A DNA stretch of 49,791 nt from Streblomastix strix (lineage: Eukaryota), in assembly GCA_008636045.1 (NCBI GenBank), contig SNRW01000008.1, forward strand, positions 1 through 49,791. Reading direction: 5' to 3'. Below the pieces are notes generated by a model. That model searched no databases and was not told where the DNA came from. It was given only the letters and a program-made list of their open reading frames with translations. Positions within the stretch are counted from its first letter, which is position 1; each line of letters begins with the position of its first letter. Shown one piece after another: positions 1-49,791 of this stretch. The translations under genes and the position numbers were made by a program.

Positions 1-2
1 AA

Positions 3-3000
3 AACAGGAGATTAGAAGAAGAAAGGAAAAGATAAGAAGATGAAACTAAGAAATAAGAAGAAGAGAAGAAGAGATAATTAGAAGAAATGAGAAGATTGGA
101 ACTGGAACGAATAAAGAAGGAAATCGAACTGAAGATGCTGGAGGATGAACGTGCTAGGAAAGAGAACGAAAGATAGAAGCTTGAGTAGCTGAGGAAGAAA
201 TAATAAGAAGATATGCGAAGATTGGAAATGGATAAAATGAAGAAAGAAGAAGAAATACGAAGAATTGAATAGGAAAGACTCCAGAAAGAGCTTGAAAGGA
301 AACAATAGGAAGAAAATAGAATGAAATATAAAACAGAAACTAAGAAATAAGAAGAAGAGAGAATCAAGAAAGAATATGAAATAAGGATGTTGGAAGAGGA
401 TCGTGTTCGAAAAGAAGATGAAAGACAGAAACTTGAATAAGAGAGATGTAAACAGGAAGCTGAGATGAGAAGATTAGACTTGGAAAAAGTCAAAAAAGAA
501 GAAGAAATTAGAAAATTAGAGGAAGAAAGAATTCTGAAAGAGAAAGAAGTTCAATAGCAAGAATCAGAAAAGAAAAATTATGATATTTAAATGAGAAGTT
601 ATCAAGAAAAGGTTAGAAAAGAGATAGAAATAAGGATAATTGAAGAATAAAGGATTCAAGAATAAGAAGAAAGGAAGAAGAGGGAATCGGAAAGAAAGAA
701 TTAAGAAGAAGACATGCGAAGATTGGAAACAGAGAAGATTAAGAAAGAATATTAAATAAAGATGCTAGAAGAAGAAAGAATCAGAAGGGAAAAAGAAGGG
801 AAGGAATAAGAATCGGATAAACTAAAGCAACAAGAAGAAATGAAAAGATTGGATCAAGAGAAGATTATGATTGAAGAAGAGATTAGAAGATTAGAAGAGG
901 ATCGTGTTCGTAAGGAAGAAGAAAGAAAGAAGCTTGAAGAAGATCAAAGGAAATTAGATTCAGATAAATAGAAATAAGAATAAGAAAGAATTAAGAAAGA
1001 GTTCCTAATCAAGATGCTTGAAGAAGAGCGAATTAGAAAAGAAGGAGATAAATAGAAGTAGGATGCAGATAAAAGGAAATATGAGGAAGAGAAAAGGAAA
1101 TTAGAATTAGAGAGGATGAAAAAAGAAGAAGAAATCAAAAGATTAGAGGAAGAAAGACTACAGAAGGAAGAAGAAAGGAAAAGACAAGAAGAATAAAGAA
1201 AGAAAATTGAAATTGAATTGAAAAGATAAGAGCAGAGGATTAAAATGGAGAAGGATATTAAGAAACTAGAAGAAGAACGTGTTCGTAAAGAATAAGAGAA
1301 AATAAAAGAAGAATAATTGAGAATTCAATAAGAAGATGAAGTAAAAAGATTAGAATAAGAAAGAAAGAAGAAAGAAGAAGAATTAAGAAGAATGGCTGAA
1401 GAAAAGATTAGAAAAGAAGCTGAAACAAAATAATAAGAATCAGATCGTAAATAGTATGAGAGAGAAACTAAGAAATAAGAAGAGGATCGGATAAAGATTG
1501 AGCTTGAAATATAGAAATTAGATGAATAACGTGTAAGAAAAGATCAAGAAATGAAACAACAAGAAAATGAAAGAAAGAAACAACTTGATGAAATGAAAAA
1601 ATTGGAACTTGAAAGGATAAAGAAAGATGAAGAAATTAGAATATTAGAACAAAGTCGTATTCAAAAAGAATTAGAGCTTAAGAGACAGGAATCAGATAGG
1701 AATAAATAGAAGACTGAAACAAAGAAATAAGAAGAAGAAAGGGTTAAAAAAGAGCTTGAATTAAAGAAATTGGATGAAGAGTTAGTTAAGAAAGGTGAAG
1801 AAAGGAAGAAGTAGGAATAATAAAAGAAGAAATAAGAGCTAGAATTGAGGAGGTTGGAAACAGAAAGAGTATAAAAAGAGACTGAAATTAAAATATTAGA
1901 AGAAAAACGTATAATTAAAGAGAGAGAAAGAAAGATACAAGAAACAGCTCGTAAGAGATATGAAGATGAAACGAAGTAATAATAAGAAGAAAGAATGAGA
2001 AAAGAGCTTGAAATACAACAATTGGAAGAAGATCGCATTCGAAAAGAAGAAGGAAGGAAGTAATAAGAATAAGAAAGAAAAAGAAGAGAAGATGAATTGA
2101 GGAAGATTGAAACTGAGAAGTTTTATAAAGAGACTGAAATTAAAAGGTTGGAACAAGAACGTATGCGAAGGTAAGAAGAGAGCAGAAAATAAGACTCGGA
2201 TAGACGGAAATATAATAATGAGACAAAGAAATAAGAAGAAGAAAGAATTAAGAAAGAAATGGAGTTGAAGTAATTAGAAGATGAACACGCTAGAAAGGAG
2301 GCAGAAAGGAAATAATTTGAATTAAATAAATTATAGTATCAGGAAGAAATGAAAAGGCTTGAAGCTGAAAGGAAAAGAATTGAAGACGAAATTAAAAAGA
2401 TGGAATTAGATAGAATTCGAAGAGAATAAGAAAATAGAGTTCAAGATTCAGATCGCAGAAAATATGAAGAAGAAACAAAGAGGTTAGAAAAAGAAAAGAT
2501 GAAAAAAGATGTTGAAATTAAAATGCTGGAAGAAGATCGTAAACAAAAAGAAAGAGAAAAGAGGAACAAAGAAAGAATGAGTAATAGTTCAGATGGAATG
2601 TAGATTATGTAAGATGGATCTTTTGGGGAAAACAATGAAAGGAAGTTTAATATGGAAATGTAATAAAATTCGGATAGTGAGGATGGTTCATATATGCAGT
2701 AAACGAGATAAACGAGATTACAATTTAGTCAAGAGAAAGTAACAAAGATTTCATCATGGAATGATGTTGCAATCAAAAGTGCCAGATCAAGAAGGGATGA
2801 GTTATCGTCACAAAGAGGAAATAAACCGGAAGATTAAGAGTATCAAAGGGGTGTAATAAAAGTAGATATCAAATCTATTCATAATTTGCCAGAAGATTGT
2901 GTGAAGAAGAACAAAGATATCTTTGTTCAAGTGTAACTTGGAGCATAGGAGAAGAATACCAGAACTTTGAAAGCTGGATCAAATATTGATGTCAATGAAG

Positions 3001-3379
3001 AGTTTGAAATTGAATTTGATCCATCAGAAGAACAAGAAAGAGAATTGTTTGTTGAAGTATTTATTAAGAAAGATGATTAAGAAGATGCTGAATTTGTTGC
3101 GGGTGTTGCAATTGAGGTTTGTTTATGTATTAAATAAGAATTTTTGTAAAAAAATATATATATTCGTTTAACAATAATTAAATTTATGTTTTTTTTTAAT
3201 TTTTGACAACTTTTCATTCTTTATTCCTAATAATTTTTATTCCTTATTATTATTAGTTCATTGATTTCCTCAAAACTCCTCAACAAGTTGATCTTCAATT
3301 GGTTGGAGATTTAGATGAAGAGTTCGATGAATTTTCAGGCGAAATTTCATTAGACATTGTTTATTTACCTGAAAATTGA
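3..3379 (+). CDS. Long E/K/R/Q-rich coiled-coil protein with C-terminal C2-like domain (5'-partial; intron 3117-3256)
   Basis: Frame 3 reads NRRLEEERKRQEDETKKQEEE... with TAA/TAG=Gln and is in frame with GVIKVDIKSIHNL...DIFVQVQLG...TRTLK...NEEFEIEF. GTTTGT...TATTAG intron; last exon ends GEISLDIVYLPEN-TGA. Confidence 0.85.
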
Positions 3380-3824
3380 AGTTCAAAGATCTAGAACAAG
3401 AAAAGTGAATAGTTATAAGATTAGCAACTTCTATTTTTTTTATTGTTATTTTATTTTCAATTAATTAATTTCTTATTTATAATTCATTTAATGAAATCTT
3501 TAATTGATTTAATTTACAACAAATTCGTAATTATTTGACTAGTATTTCTTTTAGGAAGCATTCAAGTAAATTATAAAATAGAATAGATTTTATCTGAAAT
3601 ATAACTAATATTTTATTTTTTATCTAATATATAAAAAGAACTTAATGTGTTGGTGGAATTAATTAGCGTGAAGAAATAAATTTGCTTTAGGATCTGTATA
3701 ATCTAATTAATTGTTTCATTCATTTATAAGCCCAATATATAATTTAATTAACAACTGTGAGTATTTCTGAGTATGGATGGTTCAAATAGAAAATATATTT
3801 ACTCAAAGGATACATGAAATTTAT

Positions 3825-6800
3825 CAGGTGTTTATTTAAGGAAAAATGATGGTCTGCTTTTGAAAAAGTTGTTCTGTTCTTTATATTTTACTTTAAATAA
3901 AAAATTCAATATAATATTTTATTTATTAATTTATATTTATTCAAAACTATTAAAATTGAAAAGAATCAAGTATATAATCTGGAACTTCAAACTATGAATC
4001 TTTATTAATCAATTACTGTCTCTGACTGTAATTGATATTTCTTCTTTCTTTTTTCTTTATCCATATAGCTACAATTACTTTTGCATCATCTTCCGAAAGT
4101 TAAATCTAACCGTCTATTTTAATATTCATCAAAAAACTTAGCATTCTTTTAGTCAACTTGCTTCTTAAGTCAGTTTTTATTACATTCTTTTGAGAAAATC
4201 CTCTTTTTGCATATGCTGATGACATGAGAACTGTCAATGCCACCTAAACAAGCATGTGTATCATTGGGTATTATATGAAAGATTGAGAACAAATCAGTCT
4301 TCTTTGCACATCTCTTGTAGTACATCCAATGAAATTTTCATTTAGCTATTATCTGAAATCTTTCCAGTTTGTTAATATTTCAATCTCTGCTTCTTCGCAG
4401 GATTTTTTACCACTTAGCTTCCAAAACCAATTATTTAATATCTTTATATCTGAATTTCCATATTCTGAATTATCATCAATTTTCACAGTATCTGCAATAT
4501 TATCAAAAATTTTAATGCAAGACATGATGTCATTATCTTTAAATCTCTTCTCAACTGCTTTTAGTGAGGCATCCACATATTTGCATGATAATTCATCCAT
4601 TTCACTCATCTTCTTCTCATTCAATTCTCCTAATCCTTCTGAATATTCTTCAAGAAATGTTTAGTTTCTTGTCCAACTCTCTATAAGTAGCTAAGATTAG
4701 ATTTTCTTCTCCTTAATTTTTTCCATTCTTTTTTTGAATTCGCTGTGACTTGGCTTTAATTAATCGTAGCATAGATTACTTTCTTGAAATGTTTCAAGTA
4801 TGATTTTTTGCTGGAAAAGTACAAGTTCATGTACGAATAACGATGATATGAACGAGAATTTTGCTGTCACGTTTAACAATCTTTCTGCAATATCTTCAAA
4901 ATTCTCTTCAGATATTTTCTTTAGACATTTCCAAATACTTGATAACTCTATGATTGATGCATCAACTGATTATGAAAATAAAAGCAATCGAACTTTGAAT
5001 GCAGCAACCAATTTTTTTGTTTTATCATGTTTTTCGTATGAATTGATGCAATTTGAACTGCGTCTAGTGGTGACTTAGTAAAATATTGATGCAGTTATAA
5101 TAGTTTCCTTTCACTTTTTAAACGATGAAAATATATGCTAGTTTGATTTCATCTTAATTAGAAAGTGATAAACGATAAGCAAGACAATATTCTATGATTA
5201 ATGAGATCAACTCTTGTTTGAGAAGCGTTGCTATACCATGTTTTACGCCCATCACAGCAGCGGCTCCATCGCAACTAAACCCGCATTATTTTAATAAATC
5301 TAACTTTTTTTCTTTAGCCTTTGATTTAAATTTATCTAAAAAGGTCTATATATTTCCTCCTTTCTCCCCGAGCAATCTAATATCCATGAATTTATTTCGA
5401 ATAACCCCATTTGAATCAACATATCTTACAAAAGTAATGAATTGATTCAATGTAGATATGAATGTATTTTCATCACAACATGCAGACCACAATCCAGCTT
5501 CATGCATATATAAGATTATCTAAGATGTAAAATAATTAGATAATACCTGGGAGAATTCTGTCTTCGGTGTTGAAGAAGCATGATGAAAGTCTTGAAAGAA
5601 TTTATGACCTCCAAAACTTATTATCATATATTAATGTAATTTAATATTGTCATTTGCAATAGCAAATTTTGCAGCATAGTAAATTATTTTTAATTACCAT
5701 TCAGCAGCTAACCTCATTTGATCATCGTTCATATCAACAATTCATAGTACTTCATCTATTTTCATAGATTCTTCAGCTTTTTTTTTCTCGTGAATTATTG
5801 AATTAGTCAAATGTTATCTAAGATCTGCTTATAAACGTGGAAACGATTCTTCAGTCATGTAGGGCGCCTTTTCGTGATATTTACATTCAAGATGTTTCTT
5901 ACATATTTTGCAAAAACAACCTCTGTTTGGACCGAGTTCGAATTAAGTTTTGGGTTCAGGATCATTCAACCAACTTTCGTTAAATTGCTTCTTTTATTGT
6001 TTTATTTTTTCAGATTCATGAATTTGGTATGGTCACTTTATTCCAATTATAATTCCATCTTCAATCAGCTACCGCTTTATTGTTATCATTTCTGTATATT
6101 AACAAAATATAGTAAAAGCAATTAAAAAATAAATATTTTTAACAGATTATTCACACCATTATCCTCATTTTATGATTAATTTTTGTCCAATTCGCTTTAA
6201 CTAAATAATTTTTTTATTCATATTTATAATTTTTAATATGTTTAAATTGGCTATAATTCAGAATAATAATAATTAAATAAAAAATTGATAGTTTAAAAGG
6301 ATAATTTTATTTTCTTACCTTGGAGTTTTTATTTATCAGTAGAAATATTATTAGTTTCTCAATATTTGATCTCCGTCATGCTTTTGGATTGATTCTTCTA
6401 ATATATTCAATTTCCTCTTATTTTCAATCTGTATTAATTGTTAAGCAACATCAATTTCAGAAATTTCTAATTTAATTAGAAAGAATAGAAAAATTATAAA
6501 TGAAATTAAACATTTTATATTTTTTATAACTAAAAACTAAATTAAAGTTTTGAAATAAATTCTATTTATTCCTTAGTTAATAGCTTTTAAAAATTAAGAA
6601 TTTATACAGTTCTTAGTAAATTTGAATAAATTAATGATTAAAATTTATAAATTAATATCAATTATAATGAATTTAATCAAATATCAATAATTTGTTTCTA
6701 AATTTTCTTTTAACTTTGATCACTACTCGTTGATCTTGAATTTTTCCAGTTTCTGTTCCATGAATTTGAAATTTATGCAAAATTTGAATAATTAATTTGT

Positions 6801-7573
6801 TAATAAACTAAAGGAATAACTCCCATACATTAATTTTAGTCTTTGCTTGTTGTATCGTAAAGTTTCAACTTATTTTCTGAAATATTGAACAATCATTTTT
6901 CAATTTCTGTAGGTAATTTGAATTAATTAAAATATTACATTAAATTTTATACATACATGCGACCTAAATATCATTTTGTAACACAGTCAACAAATTATTT
7001 TACCAGGAAATTAATTATCTTTCGTTGGACTCATTCTCATTTTCCATAACGTCGGCTTATAATAAACATTTGAAAATTTAATTATATATTAATTAAATAA
7101 ATGTAATAAATACTACTTTGTTAGATAGACATAGGGCATTAATAATTCAAAAAATGAGTGAATTTAAAAAATAAAAAATAAAATAATTTATTTTAATATA
7201 TTTATTTAATAAAAATATTTTAAATTTCAATTAATAAATTAATATATAAAAATAAGTTTTATTAATATTTTTTAAAAAGAAAATTGTAAATTAAAAAATC
7301 AAAAAAATATCAGATAACTTTCTCGTTTAAGTTGTAAAATTTTAATTTTTTTAATATATTAATTATTGTTCATTATGATATTAGTTCAAATCTAATAAAA
7401 GTAAATTATAATATTATATATTCATAATATTAATATATATAAAATTTAAAAAAATATATAATGTTTATTTTATATCCTAAAAATATGATCTGCTTTTGAC
7501 AAAAGATGGTCTACTATTTGATCAAAAGTTGGTCTGCAAATGGAGACCAACTGATGCTTAAAAAGAACCCCTG
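3825..7573 (-). mobile_element. hAT-superfamily DNA transposon, degenerate
   Basis: Imperfect TIRs CAGGTGTTTATTTAAG / rc CAGGGGTTCTTTTTAAG; flanks AAATTTAT (3817-3824) and AAATTTAC (7574-7581) = 8-bp TSD (7/8); subterminal G(A/T)TGGTCTGC-like repeats; internal transposase. Confidence 0.85.
3987..6090 (-). pseudogene. hAT transposase (ZNF862/DUF4371-like with TTF-type Zn finger and hATC dimerisation region)
   Basis: FNESWLND...CFCKIC...H; WSACCDENT; GFSCDGAAAVMG; YCLAYRL; C-terminal SSAYAKRGFSQKNVIKTDLRSKL. In-frame TGA present; possible upstream exons to ~6470. Confidence 0.85.
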
Positions 7574-7794
7574 AAATTTACAATTTGTCCTTATCTCTTC
7601 ATTTTTATCTTATTTTTGTTTCTTTCTTTCATTTACTTGCACATTATCGTTGATAATCTTGAAATAAACAAAGTTTTCAAAAAATTAATAAATAAAATAT
7701 TAACTGATTATATATTTTTATAATTTAATTTATTAAATAAAAAAAATAAAATAATTAAATGTATTTTTAGTATTATTGAAGAAGTCAAAACCTG

Positions 7795-8103
7795 TGGTAA
7801 AGTCAAAACTTCACTTTTTGATATCTATATTTTTTAAATTTATATCAATATTAATATATATTTTGAAGTCTATTTATGATATATATTTTTGTTTCGTTTT
7901 AAAAGATATTACTTGGTTTTCAATCCAATTTGTTCCTAAAAATTTAGTAATAATTTGAAATTTTTATTTTCTTAGATATTATGAGTAATATTGCATAGTA
8001 CTAATTAGTATGCTGCATTTTAAATTAAATATTAAAATTTATTTCAAATTCATGAAAATATTAATTTTTTGAATCATTAAATAGTATGAGTTTGACTTTA
8101 CCA
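7795..8103. mobile_element. Possible MITE
   Basis: TGGTAAAGTCAAAACT (7795-7810) is inverted with AGTTTGACTTTACCA (8089-8103) around an AT-rich interior; no TSD found. Confidence 0.4.
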
Positions 8104-8126
8104 GCAACTCCATTAAAATTCTCTTT

Positions 8127-9250
8127 CCGATCAAACCTAAACTATTTTTGAAAAATAAAACTTTTGTGCATGCTGCCTTTTATCTGACAAATAATTAGCG
8201 TAAAAAACGATGTAAAATTCTAACCGAGAAAATTCAATGGTTGATTTTAGCATAAAAATTAGCCCACCGATCACCTCTCAACTATTTTTGAAAAATAAAA
8301 TAGTGACAGAAATTGCCTTTTTTATTTTTTATTTTTTTTAACAAGTTAATAAATAACCTTCTCTGATAAATAAATAATTGATAAAGAATCAGCTGGAGAT
8401 AAGATGAACCGAATTAAATGTTAAAAATATTATTAAAATTATGAACCAATTATAAATTGCGCCAGATACTTAATTAATGAGGAATCATTAATTGTATGGG
8501 ATTCAAAGTTAGATAGAGAAGTTAACCCTTAACCAAAGAAAAGCAGAAGTGGTAGACTCACAGGTAGATAAATTAAGTTGAACAACATTAAAGAAAAACG
8601 TTGTGACCTATCTTTTTTTATACTGCAGCTAAATATTTTATACCTAACGATGGCATCAATTATAATAAAATATGCCATTTAGATAGTGATATCGGGAATG
8701 ATTCATTTGATAATTTATTATGAATAGATTAATTTGATTATAATAGATACAACACAATCAAGTACTATCAAATAAAAACTAAAGATGAGAAGAAAGATAA
8801 AAATTTAACTGATATATTTATGTATAAGAATAGATTATTTGACAATTATGAAGTAGATTAAGCATAAAATGCGTGGTTTAATAATCATGATAATGATCTA
8901 TATATGTAGCTAAAATTAATGATAATAGTAAAATCTACTTCTATATTAACGTATATAAAAATAATAAGGTTGAATTTAAAATGTACTTTGAAACATTAAT
9001 TAATGAATTAAAGAATTGAAATTATTATTTTTAATAAATATTCATTCCATCTAAGAAATTTAAGTTTTCATATAAAGAGAAATATATATGGGTTAAAATT
9101 AGATACTTAAATTGATGTAAATTAACCTACCGATCAACTTTCAAATAATTCTGAAAAATAAAACAGAGGTGCAATCAGCCTTTTCACTGACCGAGAATTT
9201 AACTAAAAAATAAATAGTGGTGCAAGCTGCCTTCTCTTTGACCTGAAATT
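8127..9250 (+). repeat. Dispersed ~55-60 bp direct repeats (CCGATCA...TGAAAAATAAAA...GCCTT)
   Basis: Copies at ~8127, ~8267, ~9130 and a partial copy at ~9205; each pair lies upstream of an ORF. Confidence 0.7.
8404..9019 (+). pseudogene. NUMOD4/HNH_3-like endonuclease remnant
   Basis: YEPIINCARYLINEESLIVWDSK, then after a frameshift AKYFIPND...KICHLDSDIGNDSFDNLL* resembling the HNH_3 FIPN..H.D....N...NL.W pattern. Confidence 0.6.
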
Positions 9251-9368
9251 AATCATTATTATTTTCTGACATAATTAATGAGTCAGCTGAATTTCAGCTG
9301 ACCCCCACACTATTACTCTGAAGTATAATTACTTCAAAAAATTAATACACTTTTTTTATCATGTATAA

Positions 9369-9650
9369 ATGGAAATCAACTTCGGTGAAATCAACTTCGA
9401 TGAAATTAACTGAGTTATATAAATCTAACGAATGGATTAAATCCTATAATTTCATCAAATAAAAATACTAAGGTGAAAATTCAAAAGACTAATTATACGA
9501 GCAAAATGATAGATGTTCTAAAGGTTTACGCGGGTGATATGTTAATCCTAACTTAGTAATACCCATCGCAATTAAGTTATCCATCGATCGTGCTCTCAAT
9601 ATTGTTCAATTGAAGTATTAAATTTATCTAGCCATATTGTTGAATTTGTA
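9369..9650 (+). pseudogene. KilA-N domain remnant
   Basis: KGLRG*YVNPNLVIPIAIKLSIDRALNI resembles the KilA-N G.YVHP.L...IA.W.S...A motif. Confidence 0.6.
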
Positions 9651-9699
9651 AATTTAAATTAATTACCGATAAATAAAATTTGATTTATTTTTGTTCATA

Positions 9700-10520
9700 A
9701 ATGGAATTGTTCATTGCGGATAAAGTTTATCTGTTAATTAATAAATTATTTATTAAATAAATTATTAATAATATTAATTATCAGTTTAATAAACACTTTA
9801 ATTTGAATGATTAATATAAAGGTAAATCTATTGAGTAATCGTATAAATTATACGTAGAAGAATATAATACTAAAAATATATAGAAGAAAAATAAAAATTG
9901 CTTGAGGTTAGCCGACTTCATTAATATTATCTTAATGAAAAAATTAAGAATTATAAATTGAAGCCACAAGTGACATATTAGCGTCCTTACTTTTCTCCTC
10001 AATTAGGATCATTGGAGATGGATATAGCTTTTTTAAAACAGTTATTTTTTTTATTTTATTATCAACGTTAATACAAAGTATCAAATTATATATCCTATTC
10101 GTATAAATGAAAAATAATCACTAATCCCGGACCTAGAGTAGCTAATATAATCTTAATATGTGACAATTATTAGATCAGATTGCGAAGCAGCATTAGGAAG
10201 TAAATAAATTAGGGCTCTATTAACTAAATATAATATATAATATTTTTAAAACAAATCCCTATTCACGAATAAAAATAGAGTGGTAGATAGTGTGATAAGA
10301 AATATGAGAAATAAATTAATAAATTATCAAGTAAATAATCAAATTCTATAATAAGTAACTGATGAGTTCAGTAATACAAAATACAGTGCTTTTAGCAATA
10401 AATATACACCTTTATAAGTAAATGAATCACGTGATTTAGAAGGTAGCTACATACGCCAATAGTAATAAGAAGTAGAAGGTAAAATTAATTTATAAAGAAA
10501 AGATTAGTTAGTAAATATAA
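9700..10520 (+). pseudogene. RVE integrase remnant (Polinton type)
   Basis: RPYFSPQLGSLEMDI, INVNTKY, IRSDCE, RVVDSVIRNMR, SAFSNKYTP; collinear with the integrase at 26303-27506. Confidence 0.8.
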
Positions 10521-11039
10521 ATATGTATTAAATATAATAAAAAATTTAATTTTTTTTAATTAAAAATTTTTAATAAATTTAATTTAAAAAATTTTTTATT
10601 TAAATTTTTATTATTTAAATTGTTTTTTAAAAAAAACTTTAAGTTATTTCATTATTTATTATTGTGATTTAAATTAATAAATAATATAAATCTTTAAAAA
10701 ATTTTTGTTAGAAATATTCAGTTACGGAACTCGTACAATCGTTAAAGCTAAAAAGCATGCTACCATCGGAACTGATCCAATGTACCAACTAAAATTAAGA
10801 GTAGACCTAAGAAATATTATACTATTGAAGAAGCTAAATAGCGAGCTAATGAATGGAGATTGTACTTCAAATATCGTTATAGAGACAAGGTTAAGTAATT
10901 TAAGAAAGATGTAACAACGAAATAATTAGATATATCCAAAATACTTAATAAATATATATTTTAATAAGAGGACATTAATAATATTATGATTATACTCGAA
11001 AATTATATAAATAGGCTTTAATATTTATCTTAAAATTGA

Positions 11040-12252
11040 TTTAATTTCTTTTTCATAAATATTTTTGGTCTTTTAATGTAATATTTATTTTATTGGTTGA
11101 TATATAATTTTTCTTTTTCTGAAGCATATTTAACATTGATCATTTATCTAATTTTATTTTTGCTTATCGAAGTATAATTTATCATCCGTTAGTGCACCAT
11201 TAAAATTTTCTTTCCGGAAAGTACTATTAGTTAAAATAAGCGTTAATTGGTTATTGACCCCAGCCAGTCGCACCAACTAGATATTTAAATCCCTTATTTG
11301 CCTCAGCAATTTGTTCTGAAATTTCTTTACTGATTTTATCTTTGAATTGCCCTTATTACATTTGATCTTACATATATTGACTCGTTTATTGATTTTTTGA
11401 TGAGTCAACCAGTCTATTAATCATTTTATTAATAATATCGTTAACTTATTAAGTTGGCTATTAATCGTCAATTCTCTCTCATTATTCTCCATCAGTATAT
11501 TAAAGTATTTACGCAGCTTGTTATAAGGCTTCATAGCTCAGCTATTTAAATTCCATATCAGGCAAAATAGGTAATTCTGTACGACCAATACGATTAATAG
11601 CTTCATCTAATCTCTCATTAATATAAAAATATTATATTTTCTCTATTCTATTTAATATTATTTTTGGAGGTAATGCTAACTCAATATCGCTGAATCTGAG
11701 ATCTTTCACACTTTCATTTCATTCTATTTATTTCTAAATTTTATTCTATACTTCACGAATCATTAATTAATTTATTTCTTATTATTCTTATTGCGCTTAT
11801 TTTAACTCATCATTTTACACTATTTTTTTTATAAAATGCGGGTCGTTAATTATAATTCGCAAAATATGGCCATAAATAGTTCTTATAAGTTCAGCTTAGG
11901 TTGACCTATAAATTAAATTTTGAATAGCTCTAAGTCCTTCTTAATTTATTTTTTCTTTAATTTTAAGATCTACTGCAATAAATTAATTCATTAGCTCTTA
12001 ATACTTCGTATCATTACTTATTTTTTTCAGGAGATGTAATTTTATCTGGGAGTTTCTAAAATAATTGTAATAATTTTCGAACTTATTTAGCACCTTGTTC
12101 GGTAAATTAATTTTATGCTGTTGAAACCATTTTTAATTAAATTACATTACCAATTATACATCATAATCTTTTCGTCTTTTAGAACTGATAGTTGAAGAAG
12201 ATGAAGATGCATCGATTTCTTTACTTTTATTCTTATTACTTTGTTTGCTCAT
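11040..12252 (-). pseudogene. Hypothetical protein, degenerate
   Basis: MSKQSNKNKSKEIDASSSSTISS... long coding-like stretch under TAR=Gln; no family recognised; 3' end approximate. Confidence 0.35.
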
Positions 12253-13359
12253 ATTTATTTATCATATAAAATTATACCATTAGAAGTTTAAGAATTTATG
12301 GTTTATAGTTAATTTCTTTCGTTACTCGACTGTTAAGCGTCTAAATAGGACCCTGAGATTGAATTGCGATTCTTACTCTGAAAATTTAACAGGAGAATGA
12401 GGATGGAATAATTAAAAAAAATAATTGAAATAACTAAAGAAGATAGCTAATAGGCAACTTTGAATTTGTTACCAGAATTAAACAACAAAAATAAATGAAG
12501 TTAATTCAAACACTGATTTTTATGATAATTGCCAGTTATAGAAAAGGCAAGATGCACAAACGTTTTATTTTTAAAAAATATTAAGGGATTGGTCGATAAG
12601 TTAATTATAGCGATAAAGTCAGGATCTAATTTTTGGAGGTCAATTTTTACACTAATTATTTCATTGGTACTATATTTCTAATAACAAATTATTATACATA
12701 CCCATATGTTATACAATTATTTATCTATTATAATTATCATGTAATTTATATGCCACTTCTTTATTCTACACAATAACGTTAGTATAAAATAGCATATTTT
12801 ATCTTCATATTACTGGCGCATCAATTGAATTCTATTTGAATACTATATTATTAAACGAATTATTATCCTACACTTCCATCACTAGCCCCTTCTATTAATT
12901 ATTTACTGTTATAATTAACATTTATGGATACTCGATAAAATTACTGATGAAAGAGCAAAATATATTGGTAATGTTTAATGATAATCTTAGCATAAATATT
13001 TCATTTTATAATACCACGTTTCTAAGTGCAATAATTTTATATAATTTTCATTGTTTTCGTATATTTCACTACTATTTGGCAATTATATATGTAAATTATT
13101 ACTAAGTTCTATTTTTTCTAATTTATTTGGTAGTTCAAACTTATCCCAATATAATTATTCTAATATTTCCGGTACAAATTCTCTGTAATCATTAAGGCTT
13201 TGTAAATAGGCATAAATATAGTCCCACTCATTAGCTGATAGAGCAAGTAGGGAAAATATAATTCTAACTGGATATGTATTAATTTTGTTTGATATTAATT
13301 ATAAATTTGACCCTAATACATTAATTGGCTATGTTATAGCTCGTAATATAGAATCTCCG

Positions 13360-13933
13360 AGAAAGGTGTTCTGGTATCGTTTATGGCAGGATTTATTAAT
13401 GGAAGATTTGAGTGGTTTAGTAGTGAAAAAGGTGAGAAAGTTACAAGAAAAAATTAATTAATATGTGGAAATATGGTGTTAAAATTTGTGTTTATGAATT
13501 GGCAATTAGGTGAGCCGTCAGGCTGTGAGCCTCGAGGGGGTATGAGTCGTTAGGAAATGATTTTTGAAATGTGACCCCCTGGTGTATAAGTTATGCATTC
13601 TAAAAATCAAAAAGGGATAAGATTGATAAATTTAAAAGTTTGGGATTTTGCATTGATTTGGAGTTAATTTGAGTTATTGTAGGTAATTTATTGACAAATT
13701 TACATATAACTCCGCCAGAACTCCCTTCTCTCTAAAATACGGTGTTTATATTGGAAATTTGAGATAGAAGTTAGTCTTGTGATAGATTTGATGAGATTTA
13801 CACCTCGAGACTTGAGGTGATTGACAGTGGGTAAAATATAATAAAATACCGTATAAGCCGCCACGCCTCGAGCCTCAAGGGGTCTTGAGTCGGTCTAAAA
13901 AAAATATTTTGTAATCTGTCCCCTTTTTCATTT
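13360..13933 (+). repeat. Left terminal inverted repeat
   Basis: Reverse complement of 38441-39013, e.g. GGCAGGATTTATTAATGGAAGATTTGAGTGG; outer half nearly identical, inner half more diverged. Confidence 0.95.
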
Positions 13934-14941
13934 CTTAGCTTTCTTCTTTTTAGGTTTTCTAAAGAGTTTTTCCACTAATTTCTCTTATGTAGTTGAAGTA
14001 GATATTAATTATGACGTTGTAATGTAGTTTTTCTTCATTTTTGTATGTTTCTTACTTCCGAGTTGTGCGTCTATCTTTATACACGCTTATGGATTTTCTA
14101 ATGCATCGCATTTATAGCCTGCCATATTTGCTAAAAAAGCATTTTTGCCGTAAATATCGTTGATTGGTGGTCTTCCCCAGTCTAAAGCACCAATATCATA
14201 GACTGTATTCAAGTTTTGTTATTTAAGAATGTCTTTCTAAATTGCTTCAGATTATCTTTCAGTTAACTTCTCTTATGCAACAGTTCGTACTGGTGATTAG
14301 TCTTGAAGCATTAAACTTTAACCAAGGTCTCCTTAAGATTCTGTAGGATATTACATATTTAACTATTAACTTTCTTTTTCTTTCTATCTTGGACTTGTAA
14401 AGTTCAAAAGCTAGTTCAATTATTATTCTTCTGTTACAACTGGTCTACGTGATCCCAAATTCATGGATGGTTAATCTATTCTAGCATTAATATTTTTCTC
14501 ATATCTATCAGCATTTTCTACATATTTTTCTTATATTATCTTTCCTTCCTTAGTTATTTTGAGGTGTGTCTCGTATAAATCTTACAATAAACAGTTTGGA
14601 AAACCTGGCTTATAAGTAAGTCGACGCGCTTTATGATCCGTTAATCACAACACACCAGTCATTGCGTCAACAAGTCTTATTGACAGATCAGCTTTACGAA
14701 TTTCTTATTCAATAGAGCGTTTTTTCTGATTCTGTCATTCTTTATTTATCTTTACCTCATTTTTGCTTGCATTTGTTATCCCCATTCTGAATTATTTGGA
14801 TGTTCTGACAAAAAATCACTTGATTTCACACCTGAATGTTTCTTTTTTCCTTTCTTTTGCATATCTTTTAGATATAAACAAATCAATATTAACCAAATAT
14901 CCAATGACGTTGGACAGCTTAATTTTTGTTTATTCTTGCAT
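13928..14941 (-). pseudogene. Hypothetical element protein with basic C-terminus (KPKKKKAKK*)
   Basis: Coding-like frame with internal TGAs ending at the inner TIR edge. Confidence 0.45.
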
Positions 14942-14959
14942 ATTACTTATTGAATAGAT

Positions 14960-15850
14960 CATAGTATTGTAGTGTAAGAATTATTCATGAATAATGTGGT
15001 AAAGTTTTGATTCTTCGAAACATTACATGCGCATTAAAGTAGAAGAATTTCTTGATTATTCTAATTTTTTAAATTAATTATTATGTGTCGCCATTAAATC
15101 AGATCCAGAAATTGAGTTAAGATTCATCTTAAGATAATATTATAAGCAACTTAAGATGGAATAACTTAAAGACGTAATTATGCTAGCATAAGATGTTAGT
15201 GGATAAGAATCATCGTTGAAACTTATGTAATTCCTCAATGACCGATGATGATTTAAAGCTTTATGGTTTATTCTTGTTACAAATCGTTTATATCATCCTT
15301 AGGATTGTAAATCATCTGTTCTGACTCTGATTCCGACTATGTTTAATGGAAAACATCTATCCCTAGTGGTTGCTGTTCATTCTAAGTTAATTCTCTGAAC
15401 AATATGCCCATTAATCTCACTTATTATCTGAATCAAGACTATCTTGAAATAGATCATAACTTAACATCATCTCCTGGACGAAAATTTAATGAATAATCAG
15501 TTAACAATGATAGAACTTAAAAATTATCTGCTATTACTGAGATTCCTAAGATAATATTTAATTTCAACTCAGCATTCACTAATAAATATATCGATGAAAC
15601 TAAATCTCAGGGTTATTTGTATTCACCATTATTGATGTACATAATATAAACTTAGATAAATTCGTTCATTGATAGTTAAGAATATTACTTCAGAACAATT
15701 ATCATAAGTAATCGTAGTGTAATATGCTTTAACAATGCTGTGAACGAGCATACTTTGAAGCTATCAGATGGTAAATTTTCTCCTAATATTAATGAAAGTA
15801 TTGATATTGAATCATCTGCAATTAAATTCATAAATCTTTTTTTTGATTAA
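14960..15850 (+). pseudogene. Conserved element gene of unknown function (possible minor capsid)
   Basis: Collinear similarity to 42540-43380 (-), e.g. TGTTTAATGGAAAAC and DSQEYYFR/DTNEQYFR. The function is a guess. Confidence 0.4.
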
Positions 15851-17131
15851 TTTCTTTATAAGTATTTCATGCTTAGCAATGGATGTTATTATCGACTAAT
15901 TGGTATAATTCGATTATATTCGCCCACAACTAATAACTATTTAACTTCAATTGAGTCATTTATAACAATTTCATAAGCACAGTCTGTAAAAATAAGGCAT
16001 TTACACGGAAAATAGTATAATATTAATGATAATTCTTAAATTTAAAAGAATCTTAAGTAACCAATGAATGTTTAATAAATAACCATGAAATCCATCATAA
16101 ACGGCATAAATCTATTCCCTATTAGAATTATATCTTCATTATCTGGTTTAAATTCTGAAGATTAGGTGTAAATATACACTGTTGTCAATCGATAATAGTA
16201 TTAAGGGTAATATATTCCTGATGTTCTTTCATAATTTTTTATTTATTGAATAATTATTTCTGAAAAATATAAGATTATGGTATCCATAACGCATCATCTT
16301 GTCACTAAATTTATATGAGTAATTAACTTGTGCTTTAGATTTTTATGATAGATTATAAGAAAACGGTGCTAATCCTACTGAAAATAATATATCATCTGTT
16401 AAATTCATTGATCTTGAAACTTGGTATTTAAAACTAAATATGATAACTAGAGTTAAGAATGTGATACTTCTGTTTTATGCACTTTCGTGGGTAATTTCTA
16501 ATAGTATCTTCAGATGTTGATCATATCTATCTCAAACTAATTGTAAAGAATTATATTTTAAAAAATTAGCGGATAAGGTTTCTCAAATGTATGTTATAAG
16601 TAAAATCTTATTGATGCACCTGTTTTATTGGGTTAGAATATGTTATCTTAATAATGTATGATATGTTAAAGTAAATGTGTAATATTTACTATATTTGATA
16701 ATTATGGCAGAAAAATATCATTGCAAATCATGGATATGTACAACAACTTGTTACTGGAAATTTAGACTTAATGATGTCTTTTTCGACGGCGAAAGTGGGG
16801 TCAGACTGAATTAATTTATTTTTAGACGGCTCGATGCGCCGATCCATCGGCTTAAATTCGCAGGAAGTAAACCTTGAGACACGCGGCTTAGAGGGTCACA
16901 TTTGAAGTAATTTTAGACCGACTCAGCATATCTCGAGGCTTGCGGCTTAATATTAATAAAATTGGATCATTATTAATTATCAGATCCACTAATGATATTC
17001 ATTATTTTTCCATTTCCTTTCCTAATTTGCAAAAATAAATTAACATACGTTTTACGTATACTGAATCGTTTCACGATTTGGCGACGTGATTAGCAGTCTC
17101 TCATCCACATCTTACTGCACAAGCATTAAAC

Positions 17132-18918
17132 TCATCCTAAGTCTACCATCGTTCCACCTACTTCACCTATGATTTCGAAGTTTAAAATTTATGGATAAGG
17201 AGCATCATCGAATGTAAATCAAATGATTGCATCACAGAGATAATGCATTTACGGCGTTATCTATGCATTAGTTGGTTAAGGATAAGGTCTTGTTGCGATA
17301 AATTATATAAGATTATTTTATTCATCTTAGATCCCAGCGACTGCATCAAGTATCAATGAATTATCTATGATACCTGGAGTTAAATACTCTTATAAAGTGA
17401 CTTGAATATTAGTTCTTGCTCTCAATTTAGATGAGTTACATCCGCATATGAATGAATCATCAGTTGCCATCTTCTATGCCAGCATAAATTTATGAGGATA
17501 ATATATTTTTACTGCTTTATTTTTAACGTATAGCGTAGTATTATAGAGTATATTCTCTTTATCTTCCAAACCAGCACCTATATAACTATAATAATTTCCA
17601 TTGGAGTCATATATAGTTTGAATTTGGAAATTCAATGAATGATTCAAATCAGATGATGCTGAAACAAGATCTTACTCAACAAAACACTCGAACATCTATC
17701 CAGTAACCATGGGATTTAACGATACATATTCTTATGGGATAAGATATCGTTGATCAATTTCCAAATTGAACTTCTAAAATTACACTGGTAACATCCATAT
17801 TTGGATATTATTTCAATGCAAATGTAATAAACAGCGCTTTTACGTTAGAATATGACTTTATACTTTGCATAGAACCAACATTTTCAGAAAATCCACGAAA
17901 TTGGAAGTTAATTGATTGTGTACGTATAATTTACGTAGGAGAATTCAATATTTTTTGATCTCTTATCATATCAATGATTGATTCTTCATTTTACATGTTG
18001 AAACACAAATTATTAATATCTAACTTAGTAAATCTTGAATCCTTAATTTAACTAATTGAGTTTGATGGCCTTCTTTCATCCGGAGCTTTTCCTTACATAT
18101 TGTCAAGTCTTATCGAAAATGCATTATATTTAGTTTCATCTGTACGTAGCAAGAAAACTATATCAGGTTTTTCTGGTGTAATCATTTAATAAACTAGATG
18201 ACTATTGATTATAGTATCAGACTTTTTTTAACTATACAACCTTCAGATCGAATAAGAAATCTTAGGTCCATAATTATAAAAATAATGATGCATAATTACG
18301 TGTTAACACTGGAAATGAATTGAAAATAGGATTTAACTAATTTAAATCAAGTACTCCAGCAATTGTTATTAGATATGGAATTAAATAATTAAAGCTTCCA
18401 GCAGCAAAAGCTTCAACTGATATATCTATGAAAACTCCACAATGTCTTCTTCCTCTAACTACTGTTTCTAATGGTGATACACTCACGGAATTATTAGTAT
18501 TTAAATCAGATAATGAATTTGCAGCTATCACAGCTTATTCTCTTGCATAATTTGATATCTCCCATAGTTTTGTATTATCTTTACTGATTGCTATTTATTA
18601 GAATGGGCCACAAGCAGTTGAGAATCCAAGACAGAACTTAATATGTTCATCATCACCAATTGGCATTTAATTTGCTTCAGCTACAATTTTCATTGTACGA
18701 ACCCAATCTGCTTACATATTAGCTAATTCATTGAAATTTACTCTAACTCTAGCTGTTGCTATTGCAGCAATAAGCGTAACTAATCCTGGCACTAAATTTG
18801 GTTATAATGCCAATCACTCAAGGAATTGTTCTTTGCCAGTTAACTTAACATAATTATACCATTGAACATGTTGCATTACCTCTTACATCTAATGGAGCTC
18901 TTGTAAATCTCTATCCAT
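17132..18918 (-). pseudogene. Putative double jelly-roll major capsid protein
   Basis: ~595 codons; FCLGFSTACGPFQQIAI...NYAREQA, GVLDLNQLNPIFNSFPVLT...LFLQL, C-terminal TPQMHYLCDAII.FTFD resemble protist Polinton MCPs; internal TGA and frameshift. Confidence 0.7.
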
Positions 18919-19182
18919 CACTTATAAGTTAATTAATAAATTAATCAAAGAATTTTTATCTACTTATACTAAAACTTTATAGATGAATCGGTGCTTATCT
19001 TTGCACTTCTTACATTGCAGAATACGTTGAAACATATTCAGAATATTATACTTTTGCTAACTTTTATATGTAATCGTTCGCTGAGAAACTCATATTGCGT
19101 ACGGTTTTTTTATAATTTAAAATAATGTATACGTTTTATTATTCAAACAATCGCTCAAACAAGAAAACATACTATAATTATC

Positions 19183-19389
19183 ATGGGATTCTTTTCTGGA
19201 TTGAAGAATTTTGACTCAAAATTATTAGGCTGAATTAAGAAAGTTGCAGGTTGGGTTGCTCCCACGCTTCATAAAGTGATGGCGACTCTTAGCGGACCAG
19301 TAAACATGTTACATCCAGATGCTGCGTAGATAATAGGTACGATTGGTAATATTGCAGGCGGAATAGAAAGGCATTTGAATAAACGTTGA
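19183..19389 (+). pseudogene. Small amphipathic peptide, adenovirus pVI-like N-terminus
   Basis: MGFFSGLKNFDSKLLG*IKKVAGWVAPTLHKVMATLSGPVNMLHPDAAQIIGTIGNIAGGIERHLNKR*; one internal TGA at 19231. Confidence 0.55.
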
Positions 19390-20148
19390 TAAAAACAATT
19401 GAATTACTTATTATTTTCTTATTCTGAATATAATGATGGAGGAATTGTACTAATTTGAATAATCTTTTGGCAAAACTCATAATGCTTCAGATTATGATGA
19501 GTTTAAAATATTTGAAGCACTTGTTGACAATAAGGAATTAGATGATGAGCAAAAATAGTTTTATGAATAAAAAATAAGAAAAAAATAATTGATTTGGCAT
19601 AATTACAAAGGAAACTTAATAAGTCATTGGTTATCTTCACTATTTAGATACGTTATGCTAAGTTAATTGATAATATGCACAAAACAGCTGATTATCATTA
19701 TCCATGACAAATCAATTATATAACTATTTCTCTTCATCACTTGCTTCAGATATAACATATTTCATTATTTATTATGGCTATTGATTCATATCCATCTTTT
19801 TCTTGATTTAATTGTATTAACTTGCGTAAAATTTATTATTTTCTCTATATATTTTATTCTTATAATCTTCATCTACGAATTTTTTCATTTGCTGCAATTT
19901 GCATCATAGATTTGTGAATTATTAATTCTTATTAATCCTTTAAACAATACATGCTATTATTCTGATTAATCTTTGATCAACTGAGTTTGCAGTGTTTCTA
20001 TTGTTGTTTTAATTAGATCTTTATTTTCATAATTTGATTTGAAGAGCTCATTAAAGAGCTAATTTAATGGTTTTGACATGTTTTATTACCCAATTTTCAG
20101 TTGAAACAAACAAAGTTTGCAAAACTAAATTCAACAATGAAGTTGTTT

Positions 20149-21500
20149 TCATAGTATTCTACCATTGAAAGATAATGTGTTTCTATCAGCACTGATTTGT
20201 AATCCTCTAGTATTATCACCAGCTTAAGATGCCATTGCGAATATTAAACCATAAGGGTCATTTATAGCAGTACTTGATGGTGTAAATATTGTCCATTATC
20301 CTTCAATAACGCCAGAGTTAGATGTTCTACTACATCCTAACTAAATCGATGAATTAGCTGTATTTGGAGCTGATCTGGATATTCTCAAACCATCATCATA
20401 ACTAGTTGCTGTAGGATTTAATTAAATATTACCTGAAGTAACACATGCAAATGTTTTTTTACCTGAAATTGATTAATCATTAACAACATCAACGAATCCA
20501 TTACCATTAAATGTTAATGTGTTTTCATCTGCGGATATCTATAAGCCTTTATTAGCCTAAAATTTTTAACCTGATTTTGATATGATAAAGCATAGTGGAT
20601 TTATATTAGTATCCACTGATGTTCCCATAATCCATTAGTTATCAATAAACCCACTATTTGAATACGGATCACAACCAAATTAAATATTACTCCATTAGTT
20701 GTTTATTGATCTACTTATTTGTCTCCCTTCGTTATATATACCATCAACTGTTGGATTTACTTATATTAATTTTTTGATTTTTTTTTCAGTAATCGTTTAA
20801 TCAGTAGCTATATCAACTACACCATTAATATCTTTAGTATCACCATTTGCACTTAATATTTCCGTAGCTAATCCTCCTGTTTTAATGAATTTAAGTGCAA
20901 TTAAGTTCCCATCGTAAGTTAATTATTAAGGATGAATATGATCATGTCTTGAATAATATGCAGAAGTACCATTATTTCGAATTCCATTAACTGCAGGTAC
21001 AATTTACGCTTTAGTTTAAACATTAATAGGATGAAAATGATCAATTCTAGCATATGCAGCAACAGTACCATATGATCCATCTACTGAGTCACTAACTGGA
21101 ATAGTATCTGCAGTATAAATTGGATATTAATGATCAGATCTAGCACAAGTGTTATCTGAGCCGATATTACCAACCGAAGTATCTTTACTTGGCAATACAA
21201 TAGATACTTATAGTGGATGCTTATGATCTCCTCTAGAATATTCATTTGAAATTCCTGCAACTCCAGTTCCACTATCAGCTAATGGTGTAGCATCACTTGC
21301 AGGAGTGACTTAATCAGGAACTGTATCTCCACTGTTGTACTAATTCTAATCATACATCCATACAGTTCCACTTTCAGCAGAGAATGCAAAATCACCATTG
21401 GCAGAGTTTTCTAATTATTTTATATCAGTGTTCAATAAATTGTATCCTTTAAAATGTATTTATCTATTAAGTTCTTCAATAGTTACATTAATTTATTATT
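20149..21500 (-). pseudogene. Phage tail-fibre-like protein
   Basis: Four R.DH.[HY]P repeats, KFIKTGGLATEILSANGDTK, and two tandem repeats ending GLQISAD.NTL.FNG; start uncertain (may extend to ~21890). Confidence 0.7.
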
Positions 21501-21915
21501 ATAATCCACAATATCTTATGTTGCAGTCCCAAATGTTTAATATATTACATTCACTTTTTATTTTAATGGAGAAATTTTTGCAATGAAACCATTATTTAAT
21601 AAATTTAATATTTTCAATGTCATTACATCATTTGTTTTCAGTTTCATTGCAAAATTTTTAGAATTATCTATTGGTATATATATTAATGAGTTTTTGTCAT
21701 CAATTGTCAAATAATATTCAGTTCCCGATAATTAACTACATGAACTTGATGATTAACTTTGATATTATAACAAATATTGGAAATTTGATTAAATTAATGA
21801 ACGAATCACTAATATCTATAGTTAACTCAATGTTTTTGCCAACGTCATATTTGAATATATAAAAATAAATATAATCATACCAATTATCATTGATTCTTTA
21901 AAACTTTTTATTTAC

Positions 21916-22946
21916 TCAACCACTTATTAAGCACTATGAATTCATACTTGTTAAAGTACCATATATTAACATAAATTCATCAAAAACTAGATTCTAAATA
22001 GAATTTACTTCATAAGGTTGCTTTAAATCACTTTCGCTAAGATCAACACCAAAACTTATAACATGTGATAATATACTTGCAATTTTGAACAAGTAACTTG
22101 GCCATTAAGCAACAAAAAACACAGTATTTTTGCAATGTCTACAGTCAGATACTAAATGAGTTAGTGTCTTAACTAATTCTGATAAAAATCTTTAAATATC
22201 AGCATTGCTTCCAATATCATCAAAAATTAGCGGCGAATTCAGCAGAGAATTATGAAATAGTATGGGTATTTTTATAATTTTTAACTCCGTATCTCATTCA
22301 TCTTAAGAAATCTGAATTTTTCTTTCGAAATACACATTATGAATGTTTGCTGGGACAGTAAACCTCATAATCATTGTCGGAACGTTGTATTTCGTTATCT
22401 TATCAAAATACTCTTATTCAAATATCTCAGCAATTCCTCTAGCATAATCCTTTAGTTTTTCCATTTATTTTTCGATAGACGCGGATGCAAGACGTGTTGG
22501 ATTCTCTTTGATTGGTTTATTTTGAATAATTCTTTCTTTCATTCTTTATATATATAATCTGATTTGTAAGATATGTTTAGTTCACGTAATTTCCAATAAG
22601 TATAGACTTCTTTTACCGAATACTTGATCTCATTAAATTACGGTTCGAAAGATATTACTTCCTCATATGTTATGTTGGTGAATATGATATTCTTCGAGTT
22701 ACGATTCAATGCCATAGTCCTATCAGCACTAAAGTTAGAGAAATATAAAATGAAAGGATTAATTTTTTATTTATATATTACAATTAGTTTGCTTATTTGT
22801 GTTGTTTTCCCTGAGCCAACTGCGCCAATAATATAATGATTCACAATGATTAAGAATAATGAATTTCTGGTTAATGATTTAGTTTTGAATTCATCTAATA
22901 TAGAATTATCGTCGAATGTAACTGATTATATCTCTTCTAATGTCAT
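21916..22946 (-). pseudogene. A32/FtsK-type genome packaging ATPase
   Basis: Walker A IIGAVGSGKTT (~22800-22830); Walker B LIFDDIG (~22210-22230); frameshifted. Confidence 0.85.
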
Positions 22947-23449
22947 GCAGGTTATCTGTTGCAGCAAGTTGCTTTGGTTAGTTGCCAAATAAATCTGTTG
23001 ATATTAATAATTAATTCTATATTTTATGGTGTTAACTTCATTGTTTCCGTAATTTCATTATCTATTCCTGAATAACTTACATAAATATTCTCATTAATAA
23101 AGTAATTATGGAGTTATTTTGATGCGATTCTAGTGACATTAAATTTAATCAACTAAATATTTCAATTCGTTTATCGTAGAAGAAACGAAAATAAAATTGA
23201 ACATTAGAAAATTCATAAGAAAAATAAGCTTATTTTCATTGAAGTAAGTATTAAAATGAATAAATAGAAGATTTCATTAAGGAAGCGATTGAAAAATAAG
23301 ATGAGGAACTCGCTAAGATGTCGAGATATATATTGCATTTGAAGTTGTTGAATCTTAAAACTTATACGAAGTCTGACAATAATGGAAATCATGATAATGG
23401 TAATTAAAATTGAAGTTGAGTAAAAAATTCAATTTATTTATTTGGAATT

Positions 23450-24340
23450 TCATACAACATTTTTGATAAAATAACTTACATTAATTACCACATTTAACGA
23501 AGATGGAATTGATATGAGTGAATTAGAATTATTAATAATTTATCCGTATTAATTGATTAAATAATCCAGATATTAACTAATATTAGCTGATGAAACTGCT
23601 AAATATTACATATATAGTGTACCAATAAATTAAAGAATAAAATTATCATCAACGGTTCCCATTATGAAAGGAATGCTAGTCGAACCACCTTGTGATACCC
23701 AACGAGGATATTCATTAATATGAACTATTTCGCTGCTATGCAAAACTAACGAACCTTAACTTAAACCACTTACATTATCAGTAACTTGAAATTATCTTCT
23801 TTTTGCATTTGATAGAAATATTACTTAACCATTGAATTTTATTTAACTACAATTTTTATCTAAATATTCCTCTATTTATATTTTAATAATCGTCGTCTTT
23901 ATATATTTAAAATGATGCATCACGTAGCCATGTTCCAGTACCTTCAAAATAAGAAGTAATTACCTAATTATATTCTAAAGTTGATACTCCACCAATTGGC
24001 TTACAAACATTAGCACCTAAATAAATACACTTGGTTCTTAAACAAACCCTCTAGTTATTCTTAGCCCTGCTTATTTTGTAACAATTAATAAAGAAGTTGG
24101 CTATAACGTAAAATCTGAAAAAGCATATGATCTCTCTTTTATTATGAAATCGTCTATATCTGATTTATCTCCATTAACGAGTAATATTTATTTTTAAGTT
24201 TCATCAGTTTTTATAAATGAATTTGTAACTATAGGTTAAGTAAATGATTTGGTCTCTGTAATAGTTTAAGCTGTATCTTGTGTTACTAAACGTGATAAAT
24301 CAACTTATATTTTCTTAAAAAAATAACTAAAATAAGTAAA
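23450..24340 (-). pseudogene. Second short fibre-like structural protein
   Basis: LVTQDTAQTITETKSF...FIKTDETQKQILLVNGD fibre-like motif; homologous to 43450-44680 (+). Confidence 0.5.
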
Positions 24341-24359
24341 ATATTTTATAATTTCATTA

Positions 24360-25301
24360 TCAACTTATTAAATTATTTATTTTCACAACTTCTATAGTGA
24401 TTCTATTTCTTATTATTATTTCTTCATCTTCTCATAATCTGATTTCGTTTATTAAAGTTCTTCTTCAGATGGATCCTCCAAATCGCTTGAAATTTGTTCT
24501 TCAGAATATGCAAAGCTCGCCGGCAACGAAGTATCTTACATATCCTTTTAACAAAAATAAACTGATTTCATAGCGAAATATTGATCAAAAATCATCAATA
24601 CCAATGTCGAATTCAAGCTAATCAGATAATCTGACAAAGTATTTGTTCAAATGATATAACTTCTCAATACTATTCCATAACGCACTATCAATGTTAGAAA
24701 TAGAGACATTCTTGATGAGAACATCATTTATTCTTAAAATCTCTTTCTTCTTAAATTTTATCGAAGTGAAACTATTATATTTCATCAATTGTTCTTCCAT
24801 AATAATCTCAAAATCTTTCACTTCTTCTTATGTTGTTAATGCCCAGACTTCTATATTGTTAATGGAGTTAAATCTGAAATCTTCGCCTTTCTTATGAGAA
24901 TCGACGCTTCTCCAGATGCAATCAATGATGAAATTTTATACTTCTAAGGTAAAATTGGATTAATATATATCTTTTACAACTCATTCTGGCTCAATTAAAG
25001 CAGTTTCTCGTAAAATTTCTTTAATTTTATGAATATTATATGCTTTTCTCCTTGATCTTTCTGTTTAGATTCCTCGTTGCAATTCTTTCTAATAGATGCT
25101 TAAATCTCTGCTTAGTAATGGTGTCTGAATCGAAGACTATATTTATAATGCTGGAATTTGTACTGCCTTTTTAAATCCATTTGTAATAGTTTCATCAATT
25201 GCTTATAATCTGGCTTTATCCTCCTCAGATAATTCTTTCTTAACAGTATTCACATGTTAATTTTTATGAACTCTTATTTGATTTATTTATATTGTTGCCA
25301 T
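24360..25301 (-). pseudogene. Hypothetical element protein(s)
   Basis: ELSEEDKARLQAI matches ELIDEDKNRLQLI at 47859+; includes the track ORF MKDFEIIMEE. Confidence 0.45.
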
Positions 25302-25373
25302 GATTTTGCAAACCTTTTAGGTTGCTTGCAACTTAAAGTTGCGAGTTTAAATAAAATCAAATCAGACATCAAG

Positions 25374-26018
25374 ATGAATCAAGCATAAGCACTCAAGAAT
25401 CTCATAGAAAATGGTATATCTATTGAGTATTTCAATGATAGATATTTCATGATAGCAAAGGAGAAGACAAAAGTATATGAAGTAGGAAAGAAACAACCAA
25501 AAACATTGACTTAAGCTTAATAAACTAAATTGTTAATGTAAGCACGAGGTGGAGGATAAACAAAACCAAAACGTTCAGCAAAACGTTAAATTGCAAACGA
25601 TTTTGATGACGATGTAGATGATGAATTCTAATAAAGCGAATATTCCCGAAGGGATCAAGTCTAAACGTCATAGAAATACAGTGATGATGAAGATATTGAA
25701 TAAACCATAACCGAAAAACCCGCTAAACCTCCAAAACCAACTCCAGAGAAGGCAAAAACAAACCGTAAATAAATTACTCTTTACCATAAGTTGATCTTGA
25801 AAAATTAATACGTTTGCGAATTGAAAATGCATTTATTAAACAAAAACATCAAGATTCAATAAAGTAAGTTGAAAAATATAAGAATAAAATAAAAATGTTT
25901 AAGTAAAAAATTCAGCGGTAGAATAATAGCGTCAACCATAAACTCCACCACAAGCTGAGAATCCCCAACTTTAGGATGAGATTCCTGAAATACGATTTAA
26001 CGAAACAGATTTATGATG
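25374..26018 (+). pseudogene. Hypothetical element protein
   Basis: LKNLIENGISIEY...QARGGG matches FKNLVENGTNIEY...QVRGGG at 47804 (-). Confidence 0.5.
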
Positions 26019-26302
26019 AAAAAACTAATATCATTCTTCAATTATTTCTTATTTTTATTATATAGCCTATTTAATATCTGTAATTTCAAGTAATCCCTTA
26101 ATTTTAACCGCTTATTCATCATATTTATCAATTGTTTTATGCATTGAAGCAATAACATCCGTATCTCTTATTACTTTCCGTGAATACTTTCATTTATTCC
26201 TCAGGAAATTTTAACGGTATATTTTCCCATTAAAACAATTATATTTTTGACATTTGAATAATTTCGAATAATTTAAAAATAAATAACAGAGTGAATCAAT
26301 TG

Positions 26303-27506
26303 TCACAATTTAAAATAATCTTTATATTTAGTATCTAATAGACATATATCTTTTGCAACTAATTTGCAATATTATTCAAGTAATTCTACTATTTTTAAAT
26401 CAGACTATGATTTAAGTAATTTCACCATTACATTTCCATTAGATTATTTAATAAATTCTGCTAATTCATTGAAATTTCTTCTTTACATAACGAAGGAATC
26501 ACCAGTTTTTGTATAATCAAGATGTATCAAAAGAATAATTCCAGGTTAAAACGATAAAAGTCCTTTGTTTTACTATTATATCTTAATATCAAACAGTTTA
26601 TTCTTTTATTATCTTTTGTATTAACCTTCAATATCATCATTATCATTAGCTTATTTTGGGTAATATTTGTTGTCATATGCAGAATGAGGAATCTAATTGT
26701 ACATTTATACCATCTGTTACATCAAATCATTATCTGCAAACTTCTCAGAATCATTGCCAAATCCATTGCGAATAGTCATGAACACTGAATCAACAACTCT
26801 GCTTCGATTAGTGAATTTTGAGTCGGTAAAGAATGAAGTAAAGTTATTCTCTTAACTGAATGTTTTCAATATATTTCCGCTGAATCCTTTCTCGTCATCG
26901 CCTCTAATGTTAGTGAAATGATTATTCTTAACTAATTTTTACAACGCATTCATGATTTAACCTGTAGATTTATCTCTCAAAGGGAAACAACGAGATATTT
27001 TGTATTAATATTAATGCAAAAAAAATATATTTAATTTACACGAACAATATGTTTATCCATTAAGGAAACTAAATCAAATTACCATGATCCAAATATTGGA
27101 GAGAAATAAGGACGATTCAACTTAAATAATTGTTTAATATAATAATCAGGTGGAATTTCATGTATTTTTTGTGAATGTTTTCCATGAAATTTCTTAAAAT
27201 GTTCAATTTTTGATTTGAAAGGGAATTTTAGAGGTTTGCTTGGTTATTCTAATTCTTGGTTTTAACTGATTACCGCGGAAAATTACGAAGTATTTGCACA
27301 TTTGATTAATCATGCTTCAAATCATATCACATATATAATTTCTCAAGCTATTTTTCATTAAATTTTCCGTAACTATGCGTACTGGTTGCTGCTTCGCAGA
27401 GATTTTATTTATTCAGATTCTTAATAAATTCTTAGAACTTCATTTAATTCATGTTACGATAAGCTGTATATTAAATCCATTAATTTGTGTCTTCATAATG
27501 CGCCAT
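26303..27506 (-). pseudogene. RVE (DDE) integrase
   Basis: RPYFSPIFGSWQFDLV, CININTKYL, IRGDDEKGF, RVVDSVFMTIR, MYNQIPHSAY; frameshifted. Confidence 0.9.
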
Positions 27507-27639
27507 TTTTGTAAAAAATCGAAAAGAGATTGGTTTAATGATGGATTACACATATATTATGATATAATGAAATCAATATTTACTGAATCTATCAATAGTG
27601 GTTGATAAATTAAGCAAAAGATACAATAATAATATCCAT

Positions 27640-30418
27640 TTTTTAATTATATAATGATCAGTATTAACACCATAAACATATGGTGAACAAGCCTGATTTC
27701 TAAGAACTATTGTTTTTGTATTGATACCGCTGATTCCAAATCTTTATTATATAACTTATGAAAATATTTCTTACTTATGAATTAATGAAGTATTATTGAC
27801 TTTTGTTATTATATTTTTGTTAGTTTTATCTTAGAATTATTTCTTATTTATTTATGAATTTTATTCTTATATCATTCCTATCAATTTCATAATAACTTTT
27901 TAATTCGTATTTCTCACTTCGTGATTAAGCCAAATAATTCTTGTTATTCTCCATATAATAACACTTTGGAGCTAATATTAAGCAAGTTGTAGCTTCTAAT
28001 TCAATATTCCACCGTATAATATTCTTAGTATTAGAATAATCATTGCTTGCTGGAAAGAAATGAGGATGTAACTCTTTCCATAATTTCATATCTTTAATTG
28101 GCCAACTCTCATGAGCTATAGCCAAGCATAAACTATCAGTATCACCTTAAATAACATGAATATAATCCATATCTAAGCAAATAATAAGAAAATTATAATA
28201 GGCATTGAGATAGAAGTACTTTGAGTTATCCATTGTAAAGTAAGCAACTTATAATGGTGTTGAGTATTAACACCTCTTCTTTTCTAATTCAATTATGAAG
28301 TAATTCTCAGAAATCTACTTGTCAGTAAGAAAAGTATTGGCCGTATGATGTTTCCATACGTTTTTCTTATTGCATAATCTGAAATCTTATTATTTCTCAG
28401 TGTTAATTGAATCATAAAAAAAAGTAATCACTTCAAGTTTATTTTTCAGTTTTTCACCTTTATTACCTTCAATATGAGGTTTACAACGAAGATTTATATT
28501 AGTTTTATCAAATTCATTGAATTAACAGTGTTTATTAAAGACAATGAGCTATTTAATATCATCAATCACTAACTGGCAACGATCAATAAGAAACCATAGA
28601 TAATAATTATTGAATTATATATATTCATCATGAGTTAATAATAGCATCATTAATTTTGTTACTTCCATATCATGTTACATGTTATTTTTAATCATATTTT
28701 CATATATATGTTCACCAATGGTCTCTTTATTAGAAGTTATCTTAAGATTACGCTAAATAATAGGAAAATTTATGAATTCATTGATGCATTCATCTGGTAT
28801 ATATGCTTTGATTTTTGCAATGAAAAGATGTACGTGCTTGTTTATGATGTTTTCATCAGAAGAGAATCGAAATTTATTGAATATGAATTAGTTGACTTAC
28901 TCTTAATCGTGAATGATATATTTAACTCCTCCTTGCATATACATACTACGCATTGTATAAAGAATTAATGGATGTTGCTCGTCACTCATGCAAGAATCAT
29001 TGAAACTGTTGAAATCTAAACAAATTATATTGTCAATGATATACAGAAATTAATAAGAAACAATGCTGGAATCTCGCTTATTAAATTTATGTATTTTTGT
29101 TTTACCAGCGATGTTTTCTCGGTGAATAACGAATGAATAGCTGCGAATCATATCATTATGAAGCAATTCATAAATTTATTAATCGGTAATTGTCATTGGT
29201 AAGCTATTTAATTCGCAAAATTTCCTTAATTAAATCATTAGTCTTGCAGTTTCTTTATCTTTGTTCGACGCATACTAATTACAATACAAACAATAAGGAA
29301 TAACATTTGTTTTTGAATGTGATTTTTCAATATCTATTCTATCAAGAGTTAGCTTAATATCATAAGTATATCTTGCCTAACACATGTGACAACGTTAAGT
29401 TGAGAAAATATTATGAAAATAATTGTAATCGTCTTTCGTTATATTGTGATTTATTCTTCGTTTTTTACATTTATCTTACTCATTGTAGGAATTAACTTTA
29501 GATTTTCAATAATCTAATGATAAAACAAAGAAATTCGCATTACCAATAGGATAATAACAGGAGGAAATATTAAAATTCTTATAGCAAAAGGCATATTTCT
29601 TTAAACAAGATAACTTTGCAAGAGAAATATTTTACAGTAAATCTATATGAAAATCTATGTAATCTTTAATTCTATTTTCGATTGCAGATAATAATAGTTG
29701 TGATTCTCTTTTTAAATCATTGATCGAGTCAATCTTCCCAATATCTCTAAGAAAATCATCGAATTCCATATTTGTACCAACATAATTCTTAGCATCATTG
29801 AATTCTAAATGAACGGAATTATCAGCTGATTTAACAATGATATGTATTGGGCAACCTCTTAGTCCAGGGCGGTCAATGATTTCATGCATAATTGATTTAA
29901 AATTCATAAATATTAGCGTTGTTGCAGATTTCATTCAGTCAAATCCAATAACCGGAACATCATAATATTGTGGAACCTCATCAGCATATTTATTATCATT
30001 ACGAATTTATTTTGCTTCAATGAATATCTGCTCAAACTATTTCTCAACATAGTTATCTTAGGACTGATCATAAAAAATTTATTTGATATAGTTCTTTGTT
30101 TTAATTGTTGATGCAACTATTGCAGGAGTAGGAATAGGATGATTTCTACCGGGAACTTTCTATATTTCAGTTTGAAACCTGAATGTTAAGTAGTATTATG
30201 TTGGTTTATACTCTGCTTTTTGATTGTGAGATAAGAGATATCTATATGTTTTATTAGATGTAACATGTGGAACAAATGGTTTCGGAAACTTCTTTAATGT
30301 AACATATTTAACAATTTTAATATTGTTTTACTTGCATTCTATCTTGTGTGTATCCATTTTTCGTTTAACATAATGACTTATATCTTACGAGAATATAGCA
30401 TGATTCTTATATGTGGGA
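27640..30418 (-). pseudogene. Protein-primed family B DNA polymerase, exonuclease and polymerase part
   Basis: VPVIGF (Exo II), ICLDFNS (motif A), HVIQGDTDSL (motif C), LAPKCY; stops and frameshifts. Confidence 0.9.
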
Positions 30419-33400
30419 ACTACTTTAAGGAATTCAATTTTTAAATAAAAGTGGGTTAGTTTTATATATAATAATAGTACTATATTTAAAAATATAGATA
30501 ACTAATAAAAATTTAAATAAAACTTGCAAATATTCCATATTCATGGAGATTATTCAAAAATAAATTAATGCTTATTTGAAATTTTTTTTTCAATCAAGAT
30601 ATAACTAGACAAATTATCTAAAAAATAGAATTATTATTATTTTAATTAAATAAATGCAAACACTTTTAATACTCATTTTTGCATTATTATCAATAAATTA
30701 TTACAATTTAGCAAATATTAATGCTCTGTGTATTAAAAGTATTACCAACATTAAATTTAATAAATAAATAATATAAATTAAATATATTTAATTTAAATTA
30801 TTAATTAATTCATTTATGTTATATTAATCTTATTATTTTATTAAACATTTGTAAATATAATCATCACTTTAACAGTTAATTTATCAAAACTTTTAACAGT
30901 TCATAATTTAAGAATTATATTTATTTATTAAATAACTATTTAATGAGCAATAAAAGCTTCATAATTATTACTTAATTTGCGTTTGAATTTATTTTAATAA
31001 AAAGTCTTTTTTTTGTTATTTCTACACAATCATGTTTTAAAATTGTTACTAATTTATGATATAAATAAAAACTTATTCATTTTTTCATAAAATCTAAATA
31101 AATTAATATCATATAGAAAAAATAAAAAAATTGAAAAAAATAAATGTTAATCGTAACTTGATAATTATTTATTTATAAATTTGAAAAATAAAAAAAATAT
31201 AAATTGAATGATAGAAAAAGTAGAAAACATGTAAAATATTTAATATAAAATGAAATACTTCAGGTAAAACATAAATTTAATTTCTTTGAAATAGATATTT
31301 AAAGAAAATGTAATAATAATATCTCTAAGAATTTGTTATGAGATCTACTCTATTAATGAAGATTACCTTTCAATACTTCAAGCATAAATCCTGTCAATTC
31401 TTTGATATGTTACTTTTGGAACATGATTTCCATTGTTTCACTCGCCTCAATAAGACGTCCTTCAGGATTTTGAACAAGTATGAGAGCAAATTATTCAGCC
31501 CATTCTCCTTTAACTTGACAAAGACCTCGAAATATGTCTCCATATGGTGCACGATATCCTGTTTGTTTACAGTATGCAATCAGTTTACCTAATTCACAAA
31601 GTTCTGCATATGTTTATACTGCTTTCTCAAGTGCACCACAAGATAAATATGCAGATAATGCGAAGTTCAAGTCAATGTTTCGAAGGAAACTACCAAAATG
31701 GTTCTGATACAGTGATCTTCCCATCTCTTAACCATCTTTCTGCCATGTCTTTATGTCATTATGGTTCAAATGGTCTGAATTACTCCTACGATTCTTATTC
31801 ATTCATTCGAGTTAGTTCAAATAACACAGTAAGATATTACATTTATGGTGGTGCTTCTCCTCCAATTGGTAATGCAGTCTTGAATCTTAGGATCGTTTGA
31901 GGTGTTATTAATACTTCTACAGGTTACAATAGCTGCCATTTTAGCCGCTTCAACATAATTCTATGCTAAGAAATTAGCTTCAAATTACTAAATAAATAAG
32001 TTTTCACATCCACTCAGCTTTGGACGACCTGTTATTCTAACTGCAAGTGGAACATTCTACAAATTCTATGTGATGTATGATACAATACCACGTTCATCAA
32101 CTTCAATCTAAAGTACTTATTCTTGTACATTCACTCCAATCAATCAATCTTCTATATGTTCACTAACAGATGTGAATATAAGAGATGTTGATATTTTAGA
32201 CATAACTACAAGAGTAGCTGTTCCATTCTCAAATGCTGATAGAATACCCATAGCAGATATTAGCAATATAAGTCCATATCTTTCTGAATAATCAATTGCA
32301 ACAGAGAAATCATTTGGATCAGAATAAATGACATCAGCTGATGCACGCAGTGCCGTCACTCCGGCTGCAATTGGACTAACTTCATTCATAAATAACTTAC
32401 TTCCAGCTGCAATATAGAATGATACATATTATGTATTCTTCTTCTCTCCATTATTGATCTACATACTTCTAATTAATTTCCCAATTATTTGGCTCATTGG
32501 TGATGCAAATAAAGACATCATACTCGTTTCTTATCTACTCTCAAGTTACTGAAATTCAATCCTGCAAGTTATGAAAGATAAATAAAAAGAATTTGAAGAT
32601 TTAACTAAATTTTAAATTTTCATTCATATATATTTGATGATAACACAAGTATAAATGATTTTTCATCAATTCATTTCAAATATTCAATGTTTTCTGTTAT
32701 CATTTTGGATTTTAACCTAGCGAGGAGGTCAAGATCATATATTTGAAATAATTATTTGAATATTTAAAAGAAAATTAATAATAAATTGAGTTTAGTTAAT
32801 GAAATAAATATCAAAAAACCACTATAATAAAGCAGATATTTAATTTCGGGTGTTGGATGATAATTTAAGTGAGTCAAAGTTTTGAACGTAATATCGTATG
32901 CTTCAATAATTGTGTAATTCTAGTTTATAATTATTTAAAAACTATACTAATATGAGAATTAATGTGGACAATTAATAGAATTAAAAAATTTAACAAATAT
33001 TATCAGAAAAAATAAAAAAATAAAATAAAAAAATTAAAATTCTCTTTTTTAATCAATATATATTAATAATTATTTAAATTTATGTTTGAATAAAAAATTA
33101 AATAATGTAAAAAGATATTCAATATTAAATATTTTGTTTGCCTATCACATAAAATGAGTACTTTAATTTCTGTATAGTTTTAGCTCACGATATGATTATT
33201 TATGAAGTTATTTATATGTAAAATAAATATAAATCTCTATATTTAATTAAAATATTAATTTAAATACTGAAATTAATATTCGTTTATTGATCAATTTGCA
33301 AAATATTTCTTTTCTTAATATTCTATTTCATTAAAATATAAAGCTGTTCTAAAATAGTTACTTATAATTTTAGTATAATTATAAAAAAATTTTAAATGTA

Positions 33401-33581
33401 TAATCATTATAAAATATTATGTTTTATATTAAAAAAAATTAAATTAAATTTTAGTTTATTGAATCTTTACGGTGAACAACTTCTGAACATTTTTCATAAA
33501 TTAATGTTTATGCATATTAGTTTCTGTTTTAAATTTTATTTTCAAAAAAAAACAAACCCTTTTTGAATTCATTTTAGTAGT
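30419..33581. mobile_element. Insertion into PolB with imperfect terminal inverted repeats
   Basis: Ends ACTACTTTAAGGAATTCAA and rc ACTACTAAAATGAATTCAA (16/19); AT-rich arms around a clathrin fragment; no TSD seen. Confidence 0.6.
31340..32560 (-). pseudogene. CHC: Clathrin heavy chain fragment (propeller end, linker, start of repeats)
   Basis: NDFSVAIDYSERYGLILLIS..G, IGVNVQEQVLQIEVDE..IVSYITQNLQN..LA, NYVEAAKMAA, TPQTILRF, ERWLRDGKI align with clathrin HC; stops and frameshifts. Confidence 0.88.
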
Positions 33582-35090
33582 CCTCAGATAGAACAAATTT
33601 TAACTCCTAATAACTTCTCAACTCCGATAATATACATGAGATGTTGATTTCCATCTACTTCATTAAGAAGAAGAATATTATAATCGCGTGCTGGTTAAGT
33701 TTCATTAGGAAAGTTAGCGAATAATTAGTATTCACAATGTGATTTAGCCGATTAATTGCCGTAAAGAATTTCGATATTCTTATCAAATTATTAACAATTA
33801 ATATTGATATTGAATTTCTAAGCAACTTTCAGTGAATCATCTCAGTTAAATCCTGAATATTTTTTAAGAAATTCATGTTAATCTTCCTTATCGACATTGT
33901 AAAAATCGAATAATAAACATTTGCCCTTAGCAATTCTTGAATATCGATTAATTTCAACACCTTTTTAATCAGGCATAGTTATGCATGTTAGATTATACCA
34001 GAAACAAGTATTATAATCATCATCGCAGTGAATATATTTTATGATGTTCTTCATATTCTTATGTATTGCAATGAGTTCATCCACATTTTTGCCCGGAAAT
34101 GGTAGTCTATAAGATATAATTTACATAAAAAATATGACATCCATAAGTTCTTTAGTATCCAGAAGTTATTTTCTAAAAGTTATTTTTTTACCGTTGTTTT
34201 CATCTTAGAATCGATATTTCAATTAAGATATTGTCTTGTTCCTTTTTTACATAGGAACATCATATTCATCTAGAATGAATTCACTTCTTTAAATTGCAGT
34301 ACCAAAATCAAAATCACACTTGAATGATCTTCCATTTTCATGCGTATAGACTCTTTCGATGAATAAGCCACAATCTTCTGATGAGGTGATGTGATTGTTG
34401 AAAAATTCAACTGTTACAGTAGTATGCTGACTCCCATCAGCATAATTTATGGATTCATCAGCATAATTAGCTCAATTATCTGCGATTACTTAAGATAGTA
34501 TATCAAATCTTGTTGATTTTGTTAGAAAAATGAATTCAGGATTCGTCTAAGAGAAATCATAGATCTTTGAATTATTATAATAATGAATCATCTTACGAAT
34601 TTCTTATCTGTTTCTTATTAGTATTTCACGTTCTTAAGGGTCCAAACTTGATTCAAAGCGTTAGAATCGTGCTTATAGTTATTCTTATTCCATCATTTCA
34701 ATGGAAAATTCTTATTCCAATCGTTATTCAAGATCTCTAAATTCCCTTTTGCGTTAATATTTTTATCATGCTTCTGCTATTTTCTATTTTTTAGTAGTGA
34801 AATTTGCATATGATTATTTATATTATTGTTTTCTTTACGCTAGTTGTTTCTTTTCGAAATCTTTTGGCAAAGGTTTTGCATTTTTTTCATATTCCAGTTT
34901 TGGGTAAATTCTTCGGGTTTTAATTATGGTGGAGGATGATTCTTACTTTACTTACGTGGAAGAGGTTGTTTTCGTTGGATAACAATATTAAGTTTTGCTG
35001 GTTTTTACTATCTATTTTGCTTTTATTTATGAAAATCTTTTGATAACGATTTTGCATATATTTTCTTTCTGGCTTTTGGTTTAAAACCAA
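33582..35090 (-). pseudogene. N-terminal part of pPolB (basic region, OTU-like domain, start of CxxC)
   Basis: DDDYNTCFWYNL ... NINI ... QHLMYIIGVEKLLGVKICSI*; joins in frame to 30418 when the insert is removed. Confidence 0.65.
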
Positions 35091-35388
35091 AATAGGCCAA
35101 TATCGTTAAGATTATACGCCGTGAGCCTCGAGGTCTGTCGAGTCGGTCTAAAAAATAATTTAGTATGAATTTTTAATTAATTTTAATTATTACGTTTTTT
35201 TATAAAAAAATTAATTATTGATAATTAAACTTTTTTTTTAAACAGTCATTTTAGTAAGTTGGCAAATGTCAGAATTAGGAAATGTCTCAAGTCGTCACGC
35301 CGCGAGCCTCGAGGTTTAACAAGTCGGTCCAAAAATAAATTCCAAATGCGATCATCTTCCGCCATCGACGGAATCTGTGGTTAAATTA

Positions 35389-38384
35389 ATGAAGTCTGCA
35401 ACAACGTTGTCTGCACATAATAGTTTGCATTTCACTCCAATCAAAGAAATTTATGAGTAAGATTCAGAAAATCAAAGAACACTAAAGTGGTTTAAAAAGA
35501 ACATATATGTATTACAATAGAAAAAACTTACCGTTGACTTTTTTAAACCATGTACAGCGTCAGACTAACTTATGATTGAAGTAAGTTGTAAATACTATAT
35601 TGCAGATAAATCCGTAAATGTGTATAGATATGAATGAGATCCAATAAAAAAGGTTTAGAAAGAGAAACAGATGAACTCAGACCTAGATAAATTCTATGAC
35701 ATATTTCTGTAATTTCAACAAACACCCGAATATAATGAAATATTATAAATAGAAACGGAATAAGAAGAAGAATGTTGATTACGTAAAGCATTATCTGATC
35801 TAAAATATTAGAATGAATAGATGAATATTGAGGCAGATCCTGAAAAGAAGGCTTAGATGTGGATAGACTTGTGTCTTATGCAGCATGATTTAGAAATTTA
35901 TCCAGTAGAATAGAAACATGTAATTTAGTATATAATGAAATAAGAAACTGTACTTAATAAATTAAAGAGATAATCAGAATAAGAAAATAAATAAACAATT
36001 GACGAAGGAGTTTTAATTGATAAAATCAACTTATATTACTATAATAAGATTGATTATGGAAAAACAGGAAAAACTATAACAGGATCTTGCATAAACATTG
36101 CAAAATGTCCTTGATTATCAGTGGTTGATATCGATATTAATAAATCATTAAGTAATGAATAAAGAAAAATAATCAGAGATGAAATCTTAGAAAAATTTAA
36201 TAAATCAAAGTTAAATGTAAGCTTAACTGAGACTGTGCATGGTGGATTACTTCTATATTGTAATATTGGATTTGAATTATTAGAGTAGAATTCAATAGTT
36301 GAGAAGATATATAATAATAAATATGATGTTGATATATTTGCAAGTGTTTAAGCATATTTCAATAAAGATTCTAAGGGAAGTTTGAGAAATATTGCATAGC
36401 CTGGAACTATAATTAAGGATAAAGTGAAAGATGCAATAACAGGAAAATGGATGAATGAAACAGACGAGATATTCACATATAAAGATCTAAATGACATATA
36501 TAACAAAAAAGATTTAAGTACTTTACAAGAAGTATTTGAGATATTAGATTTTGATATGGATGTGAAATACCATAAAAAACCTGAAATTAATGAAACTTTT
36601 AAATGGACTATTGATATGACAAAAGAATAAGCAGAAATATTAATAAATAGATTAAATAGCTTAGTTGTATATAATAATGCAAGGAGATCTGTAACTGAAT
36701 CAACTTTATTTGCGTTATTTTCATCAATAATTGGTTTAAAAGGTATTACACGAGTTGATGATGAGTATATTGATATGAGTTATGATAAAATGAAGTTAAT
36801 TCCTGGGTTAACAGAGAAAGCAAGATCAAACTTTAATAGCACTCGATATAAGTTTTGCGACAAATCATTTTTACTGCATTATTTATAGAAAATCGTTAAG
36901 TTTACAAATGAAAAATATTACTAGGAAGTATTCTTACAAACATTACGACACAAAACTGTATATTCTGAATAAGAAACAAAATAATAAACAAGTTGTGCAT
37001 AAAGTAGCGAAAGTTATTAATCAGAAAACGAAAATATAGATATAACTAAAATCATAATAAATAAGATAAATTTAACTGATTAATTTGAGTTATGCAGGTA
37101 TCTAAAATAAGATATTAAAGAATGATTATTAAAATATTGAAGATATCTTATCTGACATGACTGAAATCATGAATTATATGCACTTAGATAGTGATTCATT
37201 CCTTTTCAAACAATACAATAATATAGAAATGAAATATTCTATTGAATGTTAGAACAATGTTAATGTTTAGGATATTCTTCATAAGATTCTTGCCTAATTT
37301 AATAGAAAGAAGTCAAAACCACTATGGTAATTACAACTAACATGCAATTAAGTATTCCTTATTAAATAAATATAGTTTAAAAGTGATGATCTAAATGGGT
37401 TTTCTATGTTTAAAGTTAGAGATTCCAATAAGTTGATAAAATTAATATGGAATTAATATAGCCATATCAAAATCATATAATAGAAGTGATTTCATCAGAA
37501 AAAATTGCTGTTTAAGAATATATACTGAATTGGTTCTCTGCAATTATATAGCATCCAGAGATATAAACTCGGGTGTCAATAATATTAAGAGGAAGCTAAT
37601 GCTGCAGAAAGAATACTTTTACTGTTGTAATGTCTGAGTTATAATCTGGTTATTCATTGAGAAATATAACATCGTTAACTTCAGTAACAGAATAATTCAA
37701 TTAAATGCATGAAAATAAGGTATTTCTAGTGTTAAATGAGCTGAAAACATTCAGTAACGCAGTTGATCATGAAGCTGATAAACTTAAATCATTAATAACT
37801 GATCCAACACTAGAAATCCGTACAAAATTTCTTAATTCCAATATCACAAAGAACATATTAAATTTCATATTAGATTCCAATCATTTAGATCCTGTTCATT
37901 TAGATTAATCAGATAAACGTTATTTAGTATTTAACGTAATTCTAATTATAGAAAGAACTTTGAATACTTTAATAAGCTATTCTAGCATATAAATTAAGAA
38001 GATTTTTATGAAAATCTCTTAATATTCTTTATGAATCGTGATATATCCAAGTTTGACAAGAGAATTATACCATTAACCGAAGCGAAAAAGGAAATTATAG
38101 ATATTTCATTAGCGGACATTGATATATTCTGTATTAAATACTTTAAATAGTCAAAAGATGGTTAGTTATGCGAAGATGCAGTATAATGCTCATAAGAGTT
38201 TATGAAACCAGGAATATTCAGATTATAAATCCATAAGAACTTTGAAACAGTAATTAGGTCAAATCATGGTAAGAAACTTAGATATAGCGTTATTAAATAA
38301 GATAAATTGGAATAGTAATAAGAGTATTTCTATTAACAAGATCCAGAATATTCGTAAGTAATCAAAGTTAACGAAGATGATTGA
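35389..38384 (+). pseudogene. Prim-pol primase fused to SF3/DUF5906-like helicase
   Basis: LSVVDIDI, TETVHGGLLLY, DVDIF; EYILNWF...IILRGSQCCRKN (decayed Walker A), LVLNEL, KLKSLITD, SN...DKRYLVF. Confidence 0.85.
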
Positions 38385-38440
38385 GGAAAACATAGGCCGT
38401 AAAACGTCGTACTCAAAAAAGGGGGGTCAGATTGGCGTAA

Positions 38441-39013
38441 AAATGAAAAAGGGGACAGATTACAAAATATTTTTTTTAGACCGACTCAAGACTCCTCGAG
38501 GCTCGAGGCGTGACGAATTACTCAGTATTTCATTCTATTTTACCAACTATCAATCACTTCAAGTTTCGAGGTGTAAATCTCATCAAATCTATCACAAGAC
38601 TAACTTCTATCTCAAATTTCCAATATAAACACTGCATTTTTGAGAGAAGAGAGTTCTGGCTGAGTTTCATATAAATTTGTCAATAAATTTCCAACAATAA
38701 CTCAAATTAACTCCAAATAAACACAAAATCTCAAACTTTTACATTCTTCAATCTTACCCTTTTTGATTTTTAGAATGTATAACTCGTATACCAGGGGGTC
38801 ACATTTCAAAAATCATTTCCTAACAACTCATACCCCCTCGAGGCTCACAGCCTGACGGCTCACCTAATTGCCAATTCATAACCACAAATTTTAACACCAT
38901 ATTTCCACATATTAATTAATATTTTCTTGTAACTTTCTCACCTTTTTCACTACTAAACCACTCAAATCTTCCATTAATAAATCCTGCCATAAGCGACGCC
39001 AGAATTACCTTCT
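38441..39013 (-). repeat. Right terminal inverted repeat
   Basis: Reverse complement of 13360-13933. Confidence 0.95.
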
Positions 39014-39620
39014 TCTCATTTAATTTCAAATTAGATTCAGTAATTATATCAAACTCTTATGGATTTATTTTCGGCGAATTTTGAGGTTCAACACTAGTTA
39101 TATAATTATCAATCGTAGGACAATATAATTTTATTATCCCGATCGTCCGATAAGCAATTTATAATTATTGATTATATATGACGGACTATTTTGATTTCTG
39201 TATTGAAAAACTATAAAAAGTTTCCTTGGAATAAATTTTAATTAAAAATAGTACACTAATTAATTTTAACTATATTTAACATATTAAAAAAAATTACTGG
39301 AGGAGAAAAATAAAAAATATTTTTTTTATCAATTTTTTCTTTAACATAAAATTATTTAATATAATCGTTGATATATAATATAAATATTAATTTTAAACAA
39401 TTTTAAATAATATTAAACATTATAATTTATTTTTCAAAAAATTGTTACAAATTTTAAAAATAATCATTTATTTAACATATTCCTGATATAAAATAAAATT
39501 AATATATTAAAGACAATATTTATTGGTATTAATTGATTTTTATTTAATAATTTAATTTAAATTATTGATCTATCATCATAGATACTAAAAATAATATATT
39601 TAATTTGAAGTGTTACTGAA

Positions 39621-40473
39621 TCATCCTGAAATGACTGCTTGGACATATGGTGGGAAAAGTTGGAATGCATTAATTGCTTCAGTTTCTATTCCAAGATTCT
39701 ATAATTATTGAAAGAAAGTTAATAAAAATAAGAATATTAGTAAGTATATTCATATATATATAATAATATAAATAAAAAACTGAAGTTTCTAATAAAGGAA
39801 ATTTCTCAATGAGTGTAGAAATTAATATTGCTGCATCTCCATTTGATTCTTCAACTCGTAATGCCATTAAATAATATAATATAATAAATAATATTAAATA
39901 GTAATAAATATAAATTAATTATTTTCAATAAATAATAAATAATTAATAATTAATTATTATTTGATATACCAATTGTTGATATTTCTTTTTTATTAAAGTG
40001 ATTGAGCTGGCGGAGAATGAAGAGTTAAGTAAATAAAAAGAACTTTCATGAAGCAATTGGATCAATTTATATCAAAGGATTTCCACATTATTCAAATACA
40101 TTCCATGATTCTATTATACATTATATATAATAAATATTAAAAGGATAAATATAAATATTAATAATTAACAATATTTTATTATAAAATTTAATTAATATTA
40201 ATTTAATACCAAAGAATCTACATGTACTTTAAGCTTCTTCAAGTAATGCAATAATAAAACATCCTTATGAGAAGAATTCAAATCCGTTGGCAATGATAAC
40301 ATCATATATTTCAGTAATCTAATAATAAATAATATAAATATTGATTAAATAATTATATTACTATTATTTATTATTTAATTTAATACAAACTTTTCTTTGA
40401 ATTAAATCAATAAGTTTCTTAAATGCTCCATCTTCAACTATTTAAAATAATTATAATAAATAATATATAAAAA

Positions 40474-40549
<76 letters not shown>

Positions 40550-41350
40550 ATTATTATTGTGACTGTTATTATTATTATTATTTTTATTATTATTATTATT
40601 ATTATTATTAATACTATTATTATTATTATAATTAATTGTTAATTTCAAATTTGTTAATAGATTATCTATGATCCATGCAGAAGGAGCTAAATTTATTAAT
40701 TATTATATTGAAAGAATTGCATAAACAACACATTTATTAAGAATTGATGTTACTGACTATAATATAAAAAATAAAAATAAATAATAAATAATAATAATAA
40801 TATAATATATAATAATATATCTAATATTAAAAATAATCATAATTATTAATTTCAAACTTTCTATCCAGCGTCAGCTCCAGTTCCGCATTATTATTTTCCT
40901 TGTGTTCCTAATTAACTCCCTGGGTATTCTGCTGGAGGTAATTTCTTTGCAATTTGTCAAATATCTACACCCTATAATAATAAATATATTAAAATGATAT
41001 TTATAAATACATTTAAAATAATTAAATGAACTTTAATGCCAATATTTTGGGTATCTGTCTTTGGTTATATCATGTGAGGTGATCCTTTCGGCTTTGTTGA
41101 TATTATAACAGGATTAACTCTCTCTATAAAAGTTGAGATTATATTTAAAAATAAAAAATTTAGAAAATAATACCAAGTTTTAATGCTTTCTCAGCTACAT
41201 ACACTTCCTGACGCAGTTGCATAATTTTCTAATCCAAAAATAATAAGTAAATTATCAAATGATTTAATATTAAATAAGTAAATAAATTCAATTTCATCAT
41301 ATTTCATTAACTTTTTATGTATCTTCTTCGGTTTTCATTGAGCGTTCATG
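39621..41350 (-). CDS. Multi-exon host gene or pseudogene of unknown function
   Basis: About 8 GC-richer blocks separated by AT-rich, mostly GT...AG introns; last exons ALRVEESNGDAAIL.../NLGIETEAINAFQLFPPYVQAVISG*. Confidence 0.5.
40474..40628. repeat. (TAT)n microsatellite, probably intronic
   Basis: Long, slightly imperfect TAT run. Confidence 0.95.
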
Positions 41351-43449
41351 CACTTTTATCAAAATCGTTGTAGCTAATTTATTAAATGAAGGTAATGATT
41401 AATTAAAAGCTATATAATGATTCACAGAAAAACTATAATATTAATAAAAATGAAATTTAATAAAAATAAACATAATAAAATAATAAAAATATAATTCATA
41501 AAAAATTATCTTCCGTATCTTAAATTTATTTCTATAAATAATAACTCAGAATACATCATGTAATATAAAATTTGATTATCAGTAAAAAATCAAGATATAT
41601 TATAATGTTCTTGATTAGTAAATTATAAAAATATAAAAAAATAAAAATAGAGTATAATATCTTATATGGAGTAAGGATTGTTTTAAAGTTGATCTAATTA
41701 GAAAGAATGTATTTATGCACATTAAAATTGATTTTAAATAATATAAATTATTAAAGTGGAAAGGTAAAATCAAAATTATAATATAAAATGTCAAAATATT
41801 CGAATTTAGAAAAAATATTATGTATAATTGTGTTTTATTGTATATATCATAATTTATACATACAATTAATACTTTGAAAATAGACAAATATATAGCACAT
41901 AGGAAGATATTTATAAAATATATAATCATTGATTTTCTATGCTTTTATTATTCTAATCGAAAATTTATTAATAAATTACTATTTAATTTTATGCATATTT
42001 TATTTATATATTTACTACAGGACTTATGAACATATATGGCTTTCGCGATTGAAGAACCATTTTTCAAATAATCATGTTGAGGAAAATTTTTTCCCCAGCA
42101 TTTACAATTTAAAAATAATCATCGTAACTTATGTTATTAGTGATTATACATTATTAAATGTTAAATATTTTTGCAATAATTGTCCCAATGTCAAATTATG
42201 AGAATTGTAAAAAAATATGATTTTTATTTTCAAATTATTTTCACTGCCTCATTAGCATTATAAGTATCGACACATTGATGATGCACGGATATATAAGGGA
42301 GAATCAGCATTACAGAATTAGTCTGCATTGTCTGTCCCTGAAGGTCTGGAGTAAGTCATATTGCGCACTTGCTTTCTGAGAGGTTGTTGTGGTGAAATAA
42401 TATGAAAATATGTTCGTATATTTATCTCTTGTTATTTTTTGGTAGAAAACTATAAATTTATCATGTTTCAAAAATTTTCCAAAAAAATAAAAAAATATGG
42501 GCTAGATCCAGAAAACTCAAATTGCACTTCATTTAAATATCGCGTCATATCCAGTAATGATAAAGAAATGAATCTAAACGTAAATTAGTATAATTAATTG
42601 CACAAGAATATATATCGTCTCCTATATTTTAATTCAGTGAATATTAATTTAATTATTTTTGGGTATATTGATTCGCAGATGAATTAAAACTTAATAGTCC
42701 ACTATTAGTTGTATCATTTTATCTGAAATATTATTCATTGGTATCAACAAACTCACAAAATTAATTATTTCTTAGAACGTTAACCTATGAGTCAAATTTA
42801 TATCTCTAATGTCTTTCATAATTAATGTAATTGGTATTAATATATGTCTTCATCTTAATTCTGATTGGTAGAAGTTAATCAATTGCTGTCAATTTAAATA
42901 AATTATTCGGTAATTATTCTTATACCATAACTTATTTTTCTTCGGTAAATCTAAAATTCGGGGTTATCTCAATGTAGTTATAGTTTAAATATTATATTAA
43001 ATTAATTGGTACATTACAGATACTATTATCTTAAAATTAATTATACCCTTACGGGGTAGTAGTTTTCCATTAAACAAATTCCTATTCGTTAATTAATCAA
43101 AGTACTCATAAGTAACTTCAAGATAATGGGATTTATTCATTATATTATCCCTTTCATTAACCCATCGTAAATTTTATATATGATTATCCGTTTTGACTTA
43201 AGATTTATGATCTAAGAATTAATGATTATTCGGTAACAATTCGCAAATTATCACGTCTTCTGATTAGATAAACACTAATTCATGAGATATTTAAATATCT
43301 ACGCAAAAATTAATCATATTAACTTTTTCAATTAATTTAAATGGATGACCTTGAACTTTCAACCAAGGAATCATTATAAGCGATGAATGATGAATTAGAT
43401 AAAATTTGAGAAATAGATAATGAATAAAAATAATTTGTACAATTACATG

Positions 43450-44680
43450 AAAAATTTGCACCCTTCATTAAATAGTAAATAATTATATACTTCATTTATT
43501 TTAGTTAATAAATCAGAAAATCAAGAGATTACATTACACTAGATACAGAATAAATAACAACTGGTAAAAAAAATTAACGCACTAACAGCTAATTAATTAA
43601 CTAGTACAATTCGAGCTAACTTAAGTGAAATCAGTGCTGATGATATTGAAGCAACATAAATTAAGTTATCAGATGGTCCTTCAAATTATATATTACTAGT
43701 TAATGGATACATAACAGATTTAGATTAATTTTTACTAAAAGAACGATCGTTTGCTTTTGGAGATCTAACTCTATAATTAACTACANNNNNNNNNNNNNNN
43801 NNNNNNNNNNNNNNNNNNNNNNNNNNNNNNNNNNNNNNNNNNNNNNNNNNNNNNNNNNNNNNNNNNNNNNNNNNNNNNNNNNNNNAATTAAGTTATCAGA
43901 TGGTCCTTCAAATTATATATTACTAGTTAATGGATACATAACAGATTTAGATTAATTTTTACTAAAAGAACGATCGTTTGCTTTTGGAGATCTAACTCTA
44001 TAATTAACTACAGACTTTGATATCAAATTAGGTGGATTAAAAATAAATTGGGGACTAAATAAAAATTTTGATAGTAATATTTATTTGGGAACTAATGTCT
44101 GTGATAGTTTCTAAATAATTGACGATCATGCCACACTTATTCCTACTTTAGAATATAGTTGAACGTTGAATTCGAAATTAACTAATACAACTACTGGATT
44201 TAGGAATGAATAACCATTCCAGATATAGAAAAAGTGTGATGAAAATTTTTTAAATAGAAGTATTTTTTTCGTTAAAAATTAAAATTAATTTATATTAAAT
44301 GGATAAATTTTTTCACCATAAACTGCAATAAGAGGCAATTTCACGTAGCAGATAATATAACTAGGTCAAGTTAAGATTCATTAGTTTTACATAGTAGTGA
44401 AATAGCTTATGTTAGTTTATATTTCCTTTGGACATCTTAAGGTGGGACAACTTACGATCAAATAATAATGGAAACTGTAGATGATAATTTTATCCATAAA
44501 TTTACTGATACACATTATATGTAACAGTTAACGGCATCATCAGCTAATATAAATTAATATCTAGATTGTATAATTAATTAATATAGCTAAATAATTATTA
44601 ATTCTAATTCACTTATTTCAATTCCAGCATCGTTAAATGTGGAAATTAATGGAACATATTTAATCAATAATGTCGTTTAA
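43450..44680 (+). pseudogene. Fibre-like protein homologous to 23450-24340
   Basis: TLDTEQITTGKK, YILLVNG, LGTNVC, SLVLHSSEI, IPASLNVEIN; spans the assembly gap. Confidence 0.55.
43786..43885. other. Assembly gap (100 N) flanked by a 127-bp duplication
   Basis: 43659-43785 is identical to 43886-44012. Confidence 0.95.
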
Positions 44681-44829
44681 ATATTTCAAAAATATGAAGT
44701 ACTAGAGGATGGATTAATTTTTAACACTAATTCAAGAGAGCAAAATTTTCCCCTAAAATTTTAAATAGACTGCCAAAATTATGGTACTCAATTTTAGCGT
44801 TTTAATATATCGAAAATTTTAAACGATTT

Positions 44830-45816
44830 GTTTATTATGAAAAATTCAAATTTCTGTAAACTGTTATATATATAATTGTAAATTCTTATACATTTAATTC
44901 TTCTACATTATTTTCTTCATATATTTATTTCAAATCTTATTCTGATATATTAACCCCAACTGCAATTACGTAGCATAATACACCAGCTGATTTAAACAAA
45001 TAACCTAGCCTTTACACTAAAATAATATGGTATTTTTACTATTTCTGCTATCGGAAGCCAAGCGAGTGATAGATCTGGCTAACTCAATACCGTACCGTTA
45101 AATGTCTGTATTAGATTTAATGTCATCAAAGATCATTAAAGTTGAAAGTAATGATGAGTTAATTAATATGGGTATTTTTAAAATTGTTAATCACCATCTT
45201 GCTCAACAATTTTTAATTTCTTCGAATATTTAATCCCTTTATTTATTGTAGGAACGTTGAATCGCGTAATAGTTGTGGGCTAACTATATTAATTAAATAT
45301 TTTTATATATTTTATTTGGAAAATTTCTCGTAAACTATGTTGATATTATTTATCTGTTTCCTATTCTCCTCGCAAGTCTTTTTATTTATTTTTATCGATT
45401 ATTGATTCTTTCATTCTAGTTATACAATCAGATTCTTATTTAATATCTCATTCTTTTAATTTCCTATAAATATATATTTTTTTCACTTTATATTTAATTT
45501 CATCGAATTACAGTAGGAATTATTGAGCTTATGTGAAAGTAATATTAATTAATTTTAAACGTTTACTATTTATATTAATCGCCATTGTCTCGTCCGGTCC
45601 GAAGTTAGAGGAATATAATATATAAGGATTAATGCACCGTTAATATAATACTATTAATTTCTCCATTTATGTTGTTTTGCCACTTCCAACCGATCCAACT
45701 AAATAATGATTTGCGTTAATGAGAAAGATAGAATGAGGTGCTAGTGGCCTAATTTTATATTATTATAATTGTGAGTAATCGTCAAACTATACTTAATTTT
45801 TTTATTAGATGCTCAT
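44830..45816 (-). pseudogene. Packaging ATPase, second copy
   Basis: HYLVGSVGSGKTT; LMIFDDIKSNTDI; collinear with 21916-22946. Confidence 0.85.
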
Positions 45817-45848
45817 TTAAAAAAATATTTGCATTTGATTAGAGAAAT

Positions 45849-46420
45849 TCACCTTCGTTAATTCTAGTCCTTTTGCGTAGAATAATTTTTATTATAGTTG
45901 ATATATTTTCATTCATGCATTGTAACATGAAGGGTGTAAGATCAGTCGAGCTACTTTTGATGAGTTACATGCGCATTTTCTCAGCGTCGGAGTTTATTGA
46001 TGCTAACCAGATTCTTTCATCATCAGCAGTTGTTAGCTGAAACTGGGTTCCAAGTAATCGCCTTTCGGATTTGGAAAAGAAGTTCTGAGCATTTATTTCG
46101 GCAACAGGCATGTTTTATTCAAAAATGAAGATTCTTCTAGTCATTTTGTCAAATTGAACTAATATTTCGATGGAATTCATGAAGTTATCTTCTTTGCCGA
46201 CGATTTCATGCTCTAATGCTCTGTAATTGTCTGGTATTCAGCCCAAACGTTCAAAAAATCAACTTTTGTGTCAGGACGCTTACCGAGTGTGCGCGGAGCC
46301 TCCGATTCCTTGTTTGGCCCTTGAATTAAACTTGATTACGATGCTAAGGATGTCTCCTGTTCTGTTTGAGCGGCCATTCGTGATATTTGTACTTTTAATT
46401 GGCAGAGCCCATTAGTACAG
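45849..46420 (-). pseudogene. Hypothetical protein, GC-richer
   Basis: IPDNYRALEHEIVGKEDNFMNSIEILVQFDKMTRRIF... open for >120 codons; no family recognised. Confidence 0.35.
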
Positions 46421-47239
46421 CATAGACACTCTCAATAAAAAATGAGCACTAAGTTTGTGGATACTAAAATAATCACGAGATACTACGTGGTTTTCTTCAA
46501 TTGTCCGATATTCTTCCTTTTACTCTTAAAATTCTTTTTATGATTGTCATACTTATATATCATCAATTATTAATCAGAAAAGACAAATCCTGATAATTCT
46601 ACTCAGTTTATCTATAACAAATGCAAAAAAACATCGGTATGGATAAATCTGTAAAATTATCAAATCAAATGAATTTGCTACACTAATTCTTCATATAAAG
46701 CATGTAGAAAACAGATTAATTTAAAATATTGACGTAACGATAAGTTGTGTGGATAAATTATGCATATTATCGATTATAATGAACGATTGTAGCTATTCTC
46801 TCATGCTCTTTTAATTACAATTAAAAAATTTTATTAATCATCGAATAAAAATTTATATTTTTCGATAATTATGCGTTTCGGTCTTGACGGTTATTTATTC
46901 CGATAAGAAGAATTAAAAAATTAAATATAAAATAAATATAAAAATAAATTTAACTGTAGAGGTGTTAATAACTTTTAAAATAAGCTTCAGCTATACGTAT
47001 TAAATCTAATGTATGGTTAAGCATCACATATATATAACATACTTATTTTTTCTTTAGTTCTACATCAAATTCTACAATTTCTTTATTCTTTTGCAAATAT
47101 TCGTTTTGTAGTAATGTTTCTAGATACTTAAACTAATAGTATATTGACTCATTTATTATGAGTAGATAACAAAAATAAAAATAAGTTTTCAATAGAATTC
47201 AAAATCATCAACGGCTTCTTCCTATTCCATATGTTATTA

Positions 47240-47804
47240 TAGTTATTCTTAATAAACTTATTATTATGATGGTTTCTCCTTTTAAATAACTTATTTTAGT
47301 TATTTATATTGTTAAATTTTATATTTATATTTTTTTAATTGTTTAACAGCATCTTAGTATTATTGCATAATAAATAAATTTCCAGTCCTTAGTCTTATTA
47401 ATTCTTCTAAACCAAGCTAAGGTTTAGTTTAATAAATTTATGGTACCTTTAATGGTTTAACAACTTTTTTCAAACTTACTTCTTTTATTGTTTCTCTCGT
47501 ATTTCATTTACAGATTCCTCTTCACTTACATTTTAGTCCTCCTATGGTTCATAATTTTGAAATTTTTCATTATCTTGTTAATTTTAGTACTATTTTTAAA
47601 CTTTTTACTTTGTTTTAATTCCTCCTCCTCCTCGAACTTATTATTGTAATTTATTCAATTAAGTTTAAGATAATTATTTAGTATATTCTTTCCATCTTCG
47701 AATGCATTAATATATTTATTTATTTAGATCGCATAATCTTTGTCAATATATTCAATATTTGTTCCATTCTCTACTAAATTTTTAAAAATATGCCATAAAT
47801 TCAT
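47240..47804 (-). pseudogene. Homologue of 25374-26018
   Basis: MNLWHIFKNLVENGTNIEY...QVRGGGG. Confidence 0.5.
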
Positions 47805-47858
47805 TTAAATTTTTTTTAAATAAAGTAAAAAAAGGGTATAAAAAGAAAATCAATTTGA

Positions 47859-48600
47859 ATGTCAAAAACAAAAAAATAATTGTCTGAATATAAACATTAA
47901 GAACTTATAGATGAAGATAAAAATAGGCTTTAATTGATTTATAATGCAATAAGCAGAATCAAATCAATGTCAACAGTTGACGAAATGGTAAAATCTAAAT
48001 CGATTAAAATAATTAAATAAATTTAAGACTAAAGAGAAACAATAGAATAACCAACTGAAACTACTAGATCCTATAAAAATATAATAGAATAAAATATAGA
48101 AAACTAAACAGAACAATTGCATAAGTCGAACCATAAGAAATAGTATAATAATTAACAGAAGAATAACTTAAATGTTTGAATCTATCTCATCCAAATCTCA
48201 TTGTTTAAAAGTTTGTCTTTGATATTGTATTGTGTACGATTACTCACAGATAACGTGGTGGGGATTTTGTATTTTCATCAGTTGACTTCATTAAATTTTA
48301 GAGTTTGATTCCTTAGAATGATGAAACTGATATTGAAATAGTATTAAAAGAAGCAATAAAATAGCCACTTTCATGTTTTCTTAAAAAGTACAAAAAAGGA
48401 TCTGACTATAGTATAAAATATTCTAATCAAAATTGTTTAAGTTAAAAAACTAAATAACGATCTCTATAATTCTATTTAGAACTTATATCTGGTTAATGTT
48501 GATTTTATTGGATTTTCATGTGCACCTGAGGTTGAAATTGGAGATAGTGATTTATAATTCTGTATTAATTTTGTTGTTAGACATAAAAGGCTTTAAATAT
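47859..48600 (+). pseudogene. Homologue of 24360-25301
   Basis: MSKTKKQLSEYKHQELIDEDKNRLQLI; divergent pairing with the previous gene is conserved. Confidence 0.45.
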
Positions 48601-49791
48601 TTTTGAAATAAAAATAGAAATAAATTTAAGTAAATTAGATATGGTTGATGAAAAAAATATATAAAATTTTTCCTAAATATAAAATCCCATTAAAGAAATG
48701 CGGATAGTCATTTTTAAGTTTTAAATAAAATATTAATCTAAAACATAAAACTCGTATGCTTTTGAAGTAAATCAAATTATATTAATTGGAAAATATTCGA
48801 TATAATGAACATTTTTATTTTTTCTACTAAGAATTTAAAATTTTGAAAAATTTTCGTTTTATAAATATTAAATGAACAATATTCACTGTTAATAAACAAT
48901 TATAATAAATATTGTTGATAGAATTGCAATATTTAGCCAAAAATGATGATTATTTACACATTTGTAAATTTTGCACTCAAGCTTATCAGTAGCAAATTTT
49001 CAATATGCCCATAAACTATTTAATTTCAATTTTTCTGCAAATTTATTACTAAATACATAACAATTGACGATAATATATGTATTGCTGCATTATTATCGCT
49101 TTTAGAAATTTTGGACGCTAAACGTTTGATTTTACATGATGCATTAAACCATACACTTACCAAATCCAATTTTTTAATAAATATATTTTTATTTCAGATT
49201 TTATTATTGAATTGCATATTTTTATTTATTAGCCATTGAAAAATTGTACTTGCACGAAAAAATTTGCGTAATTGTTGACCTATTTTCAATGAAATGTTGA
49301 ATTATGTATTTTTAAAATTTTTGTTGCTTAAATCAGCAAATTAGCATAAATATAGTTAATATTTCTTTATTTTAAAAATCAAGCTTTTTTTTTGATTTTC
49401 TATTCGAACTTCACTCCTGATAATATCTATTTGATAATATAAATAATTTCTTTCATTTTACCTTATTTCAAATAATTTTCCAAAAAATTAAAAAAATTTA
49501 ATCAACTAAATACTTAAAAACATTCCAAAAATTTTTTTTCCAGATCGAGGTATAATTGAATTTTTTAAAGCCATAAATTTACTTAATTTATGGAGCAGAC
49601 CACATATTTTCTGTGCAATTTTGTTATTATCACTCTAATTATGTATTTTACATTTTCTTAAAAATGATAGTCTGCATCGATTTTCAAAAAAAAATTTACT
49701 CAATTAAAAAAAATGAATAAATGCAGTTAATTAAGATAAAATAATAGTTAGAGGAGTAGTAAATATAGTTTAATGAAAAAAATTATTTGTT

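Follow-up and report, generated by a model that had tools for sequence, protein, structure and literature searches.

The window analysed here, a stretch of 49,791 nucleotides at the start of contig SNRW01000008.1 of the Streblomastix strix assembly GCA_008636045.1, holds a broken Polinton-type element of 25.7 kb (positions 13360-39013; 22.5 kb without the insert that splits its polymerase gene; Table 1). As the initial annotation had described, the element is bounded by long terminal inverted repeats (TIRs) with AG...CT as their outer ends. The pair aligned over 577 columns with 535 matches and 42 mismatches (about 93% identity; 92.6% by blastn, E 0); 28 of the mismatches were transitions, and the K2P distance between left and right repeats was 0.077. 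The core genes were confirmed at the positions given in that annotation once the limits of the capsid and polymerase genes had been corrected, but it had missed that this copy is a fossil, both dead and interrupted. The frame breaks are those given by the assembly letters alone, and PMC10120064 warns of false stops from short-read assembly.

Table 1. Features of the element and of its flanks, in window coordinates.
Feature	Position	Strand	Basis or remark
Older element's penton-like gene, 3' part (left flank)	12657-13358	-	homology
Candidate 6-bp target-site duplication	13354-13359 and 39014-39019	.	best pair, 4/6 matching; not established
Left TIR	13360-13937	+	pairwise alignment, blastn
GC-rich motif copies within left TIR	13520-13564, 13863-13907	inside + TIR	repeat search
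ORF	13928-14464	-	no Pfam or PHROG match
Broken gene, penton (minor capsid)-like as a lead	15245-16774	+	L002 homologue, E 1.6e-7
GC-rich motif copy, left edge of central block	16911-16946	-	inverted relative to 35-kb copies
Major capsid protein, double jelly roll, four frame pieces	17132-19093	-	70-78% identity to intact relative P0003
Small conserved gene upstream of capsid gene	19158-19352	-	fused gene models P0016, P0059, P0143
Fibre-like gene, four repeats of ~31 aa, putative function	20149-21357	-	R-x-D-H-x(1-2)-P repeats
Packaging-type P-loop ATPase, broken	21953-22946	-	Walker A/B and RH..Q motifs; homologues in L001, L002, L005
Conserved gene, homologue at 44251-44698	23433-24382	-	homology
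Conserved gene, homologue at 47263-47810	25368-25958	+	homology
Retroviral-type integrase-like gene, frameshifted	26303-27204	-	71% to P0304/P0305
pPolB 3' part, with palm, endonuclease VII-like insert and an exonuclease domain lacking its catalytic residues	27642-30412	-	relatives' alignment
AT-rich 3.2-kb insert splitting pPolB at its CxxC motif	30412-33588	.	25-nt imperfect inverted ends, 19/25
Remnant of a host clathrin heavy chain gene (about aa 219-598), decayed, within insert	31287-32419	-	PDB clathrin E 2e-15 and 1e-5
pPolB 5' part; its Cys and His motifs are taken to be vOTU-like	33588-35035	-	relatives' alignment, motif
Two GC-rich motif copies, right edge of central block	35116-35160, 35297-35341	+	repeat search
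Putative primase (AEP)-like domain and SF3 helicase, broken, Walker A decayed	36064-38384	+	DUF5906 E 1.6e-15
Right TIR	38438-39013	-	pairwise alignment, blastn
Older penton-like gene, middle part (right flank)	39014-39152	-	homology, 68% over 22 aa
Older penton-like gene, 5' part	42548-43090	-	homology, E 3e-29

Both flanks proved to be consecutive parts of one older penton-like gene, lying on a single strand and resuming at the matching residue. As the flanks are halves of one gene, contiguous across the element, the TIRs bound a single insertion, and the possibility that they belong to unlinked loci, which the initial annotation had set as a test, is ruled out. Target-site duplications of Polintons and Mavericks measure 5-6 bp; no perfect duplication was found at the TIR borders, and excision of the best 6-bp candidate would put the older gene out of frame. 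The older gene carries a second insert (39170-42547), in which inverted ends were not found, and at 43.7-44.0 kb the window is interrupted by a gap of 100 N accompanied by a 127-bp duplication.

The capsid gene had been annotated as an ORF at 17132-18918, whereas its true extent is 19093-17132, in four frames; it contains three frameshifts and in-frame TGA, and CGA/TGG-to-TGA changes fall at conserved Arg and Trp columns. That the region encodes a double jelly roll (DJR), the other test set at the outset, was borne out by a model of the intact relative P0003 (pLDDT 82), which matched the PBCV-1 capsid in Foldseek at E 1.4e-12 (TM 0.39 by query, 0.48 by target). All of the top matches listed for this model were DJR capsids, those of PBCV-1 and EhV ranking above Sputnik; it replaced, through use of a deeper alignment, a first model from 51 close sequences (pLDDT 57) that gave weak DJR matches. 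The S. strix label was carried by 120 of the 120 capsid matches listed, and in a quick tree that held only this family 17 of these fell together on one side of a branch (support 100). None of the 51 family members matched DUF4106 in Pfam at E values up to 10, in a search run with no positive control, and a Sputnik-type Pfam match was likewise found for none. The family capsids are about 650 aa long, compared with about 550 aa for the S. strix references in the accessible part of the PMC10120064 supplement, and none of six family locus tags was found among the entries listed there. The Atlas placed relative P0162 closest to a 583-aa cluster in which Parabasalia is the most frequent taxon, and some family members are already named 'Major capsid protein' in UniRef. 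A capsid family of about 650 aa that lacks a DUF4106 match and has standard-code metagenomic relatives was not found in print, within the partly accessible sources.

The ciliate code of Tetrahymena reads TAA and TAG as Gln. The same reading is needed for the genes of this element, which, as had been claimed, are hidden from standard-code ORF calling: over the whole window, ATG-initiated ORFs of at least 80 aa numbered 12 in the standard code and 188 in table 6. TAA/TAG make up 181 of the element's 212 Gln codons (85%); the corresponding count for a host-type gene is 64 of 101. With these codons masked as X, Gln columns of relatives not labelled S. strix were enriched for both the capsid (7/39 vs 23/556, p 0.002) and the polymerase (4/39 vs 12/833, p 0.004), but the same test gave an equally good score for Glu columns in the capsid (p 0.001) and a raised one for Lys in the polymerase (p 0.02). 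We relied on the masked test, as the comparison with S. strix-labelled capsids, in which TAA fell on Gln columns in 26 of 35 cases, is partly circular. Plain nonsense decay as the source of these codons is ruled out by their occurrence at conserved positions of intact ORFs. The proposal of a virus lineage adapted to the host code is supported but not new: the recoding of S. strix viral elements, with TAA/TAG as Gln and 820 capsid hits, is already published (Bellas 2023, PMC10120064). With 85% of Gln codons being standard-code stops, the lineage would be restricted to hosts that use this code.

The gene for the protein-primed family B polymerase (pPolB) that characterises Polintons and Mavericks is present, in a broken copy. 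It starts near 35035 and is split by the insert at about 30412-33588, overlooked in the initial annotation, on the far side of which it continues in register. Its palm motifs align across 17 relatives, and relative P0134 matches DNA_pol_B_2 at E 2e-9; a PDB profile search with pPolB gave no informative match. The ExoI DxE motif is missing from the window copy and from all 12 S. strix-labelled pPolBs covering it, and is intact in 16/16 relatives without that label; the palm DTD is retained in five of the six S. strix-labelled proteins covering it. The substitutions in the exonuclease are not random but recur from copy to copy, and the sample represents one inherited event in close relatives, picked with a query from this window. 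Such a family-wide loss of proofreading residues, as predicted from the alignments, was not found described in the open literature on polinton pPolB.

The second replicase gene combines a helicase part, which also gave PHROG primase matches, with an N-terminal primase-like domain that may be of the AEP type, judging by motif. This domain matches the C-terminal domain of P0133, P0135 and P0293; a PDB profile search produced no informative match, and phage tblastn only one at E 0.2. In P0131, P0133 and P0135, which are not labelled S. strix, the domain is fused to a pPolB with intact exonuclease motifs, and hence exonuclease loss and the primase are not tied. The pairing of pPolB with a prim-pol/SF3 gene had been annotated as unusual; it is indeed called uncommon in PMC3671162, but it is not new, since bioRxiv 10.64898/2026.10.13.758929 reports elements with two replicases. 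Among the gene models and contigs of relatives, to which the comparison was limited, the two replicases were seen together in this copy alone; in other copies the primase-helicase occurs linked with a capsid of the same subfamily (P0023), and pPolB with the integrase and the penton-like gene (P0299, P0304, P0305).

The integrase, ATPase, penton, primase and fibre calls are based on motifs or source labels and not on significant library matches; the integrase, ATPase and primase-helicase genes do lie where they had been placed, with SF3 identified via DUF5906. P0304 and P0305 carry the UniRef label 'Integrase catalytic domain', rve_3 matched only P0305, at E 0.11, and the third catalytic position of the integrase-like gene is D, not E. 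Library searches with the ATPase returned generic P-loop matches only and its PDB profile search was uninformative; RH..Q is presumably a packaging-type motif. For the penton-like gene, PDB sequence and profile searches gave no informative match, and Atlas features of the L002 homologue match virus clusters, in one of which 10% of the members carry PF21507 V18-19. The annotated fibre gene does have its four repeats, but it had no Pfam, PHROG or phage tblastn match, and against a tail-like protein of L002 it scored E 0.04 and did not align. The reported lack of an adenain-like protease held up: none was found by Pfam in 37 element frames, nor in 29 ORFs of L002, L003, L005 and L006, and two protease motif patterns matched nothing in the six frames of the element, where decay could hide one. 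Viral contig searches for relatives of the element found none, and a sequencing-run search gave no RNA run among the matches listed and one DNA run at 0.81, which may be the source of the window itself and was not counted as support.

The central block, from capsid to pPolB, is bounded by copies of a GC-rich motif that also occurs in the TIRs. Three exact matches were present, a number reached in 0 of 100 shuffles. Other gene models show both types of junction for the block (P0257, for example, has the 35.3-kb-type motif at its capsid/penton junction), and the block is likely to flip orientation among copies, judging from four to five automatic gene models with uncertain introns. The primase-helicase gene fits exactly between the copy at 35297-35341 and one in the right TIR. 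The motif was absent from L001-L006, and a stable hairpin was not supported (z +0.7 to -1.3). A repeated GC-rich motif bounding an apparently invertible central block was not found in print, and the matches listed for polinton inversion, in a search whose scope excluded subscription papers, held no report of one.

The locus is probably best read as a single, now broken, recoded Polinton-type insertion that hit an older relative's penton-like gene in the oxymonad S. strix, a termite-gut protist; its family would have had DJR capsids, its own integrase and a proofreading-dead pPolB together with a primase-helicase. This reading draws on features shown directly: the TIRs, the nesting, the capsid fold of a relative with 72% identity, the code use, the decay of this copy and the family-wide loss of exonuclease residues. 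Intact members would replicate by protein priming from the TIR ends; unwinding would fall to the SF3 helicase, and the priming or restart of synthesis to the primase-like domain, a scheme that fits the pattern of exonuclease loss and helicase gain noted in PMC11161782. Their DNA would likely be packaged in DJR capsids and integrated by their own integrase; recombination or template switching between inverted motif copies could flip the central block, and point mutation after insertion, together with the clathrin-carrying insert, would have killed this copy. A bolder version, which we regard as doubtful, is that the family is an unlisted lineage of gut and anaerobic-protist DNA viruses, with its own capsid of about 650 aa and metagenomic relatives that use the standard code, which became locked into TAA/TAG=Gln in Streblomastix, in which the exonuclease-dead pPolB and primase-SF3 form an independent mavirus-like intermediate and the GC-rich flip motif generates two genome isomers.

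On a similarly tentative footing, the family might be an unremarkable part of MMPC_40, the Metamonada capsid cluster already published, and this locus just one more copy; PMC10120064 assigns all 820 S. strix hits to that cluster, which is characterised by homology to the T. vaginalis DUF4106 capsid and whose S. strix members use TAA/TAG as Gln, as here. The position of P0162 nearest a Parabasalia-dominated cluster and the UniRef capsid names agree with membership, whereas the DUF4106 result (0/51, no positive control), the greater capsid length and the lack of the family's locus tags among the entries listed argue against it; membership would still leave the loss of the exonuclease and the flip of the block undescribed. 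A one-off mosaic seems an unlikely origin for the combination of replicases; in that case a primase-helicase module flanked by an inverted pair of motifs of its own would have entered a pPolB element whose polymerase it had displaced or was in the course of displacing. The exact bracketing of the primase-helicase gene would suit it, as would the second replicases bracketed by internal repeats in bioRxiv 10.64898/2026.10.13.758929 and L005, which has this capsid family and an SF3 helicase gene with no pPolB match in 18.4 of 23 kb, but the linkages of each replicase in other copies and the conserved, non-random exonuclease substitutions do not. Very improbably, the locus is a chimera that short-read assembly made from several copies of a repeat, with the breaks and nesting as artefacts: the N gap with its duplication, the missing clean target-site duplication and the false stops shown for such assemblies by PMC10120064 would be expected of one, yet the older gene resumes at the matching residue on both sides, pPolB stays in register across its insert, and the excess of transitions between the TIRs and the TGA changes at conserved Arg/Trp columns resemble real decay.

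Several known systems lie close to the element. PMC10120064 was the sole report on Streblomastix and Polintons found in the open literature, to which the original Maverick descriptions, being subscription papers, do not belong. Its S. strix and Trichomonas Maverick-Polintons/PLVs share the inferred host, code, DJR capsid and high copy number with the family described here but differ in the capsid, and a gene-by-gene description, exonuclease loss or block inversion was not found in the part accessible. Metamonad elements of this kind are ungrouped in bioRxiv 10.64898/2026.06.19.733378 and unplaced in current schemes, and the locus supplies a full gene map for one; its standard-code relatives make the recoding of a virus lineage traceable on a tree. 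The AG...CT TIRs, pPolB, DJR capsid and length of 22.5 kb without the insert are those of Polintons/Mavericks (PMC4028283), as would be the candidate integrase-like, ATPase and penton-like genes; 74% of Polintons have an adenain, the protease that marks Polintoviricetes and that was not found in this element; the extra primase-helicase, lost exonuclease residues and lack of a clean target-site duplication are further differences. Mavirus (PMC11161782, PMC3671162) similarly has an integrase and a pPolB without a working exonuclease beside a separate SF3 helicase gene, and the loss seen across the family lets the proposed trade-off between exonuclease and helicase be tested on a natural case. 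The element does not classify as a virophage, as neither a Sputnik-type capsid match nor a protease was found and PBCV-1/EhV capsids ranked above Sputnik. Dual-replicase polisuviruses (bioRxiv 10.64898/2026.10.13.758929) have two replicase classes, replicase-adjacent internal repeats and nested or tandem integration in common with it, but in this family they lie at the edges of the capsid-to-pPolB block as well, which other copies appear to carry in either orientation; an invertible block, if true, would be a concrete route for shuffling replicase and capsid modules across these viruses. The Tlr elements of Tetrahymena (PMC4028283) are likewise capsid-encoding, protease-less and integrase-bearing in a TAA/TAG=Gln host, and differ in having a pPolB-derived SF1 helicase fusion where this element has pPolB and a primase-SF3 gene.

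The insertion at 13360-39013 ends in AG...CT and lies between long terminal inverted repeats (TIRs), as the initial annotation had proposed; aligned with each other, the TIRs agreed at 535 positions and differed at 42, of which 28 are transitions (K2P distance 0.077). The six bases directly outside them agreed at 4/6 positions between the two sides, and a target-site duplication is only a candidate. GC content was 27% within the element, 25% in one flank and 23% in the other. A homologue of the element's penton-like gene (15245-16774) lies beyond the TIRs as three successive pieces of a single gene (see table), which indicates that the element inserted within the penton-like gene of an older relative. 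The initial annotation had allowed that the two TIRs might belong to unlinked loci; flanks that are consecutive parts of one gene suggest that they are indeed linked. The flanks are filled with integrase, HNH and ATPase remnants of the older element, whose remains occupy 8374-13358 and 39014-47810 and also include homologues of the element's 23.4, 24.1 and 25.4 kb genes. The locus is a real, decayed and nested Polinton-type element. A second insert (39170-42547), of 19% GC and containing a long (ATT)n tract, interrupts the older penton-like gene; inverted ends were looked for on it and none found.

Window coordinates of the terminal repeats and of genes of the older element
Feature	Position	Strand	Basis
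Left TIR	13360-13937		Paired with right TIR by alignment
Right TIR	38438-39013		Paired with left TIR by alignment
Older penton-like gene, residues 28-209	43090-42548	minus	Homology to the element's 15245-16774 gene
Older penton-like gene, residues 216-237	39152-39087	minus	Homology; frame continues up to right TIR
Older penton-like gene, residues 266 onward	13349 down to 12657	minus	Homology
Older element HNH gene	8374-8915
Older element integrase	9919-10474
Older element ATPase	45849-44859

The window held 12 ORFs of at least 80 aa with the standard code, compared with 188 with table 6. TAA and TAG made up 181 of the 212 Gln codons in 12 element gene pieces, against 64/101 in a host-type coiled-coil gene (p 2e-5); the latter (87-3206, plus strand) encodes a 1039-aa protein with a C2 domain and has a periodicity of 21 nt. 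When TAA/TAG codons were hidden and then scored on alignment columns of unnamed relatives, they fell on Gln columns at 7/39 positions in the capsid (other codons, 23/556) and at 4/39 in pPolB (12/833), an excess of five to eight times. As Glu columns (capsid) and Lys columns (pPolB) were also raised, the identification of the residue as Gln relies on the published code together with the host-type gene. A standard-code host could presumably not translate genes with so many TAR codons. The recoded virus of the initial annotation stands as regards codon usage, but not as a novelty: recoding of S. strix elements is already known, the available text of PMC10120064 stating that they use the host code. 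In the capsid gene (17135-19093), 2/8 TAG codons lie at Trp columns; TGG-to-TAG decay is non-truncating under this code, and dead copies can therefore resemble intact ORFs.

The capsid gene (19093-17132) is in four frame pieces, with 70-78% identity to an intact relative, P0003, and contains three frameshifts and in-frame TGA codons, two of which lie at Arg columns. A structure predicted for P0003 with 39 diverse sequences (pLDDT 82, pTM 0.86) matched the PBCV-1, EhV-201, iridovirus, Sputnik and mavirus capsids in Foldseek (E 1e-12 to 4e-9), so that the double jelly roll on which the initial annotation depended is borne out, as modelled on this relative rather than the broken copy itself. In the broken copy, damage also affects the Walker A of the helicase and, in pPolB, palm motifs A and B. 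Residues 1-189 of P0121, a pPolB relative, align to 33976-33587 and residues 184-1113 to 30429-27952, the halves being separated by a 3.2-kb insert (30412-33588; 23% GC) holding about 1.1 kb of a decayed host clathrin heavy chain (E 2e-15; second search, E 1e-5). Its 25-nt ends agree at 19/25 positions as imperfect inverted ends, and no other site in the window matched either end at up to 6 mismatches. TA adjoins both ends, yet the pPolB register is best kept by assuming insertion without duplication. This insert resembles a non-autonomous DNA transposon that has captured a gene fragment. Elsewhere, a decayed hAT transposase lies at 3941-5732 on the minus strand (Dimer_Tnp_hAT, E 2.7e-4), and a scaffold gap of 100 N with an exact duplication of 127 bp flanking it (43659-44012) is an assembly feature.

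All 16 unnamed pPolB relatives have the ExoI DxE and keep the ExoII and ExoIII aspartates. Thirteen S. strix-labelled pPolBs, relatives picked by query from the window, were examined; both ExoI residues are missing from the element and from all 12 that span ExoI (the thirteenth does not), and the ExoII aspartate is absent as well from 11 of these 12. The element has lost ExoIII by deletion, as have 4/5 spanning proteins, P0121 retaining both aspartates, and the palm DTD is retained in 5/6 that span it. Because the replacements are conserved among copies, the loss came before this copy decayed; it counts as a single inherited event. A separate gene encodes a domain with primase-like motifs followed by an SF3 helicase (DUF5906, E 1.6e-15), and the same domain is fused to exonuclease-intact pPolB in P0133, P0135 and P0293. 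In these and P0131, likewise with intact exonuclease motifs (all unnamed, ~2000 aa), it lies at the pPolB C-terminus. The initial annotation called the combination of pPolB with a primase/SF3 helicase and fibre genes unusual; for pPolB with primase-helicase, 'uncommon' is the term in the available text of PMC3671162. That of PMC11161782 reports that in mavirus and PLVs helicase gain accompanies exonuclease loss. The likeliest mechanism, judged from sequence, would be protein priming, with a non-proofreading pPolB starting synthesis at the TIR ends and the helicase and primase-like domain assisting it.

A GC-rich motif of ~45 nt (3 exact pattern matches, 0 in 100 shuffles) is present in each TIR, on the minus strand at 16.9 kb, and in two plus-strand copies at 35.1-35.3 kb, so that oppositely oriented copies flank the capsid-to-pPolB block. 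Two S. strix gene models, P0257 and P0272, link the capsid end with the antisense penton-like gene, the arrangement found in the element. In P0023 the capsid end is linked with the primase-helicase, and in P0299 the penton-like end and the pPolB start are linked on one strand, the junctions that inversion of the block would give. The P0257 model covers a 16.9-type motif followed by one of the 35.3 type, as expected after crossover between copies. The block therefore likely flips orientation among copies, a grading that reflects automatic models with unseen introns. In further models HNH follows the capsid (P0071, P0100). A different repeated motif (8116-8321, 9119-9210 and 12517-12609; three direct copies and one inverted) is perhaps the counterpart of the GC-rich motif in the older element.

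A capsid fragment matched 175 proteins, at least 120 labelled S. strix (120/120 among the matches listed, at 54-77% identity). Judged by these labels, the likely host is this oxymonad or a close relative of it. The available text of PMC10120064 gives 820 S. strix capsid matches in a Trichomonas-type cluster, which may include this family. In favour of kinship, the relative P0162 was nearest a Parabasalia-rich cluster in Atlas; against inclusion, no DUF4106 match was found in 51 family members, and its capsids are longer than the S. strix references given there. The element works like Polintons, but no protease was found in it, a gene present in 74% of Polintons according to the gene list available in PMC4028283; in view of this, it is not filed in Polintoviricetes, whose capsid clade it may or may not share. 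In the portions available, bioRxiv 10.64898/2026.06.19.733378 leaves Metamonada elements ungrouped and 10.64898/2026.10.13.758929 describes dual-replicase elements with internal repeats. The features that set it apart are the exonuclease-dead polymerase, an inversion of the block, which is probable, and a capsid family that may be unlisted.

A profile of 51 S. strix-labelled capsids matched 210 of 1.84 billion proteins, about 10 of the best 150 being distant, near-full-length, unnamed proteins whose contigs reach 22 kb. A quick tree of 32 capsids, arbitrarily rooted, placed the 17 S. strix rows on one side of one long-stemmed branch (support 100). Six of 161 candidate metagenome stretches (L001-L006) carried the capsid, their genes being read with the standard code; the ATPase homologue occurred in L001, L002 and L005, the penton-like homologue in L002, and the SF3 helicase in L005. 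L005 and L006 have large genes whose products include phage Gp10_C tail domains. L002, L005 and L006, contigs of 13-23 kb with phage-tail-like fibre genes and no match to a protease, are candidates for an undescribed PLV group. In L005, 324-bp tandem repeats adjoin the helicase gene.

Follow-up and report, generated by a model that had tools for sequence, protein, structure and literature searches.

A small gene beside a probable capsid gene in Streblomastix strix shares a helix motif with adenovirus protein VI and virophage capsid tails

Introduction

Does a 68-codon open reading frame (ORF) next to a probable capsid gene in the genome of Streblomastix strix encode a peptide with which a virus breaks the membrane of its host? 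A preliminary description of the window analysed here (the whole stretch of 49,791 nucleotides, contig SNRW01000008.1, positions 1 to 49,791) had proposed this from the likeness of the ORF to the lytic helix of adenovirus protein VI (pVI). Helix 34-54 is the lytic part of pVI: a 33-residue N-terminal propeptide is removed by the viral protease (10.1101/857581, in part; sources so marked were available as partial texts), and after the cut this helix, which lies in the hexon cavity and also affects capsid stability, lyses the endosome (10.1101/857581, PMC8310329, both in part). Small pVI-like and venom-like genes have been reported in Polinton-like viruses (PMC8502044, 10.1101/341131, both in part), and pores or lipases have been proposed as the means by which non-enveloped Polinton-like viruses and virophages cross the host membrane (PMC12220804, in part). 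Streblomastix strix carries endogenous viruses that use genetic code 6 and have capsid genes of the Metamonada MCP group; the available text of that study describes them by these capsid genes and not by a small gene (PMC10120064, in part).

Results

A conserved small gene, decayed in the window

The ORF starts at the ATG at 19183 and runs on the forward strand for 68 codons to a closing TGA, exactly as first described, with a TGA in frame at codon 17 and a TAG at codon 49 (19327-19329) that specifies Gln under code 6, as TAA also does. Because the window gives no ORF longer than 153 aa under the standard code and long ORFs under code 6, the TAG is read as Gln and the TGA at codon 17 is the sole break (Table 1). 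The DNA of the window is AT-rich overall, and the GC content over the ORF is 0.42-0.45 versus 0.22-0.31 in the 100-base windows on both sides.

Table 1. Features of the window, with strand (a dot where none is assigned)
Feature	Position	Strand	Remarks
Left terminal inverted repeat	13369..13933	.	565 bases, 92.6% complementary to right arm
Probable major capsid protein gene	17135..19093	-	Intact relatives ~650 aa; broken by one stop and three frame changes
AT-rich spacer, 89 bases, between two divergent start codons	19094..19182	.	Probable shared promoter
Small 68-codon gene, two-helix amphipathic basic protein	19183..19389	+	Stop-interrupted copy, rare substitutions
Motif shared with adenovirus pVI and virophage capsid tails, residues 3-13	19189..19221	+	
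In-frame TGA, codon 17 (break)	19231..19233	+	Gly in 77/92 relatives
His-Pro hinge between two helices, residues 44-45	19312..19317	+	>90% conserved in relatives
Small decayed ORF 3' of peptide gene	19460..19667	+	Also present there in other copies; joined with the peptide in 3 database gene models
Repeat-rich, putatively fibre-like gene, same module	20152..21719	-	PHROGs 'tail needle' E 0.003 (weak) for relative P0203
P-loop ATPase fragment, probable packaging ATPase	22539..23054	-	Weak Pfam P-loop E 0.01-0.05 on Walker A
Presumed integrase-like fragment	26303..27073	-	Motif resemblance
Presumed family B polymerase-like ORF, GDTDS motif and HNH-like stretch	27658..29505	-	HNH E 0.011
D5-like primase-helicase fragment beside right repeat	37390-38384	+	Pfam DUF5906 E 2e-15, PHROGs primase E 3e-13
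Right terminal inverted repeat	38441..39004	.	Pairs with left arm

A first search returned 28 candidates, and all 28 are relatives of the ORF (63-85% identity, E 6e-30 to 1e-18, all labelled Streblomastix strix), so that the ORF is not due to chance. A wider profile search found 213 relatives; among the matches listed (120), 117 are labelled Streblomastix strix and three are JGI-sourced proteins (P0261, P0302 and P0306), which are members of the family. We pooled 187 protein ids from the searches, 97 of which start with Met and have 66-70 aa; 92 of these align over their full length in 70 columns and are stand-alone proteins 44-91% identical to P0005. These copies were analysed as database proteins, at the protein level. 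The labels of the relatives, the use of code 6 and the code-6 endogenous viruses described in this organism (PMC10120064, in part) point to an oxymonad host. Conservation spans all 68 residues and thus goes beyond the first helix. The preliminary description had staked its reading on conservation of the ORF in related elements, for which these 92 full-length relatives now stand, and had predicted Gly at the interrupting TGA, the residue that 77/92 relatives have.

Could the frame be no gene at all, kept open by recent copying of the element? The window copy does contain a stop and nearly all relatives share one source organism, but a length held at 66-70 aa down to 44% identity and the GC step at the ORF leave this reading with next to no credibility.

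A full HMMER search against 1.84 billion representatives returned 72 matches. Five of these are long repeat proteins, which the family profile no longer retained, and no virophage tail and no pVI came up to the threshold of the search. The family has no significant match in Pfam, PDB or PHROGs, and no relatives of it were found in protein-guided scans of IMG/VR and JGI metagenomes or in a start-of-gene pattern scan. Internal di-glycines were considered as cleavage sites and rejected as too variable (Ile14-x-Gly-Gly in 50/92 members, Ile/Leu57 in 17/92).

Besides the stop, eight positions of the window copy have residues found in <10% of the 92 relatives, including Asp at residue 11, inside the motif, where 85/92 relatives have Gly. 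These rare residues together with the stop indicate decay: the window copy of the small gene is dead and gives no evidence of a present virion stage.

Among the same-sense database gene models, 16/18 join the peptide upstream of a fibre-like protein (P0161, P0164, P0170, P0171, P0175, P0176, P0179, P0180, P0183, P0184, P0192, P0203, P0208, P0251, P0268 and P0303), five of them sharing the junction D[RK]L-KR. The join is likely an intron drawn by the gene caller, though a real spliced helix-fibre fusion is conceivable. These models show that in some subfamilies the fibre-like gene lies 3' of the peptide and has the same orientation, which is not so in the window.

The neighbour is probably a capsid gene, read divergently

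The preliminary description placed the ORF next to the capsid gene. The two do adjoin, separated by 89 bases, on opposite strands and head-to-head; the identity of the neighbour comes from database names and a published study. The window region matches proteins of 650 aa along their length, in four pieces. We found 175 relatives of it, some of which bear the UniRef name 'Major capsid protein', and together with the capsid genes described in this organism (PMC10120064, in part) this makes the neighbour a probable capsid gene. A model of one relative, of low confidence (pLDDT 42), did not confirm the assignment: it retrieved Faustovirus and ASFV capsids at Foldseek ranks 1-8, with E 0.1-0.8; a viral library was uninformative, and VIA-align on the same low-confidence model gave no Z of at least 5, the mavirus capsid standing at rank 40 (Z 3.1, rmsd 4.8, 157 aligned). 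Profile comparison of the capsid relatives with virophage capsids yielded no match (P 0.078).

Linkage is seen in other copies as well. Comparing 120 of the 213 peptide members with 120 of the 175 capsid relatives, we found that for 14 of the 120 members listed the adjoining locus tag, on an equally long contig, belongs to one of the capsid relatives listed, versus an expected 0.5. Capsid-region text is contained in 15/182 gene models and is antisense in 13 of the 15, in agreement with the head-to-head layout, which predicts antisense capsid text.

The helix is amphipathic and basic, and a myristoyl signal is doubtful

AlphaFold2 places helices at residues 3-42 and 44-66 of one relative (P0001), with modest confidence (mean pLDDT 66). 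The amphipathic periodicity noted earlier in the window copy is confirmed, its best 18-residue moment (0.62) being matched by 23/5000 shuffles. Over residues 2-19 of the family, the mean hydrophobic moment is 0.54 and the charge +2.4, compared with 0.49 and +2.0 for 40 pVI and 0.60 and +1.5 for 24 virophage tails, with the caveat that a moment by itself cannot tell lipid-binding from protein-binding helices. The family mean moment peaks at 100 degrees, and the net charge of the 68-residue protein is about +5.

Picornavirus VP4 and polyomavirus VP2 are myristoylated entry peptides, and the Gly2 of the ORF had raised the possibility that the small protein is one of this kind, which would be compatible with the entry-helix reading given below. 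Gly2 is indeed present in the window copy and in 83/92 relatives, and S or T at position 6 is usual for myristoylation and not absolute, Gln at position 3 aiding sites that have no S/T6 (PMC4736023). However, position 6 of the family is Gly or Lys, with S, T, A or C in 1/92 members, and position 3 is Phe in 88/92, not Gln. Moreover, Gly2 (conservation 0.90) is less conserved than F3, N9, K13, I14 and L15, and the position that matches it in virophage tails is Asp or Asn. The suggestion fares poorly against these counts, and we regard a myristoylated peptide as improbable.

A short motif is shared with adenovirus pVI

Scanning IMG/VR with a pattern for the pVI motif quoted in the preliminary description gave 16 loci, 13 pVI and three related phage tape-measure-like proteins; a second scan of IMG/VR gave 45, of which 44 are pVI and one is a further tape-measure-like protein. 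The resulting pVI sample consists of mastadenovirus-like loci and was found through patterns that include the motif. In profile-profile comparison, the family matches 40 distinct pVI over 15 columns with a probability of 90.6 and P 1.3e-6, pVI Leu40 aligning with Phe3 of the family. The motif reads WSG[IL]KNFGS in pVI and FSGLKNFGS in family relatives, moment and charge are similar, and the pVI gene, too, adjoins the major capsid gene. We infer that such a match is notable when set against the virion proteins of related viruses, a few dozen in number, and would be marginal against a whole library.

The likeness ends with the motif. When it is removed, the comparison with pVI falls to P 0.14-0.16 and 23/100 block shuffles reach the score. 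A by-eye full-length alignment to pVI 38-105, which put the remainder of the peptide at rank one among 200 offsets, shifted by one residue from the register of the motif (11/5000 column shuffles), failed the profile and block-shuffle tests and was rejected. With the family profile no single pVI sequence exceeds 10.1 bits, and three related tape-measure proteins score above every one of them (10.8-11.5 bits; the fourth 8.0), these proteins having themselves been picked by the motif and owing their label to a reading of their repeats. The reservation made at the outset, that the match is short and could be convergent, was well placed, the motif being present in tape-measure proteins as well.

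Membership of the pVI family was rejected. The family has 66-70 aa against about 250 for pVI; its gene is divergent from the capsid gene, whereas that of pVI immediately precedes hexon and shares its strand; it has no propeptide, the 92 members starting with Met two residues before the motif; and it does not have the C-terminal protease cofactor of pVI. No PPxY is found in the 92 members (0/92), and none of 29 members matches Pfam MCPVI (PF02993) at E up to 10, while the control pVI L008 matches at E 6e-99. The proposed likeness to the lytic helix thus stands for the motif, which is specific in the pairwise profile test (P about 1e-6), and for the basic amphipathic helix, and falls for the family as a whole: the small gene is not a pVI, and likely works like one.

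The tape-measure-like phage proteins (L010, L012, L014 and L061) have W[ST]GIKNF motifs in amphipathic repeats and offer a natural control for convergence.

Virophage capsid tails match better

A blind scan of IMG/VR with a pattern made from the family only gave four loci, three virophage capsid C-terminal tails and one unrelated phage protein. A looser pattern gave six, a phage enzyme and five virophage tails (three on the same contigs as before and two further). The phage protein in each of these two scans carries the motif by chance. One of the capsids (L065) is a relative of Sputnik V20 (E 5e-79), the solved mature chain of which stops at the start of the motif, and the motif site aligns with the MGG-SF cut site of mavirus. 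For mavirus, cleavage of the capsid protein has been shown and an amphipathic, possibly endosome-rupturing helix was predicted in the first tail fragment; the available text gives the tail a scaffolding and DNA-binding role and states that tail fragments were not detected in virions (PMC6048507, in part).

For a non-circular set we picked 29 virophage capsids by their jelly-roll motifs, 24 of which have a complete end; among the 24 are three seeds found through the motif and one duplicate, and every one is related to the seeds. The residues before [DN][FW] are Gly-Gly in 19 of the 24, Gly-x-Gly in four and Ala-Gly in one. An amphipathic helix opens the tail in 24/24 (moment 0.49-0.67), and SGL[KRT]xFG is present in 17. 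Against the 20 capsids left after removal of seeds and duplicate, the family matches with a probability of 96.1 and P 2.8e-9, over 53 of 605 columns. The same 20 capsids match pVI with a probability of 86.4 and P 4.7e-6, NGG and the motif being aligned. The profile comparisons were repeated with alignments made by a tool. These comparisons place the family closer to virophage capsid tails than to pVI, as far as sequence profiles can tell. Of the profile comparison called for in the preliminary description, the pVI part gave 15 columns; virophage tails, which it did not mention, match better.

Likeness beyond the motif is borderline. With the motif removed, the family still lands in the virophage tail, weakly (P 0.017-0.098); a global alignment pairs the His-Pro hinges of family and tails, with a score reached by 1/100 column and 6/100 block shuffles, and His-Pro is present in 13/20 virophage tail fragments. 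The best single virophage score is 21.4 bits (P 1.4e-8), which is not significant at the scale of a billion-protein search. The strong cross-family signal amounts to 13-15 residues.

The counterpart of the family is MCPC1, the first C-terminal fragment of virophage capsids of the mavirus and Sputnik type, which likewise opens with [DN]F.SGLK.FG.K on an amphipathic helix, measures 40-60 residues in 20 tails and has a second helix after His-Pro in 13/20. The layouts differ: the virophage tail is part of the capsid protein and is freed by the viral protease after a di-glycine, whereas the family is encoded by a gene of its own, on the strand opposite to the capsid gene, and its capsid relatives end without such a tail.

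Capsid tails (L062, L064, L065, L067-L088, L092, L093 and L099) and pVI (L017-L060) have in common NGG followed by an SG[LI]K.FG helix. On the side of the oxymonad elements, most full-length capsid relatives (P0029-P0148) end in a terminal Gly, without tail; this is what one would expect had a tail been split off in the past, but the small gene sits at the other end of the capsid gene and on the other strand.

A candidate entry helix and its alternatives

The locus holds a gene with a family of its own, linked to the probable capsid gene and encoding an amphipathic helix whose motif is common to pVI (after NGG) and to the virophage tail (after GG). By analogy with these proteins we think it fairly probable that the intact protein lay inside the capsid and that its N-terminal helix, basic and amphipathic, would be released at entry and would rupture the vacuole or endosome membrane. 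The capsid protein and the 68-residue protein would be co-expressed from the shared 89-base spacer, and the latter would be packed beneath the capsid shell; uncoating would expose the helix, which would insert into the host vacuole or endosome membrane and lead to lysis. Note that the free gene starts with Met-Gly directly on the helix, so that no maturation cut would be needed to free the helix end.

The same protein might instead be a capsid cement or scaffold, its helix packing inside the capsid protein or on the genome and aiding assembly without membrane lysis. The role given to the virophage tail, with its fragments undetected in virions (PMC6048507, in part), would suit this, as would the presence of the pVI helix in the hexon cavity and its effect on stability (10.1101/857581, PMC8310329, both in part) and the conservation of all 68 residues, at a net charge of about +5, rather than of the first helix alone. 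However, the stretch best conserved across families is the part that is lytic in pVI (10.1101/857581, in part), and an assembly role and lysis are not mutually exclusive; we consider a purely structural role unlikely, although the most serious of the alternatives.

Small, cationic amphipathic helices rich in Gly are in common use, and this counts for a third reading, in which the protein is no part of the virion and acts as a membrane binder in the infected cell (egress, remodelling or host-killing), having acquired the motif by convergence. That the motif can arise independently is evident from the tape-measure proteins, and venom-like membrane-active genes have been described in adintoviruses (PMC8502044, in part). 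Against it are the constant place beside the capsid gene and the outcome of the scans, two of three of which put the motif mostly on virophage tails, a tiny share of the collection: 1417 Lavidaviridae are counted in IMG/VR v3 (PMC9952930), and the collection scanned here has 2.9 million contigs, the versions being different. A role confined to the infected cell is accordingly given only a small chance.

Returning to the entry helix, a single ancestral membrane-penetration helix, common to adenoviruses, virophages and Polinton-like viruses, may have moved among three layouts, namely behind a cleaved propeptide (pVI), behind a cleaved di-glycine at the capsid end (virophage) and as a free 68-residue gene (oxymonad elements). 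We hold this common ancestry to be a tentative idea, with an even chance or somewhat less. If true, it would give an origin for adenovirus pVI and a named entry device for virophages and Polintons.

Small predicted membrane-active genes of virion modules that can be set beside the family by their description are the 'VI'-labelled genes of protist MELD viruses, adintovirus Cupiennin, PLA2X and GasderminX, and adomavirus LO6; the available texts name neither oxymonad elements nor virophage tails (PMC8502044, 10.1101/341131, both in part). We did not find the three-way link between pVI, virophage tails and a free gene, or the 68-residue family, in the main texts of the openly accessible literature searched. 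In adenovirus the motif labels a helix whose lytic action is proven; in virophages it labels the end of the capsid tail that is released, and in an endogenous virus of a protist it labels a gene of its own. Other elements can be searched for entry genes by means of this motif, and the question of entry becomes testable with three synthetic peptides.

The preliminary description went further and took the ORF to imply a real extracellular virion stage. In the window this does not hold, as the small gene and its capsid neighbour are both broken; the keeping of the gene across several element subfamilies nevertheless argues that the elements spread as particles at some time.

The host element and its surroundings

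Long terminal inverted repeats, as expected of a Polinton-like virus, bound 25.6 kb of broken ORFs, and a Polinton-like endogenous virus is the best explanation of the element. A double jelly-roll major capsid protein, also expected of such a virus, is suggested for the neighbour by its UniRef names and by PMC10120064 (in part), next to the low-confidence model described above. For the protein-primed polymerase B, integrase and packaging ATPase, the likeness in these broken ORFs is at the level of motifs. We take one fragment to be integrase-like from its motif and one ORF to be family B polymerase-like from its GDTDS motif (Table 1); neither the integrase-like fragment nor the polymerase identity obtained a library match. 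Virophage criteria include a virophage-type capsid protein and a cysteine protease (PMC9952930); a protease profile built from four sequences, a weak test, found nothing in the decayed window.

Clathrin heavy-chain fragments lie within the repeat-bounded region (31263-32143, minus strand; Pfam Clathrin-link E 4e-8) and are either host DNA that the element has captured or an indication that more than one element lies between the two repeats. Short copies of the terminal-repeat motif occur inside the element at 35116-35165, 35289-35338, 16911-16946 and 13520-13564, possibly as a bound site or as remains of nested copies. An inverted pair of 450 bases, 75% alike, has one arm inside the element (23433-23878) and the other outside (44251-44698). 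Pieces of mobile elements are found outside the repeats on the plus strand (8374-8915 and 9974-10828), with matches to HNH-labelled gene models and a second ORF that, from its motif, is presumably integrase-like. Positions 1-3000 of the window hold a long purine-rich repeat with a 21-base period, likely a host gene for a charged coiled coil.

Follow-up and report, generated by a model that had tools for sequence, protein, structure and literature searches.

Fibres resembling those of phages have already been published for polinton-like viruses (PMC12220804; PMC8502044; Gezel-14T, bioRxiv 2022.07.28.501842), and the accessible text of the last of these reports the Ltf fibre of Gezel-14T in virions. 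The fibre gene that we describe from Streblomastix strix shares with them the plan of a modular phage-derived fibre in a capsid-bearing protist element. As far as the available parts of those sources describe the published fibres, it differs from them in having no Pfam match to an S74 chaperone, collagen, PTR, laminin G or gp36 domain, and in having an RxDHxH repeat, shuffled knobs and an oxymonad host with a reassigned genetic code. A small DNA virus of eukaryotes, the virophage DSLV2, likewise bears a trimeric fibre of phage origin, made of its tail proteins; according to PMC12724248, these are a heterotrimer of three ~200-aa gp37-like proteins with the collar domain PF07484, whereas our fibre, a trimer only by prediction, is one gene of ~550-600 aa, a predicted homotrimer, and has no collar match.

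Two further systems are close in design. The R1 and R2 pyocin fibres (6CL5 and 6CL6) are trimers with HxH in the shaft and two tandem antiparallel knobs of five to six strands, features that are predicted for the window fibre; in the accessible parts of PMC6116203 they are described with one iron site, knobs placed before the shaft and a lectin-fold tip, whereas our protein has four repeats, and it showed no direct sequence match to them. With the gp37 and gp12 needles of T4 it shares a repeated, conserved HxH and, by prediction only, the homotrimer. The first-pass annotation had invoked this T4 likeness; the motif is indeed shared, but no sequence match of the window fibre to gp37, gp12 or PF07484 was found, so that it works like this type and is not classed as a member. 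As for T4 gp34, Gp34_trimer domains occur in phage relatives that carry the knob, and gp34 (5NXH) compares with the window knob at Z 3.6 (rmsd 4.8, 61 aligned).

Metamonada-group endogenous viral elements have been reported from the same genome, with 820 major capsid proteins (MCPs) and viral genes in translation table 6 (PMC10120064, in the portions available). Neither "fiber" nor "fibre" occurs in the main text of that paper, and "fiber" is absent from the examined portions of its supplement. We found no Pfam entry for the fibre family or the RxDHxH repeat and no description in the literature searched; subscription papers and parts of the supplements of PMC10120064 and PMC12220804 may hold one. 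Thus phage-like fibres on polinton-like viruses and the S. strix elements were already known, and what appears to be new is the RxDHxH fibre family with its shuffled knobs.

The stretch analysed here, hereafter the window, comprises 49,791 nucleotides of contig SNRW01000008.1. With good confidence, we read its fibre gene as a frameshifted copy of a likely attachment fibre belonging to an integrated Polinton/Maverick-type virus of S. strix, with modules that match phage proteins, a predicted homotrimeric form and probable metal binding, which would grip a cell-surface receptor. The features are collected in Table 1.

Table 1. Features of the fibre gene and of the element that surrounds it (window coordinates).
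Feature	Position	Strand	Evidence or remark
Left inverted repeat, 565 nt	13369..13933	+	92.6% identical to right arm
MCP gene	17135..19093	-	~650 aa in four frame pieces (three frameshifts), 1 kb downstream of fibre
Small gene MGFFSGLKNF..., internal stop	19183..19390	+	Joined to fibre in 13/120 gene models
Fibre gene, whole extent	20149..21815	-	Frameshift near 21490-21510
Knob-like module 2	20152..20490	-	C-terminal in window copy
Knob-like module 1 + QTI linker	20491..20832	-	38% identity over 102 columns to P0444
FIKTGG...LSANGD linker	20833..20910	-	Profile match to viral-contig L003 fibre-like protein, E 9e-10
Four ~31-aa RxDHxH shaft repeats	20920..21294	-	Phage relatives; part of trimer interface in model
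Small beta "hinge" (HFKGY...WMYD...GD)	21313..21462	-	71% mean identity, 50 aligned rows
N-terminal segment + predicted coiled coil, likely capsid anchor	21463..21815	-	tblastn of relatives P0079/P0018/P0003; helix in model
Packaging-ATPase-like gene (Walker A GAVGSGKT), broken	21930..23054	-	Adjoins fibre; generic P-loop Pfam matches only
Second fibre-like ORF (QTITETKSF, FIKT..LLVNGD)	23453..24382	-	FIKGG profile E 1e-4; runs into penton candidate
Integrase-like gene, decayed	26303..27309	-	Motif reading only
Protein-primed DNA polymerase-like gene + endonuclease VII-like segment	27658..30540	-	DFNS, GDTDS motifs
Probable N-terminal piece of polymerase-like gene	33845-34765		Same polymerase-like gene
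Primase-helicase (D5-like), broken	35779..38384	+	DUF5906 E 1e-15; PHROG primase E 3e-13
Right inverted repeat	38441..39004	-	Pairs with left arm

Under table 11, ORFs are nearly absent from the window, and under table 6 there are many. The minus strand from 21621 to 20149 forms a single 490-residue open frame with a TGA stop under table 6 and is closed under table 11; the fibre gene is readable only with TAA and TAG as glutamine. These two codons make up 24 of its 26 glutamine codons (TAA alone, 19), which excludes bacterial contamination for this gene. A homologue search identified it as the S. strix protein EZS28_000117 and returned 449 relatives at E ≤0.001 among 4213 candidates, the best 120 of the 449 being all from S. 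strix. When the relatives named in Table 1 were aligned by tblastn, the true start fell at about 21815, in a different frame from that of the 490-residue ORF, and the deposited 527-aa model spans the frameshift by using a piece of the upstream ATPase frame. A contig of sequencing run X1 covers 21390-21741 with zero differences; since X1 is probably the source sample itself, this is not independent support.

The first-pass annotation had read the protein as a phage-style tail fibre with DHxHP repeats and a duplicated tip module, and the motifs and repeats that it named are in place (RGDHKHP at 21234, RSDHQYP at 21141, RIDHFHP at 21048, RHDHIHP at 20949, FIKTGG at 20889 and NGDTK at 20847), subject to three corrections. 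Successive repeats are 31, 31 and 33 residues apart, and the pattern R.DH.[HY]P matches four times; in 20,000 shuffles it matched 0.00005 times on average and once at most. All four repeats are present, but repeat 2 of the window copy is HxY, at a site that holds His in 103 of 110 aligned rows. As the annotation had advised, we compared repeat number among copies: 83 of 124 S. strix proteins have four repeats and 31 have three by the strict pattern. The two C-terminal modules share 47% identity over 113 aa and almost no similarity at the DNA level. The other two corrections concern the upstream start of the gene, in another frame, and the deposited model, both given above. The window protein as a whole had no match in Pfam, PHROGs, the PDB or INPHARED, and its C terminus none to the Peptidase_S74 domain of Pfam; an atlas search gave a best score of 0.84, which provides leads only. 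A family profile over the N-terminal segment matched only coiled coils in the PDB.

The inverted arms bound a 25.6-kb stretch, which lies within the 15-40 kb expected of a Maverick/Polinton-type element; the span may include later insertions. A search for the 6-bp target-site duplication of such elements gave nothing convincing, the sole candidate, ATTAAT, being a palindrome that lies within the arms. The MCP search gave 175 relatives, several of them named "Major capsid protein" by UniRef, and an intact relative scored 0.96 in the atlas to Capsid_N/Capsid_NCLDV clusters; no PDB sequence matched, and none of 37 IMG/VR candidates was a relative. Judged by these sequence relationships, the gene encodes a putative double jelly-roll major capsid protein, as expected of a Maverick/Polinton-type element. 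The remaining genes were assigned less directly: the integrase-like gene had no Pfam rve match, the polymerase-like gene no Pfam PolB match and a paralogue of the penton candidate no PDB match, and no adenain-like protease appeared among the window ORFs scanned. The second fibre-like ORF indicates that each element may hold two fibres or a fibre-penton fusion.

To measure linkage across the genome, 120 fibre and 120 MCP gene models were listed and neighbourhood was read from locus tags. On contigs of equal length, 15 of 120 fibre genes lay within two locus tags of an MCP gene (null mean 1.9, maximum 10), and this number is a floor, because neither list is complete and short contigs are frequent. 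The window fibre is not a host gene; it sits between the MCP and ATPase genes of a damaged element. Together with the TAA/TAG glutamine codons, these surroundings, including the inverted ends and the MCP, place it in a decayed Polinton/Maverick-type endogenous virus rather than in a phage of the sample. Since the fibre gene, the capsid gene and the ATPase gene are all broken, the copy in the window is most likely dead. The first-pass annotation had missed the virus as owner of the gene in place of the host, the broken state of the copy, the internal position of knobs and their shuffling.

Several further observations were made in the window. The small MGFFSGLKNF... gene looks amphipathic and lies here on the strand opposite to the fibre, yet the 13 joined gene models have it as an upstream fusion; it may resemble the membrane-active peptides VI/X of adenovirus. 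A decayed clathrin heavy-chain fragment (31260-32700, minus strand; E 2e-15 to PDB clathrin), of which additional pieces were detected, lies between the apparent halves of the polymerase gene and is either a captured host piece, a later insertion or an assembly join. A second partial element at 43387-45912 holds genes paralogous to the ATPase gene and to the second fibre-like/penton-candidate gene, with their orientation changed, and it crosses a 100-N gap with a 127-nt duplicated edge. The conserved motif GAGTCGGTCTAAAA occurs at 13887, 16911, 35140 and 38474, that is, in both inverted arms, downstream of the MCP gene and upstream of the primase gene, and is a possible promoter or origin. Two related host-like ORFs (IGIIRLYSPT / IGIIKLYCPT) lie inside the element (15245-16249, plus strand) and across the right arm (38799-39467, minus strand), and the latter blurs the true ends of the element. 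Farther out, we noted a hAT transposase remnant (3941-5732, minus strand; Dimer_Tnp_hAT E 3e-4) and a long E/K/R-rich coiled-coil host protein (3-3206, plus strand) whose C-terminal segment appears C2-like on visual inspection.

The shaft repeat proved to be widespread in phages. By family alignment, two siphovirus-type contigs were matched, with a gene of two repeats at 44% identity, and on contig L001 the repeat gene lies between tail genes and an endolysin gene. When the phage repeat region served as query, 157 proteins were found, and 116 of the best 120 of these were not named S. strix; among 102 non-Streblomastix repeat proteins, the commonest PHROG families were tail, tail-fibre, virion-structural or unnamed. 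Closer alignment confirmed the repeat in 200 of 435 candidate stretches of IMG/VR. A repeat ORF was present at 74 of 77 loci examined, with 1 to 12 repeats, and all were matched by the Streblomastix profile; the genes upstream (60 scanned) belong to head, portal, terminase, baseplate and tail families, and the head-gene neighbours mean that head fibres may be among the phage repeat proteins. The closest pair of repeat units, from P0129 and P0123, is identical at 26 of 30 positions, and for 345 of 439 units an outside unit is nearer than any sister unit, a count that is biased by pool size and is given no weight here. RxDHxH is thus a fibre repeat common in uncultured phages that lacks a Pfam model.

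Negative searches delimit this result. P0123 as a single query found none of eight candidates in viral contigs, P0129 and P0450 had no INPHARED match, and a scan of GTDB genomes confirmed the repeat in none of 94 candidates, for which reason no bacterial host is named. The hinge profile matched neither of two target sets (0/453 and 0/74) and the fibre N terminus had no match, in both cases among the phage proteins examined. Among contigs with the repeat, we also observed four neighbouring small genes with one RxDHxH unit each, near the N terminus in three of them (contig L006, 163 kb; 8216-11868, plus strand), where the single unit may be a docking or branching adaptor, and fibre-like ORFs with 12 and 10 repeats (L026, 2216-7159; L078, 7533-9986).

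Relatives outside S. strix were found for the C-terminal portions as well. The FIKTGG...ANGD linker profile matched one viral-contig fibre, that of L003, and its reversed control matched none. Pattern scans of viral and genome contigs for the knob gave no match; a profile search of the full library then succeeded. A two-sequence knob profile run against 1.84 billion representatives gave 126 matches, most of which resemble S. strix fibres, and of 15 long or divergent candidates 11 were recognised by the family profile, at scores of up to 57 bits against 1.0 bit for the reversed control; P0447, P0451, P0462 and P0465 failed it and were dropped. The 11 are long fibre-type proteins with up to three knob copies each, internal in the chain. 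Ten of them, when looked up, were unnamed and came from ENA or Logan, one also from NCBI; two contain an S74 chaperone and two a Gp34_trimer domain. P0444, whose alignment to window module 1 gives the best pairwise knob identity, also matches annotated long tail fibres. The proposal of the first-pass annotation that the fibre was taken from phages is thereby supported, in that the repeat, the linker and the C-terminal module all have relatives in phages. The transfer would have run from phages to the virus, a direction based on wide distribution in phages and narrow distribution in eukaryotes rather than on a rooted tree.

Among the 120 S. strix relatives, 53 have one knob, 55 have two, two have three and 10 have none; a further C-terminal cap occurs in 42 and an inserted domain in 57. 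Clustered at 55% identity, the 162 knobs of these gene models form 18 types, which occur in 39 arrangements, numbers that are upper bounds, because S. strix gene models include false joins and fragments, and some fibre architectures may be artefacts of false joins. The knob order of the window was seen once among 52 two-knob proteins and the reverse order eight times. The sequence clusters indicate that the knob region is shuffled, not simply duplicated in tandem, so that the duplication claimed for the tip holds for the presence of two related modules but not for their history. Likewise, the modules are terminal in the window protein, which ends at knob 2, but "tip" does not describe the phage fibres, where knobs are internal, or the relatives with a further cap. 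In the gene models the front half is conserved and the knob region is exchanged between element copies, a pattern expected of a host-range determinant.

What the knobs recognise bears on how the virus would reach its host. It is conceivable, if doubtful, that the fibre kept a bacterial target and that virions attach to the Bacteroidales rods coating Streblomastix, reaching the protist by engulfment or at rod junctions; this is a variant of our main reading and compatible with it. The closest outside relatives of the knob do lie in long fibres of phages. Moreover, the accessible portions of PMC2717939 describe numerous filamentous Bacteroidales ectosymbionts on Streblomastix and report ectosymbiont phagocytosis for many gut protists, and those of PMC12724248 offer a precedent in DSLV2, whose fibres are reported to bind Synechococcus LPS and for which hitchhiking was proposed. 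On the other hand, a knob identity of 38% allows retargeting to protist glycans.

The AlphaFold2 monomer has N-terminal helices and two beta-meanders, with the repeats at pLDDT below 50. Foldseek against BFVD gave tail proteins and S74-bearing fibres as top matches (best E 1e-4; knob alone, TM 0.50, E 1.5e-3), and against the PDB nothing at E 0.001 or better. VIA structural comparison gave no Z of 8 or more; the best solved chain (Z 5.8, rmsd 5.2, 87 aligned) is within the range for unrelated sheets, and the top rows, at Z 5.3-5.8, are phage trimeric spikes and baseplates. A homotrimer model of residues 140-415 in three copies with four zinc ions scored 0.64, against 0.00 for the best control, with pLDDT of at least 70 and agreement between runs in at least 89% of contacts. 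In calibration, 21 of 30 solved pairs attained the mark for this score, as against 0 of 23 single chains; the calibration set contained no ligands, and the modelling tool reports no metal geometry. The trimeric fibre that had been predicted passes in this model, and the pass may reflect memory of, or likeness to, solved fibres. Residues at the modelled interface include His170/172, His201/203, His234 and His265/267; the tightest inter-chain contacts fall at residues 338-408, and the knob is predicted to be a six-strand antiparallel sheet packed on the trimer axis.

Both histidines of the repeat are invariant in the 102 non-Streblomastix proteins and present in 100-108 of the 110 family rows. 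An alignment of P0123 to 6CL5, the R1 pyocin fibre, pairs its final repeat with the HxH there at E 0.005 and covers one repeat, and by offset calculation the aligned residues are His561/His563, which form a six-His iron site; in one homologue, a pyocin-type knob from the tandem series of five to six strands binds sialic acid (both from the available parts of PMC6116203). The conserved histidines and this weak bridge make metal binding by the repeats likely, with up to four probable sites, three of them complete in the window copy.

Alternatively, the histidines could hold no metal and RxDHxH could be a purely structural turn built on Arg-Asp salt bridges. At repeats 1, 2 and 4 the conservation of Arg and Asp almost equals that of His, and HxY is found in the window copy and, at each site, in 2-5 of 110 rows, as such a turn would allow. 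At repeat 3, however, Arg (85/110) and Asp (76/110) vary while the two His stay (107/110 and 102/110), and neither the invariant His pair of the outside proteins nor the alignment to the pyocin iron site is expected of a simple turn, which we regard as unlikely.

We think it very improbable that the protist has domesticated the fibre family as a library of adhesins or lectins, for instance to hold its ectosymbionts, with no virion role left. The hundreds of highly diverse copies would suit such a library, as would the distal 490 codons, which are open here whereas the MCP gene has three frameshifts; but the linkage of fibre to MCP genes, the frameshift at the start of the window gene and N termini with neither signal peptide nor membrane anchor (by eye) speak against it, and the many MCP genes of the genome (Table S1 of PMC10120064, as far as accessible) account for the copy number. 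That the gene came from a contaminating phage or bacterium, or arose as a chimera during amplification for a single-cell metagenome assembly, is scarcely credible and already largely refuted for the fibre gene, since, despite a mixed gut sample as source and a host clathrin fragment interrupting the element, TAA is the main glutamine codon, the best 120 relatives are all from S. strix, the inverted arms differ by 7.4%, unlike those of a fresh chimera, and the adjoining genes are those of eukaryotic viruses.

According to the above-described analysis, the attachment fibre of an integrated Polinton/Maverick-type virus would work as follows. The trimer would be fixed to the capsid by its N-terminal segment and its coiled coil. 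Each RxDHxH repeat would contribute two histidines per chain, six per trimer, around one axial ion, likely Fe2+ or Zn2+, and these ions would register and stiffen the shaft, as in the fibres of R-pyocins and T4. Beyond the FIKxGG and QTIxGxKTF linkers there would be one to three knobs of beta-sheet; their sheets are predicted to face the trimer axis, and their loops may bind surface sugars, with the receptor on the protist or on its bacterial coat. To our knowledge, no virion of this fibre family is known.

S. strix is a termite-gut symbiont, which fits the gut setting proposed by the first-pass annotation. The fibre family documents that a lineage of eukaryotic viruses shares modules closely with the fibres of gut phages, at identities of up to 26/30 in repeat units and 38% in knobs, and conserved fibres with diversified knobs further support the view that protist "Mavericks" spread as particles. 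A bolder proposal, which we put forward as a speculation with the odds against it, is that the knobs of Streblomastix viruses, a large and shuffled library of phage origin, have kept the ability to recognise bacterial surfaces, the Bacteroidales ectosymbiont coat serving as both landing pad and vehicle. If this were true, the host range of a eukaryotic virus would be set by the bacterial partners of its host. The fibre family is suited to testing whether binding to bacteria is the way in which eukaryotic viruses reach protists coated with them.

What the first reader, a model, noticed from the sequence alone, without database searches (positions are those of the whole stretch)
30419..33581. 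PolB split by an inverted-repeat-bounded insert carrying host clathrin heavy chain
Seen: the insert ends are imperfect inverted repeats (16/19, with further GGGTT.GTTTT similarity after a gap). Excising 30419-33581 restores the frame ...VKICSI*G|PTYKNHAIF...THKIEC. The cargo is a ~1.2-kb clathrin fragment with no obvious introns. Inference: a non-autonomous Pack-type transposon carrying a host gene piece that knocked out the viral polymerase. An alternative is two truncated Polinton copies flanking host DNA, since the CxxC-like motif may be present on both sides.
Basis: partly seen in the sequence, partly recalled or inferred. Interest (0 to 1): 0.8.

Follow-up and report, generated by a model that had tools for sequence, protein, structure and literature searches.

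The report
Clathrin-carrying transposon inside viral polymerase
A 3.2-kb stretch with matching inverted ends and a broken piece of the host's clathrin gene splits the polymerase gene of a decayed virus-like element in what is likely a termite-gut protist, and it is likely one copy of a small gene-carrying transposon family, a kind already known from plants and animals.

Summary
One Polinton-type PolB gene (TAA/TAG = Gln; closest relatives Streblomastix strix) is split by a 3.16-kb insert. The two halves join end to end on relatives' proteins and belong to one subfamily (Spearman 0.95, 17 of 35 proteins). The inverted ends match at 16 of 19 bases (chance about 0.004). The cargo is an intronless clathrin heavy-chain pseudogene of 1.44 kb, not 1.2 kb (about residues 85-598). 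New here: S. strix clathrin fragments on at least three other contigs share derived changes with this copy (substitutions, a 60-bp deletion, a stop, frameshifts), and one also shares the left arm. So cargo plus arm was likely amplified after it began to decay, as multicopy Pack-type transposons are. Not shown: a target-site duplication (12 extra bases, best 3 of 8 alike), the transposase family, the sisters' flanks, or a contig across a junction. 'Knocked out the polymerase' is unproven: the gene has four other stops and a frameshift. 'Two truncated Polintons' is rejected. Verdict: likely a new member of a known kind, in a lineage where my searches found no report. The scan had not noted this on other DNA.

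The parts
33584..34765 (-). N-terminal part of a Polinton-type PolB, decayed (stops at 34474, 33844, 33586)
   Evidence: P0014 residues 1-385 align at 68%; stops
33563..33583 (-). Right inverted end (19-bp core 33563-33581, outer bases uncertain)
32755..33583 (.). Right arm, 829 bp, 16% GC, no Pfam family in six frames; related contigs with their own variants lie on 33300-33537
31311..32754 (-). Clathrin heavy-chain pseudogene fragment, about residues 85-598, intronless, 5 stops, 3 frameshifts, one 60-bp deletion
   Evidence: Pfam PF09268 and PF13838 above cut-off
30418..31310 (.). Left arm, 893 bp, 14% GC
30590..30636 (-). Left-arm segment shared with sister copies (tail of P0041; weaker for P0045)
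30417..30437 (+). Left inverted end (19-bp core 30419-30437, outer bases uncertain)
27645..30417 (-). C-terminal part of the same PolB, decayed (stops at 29937, 29508; frameshift near 27900)
   Evidence: relative P0011 passes Pfam PF03175
13369..39004 (.). Surrounding decayed Polinton-like region between 565-bp inverted repeats (92.6% alike); holds an integrase-like gene near 26350-27200 and a DUF5906 gene at 37390-38034. Whether the repeats are its true ends is untested

Best explanation
The insert is likely a non-autonomous, Pack-type cut-and-paste DNA transposon that carries a dead fragment of the host clathrin heavy-chain gene and likely jumped into the PolB gene of an endogenous Polinton-like virus. 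Shown: one PolB is split at a single site; the insert has inverted ends, two AT-rich arms and a clathrin pseudogene in the middle; related clathrin fragments elsewhere share derived lesions, and one shares the left arm. Inferred: a defective element picked up host DNA between its ends (gap repair or template switching, the models in PMC8277862), the cargo began to decay, and a transposase supplied in trans copied the unit to several sites, this one among them. The 12 extra bases at the junction would be element tips plus a worn target duplication. The transposase family is unresolved; an 8-bp-duplication family (hAT, Mutator or Merlin) is my first guess, with little weight. The cargo makes no protein. 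The insertion is one of several lesions in an already decaying viral gene.
For: Single split gene: in 10 of the 17 relatives scored, the N-side ends one residue past where the C-side begins, and identities of the two halves rank together, Spearman 0.95 (17 of 35 proteins had 40 or more aligned residues on each side). Two contigs of run X2 run from the N-side straight into C-side sequence, i.e. an empty site (loose end at 33593, read by eye). Inverted ends above chance. Host origin: 74% and 60% identity to S. strix clathrin P0047. Against a host-like reference, P0040 shares 7 of its 11 changes with the window, P0042 13 of 30, P0039 5 of 53, P0041 3 of 8. The 60-bp deletion is in the window, P0040 and P0042, not in P0047; P0042 ends at the window's stop at 31758; P0044 reads through the same frameshift near 31930; P0038 and P0041 show the shift near 31700 (read by eye). 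Shared arm: the non-clathrin tail of P0041 has its best place in the whole window at 30636, score 55 against 36 next best and at most 30 in 15 shuffles. Contigs with their own indels and a substitution lie on the right arm.
Against: No clean target-site duplication in any of seven registers: 3 of 8 alike at 8 bp, 3 of 10, 2 of 6, 2 of 4; five mismatches in eight has probability 0.003-0.03 at 15-25% pairwise divergence. The sisters are known only as predicted proteins, so their ends and flanks were not seen. No further copy of the inverted end was found in the window, IMG/VR (one match, unrelated by blastn) or JGI metagenomes. P0044 and P0045 share 0 substitutions, P0038 and P0046 one each; some shared changes come from the deletion and frameshift edges and are not independent. 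P0036 and P0037 are decayed-looking clathrin copies with other limits (residues 1-582 and 293-771 matched), so this genome makes clathrin duplicates in more than one way. None of the 16 displayed pieces (of 149) crosses the right junction; the left junction was not examined with reads.
Confidence: 0.62

Rival explanations
1. One insertion, many apparent copies: the insert entered PolB once, and the sisters are duplicates of the whole locus, either copied with the Polinton-like element, by segmental duplication, or as divergent haplotypes from pooled cells.
For: Sister flanks unseen. The public S. strix draft came from whole-genome-amplified, hand-picked cells (PMC8767320 passage), so haplotypes can assemble apart; five records share an identical clathrin N-terminus. 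No second copy of the inverted end was found.
Against: Sisters differ from the window by 13-21% of residues, while the host-like N-termini are identical over 72-136 residues. P0040 has the deletion but not the frameshift near 31930, a nested series that fits successive copying. None of the 11 PolB relatives caught at the junction motif shows the extra codons, though interrupted copies would mostly escape that search.
Confidence: 0.2
2. Not a transposon: a piece of host DNA (a clathrin pseudogene with its AT-rich surroundings) was patched into a double-strand break in the viral gene, and the inverted ends are chance or a repair by-product.
For: No clean target duplication. The arms are as AT-rich as other non-coding parts of the window. 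No transposase in the right arm.
Against: Inverted ends at both protein-defined breakpoints have a chance of 0.001-0.004, plus a second matching block. The arms hold no missing clathrin coding sequence (14 of 200 shuffles reach the score for residues 1-83; 156 and 200 of 200 for the downstream part).
Confidence: 0.12
3. Assembly chimera joining two PolB copies through a clathrin-bearing contig.
For: Many related PolB copies exist; repeated viral genes are known to misassemble (PMC10120064 passages). No displayed contig bridges a junction.
Against: A chimera would not leave the halves abutting within 4 codons with inverted ends at both joints. The only N gap is 10 kb away. Run X1 holds 73% of 529 sampled words of the stretch, although it may be the window's own source.
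Confidence: 0.04
4. Two truncated Polinton copies flank a stretch of host DNA.
For: A C-x-x-C-like remnant can be read on both sides of the insert.
Against: The overlap is only three codons; the halves are complementary, in one orientation and of one subfamily.
Confidence: 0.02

Closest known systems
Multicopy Pack-TIRs of animals (Tan et al. 2021, PMC8277862, passages)
   Same: Host-gene piece between the ends of a terminal-inverted-repeat transposon, no transposase, parent gene elsewhere, more than one copy.
   Different: There, several rounds of transposition are shown by distinct target duplications and the ends match a catalogued family. Here neither is shown, the host is a protist, and the landing site is an endogenous virus gene.
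Pack-MULEs of plants (PMC6446971 passages; PMC8277862 passages)
   Same: Non-autonomous elements carrying host gene fragments; 8-11-bp duplications would fit one partition of the 12 extra bases.
   Different: Plant MULE ends are usually hundreds of bases long; here about 20-45 imperfect bases (Trichomonas TvMULEs have 20-38 bp, PMC2725143 passages). No Mutator transposase was tied to these ends.
Merlin transposons of oxymonads (PMC8101967, passages and supplement searches)
   Same: GG tip on the right end and an 8-bp spacing fit the family rule; remnants are reported in S. strix.
   Different: The seven Monocercomonoides family ends seen in the supplement begin GGCA, GGTA or close variants, not GGAC; the left tip reads GA; the duplication is only 3 of 8 alike.
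Mobile elements nested in Polinton-like viruses (PMC12220804 passages; PMC10120064 passages)
   Same: A second mobile element disrupts a gene of an endogenous Polinton-like virus.
   Different: Those are retrotransposons encoding reverse transcriptase; this is a DNA-type, non-coding element with host cargo.

Membership tests
Pack-type TIR element (Pack-TIR / Pack-MULE) | Inverted terminal repeats on both sides | tested here: met
   16 of 19 plus a second block; 12 of 3000 and 4 of 3000 random pairs reach it
Pack-type TIR element (Pack-TIR / Pack-MULE) | Internal sequence copied from a host gene that exists elsewhere | tested here: met
   Clathrin fragment, 74% and 60% identical to host-like P0047
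Pack-type TIR element (Pack-TIR / Pack-MULE) | No transposase of its own | tested here: inconclusive
   0 Pfam families in 6 of 6 frames of the right arm; left arm not scanned, 14% GC
Pack-type TIR element (Pack-TIR / Pack-MULE) | Target-site duplication | tested here: inconclusive
   12 extra bases against empty sites, but no register gives matching copies
Pack-type TIR element (Pack-TIR / Pack-MULE) | Copies at different sites (multicopy class) | tested here: inconclusive
   Sisters share lesions and arm sequence; their flanks were not available
Pack-type TIR element (Pack-TIR / Pack-MULE) | Ends match a known transposon family with an autonomous partner | not testable with these tools
   No genome held; no repeat library
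Merlin | 5'-GG tips on both ends | tested here: inconclusive
   GG on the right, GA on the left
Merlin | 8-9-bp target duplication | tested here: inconclusive
   3 of 8 alike
Merlin | Ends resembling described oxymonad Merlin ends | tested here: not met
   Compared by eye with seven family alignments; end motifs not seen in the paper's S. strix contigs
hAT | 8-bp duplication and ends shared with a hAT transposase copy | tested here: inconclusive
   A hAT-like remnant lies at 3941-5741 (PF05699, E 4e-4, just under cut-off), but the insert's end motif does not occur around it
Ginger2 | TGTNR tips and a 4-bp duplication at RTATAY (PMC2836005 passages) | tested here: inconclusive
   Left end can be read from TGTGG with TATA/GATA flanks (by eye), but the right end reads TGAGG, and this partition would leave the empty site four bases short of relatives
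Polinton/Maverick-type PolB (the interrupted gene) | Protein-primed family B polymerase | tested here: met
   Indirect: 32% identity over 76% of the C-part to P0011, which passes PF03175; the window's own halves have no Pfam polymerase hit; GDTDS kept

The most novel reading that the evidence does not exclude
The clathrin-bearing insert spreads together with the Polinton-like element: a polymerase-dead endogenous virus, copied with help from intact relatives, acts as a shuttle that amplifies a host endocytosis gene fragment through the genome.
Probability: 0.1. Interest if true: 0.68.

Novelty: new member of a known kind. Interest (0 to 1): 0.42.

Why it matters
If right, gene-carrying DNA transposons, studied mostly in plants and animals, also work in an oxymonad, and have multiplied a fragment of a core trafficking gene. 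That would explain some of the many clathrin 'paralogs' predicted in S. strix, which comparative studies of its membrane system could miscount. It also adds host DNA transposons to the elements that disable endogenous Polinton-like viruses. The cargo is dead and the virus copy was decaying anyway, so no new function follows.

Tried and rejected
No whole genome was held, so the genome-wide arm search could not be run. End-motif scans: window, only the two ends (the pattern was built from them, so this is no test of significance); IMG/VR, one match with no similarity to the window; JGI metagenomes, none. PolB relatives in IMG/VR: none. Clathrin relatives in JGI metagenomes: 42 pattern hits, none confirmed. 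No RNA holder listed. Summed contig depth drops at 33538-33571, but the tool says depth is no copy number, so I did not use it. Missing clathrin parts in the arms: not found. Insert as a spliceosomal intron of PolB: rejected, its ends are not GT-AG in the PolB direction. Insert ends as Polinton termini: the repeat lies inside the insert and does not match the 565-bp repeats. Dating the insertion by stops: PolB 5 in 1210 codons, cargo 5 in 485, too few to order events. Earlier scan notes: none by place or sequence; word searches gave other kinds of element. The S. strix genome paper was not held, and Figure 2 of PMC8101967 could not be seen; either may bear on the transposon families present.

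Full report
Setting. The window has almost no long frames in the standard code and reads well with TAA/TAG as glutamine. The C-terminal PolB part finds 35 relatives, 33 of them named Streblomastix strix proteins. S. strix is reported to use this code and to carry Polinton-like viral elements in it (PMC10120064, passages). I take the host to be this oxymonad or a close relative; that is inference from hits. No whole genome was held.

The split gene. Single relatives align with their N-part to the right of the insert and their C-part to the left, on the minus strand. For 17 of the 35 proteins with at least 40 aligned residues on each side, identity to the two halves ranks together (Spearman 0.95); in 10 of them the N-side ends one residue past the point where the C-side starts. 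All 11 of 35 relatives caught by a motif search read C-x-x-C at the junction with no extra residues, whereas the window has C-S-I-stop before the insert and P-T-Y-K-N-H after it. Two contigs of run X2 leave the N-side at 33593 and go on in sequence like the C-side, an empty site at DNA level (read by eye). So this is one gene with one insertion; two truncated Polintons are ruled out. The polymerase label is indirect: relative P0011 passes Pfam PF03175, the window's halves do not.

The ends. The 19-bp cores match at 16 positions, with a second block after a gap. Random 50-nt pairs reach this in 12 of 3000 trials, or 4 of 3000 when GC-matched. Outside the cores lie 12 bases more than an empty site has. 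They can be split between element tips and a target duplication in seven symmetric ways, and none gives matching copies: 4/12, 3/10, 3/8, 2/6, 2/4, 0/2 or none. Five mismatches in eight is unlikely for a true duplication (0.003-0.03 at 15-25% divergence). This is the main weakness of the transposon reading, and it leaves the family open. A GG tip with 8 bp fits Merlin, which has remnants in S. strix (PMC8101967, passages), but seven Monocercomonoides Merlin ends look different (supplement). Mutator elements make 8-11-bp duplications (PMC6446971, passages) and have short ends in Trichomonas (PMC2725143, passages). A hAT-like remnant lies in this window without the end motif; that hAT elements make 8-bp duplications is recalled. 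A Ginger2-like reading fits only the left end (PMC2836005, passages).

The cargo. Pfam finds two clathrin linker families above cut-off. Alignment to S. strix proteins places clathrin at 32754-31311, about residues 85-598 of the mammalian chain. It is 32% GC between arms of 14% and 16%. It is collinear with P0047, which looks like the working host gene, apart from a 60-bp deletion; it has three frameshifts and five stops. The arms hold no further clathrin, and the right arm no Pfam family. Whether the host gene has introns in this part is unknown, so 'intronless' does not tell DNA capture from an RNA step.

Sister copies. Two searches and a cluster look-up gave 15 S. strix clathrin proteins covering the N-terminal region. 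P0043 is the window's own model and was dropped. Against a host-like reference of 425 positions, where the window differs at 100, P0040 shares 7 of its 11 changes with the window, P0042 13 of 30, P0039 5 of 53, P0041 3 of 8, P0038 1 of 10, P0046 1 of 2, P0044 0 of 10 and P0045 0 of 4; P0036 and P0037 share none, partly because they helped define the reference. A few shared changes come from deletion or frameshift edges. Larger lesions are shared too (by eye): the 60-bp deletion (P0040, P0042), the stop at 31758 (P0042), the frameshift near 31930 (P0044, P0042, probably P0039; absent in P0040) and the one near 31700 (P0038, P0041). The predicted tail of P0041 is not clathrin; its best place in the whole window is the left arm at 30636-30590, about 200 bp from the end (score 55, next best 36, 15 shuffles at most 30; 0 of 200 in a second test). 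P0045's tail fits the same spot weakly (3 of 200). On the right arm, contigs of run X1 carry their own indels near 33367-33383 and a substitution at 33522. Together this says the cargo and at least part of the arms were copied after decay began. It does not show where the sisters sit.

Mechanism. Shown: split gene, inverted ends, dead host cargo, sisters with shared lesions and arm. Inferred: capture of host DNA between the ends of a defective element, by gap filling or template switching as proposed for Pack-TIRs (PMC8277862, passages), then copying by a transposase in trans, then decay. The claim that the insert killed the polymerase is unproven: PolB has four other stops, a frameshift near 27900 and worn motifs, and stop densities cannot order the events. 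The chief rival is a single insertion duplicated with its locus or seen as haplotypes; the public draft came from amplified hand-picked cells (PMC8767320, passage). Real-DNA support is incomplete: run X1 holds 73% of the sampled words but may be the source, none of 16 displayed pieces of 149 crosses the right junction, and the left junction was not examined.

Novelty. Pack-type elements are known in plants and animals, and nested retrotransposons are known in Polinton-like viruses (PMC12220804, passages). Seven library searches (listings and abstract starts) showed no report of a Pack-type element in an oxymonad or of this clathrin family; most subscription journals and the S. strix genome paper were not covered. 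I score it a likely new member of a known kind, confidence 0.62, interest 0.42.

Noticed in passing
window 3941-5741 (-): Frameshifted hAT-like transposase remnant: PF05699 at E 4e-4, just under cut-off, and a weak DUF4371 hit. No clear ends found.
   Followed up: partly
window 9946-10813 (+): Second, more distant integrase-like remnant, opposite in orientation to the one near 26350-27200; no Pfam hit.
   Followed up: partly
window 13369-13933 and 38441-39004: 565-bp inverted repeat, 92.6% alike. Part of it resembles coding sequence also present near 15956-16228, so it may not be a plain terminal repeat.
   Followed up: no
window 13520, 13863, 16911, 35116, 35297, 38474, 38816: A recurring 36-45-bp GC-richer motif in the Polinton-like region, possibly a promoter or regulatory site.
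   Followed up: no
window 44251-45786: Inverted, diverged copies of genes at 21950-23880 (65-75% DNA identity): a second Polinton-like remnant beside the first.
   Followed up: no
window 43659-44012: A 127-bp exact repeat on both sides of the 100-N gap, probably a scaffolding overlap.
   Followed up: no
window 3-3206 (+): Open frame of 1067 or more residues with a 21-nt period, rich in E, K, R and Q: a coiled-coil-type host gene.
   Followed up: no
P0036, P0047-P0050: Five S. strix records on different contigs share an identical clathrin N-terminus: recent duplicates or unmerged haplotypes.
   Followed up: partly
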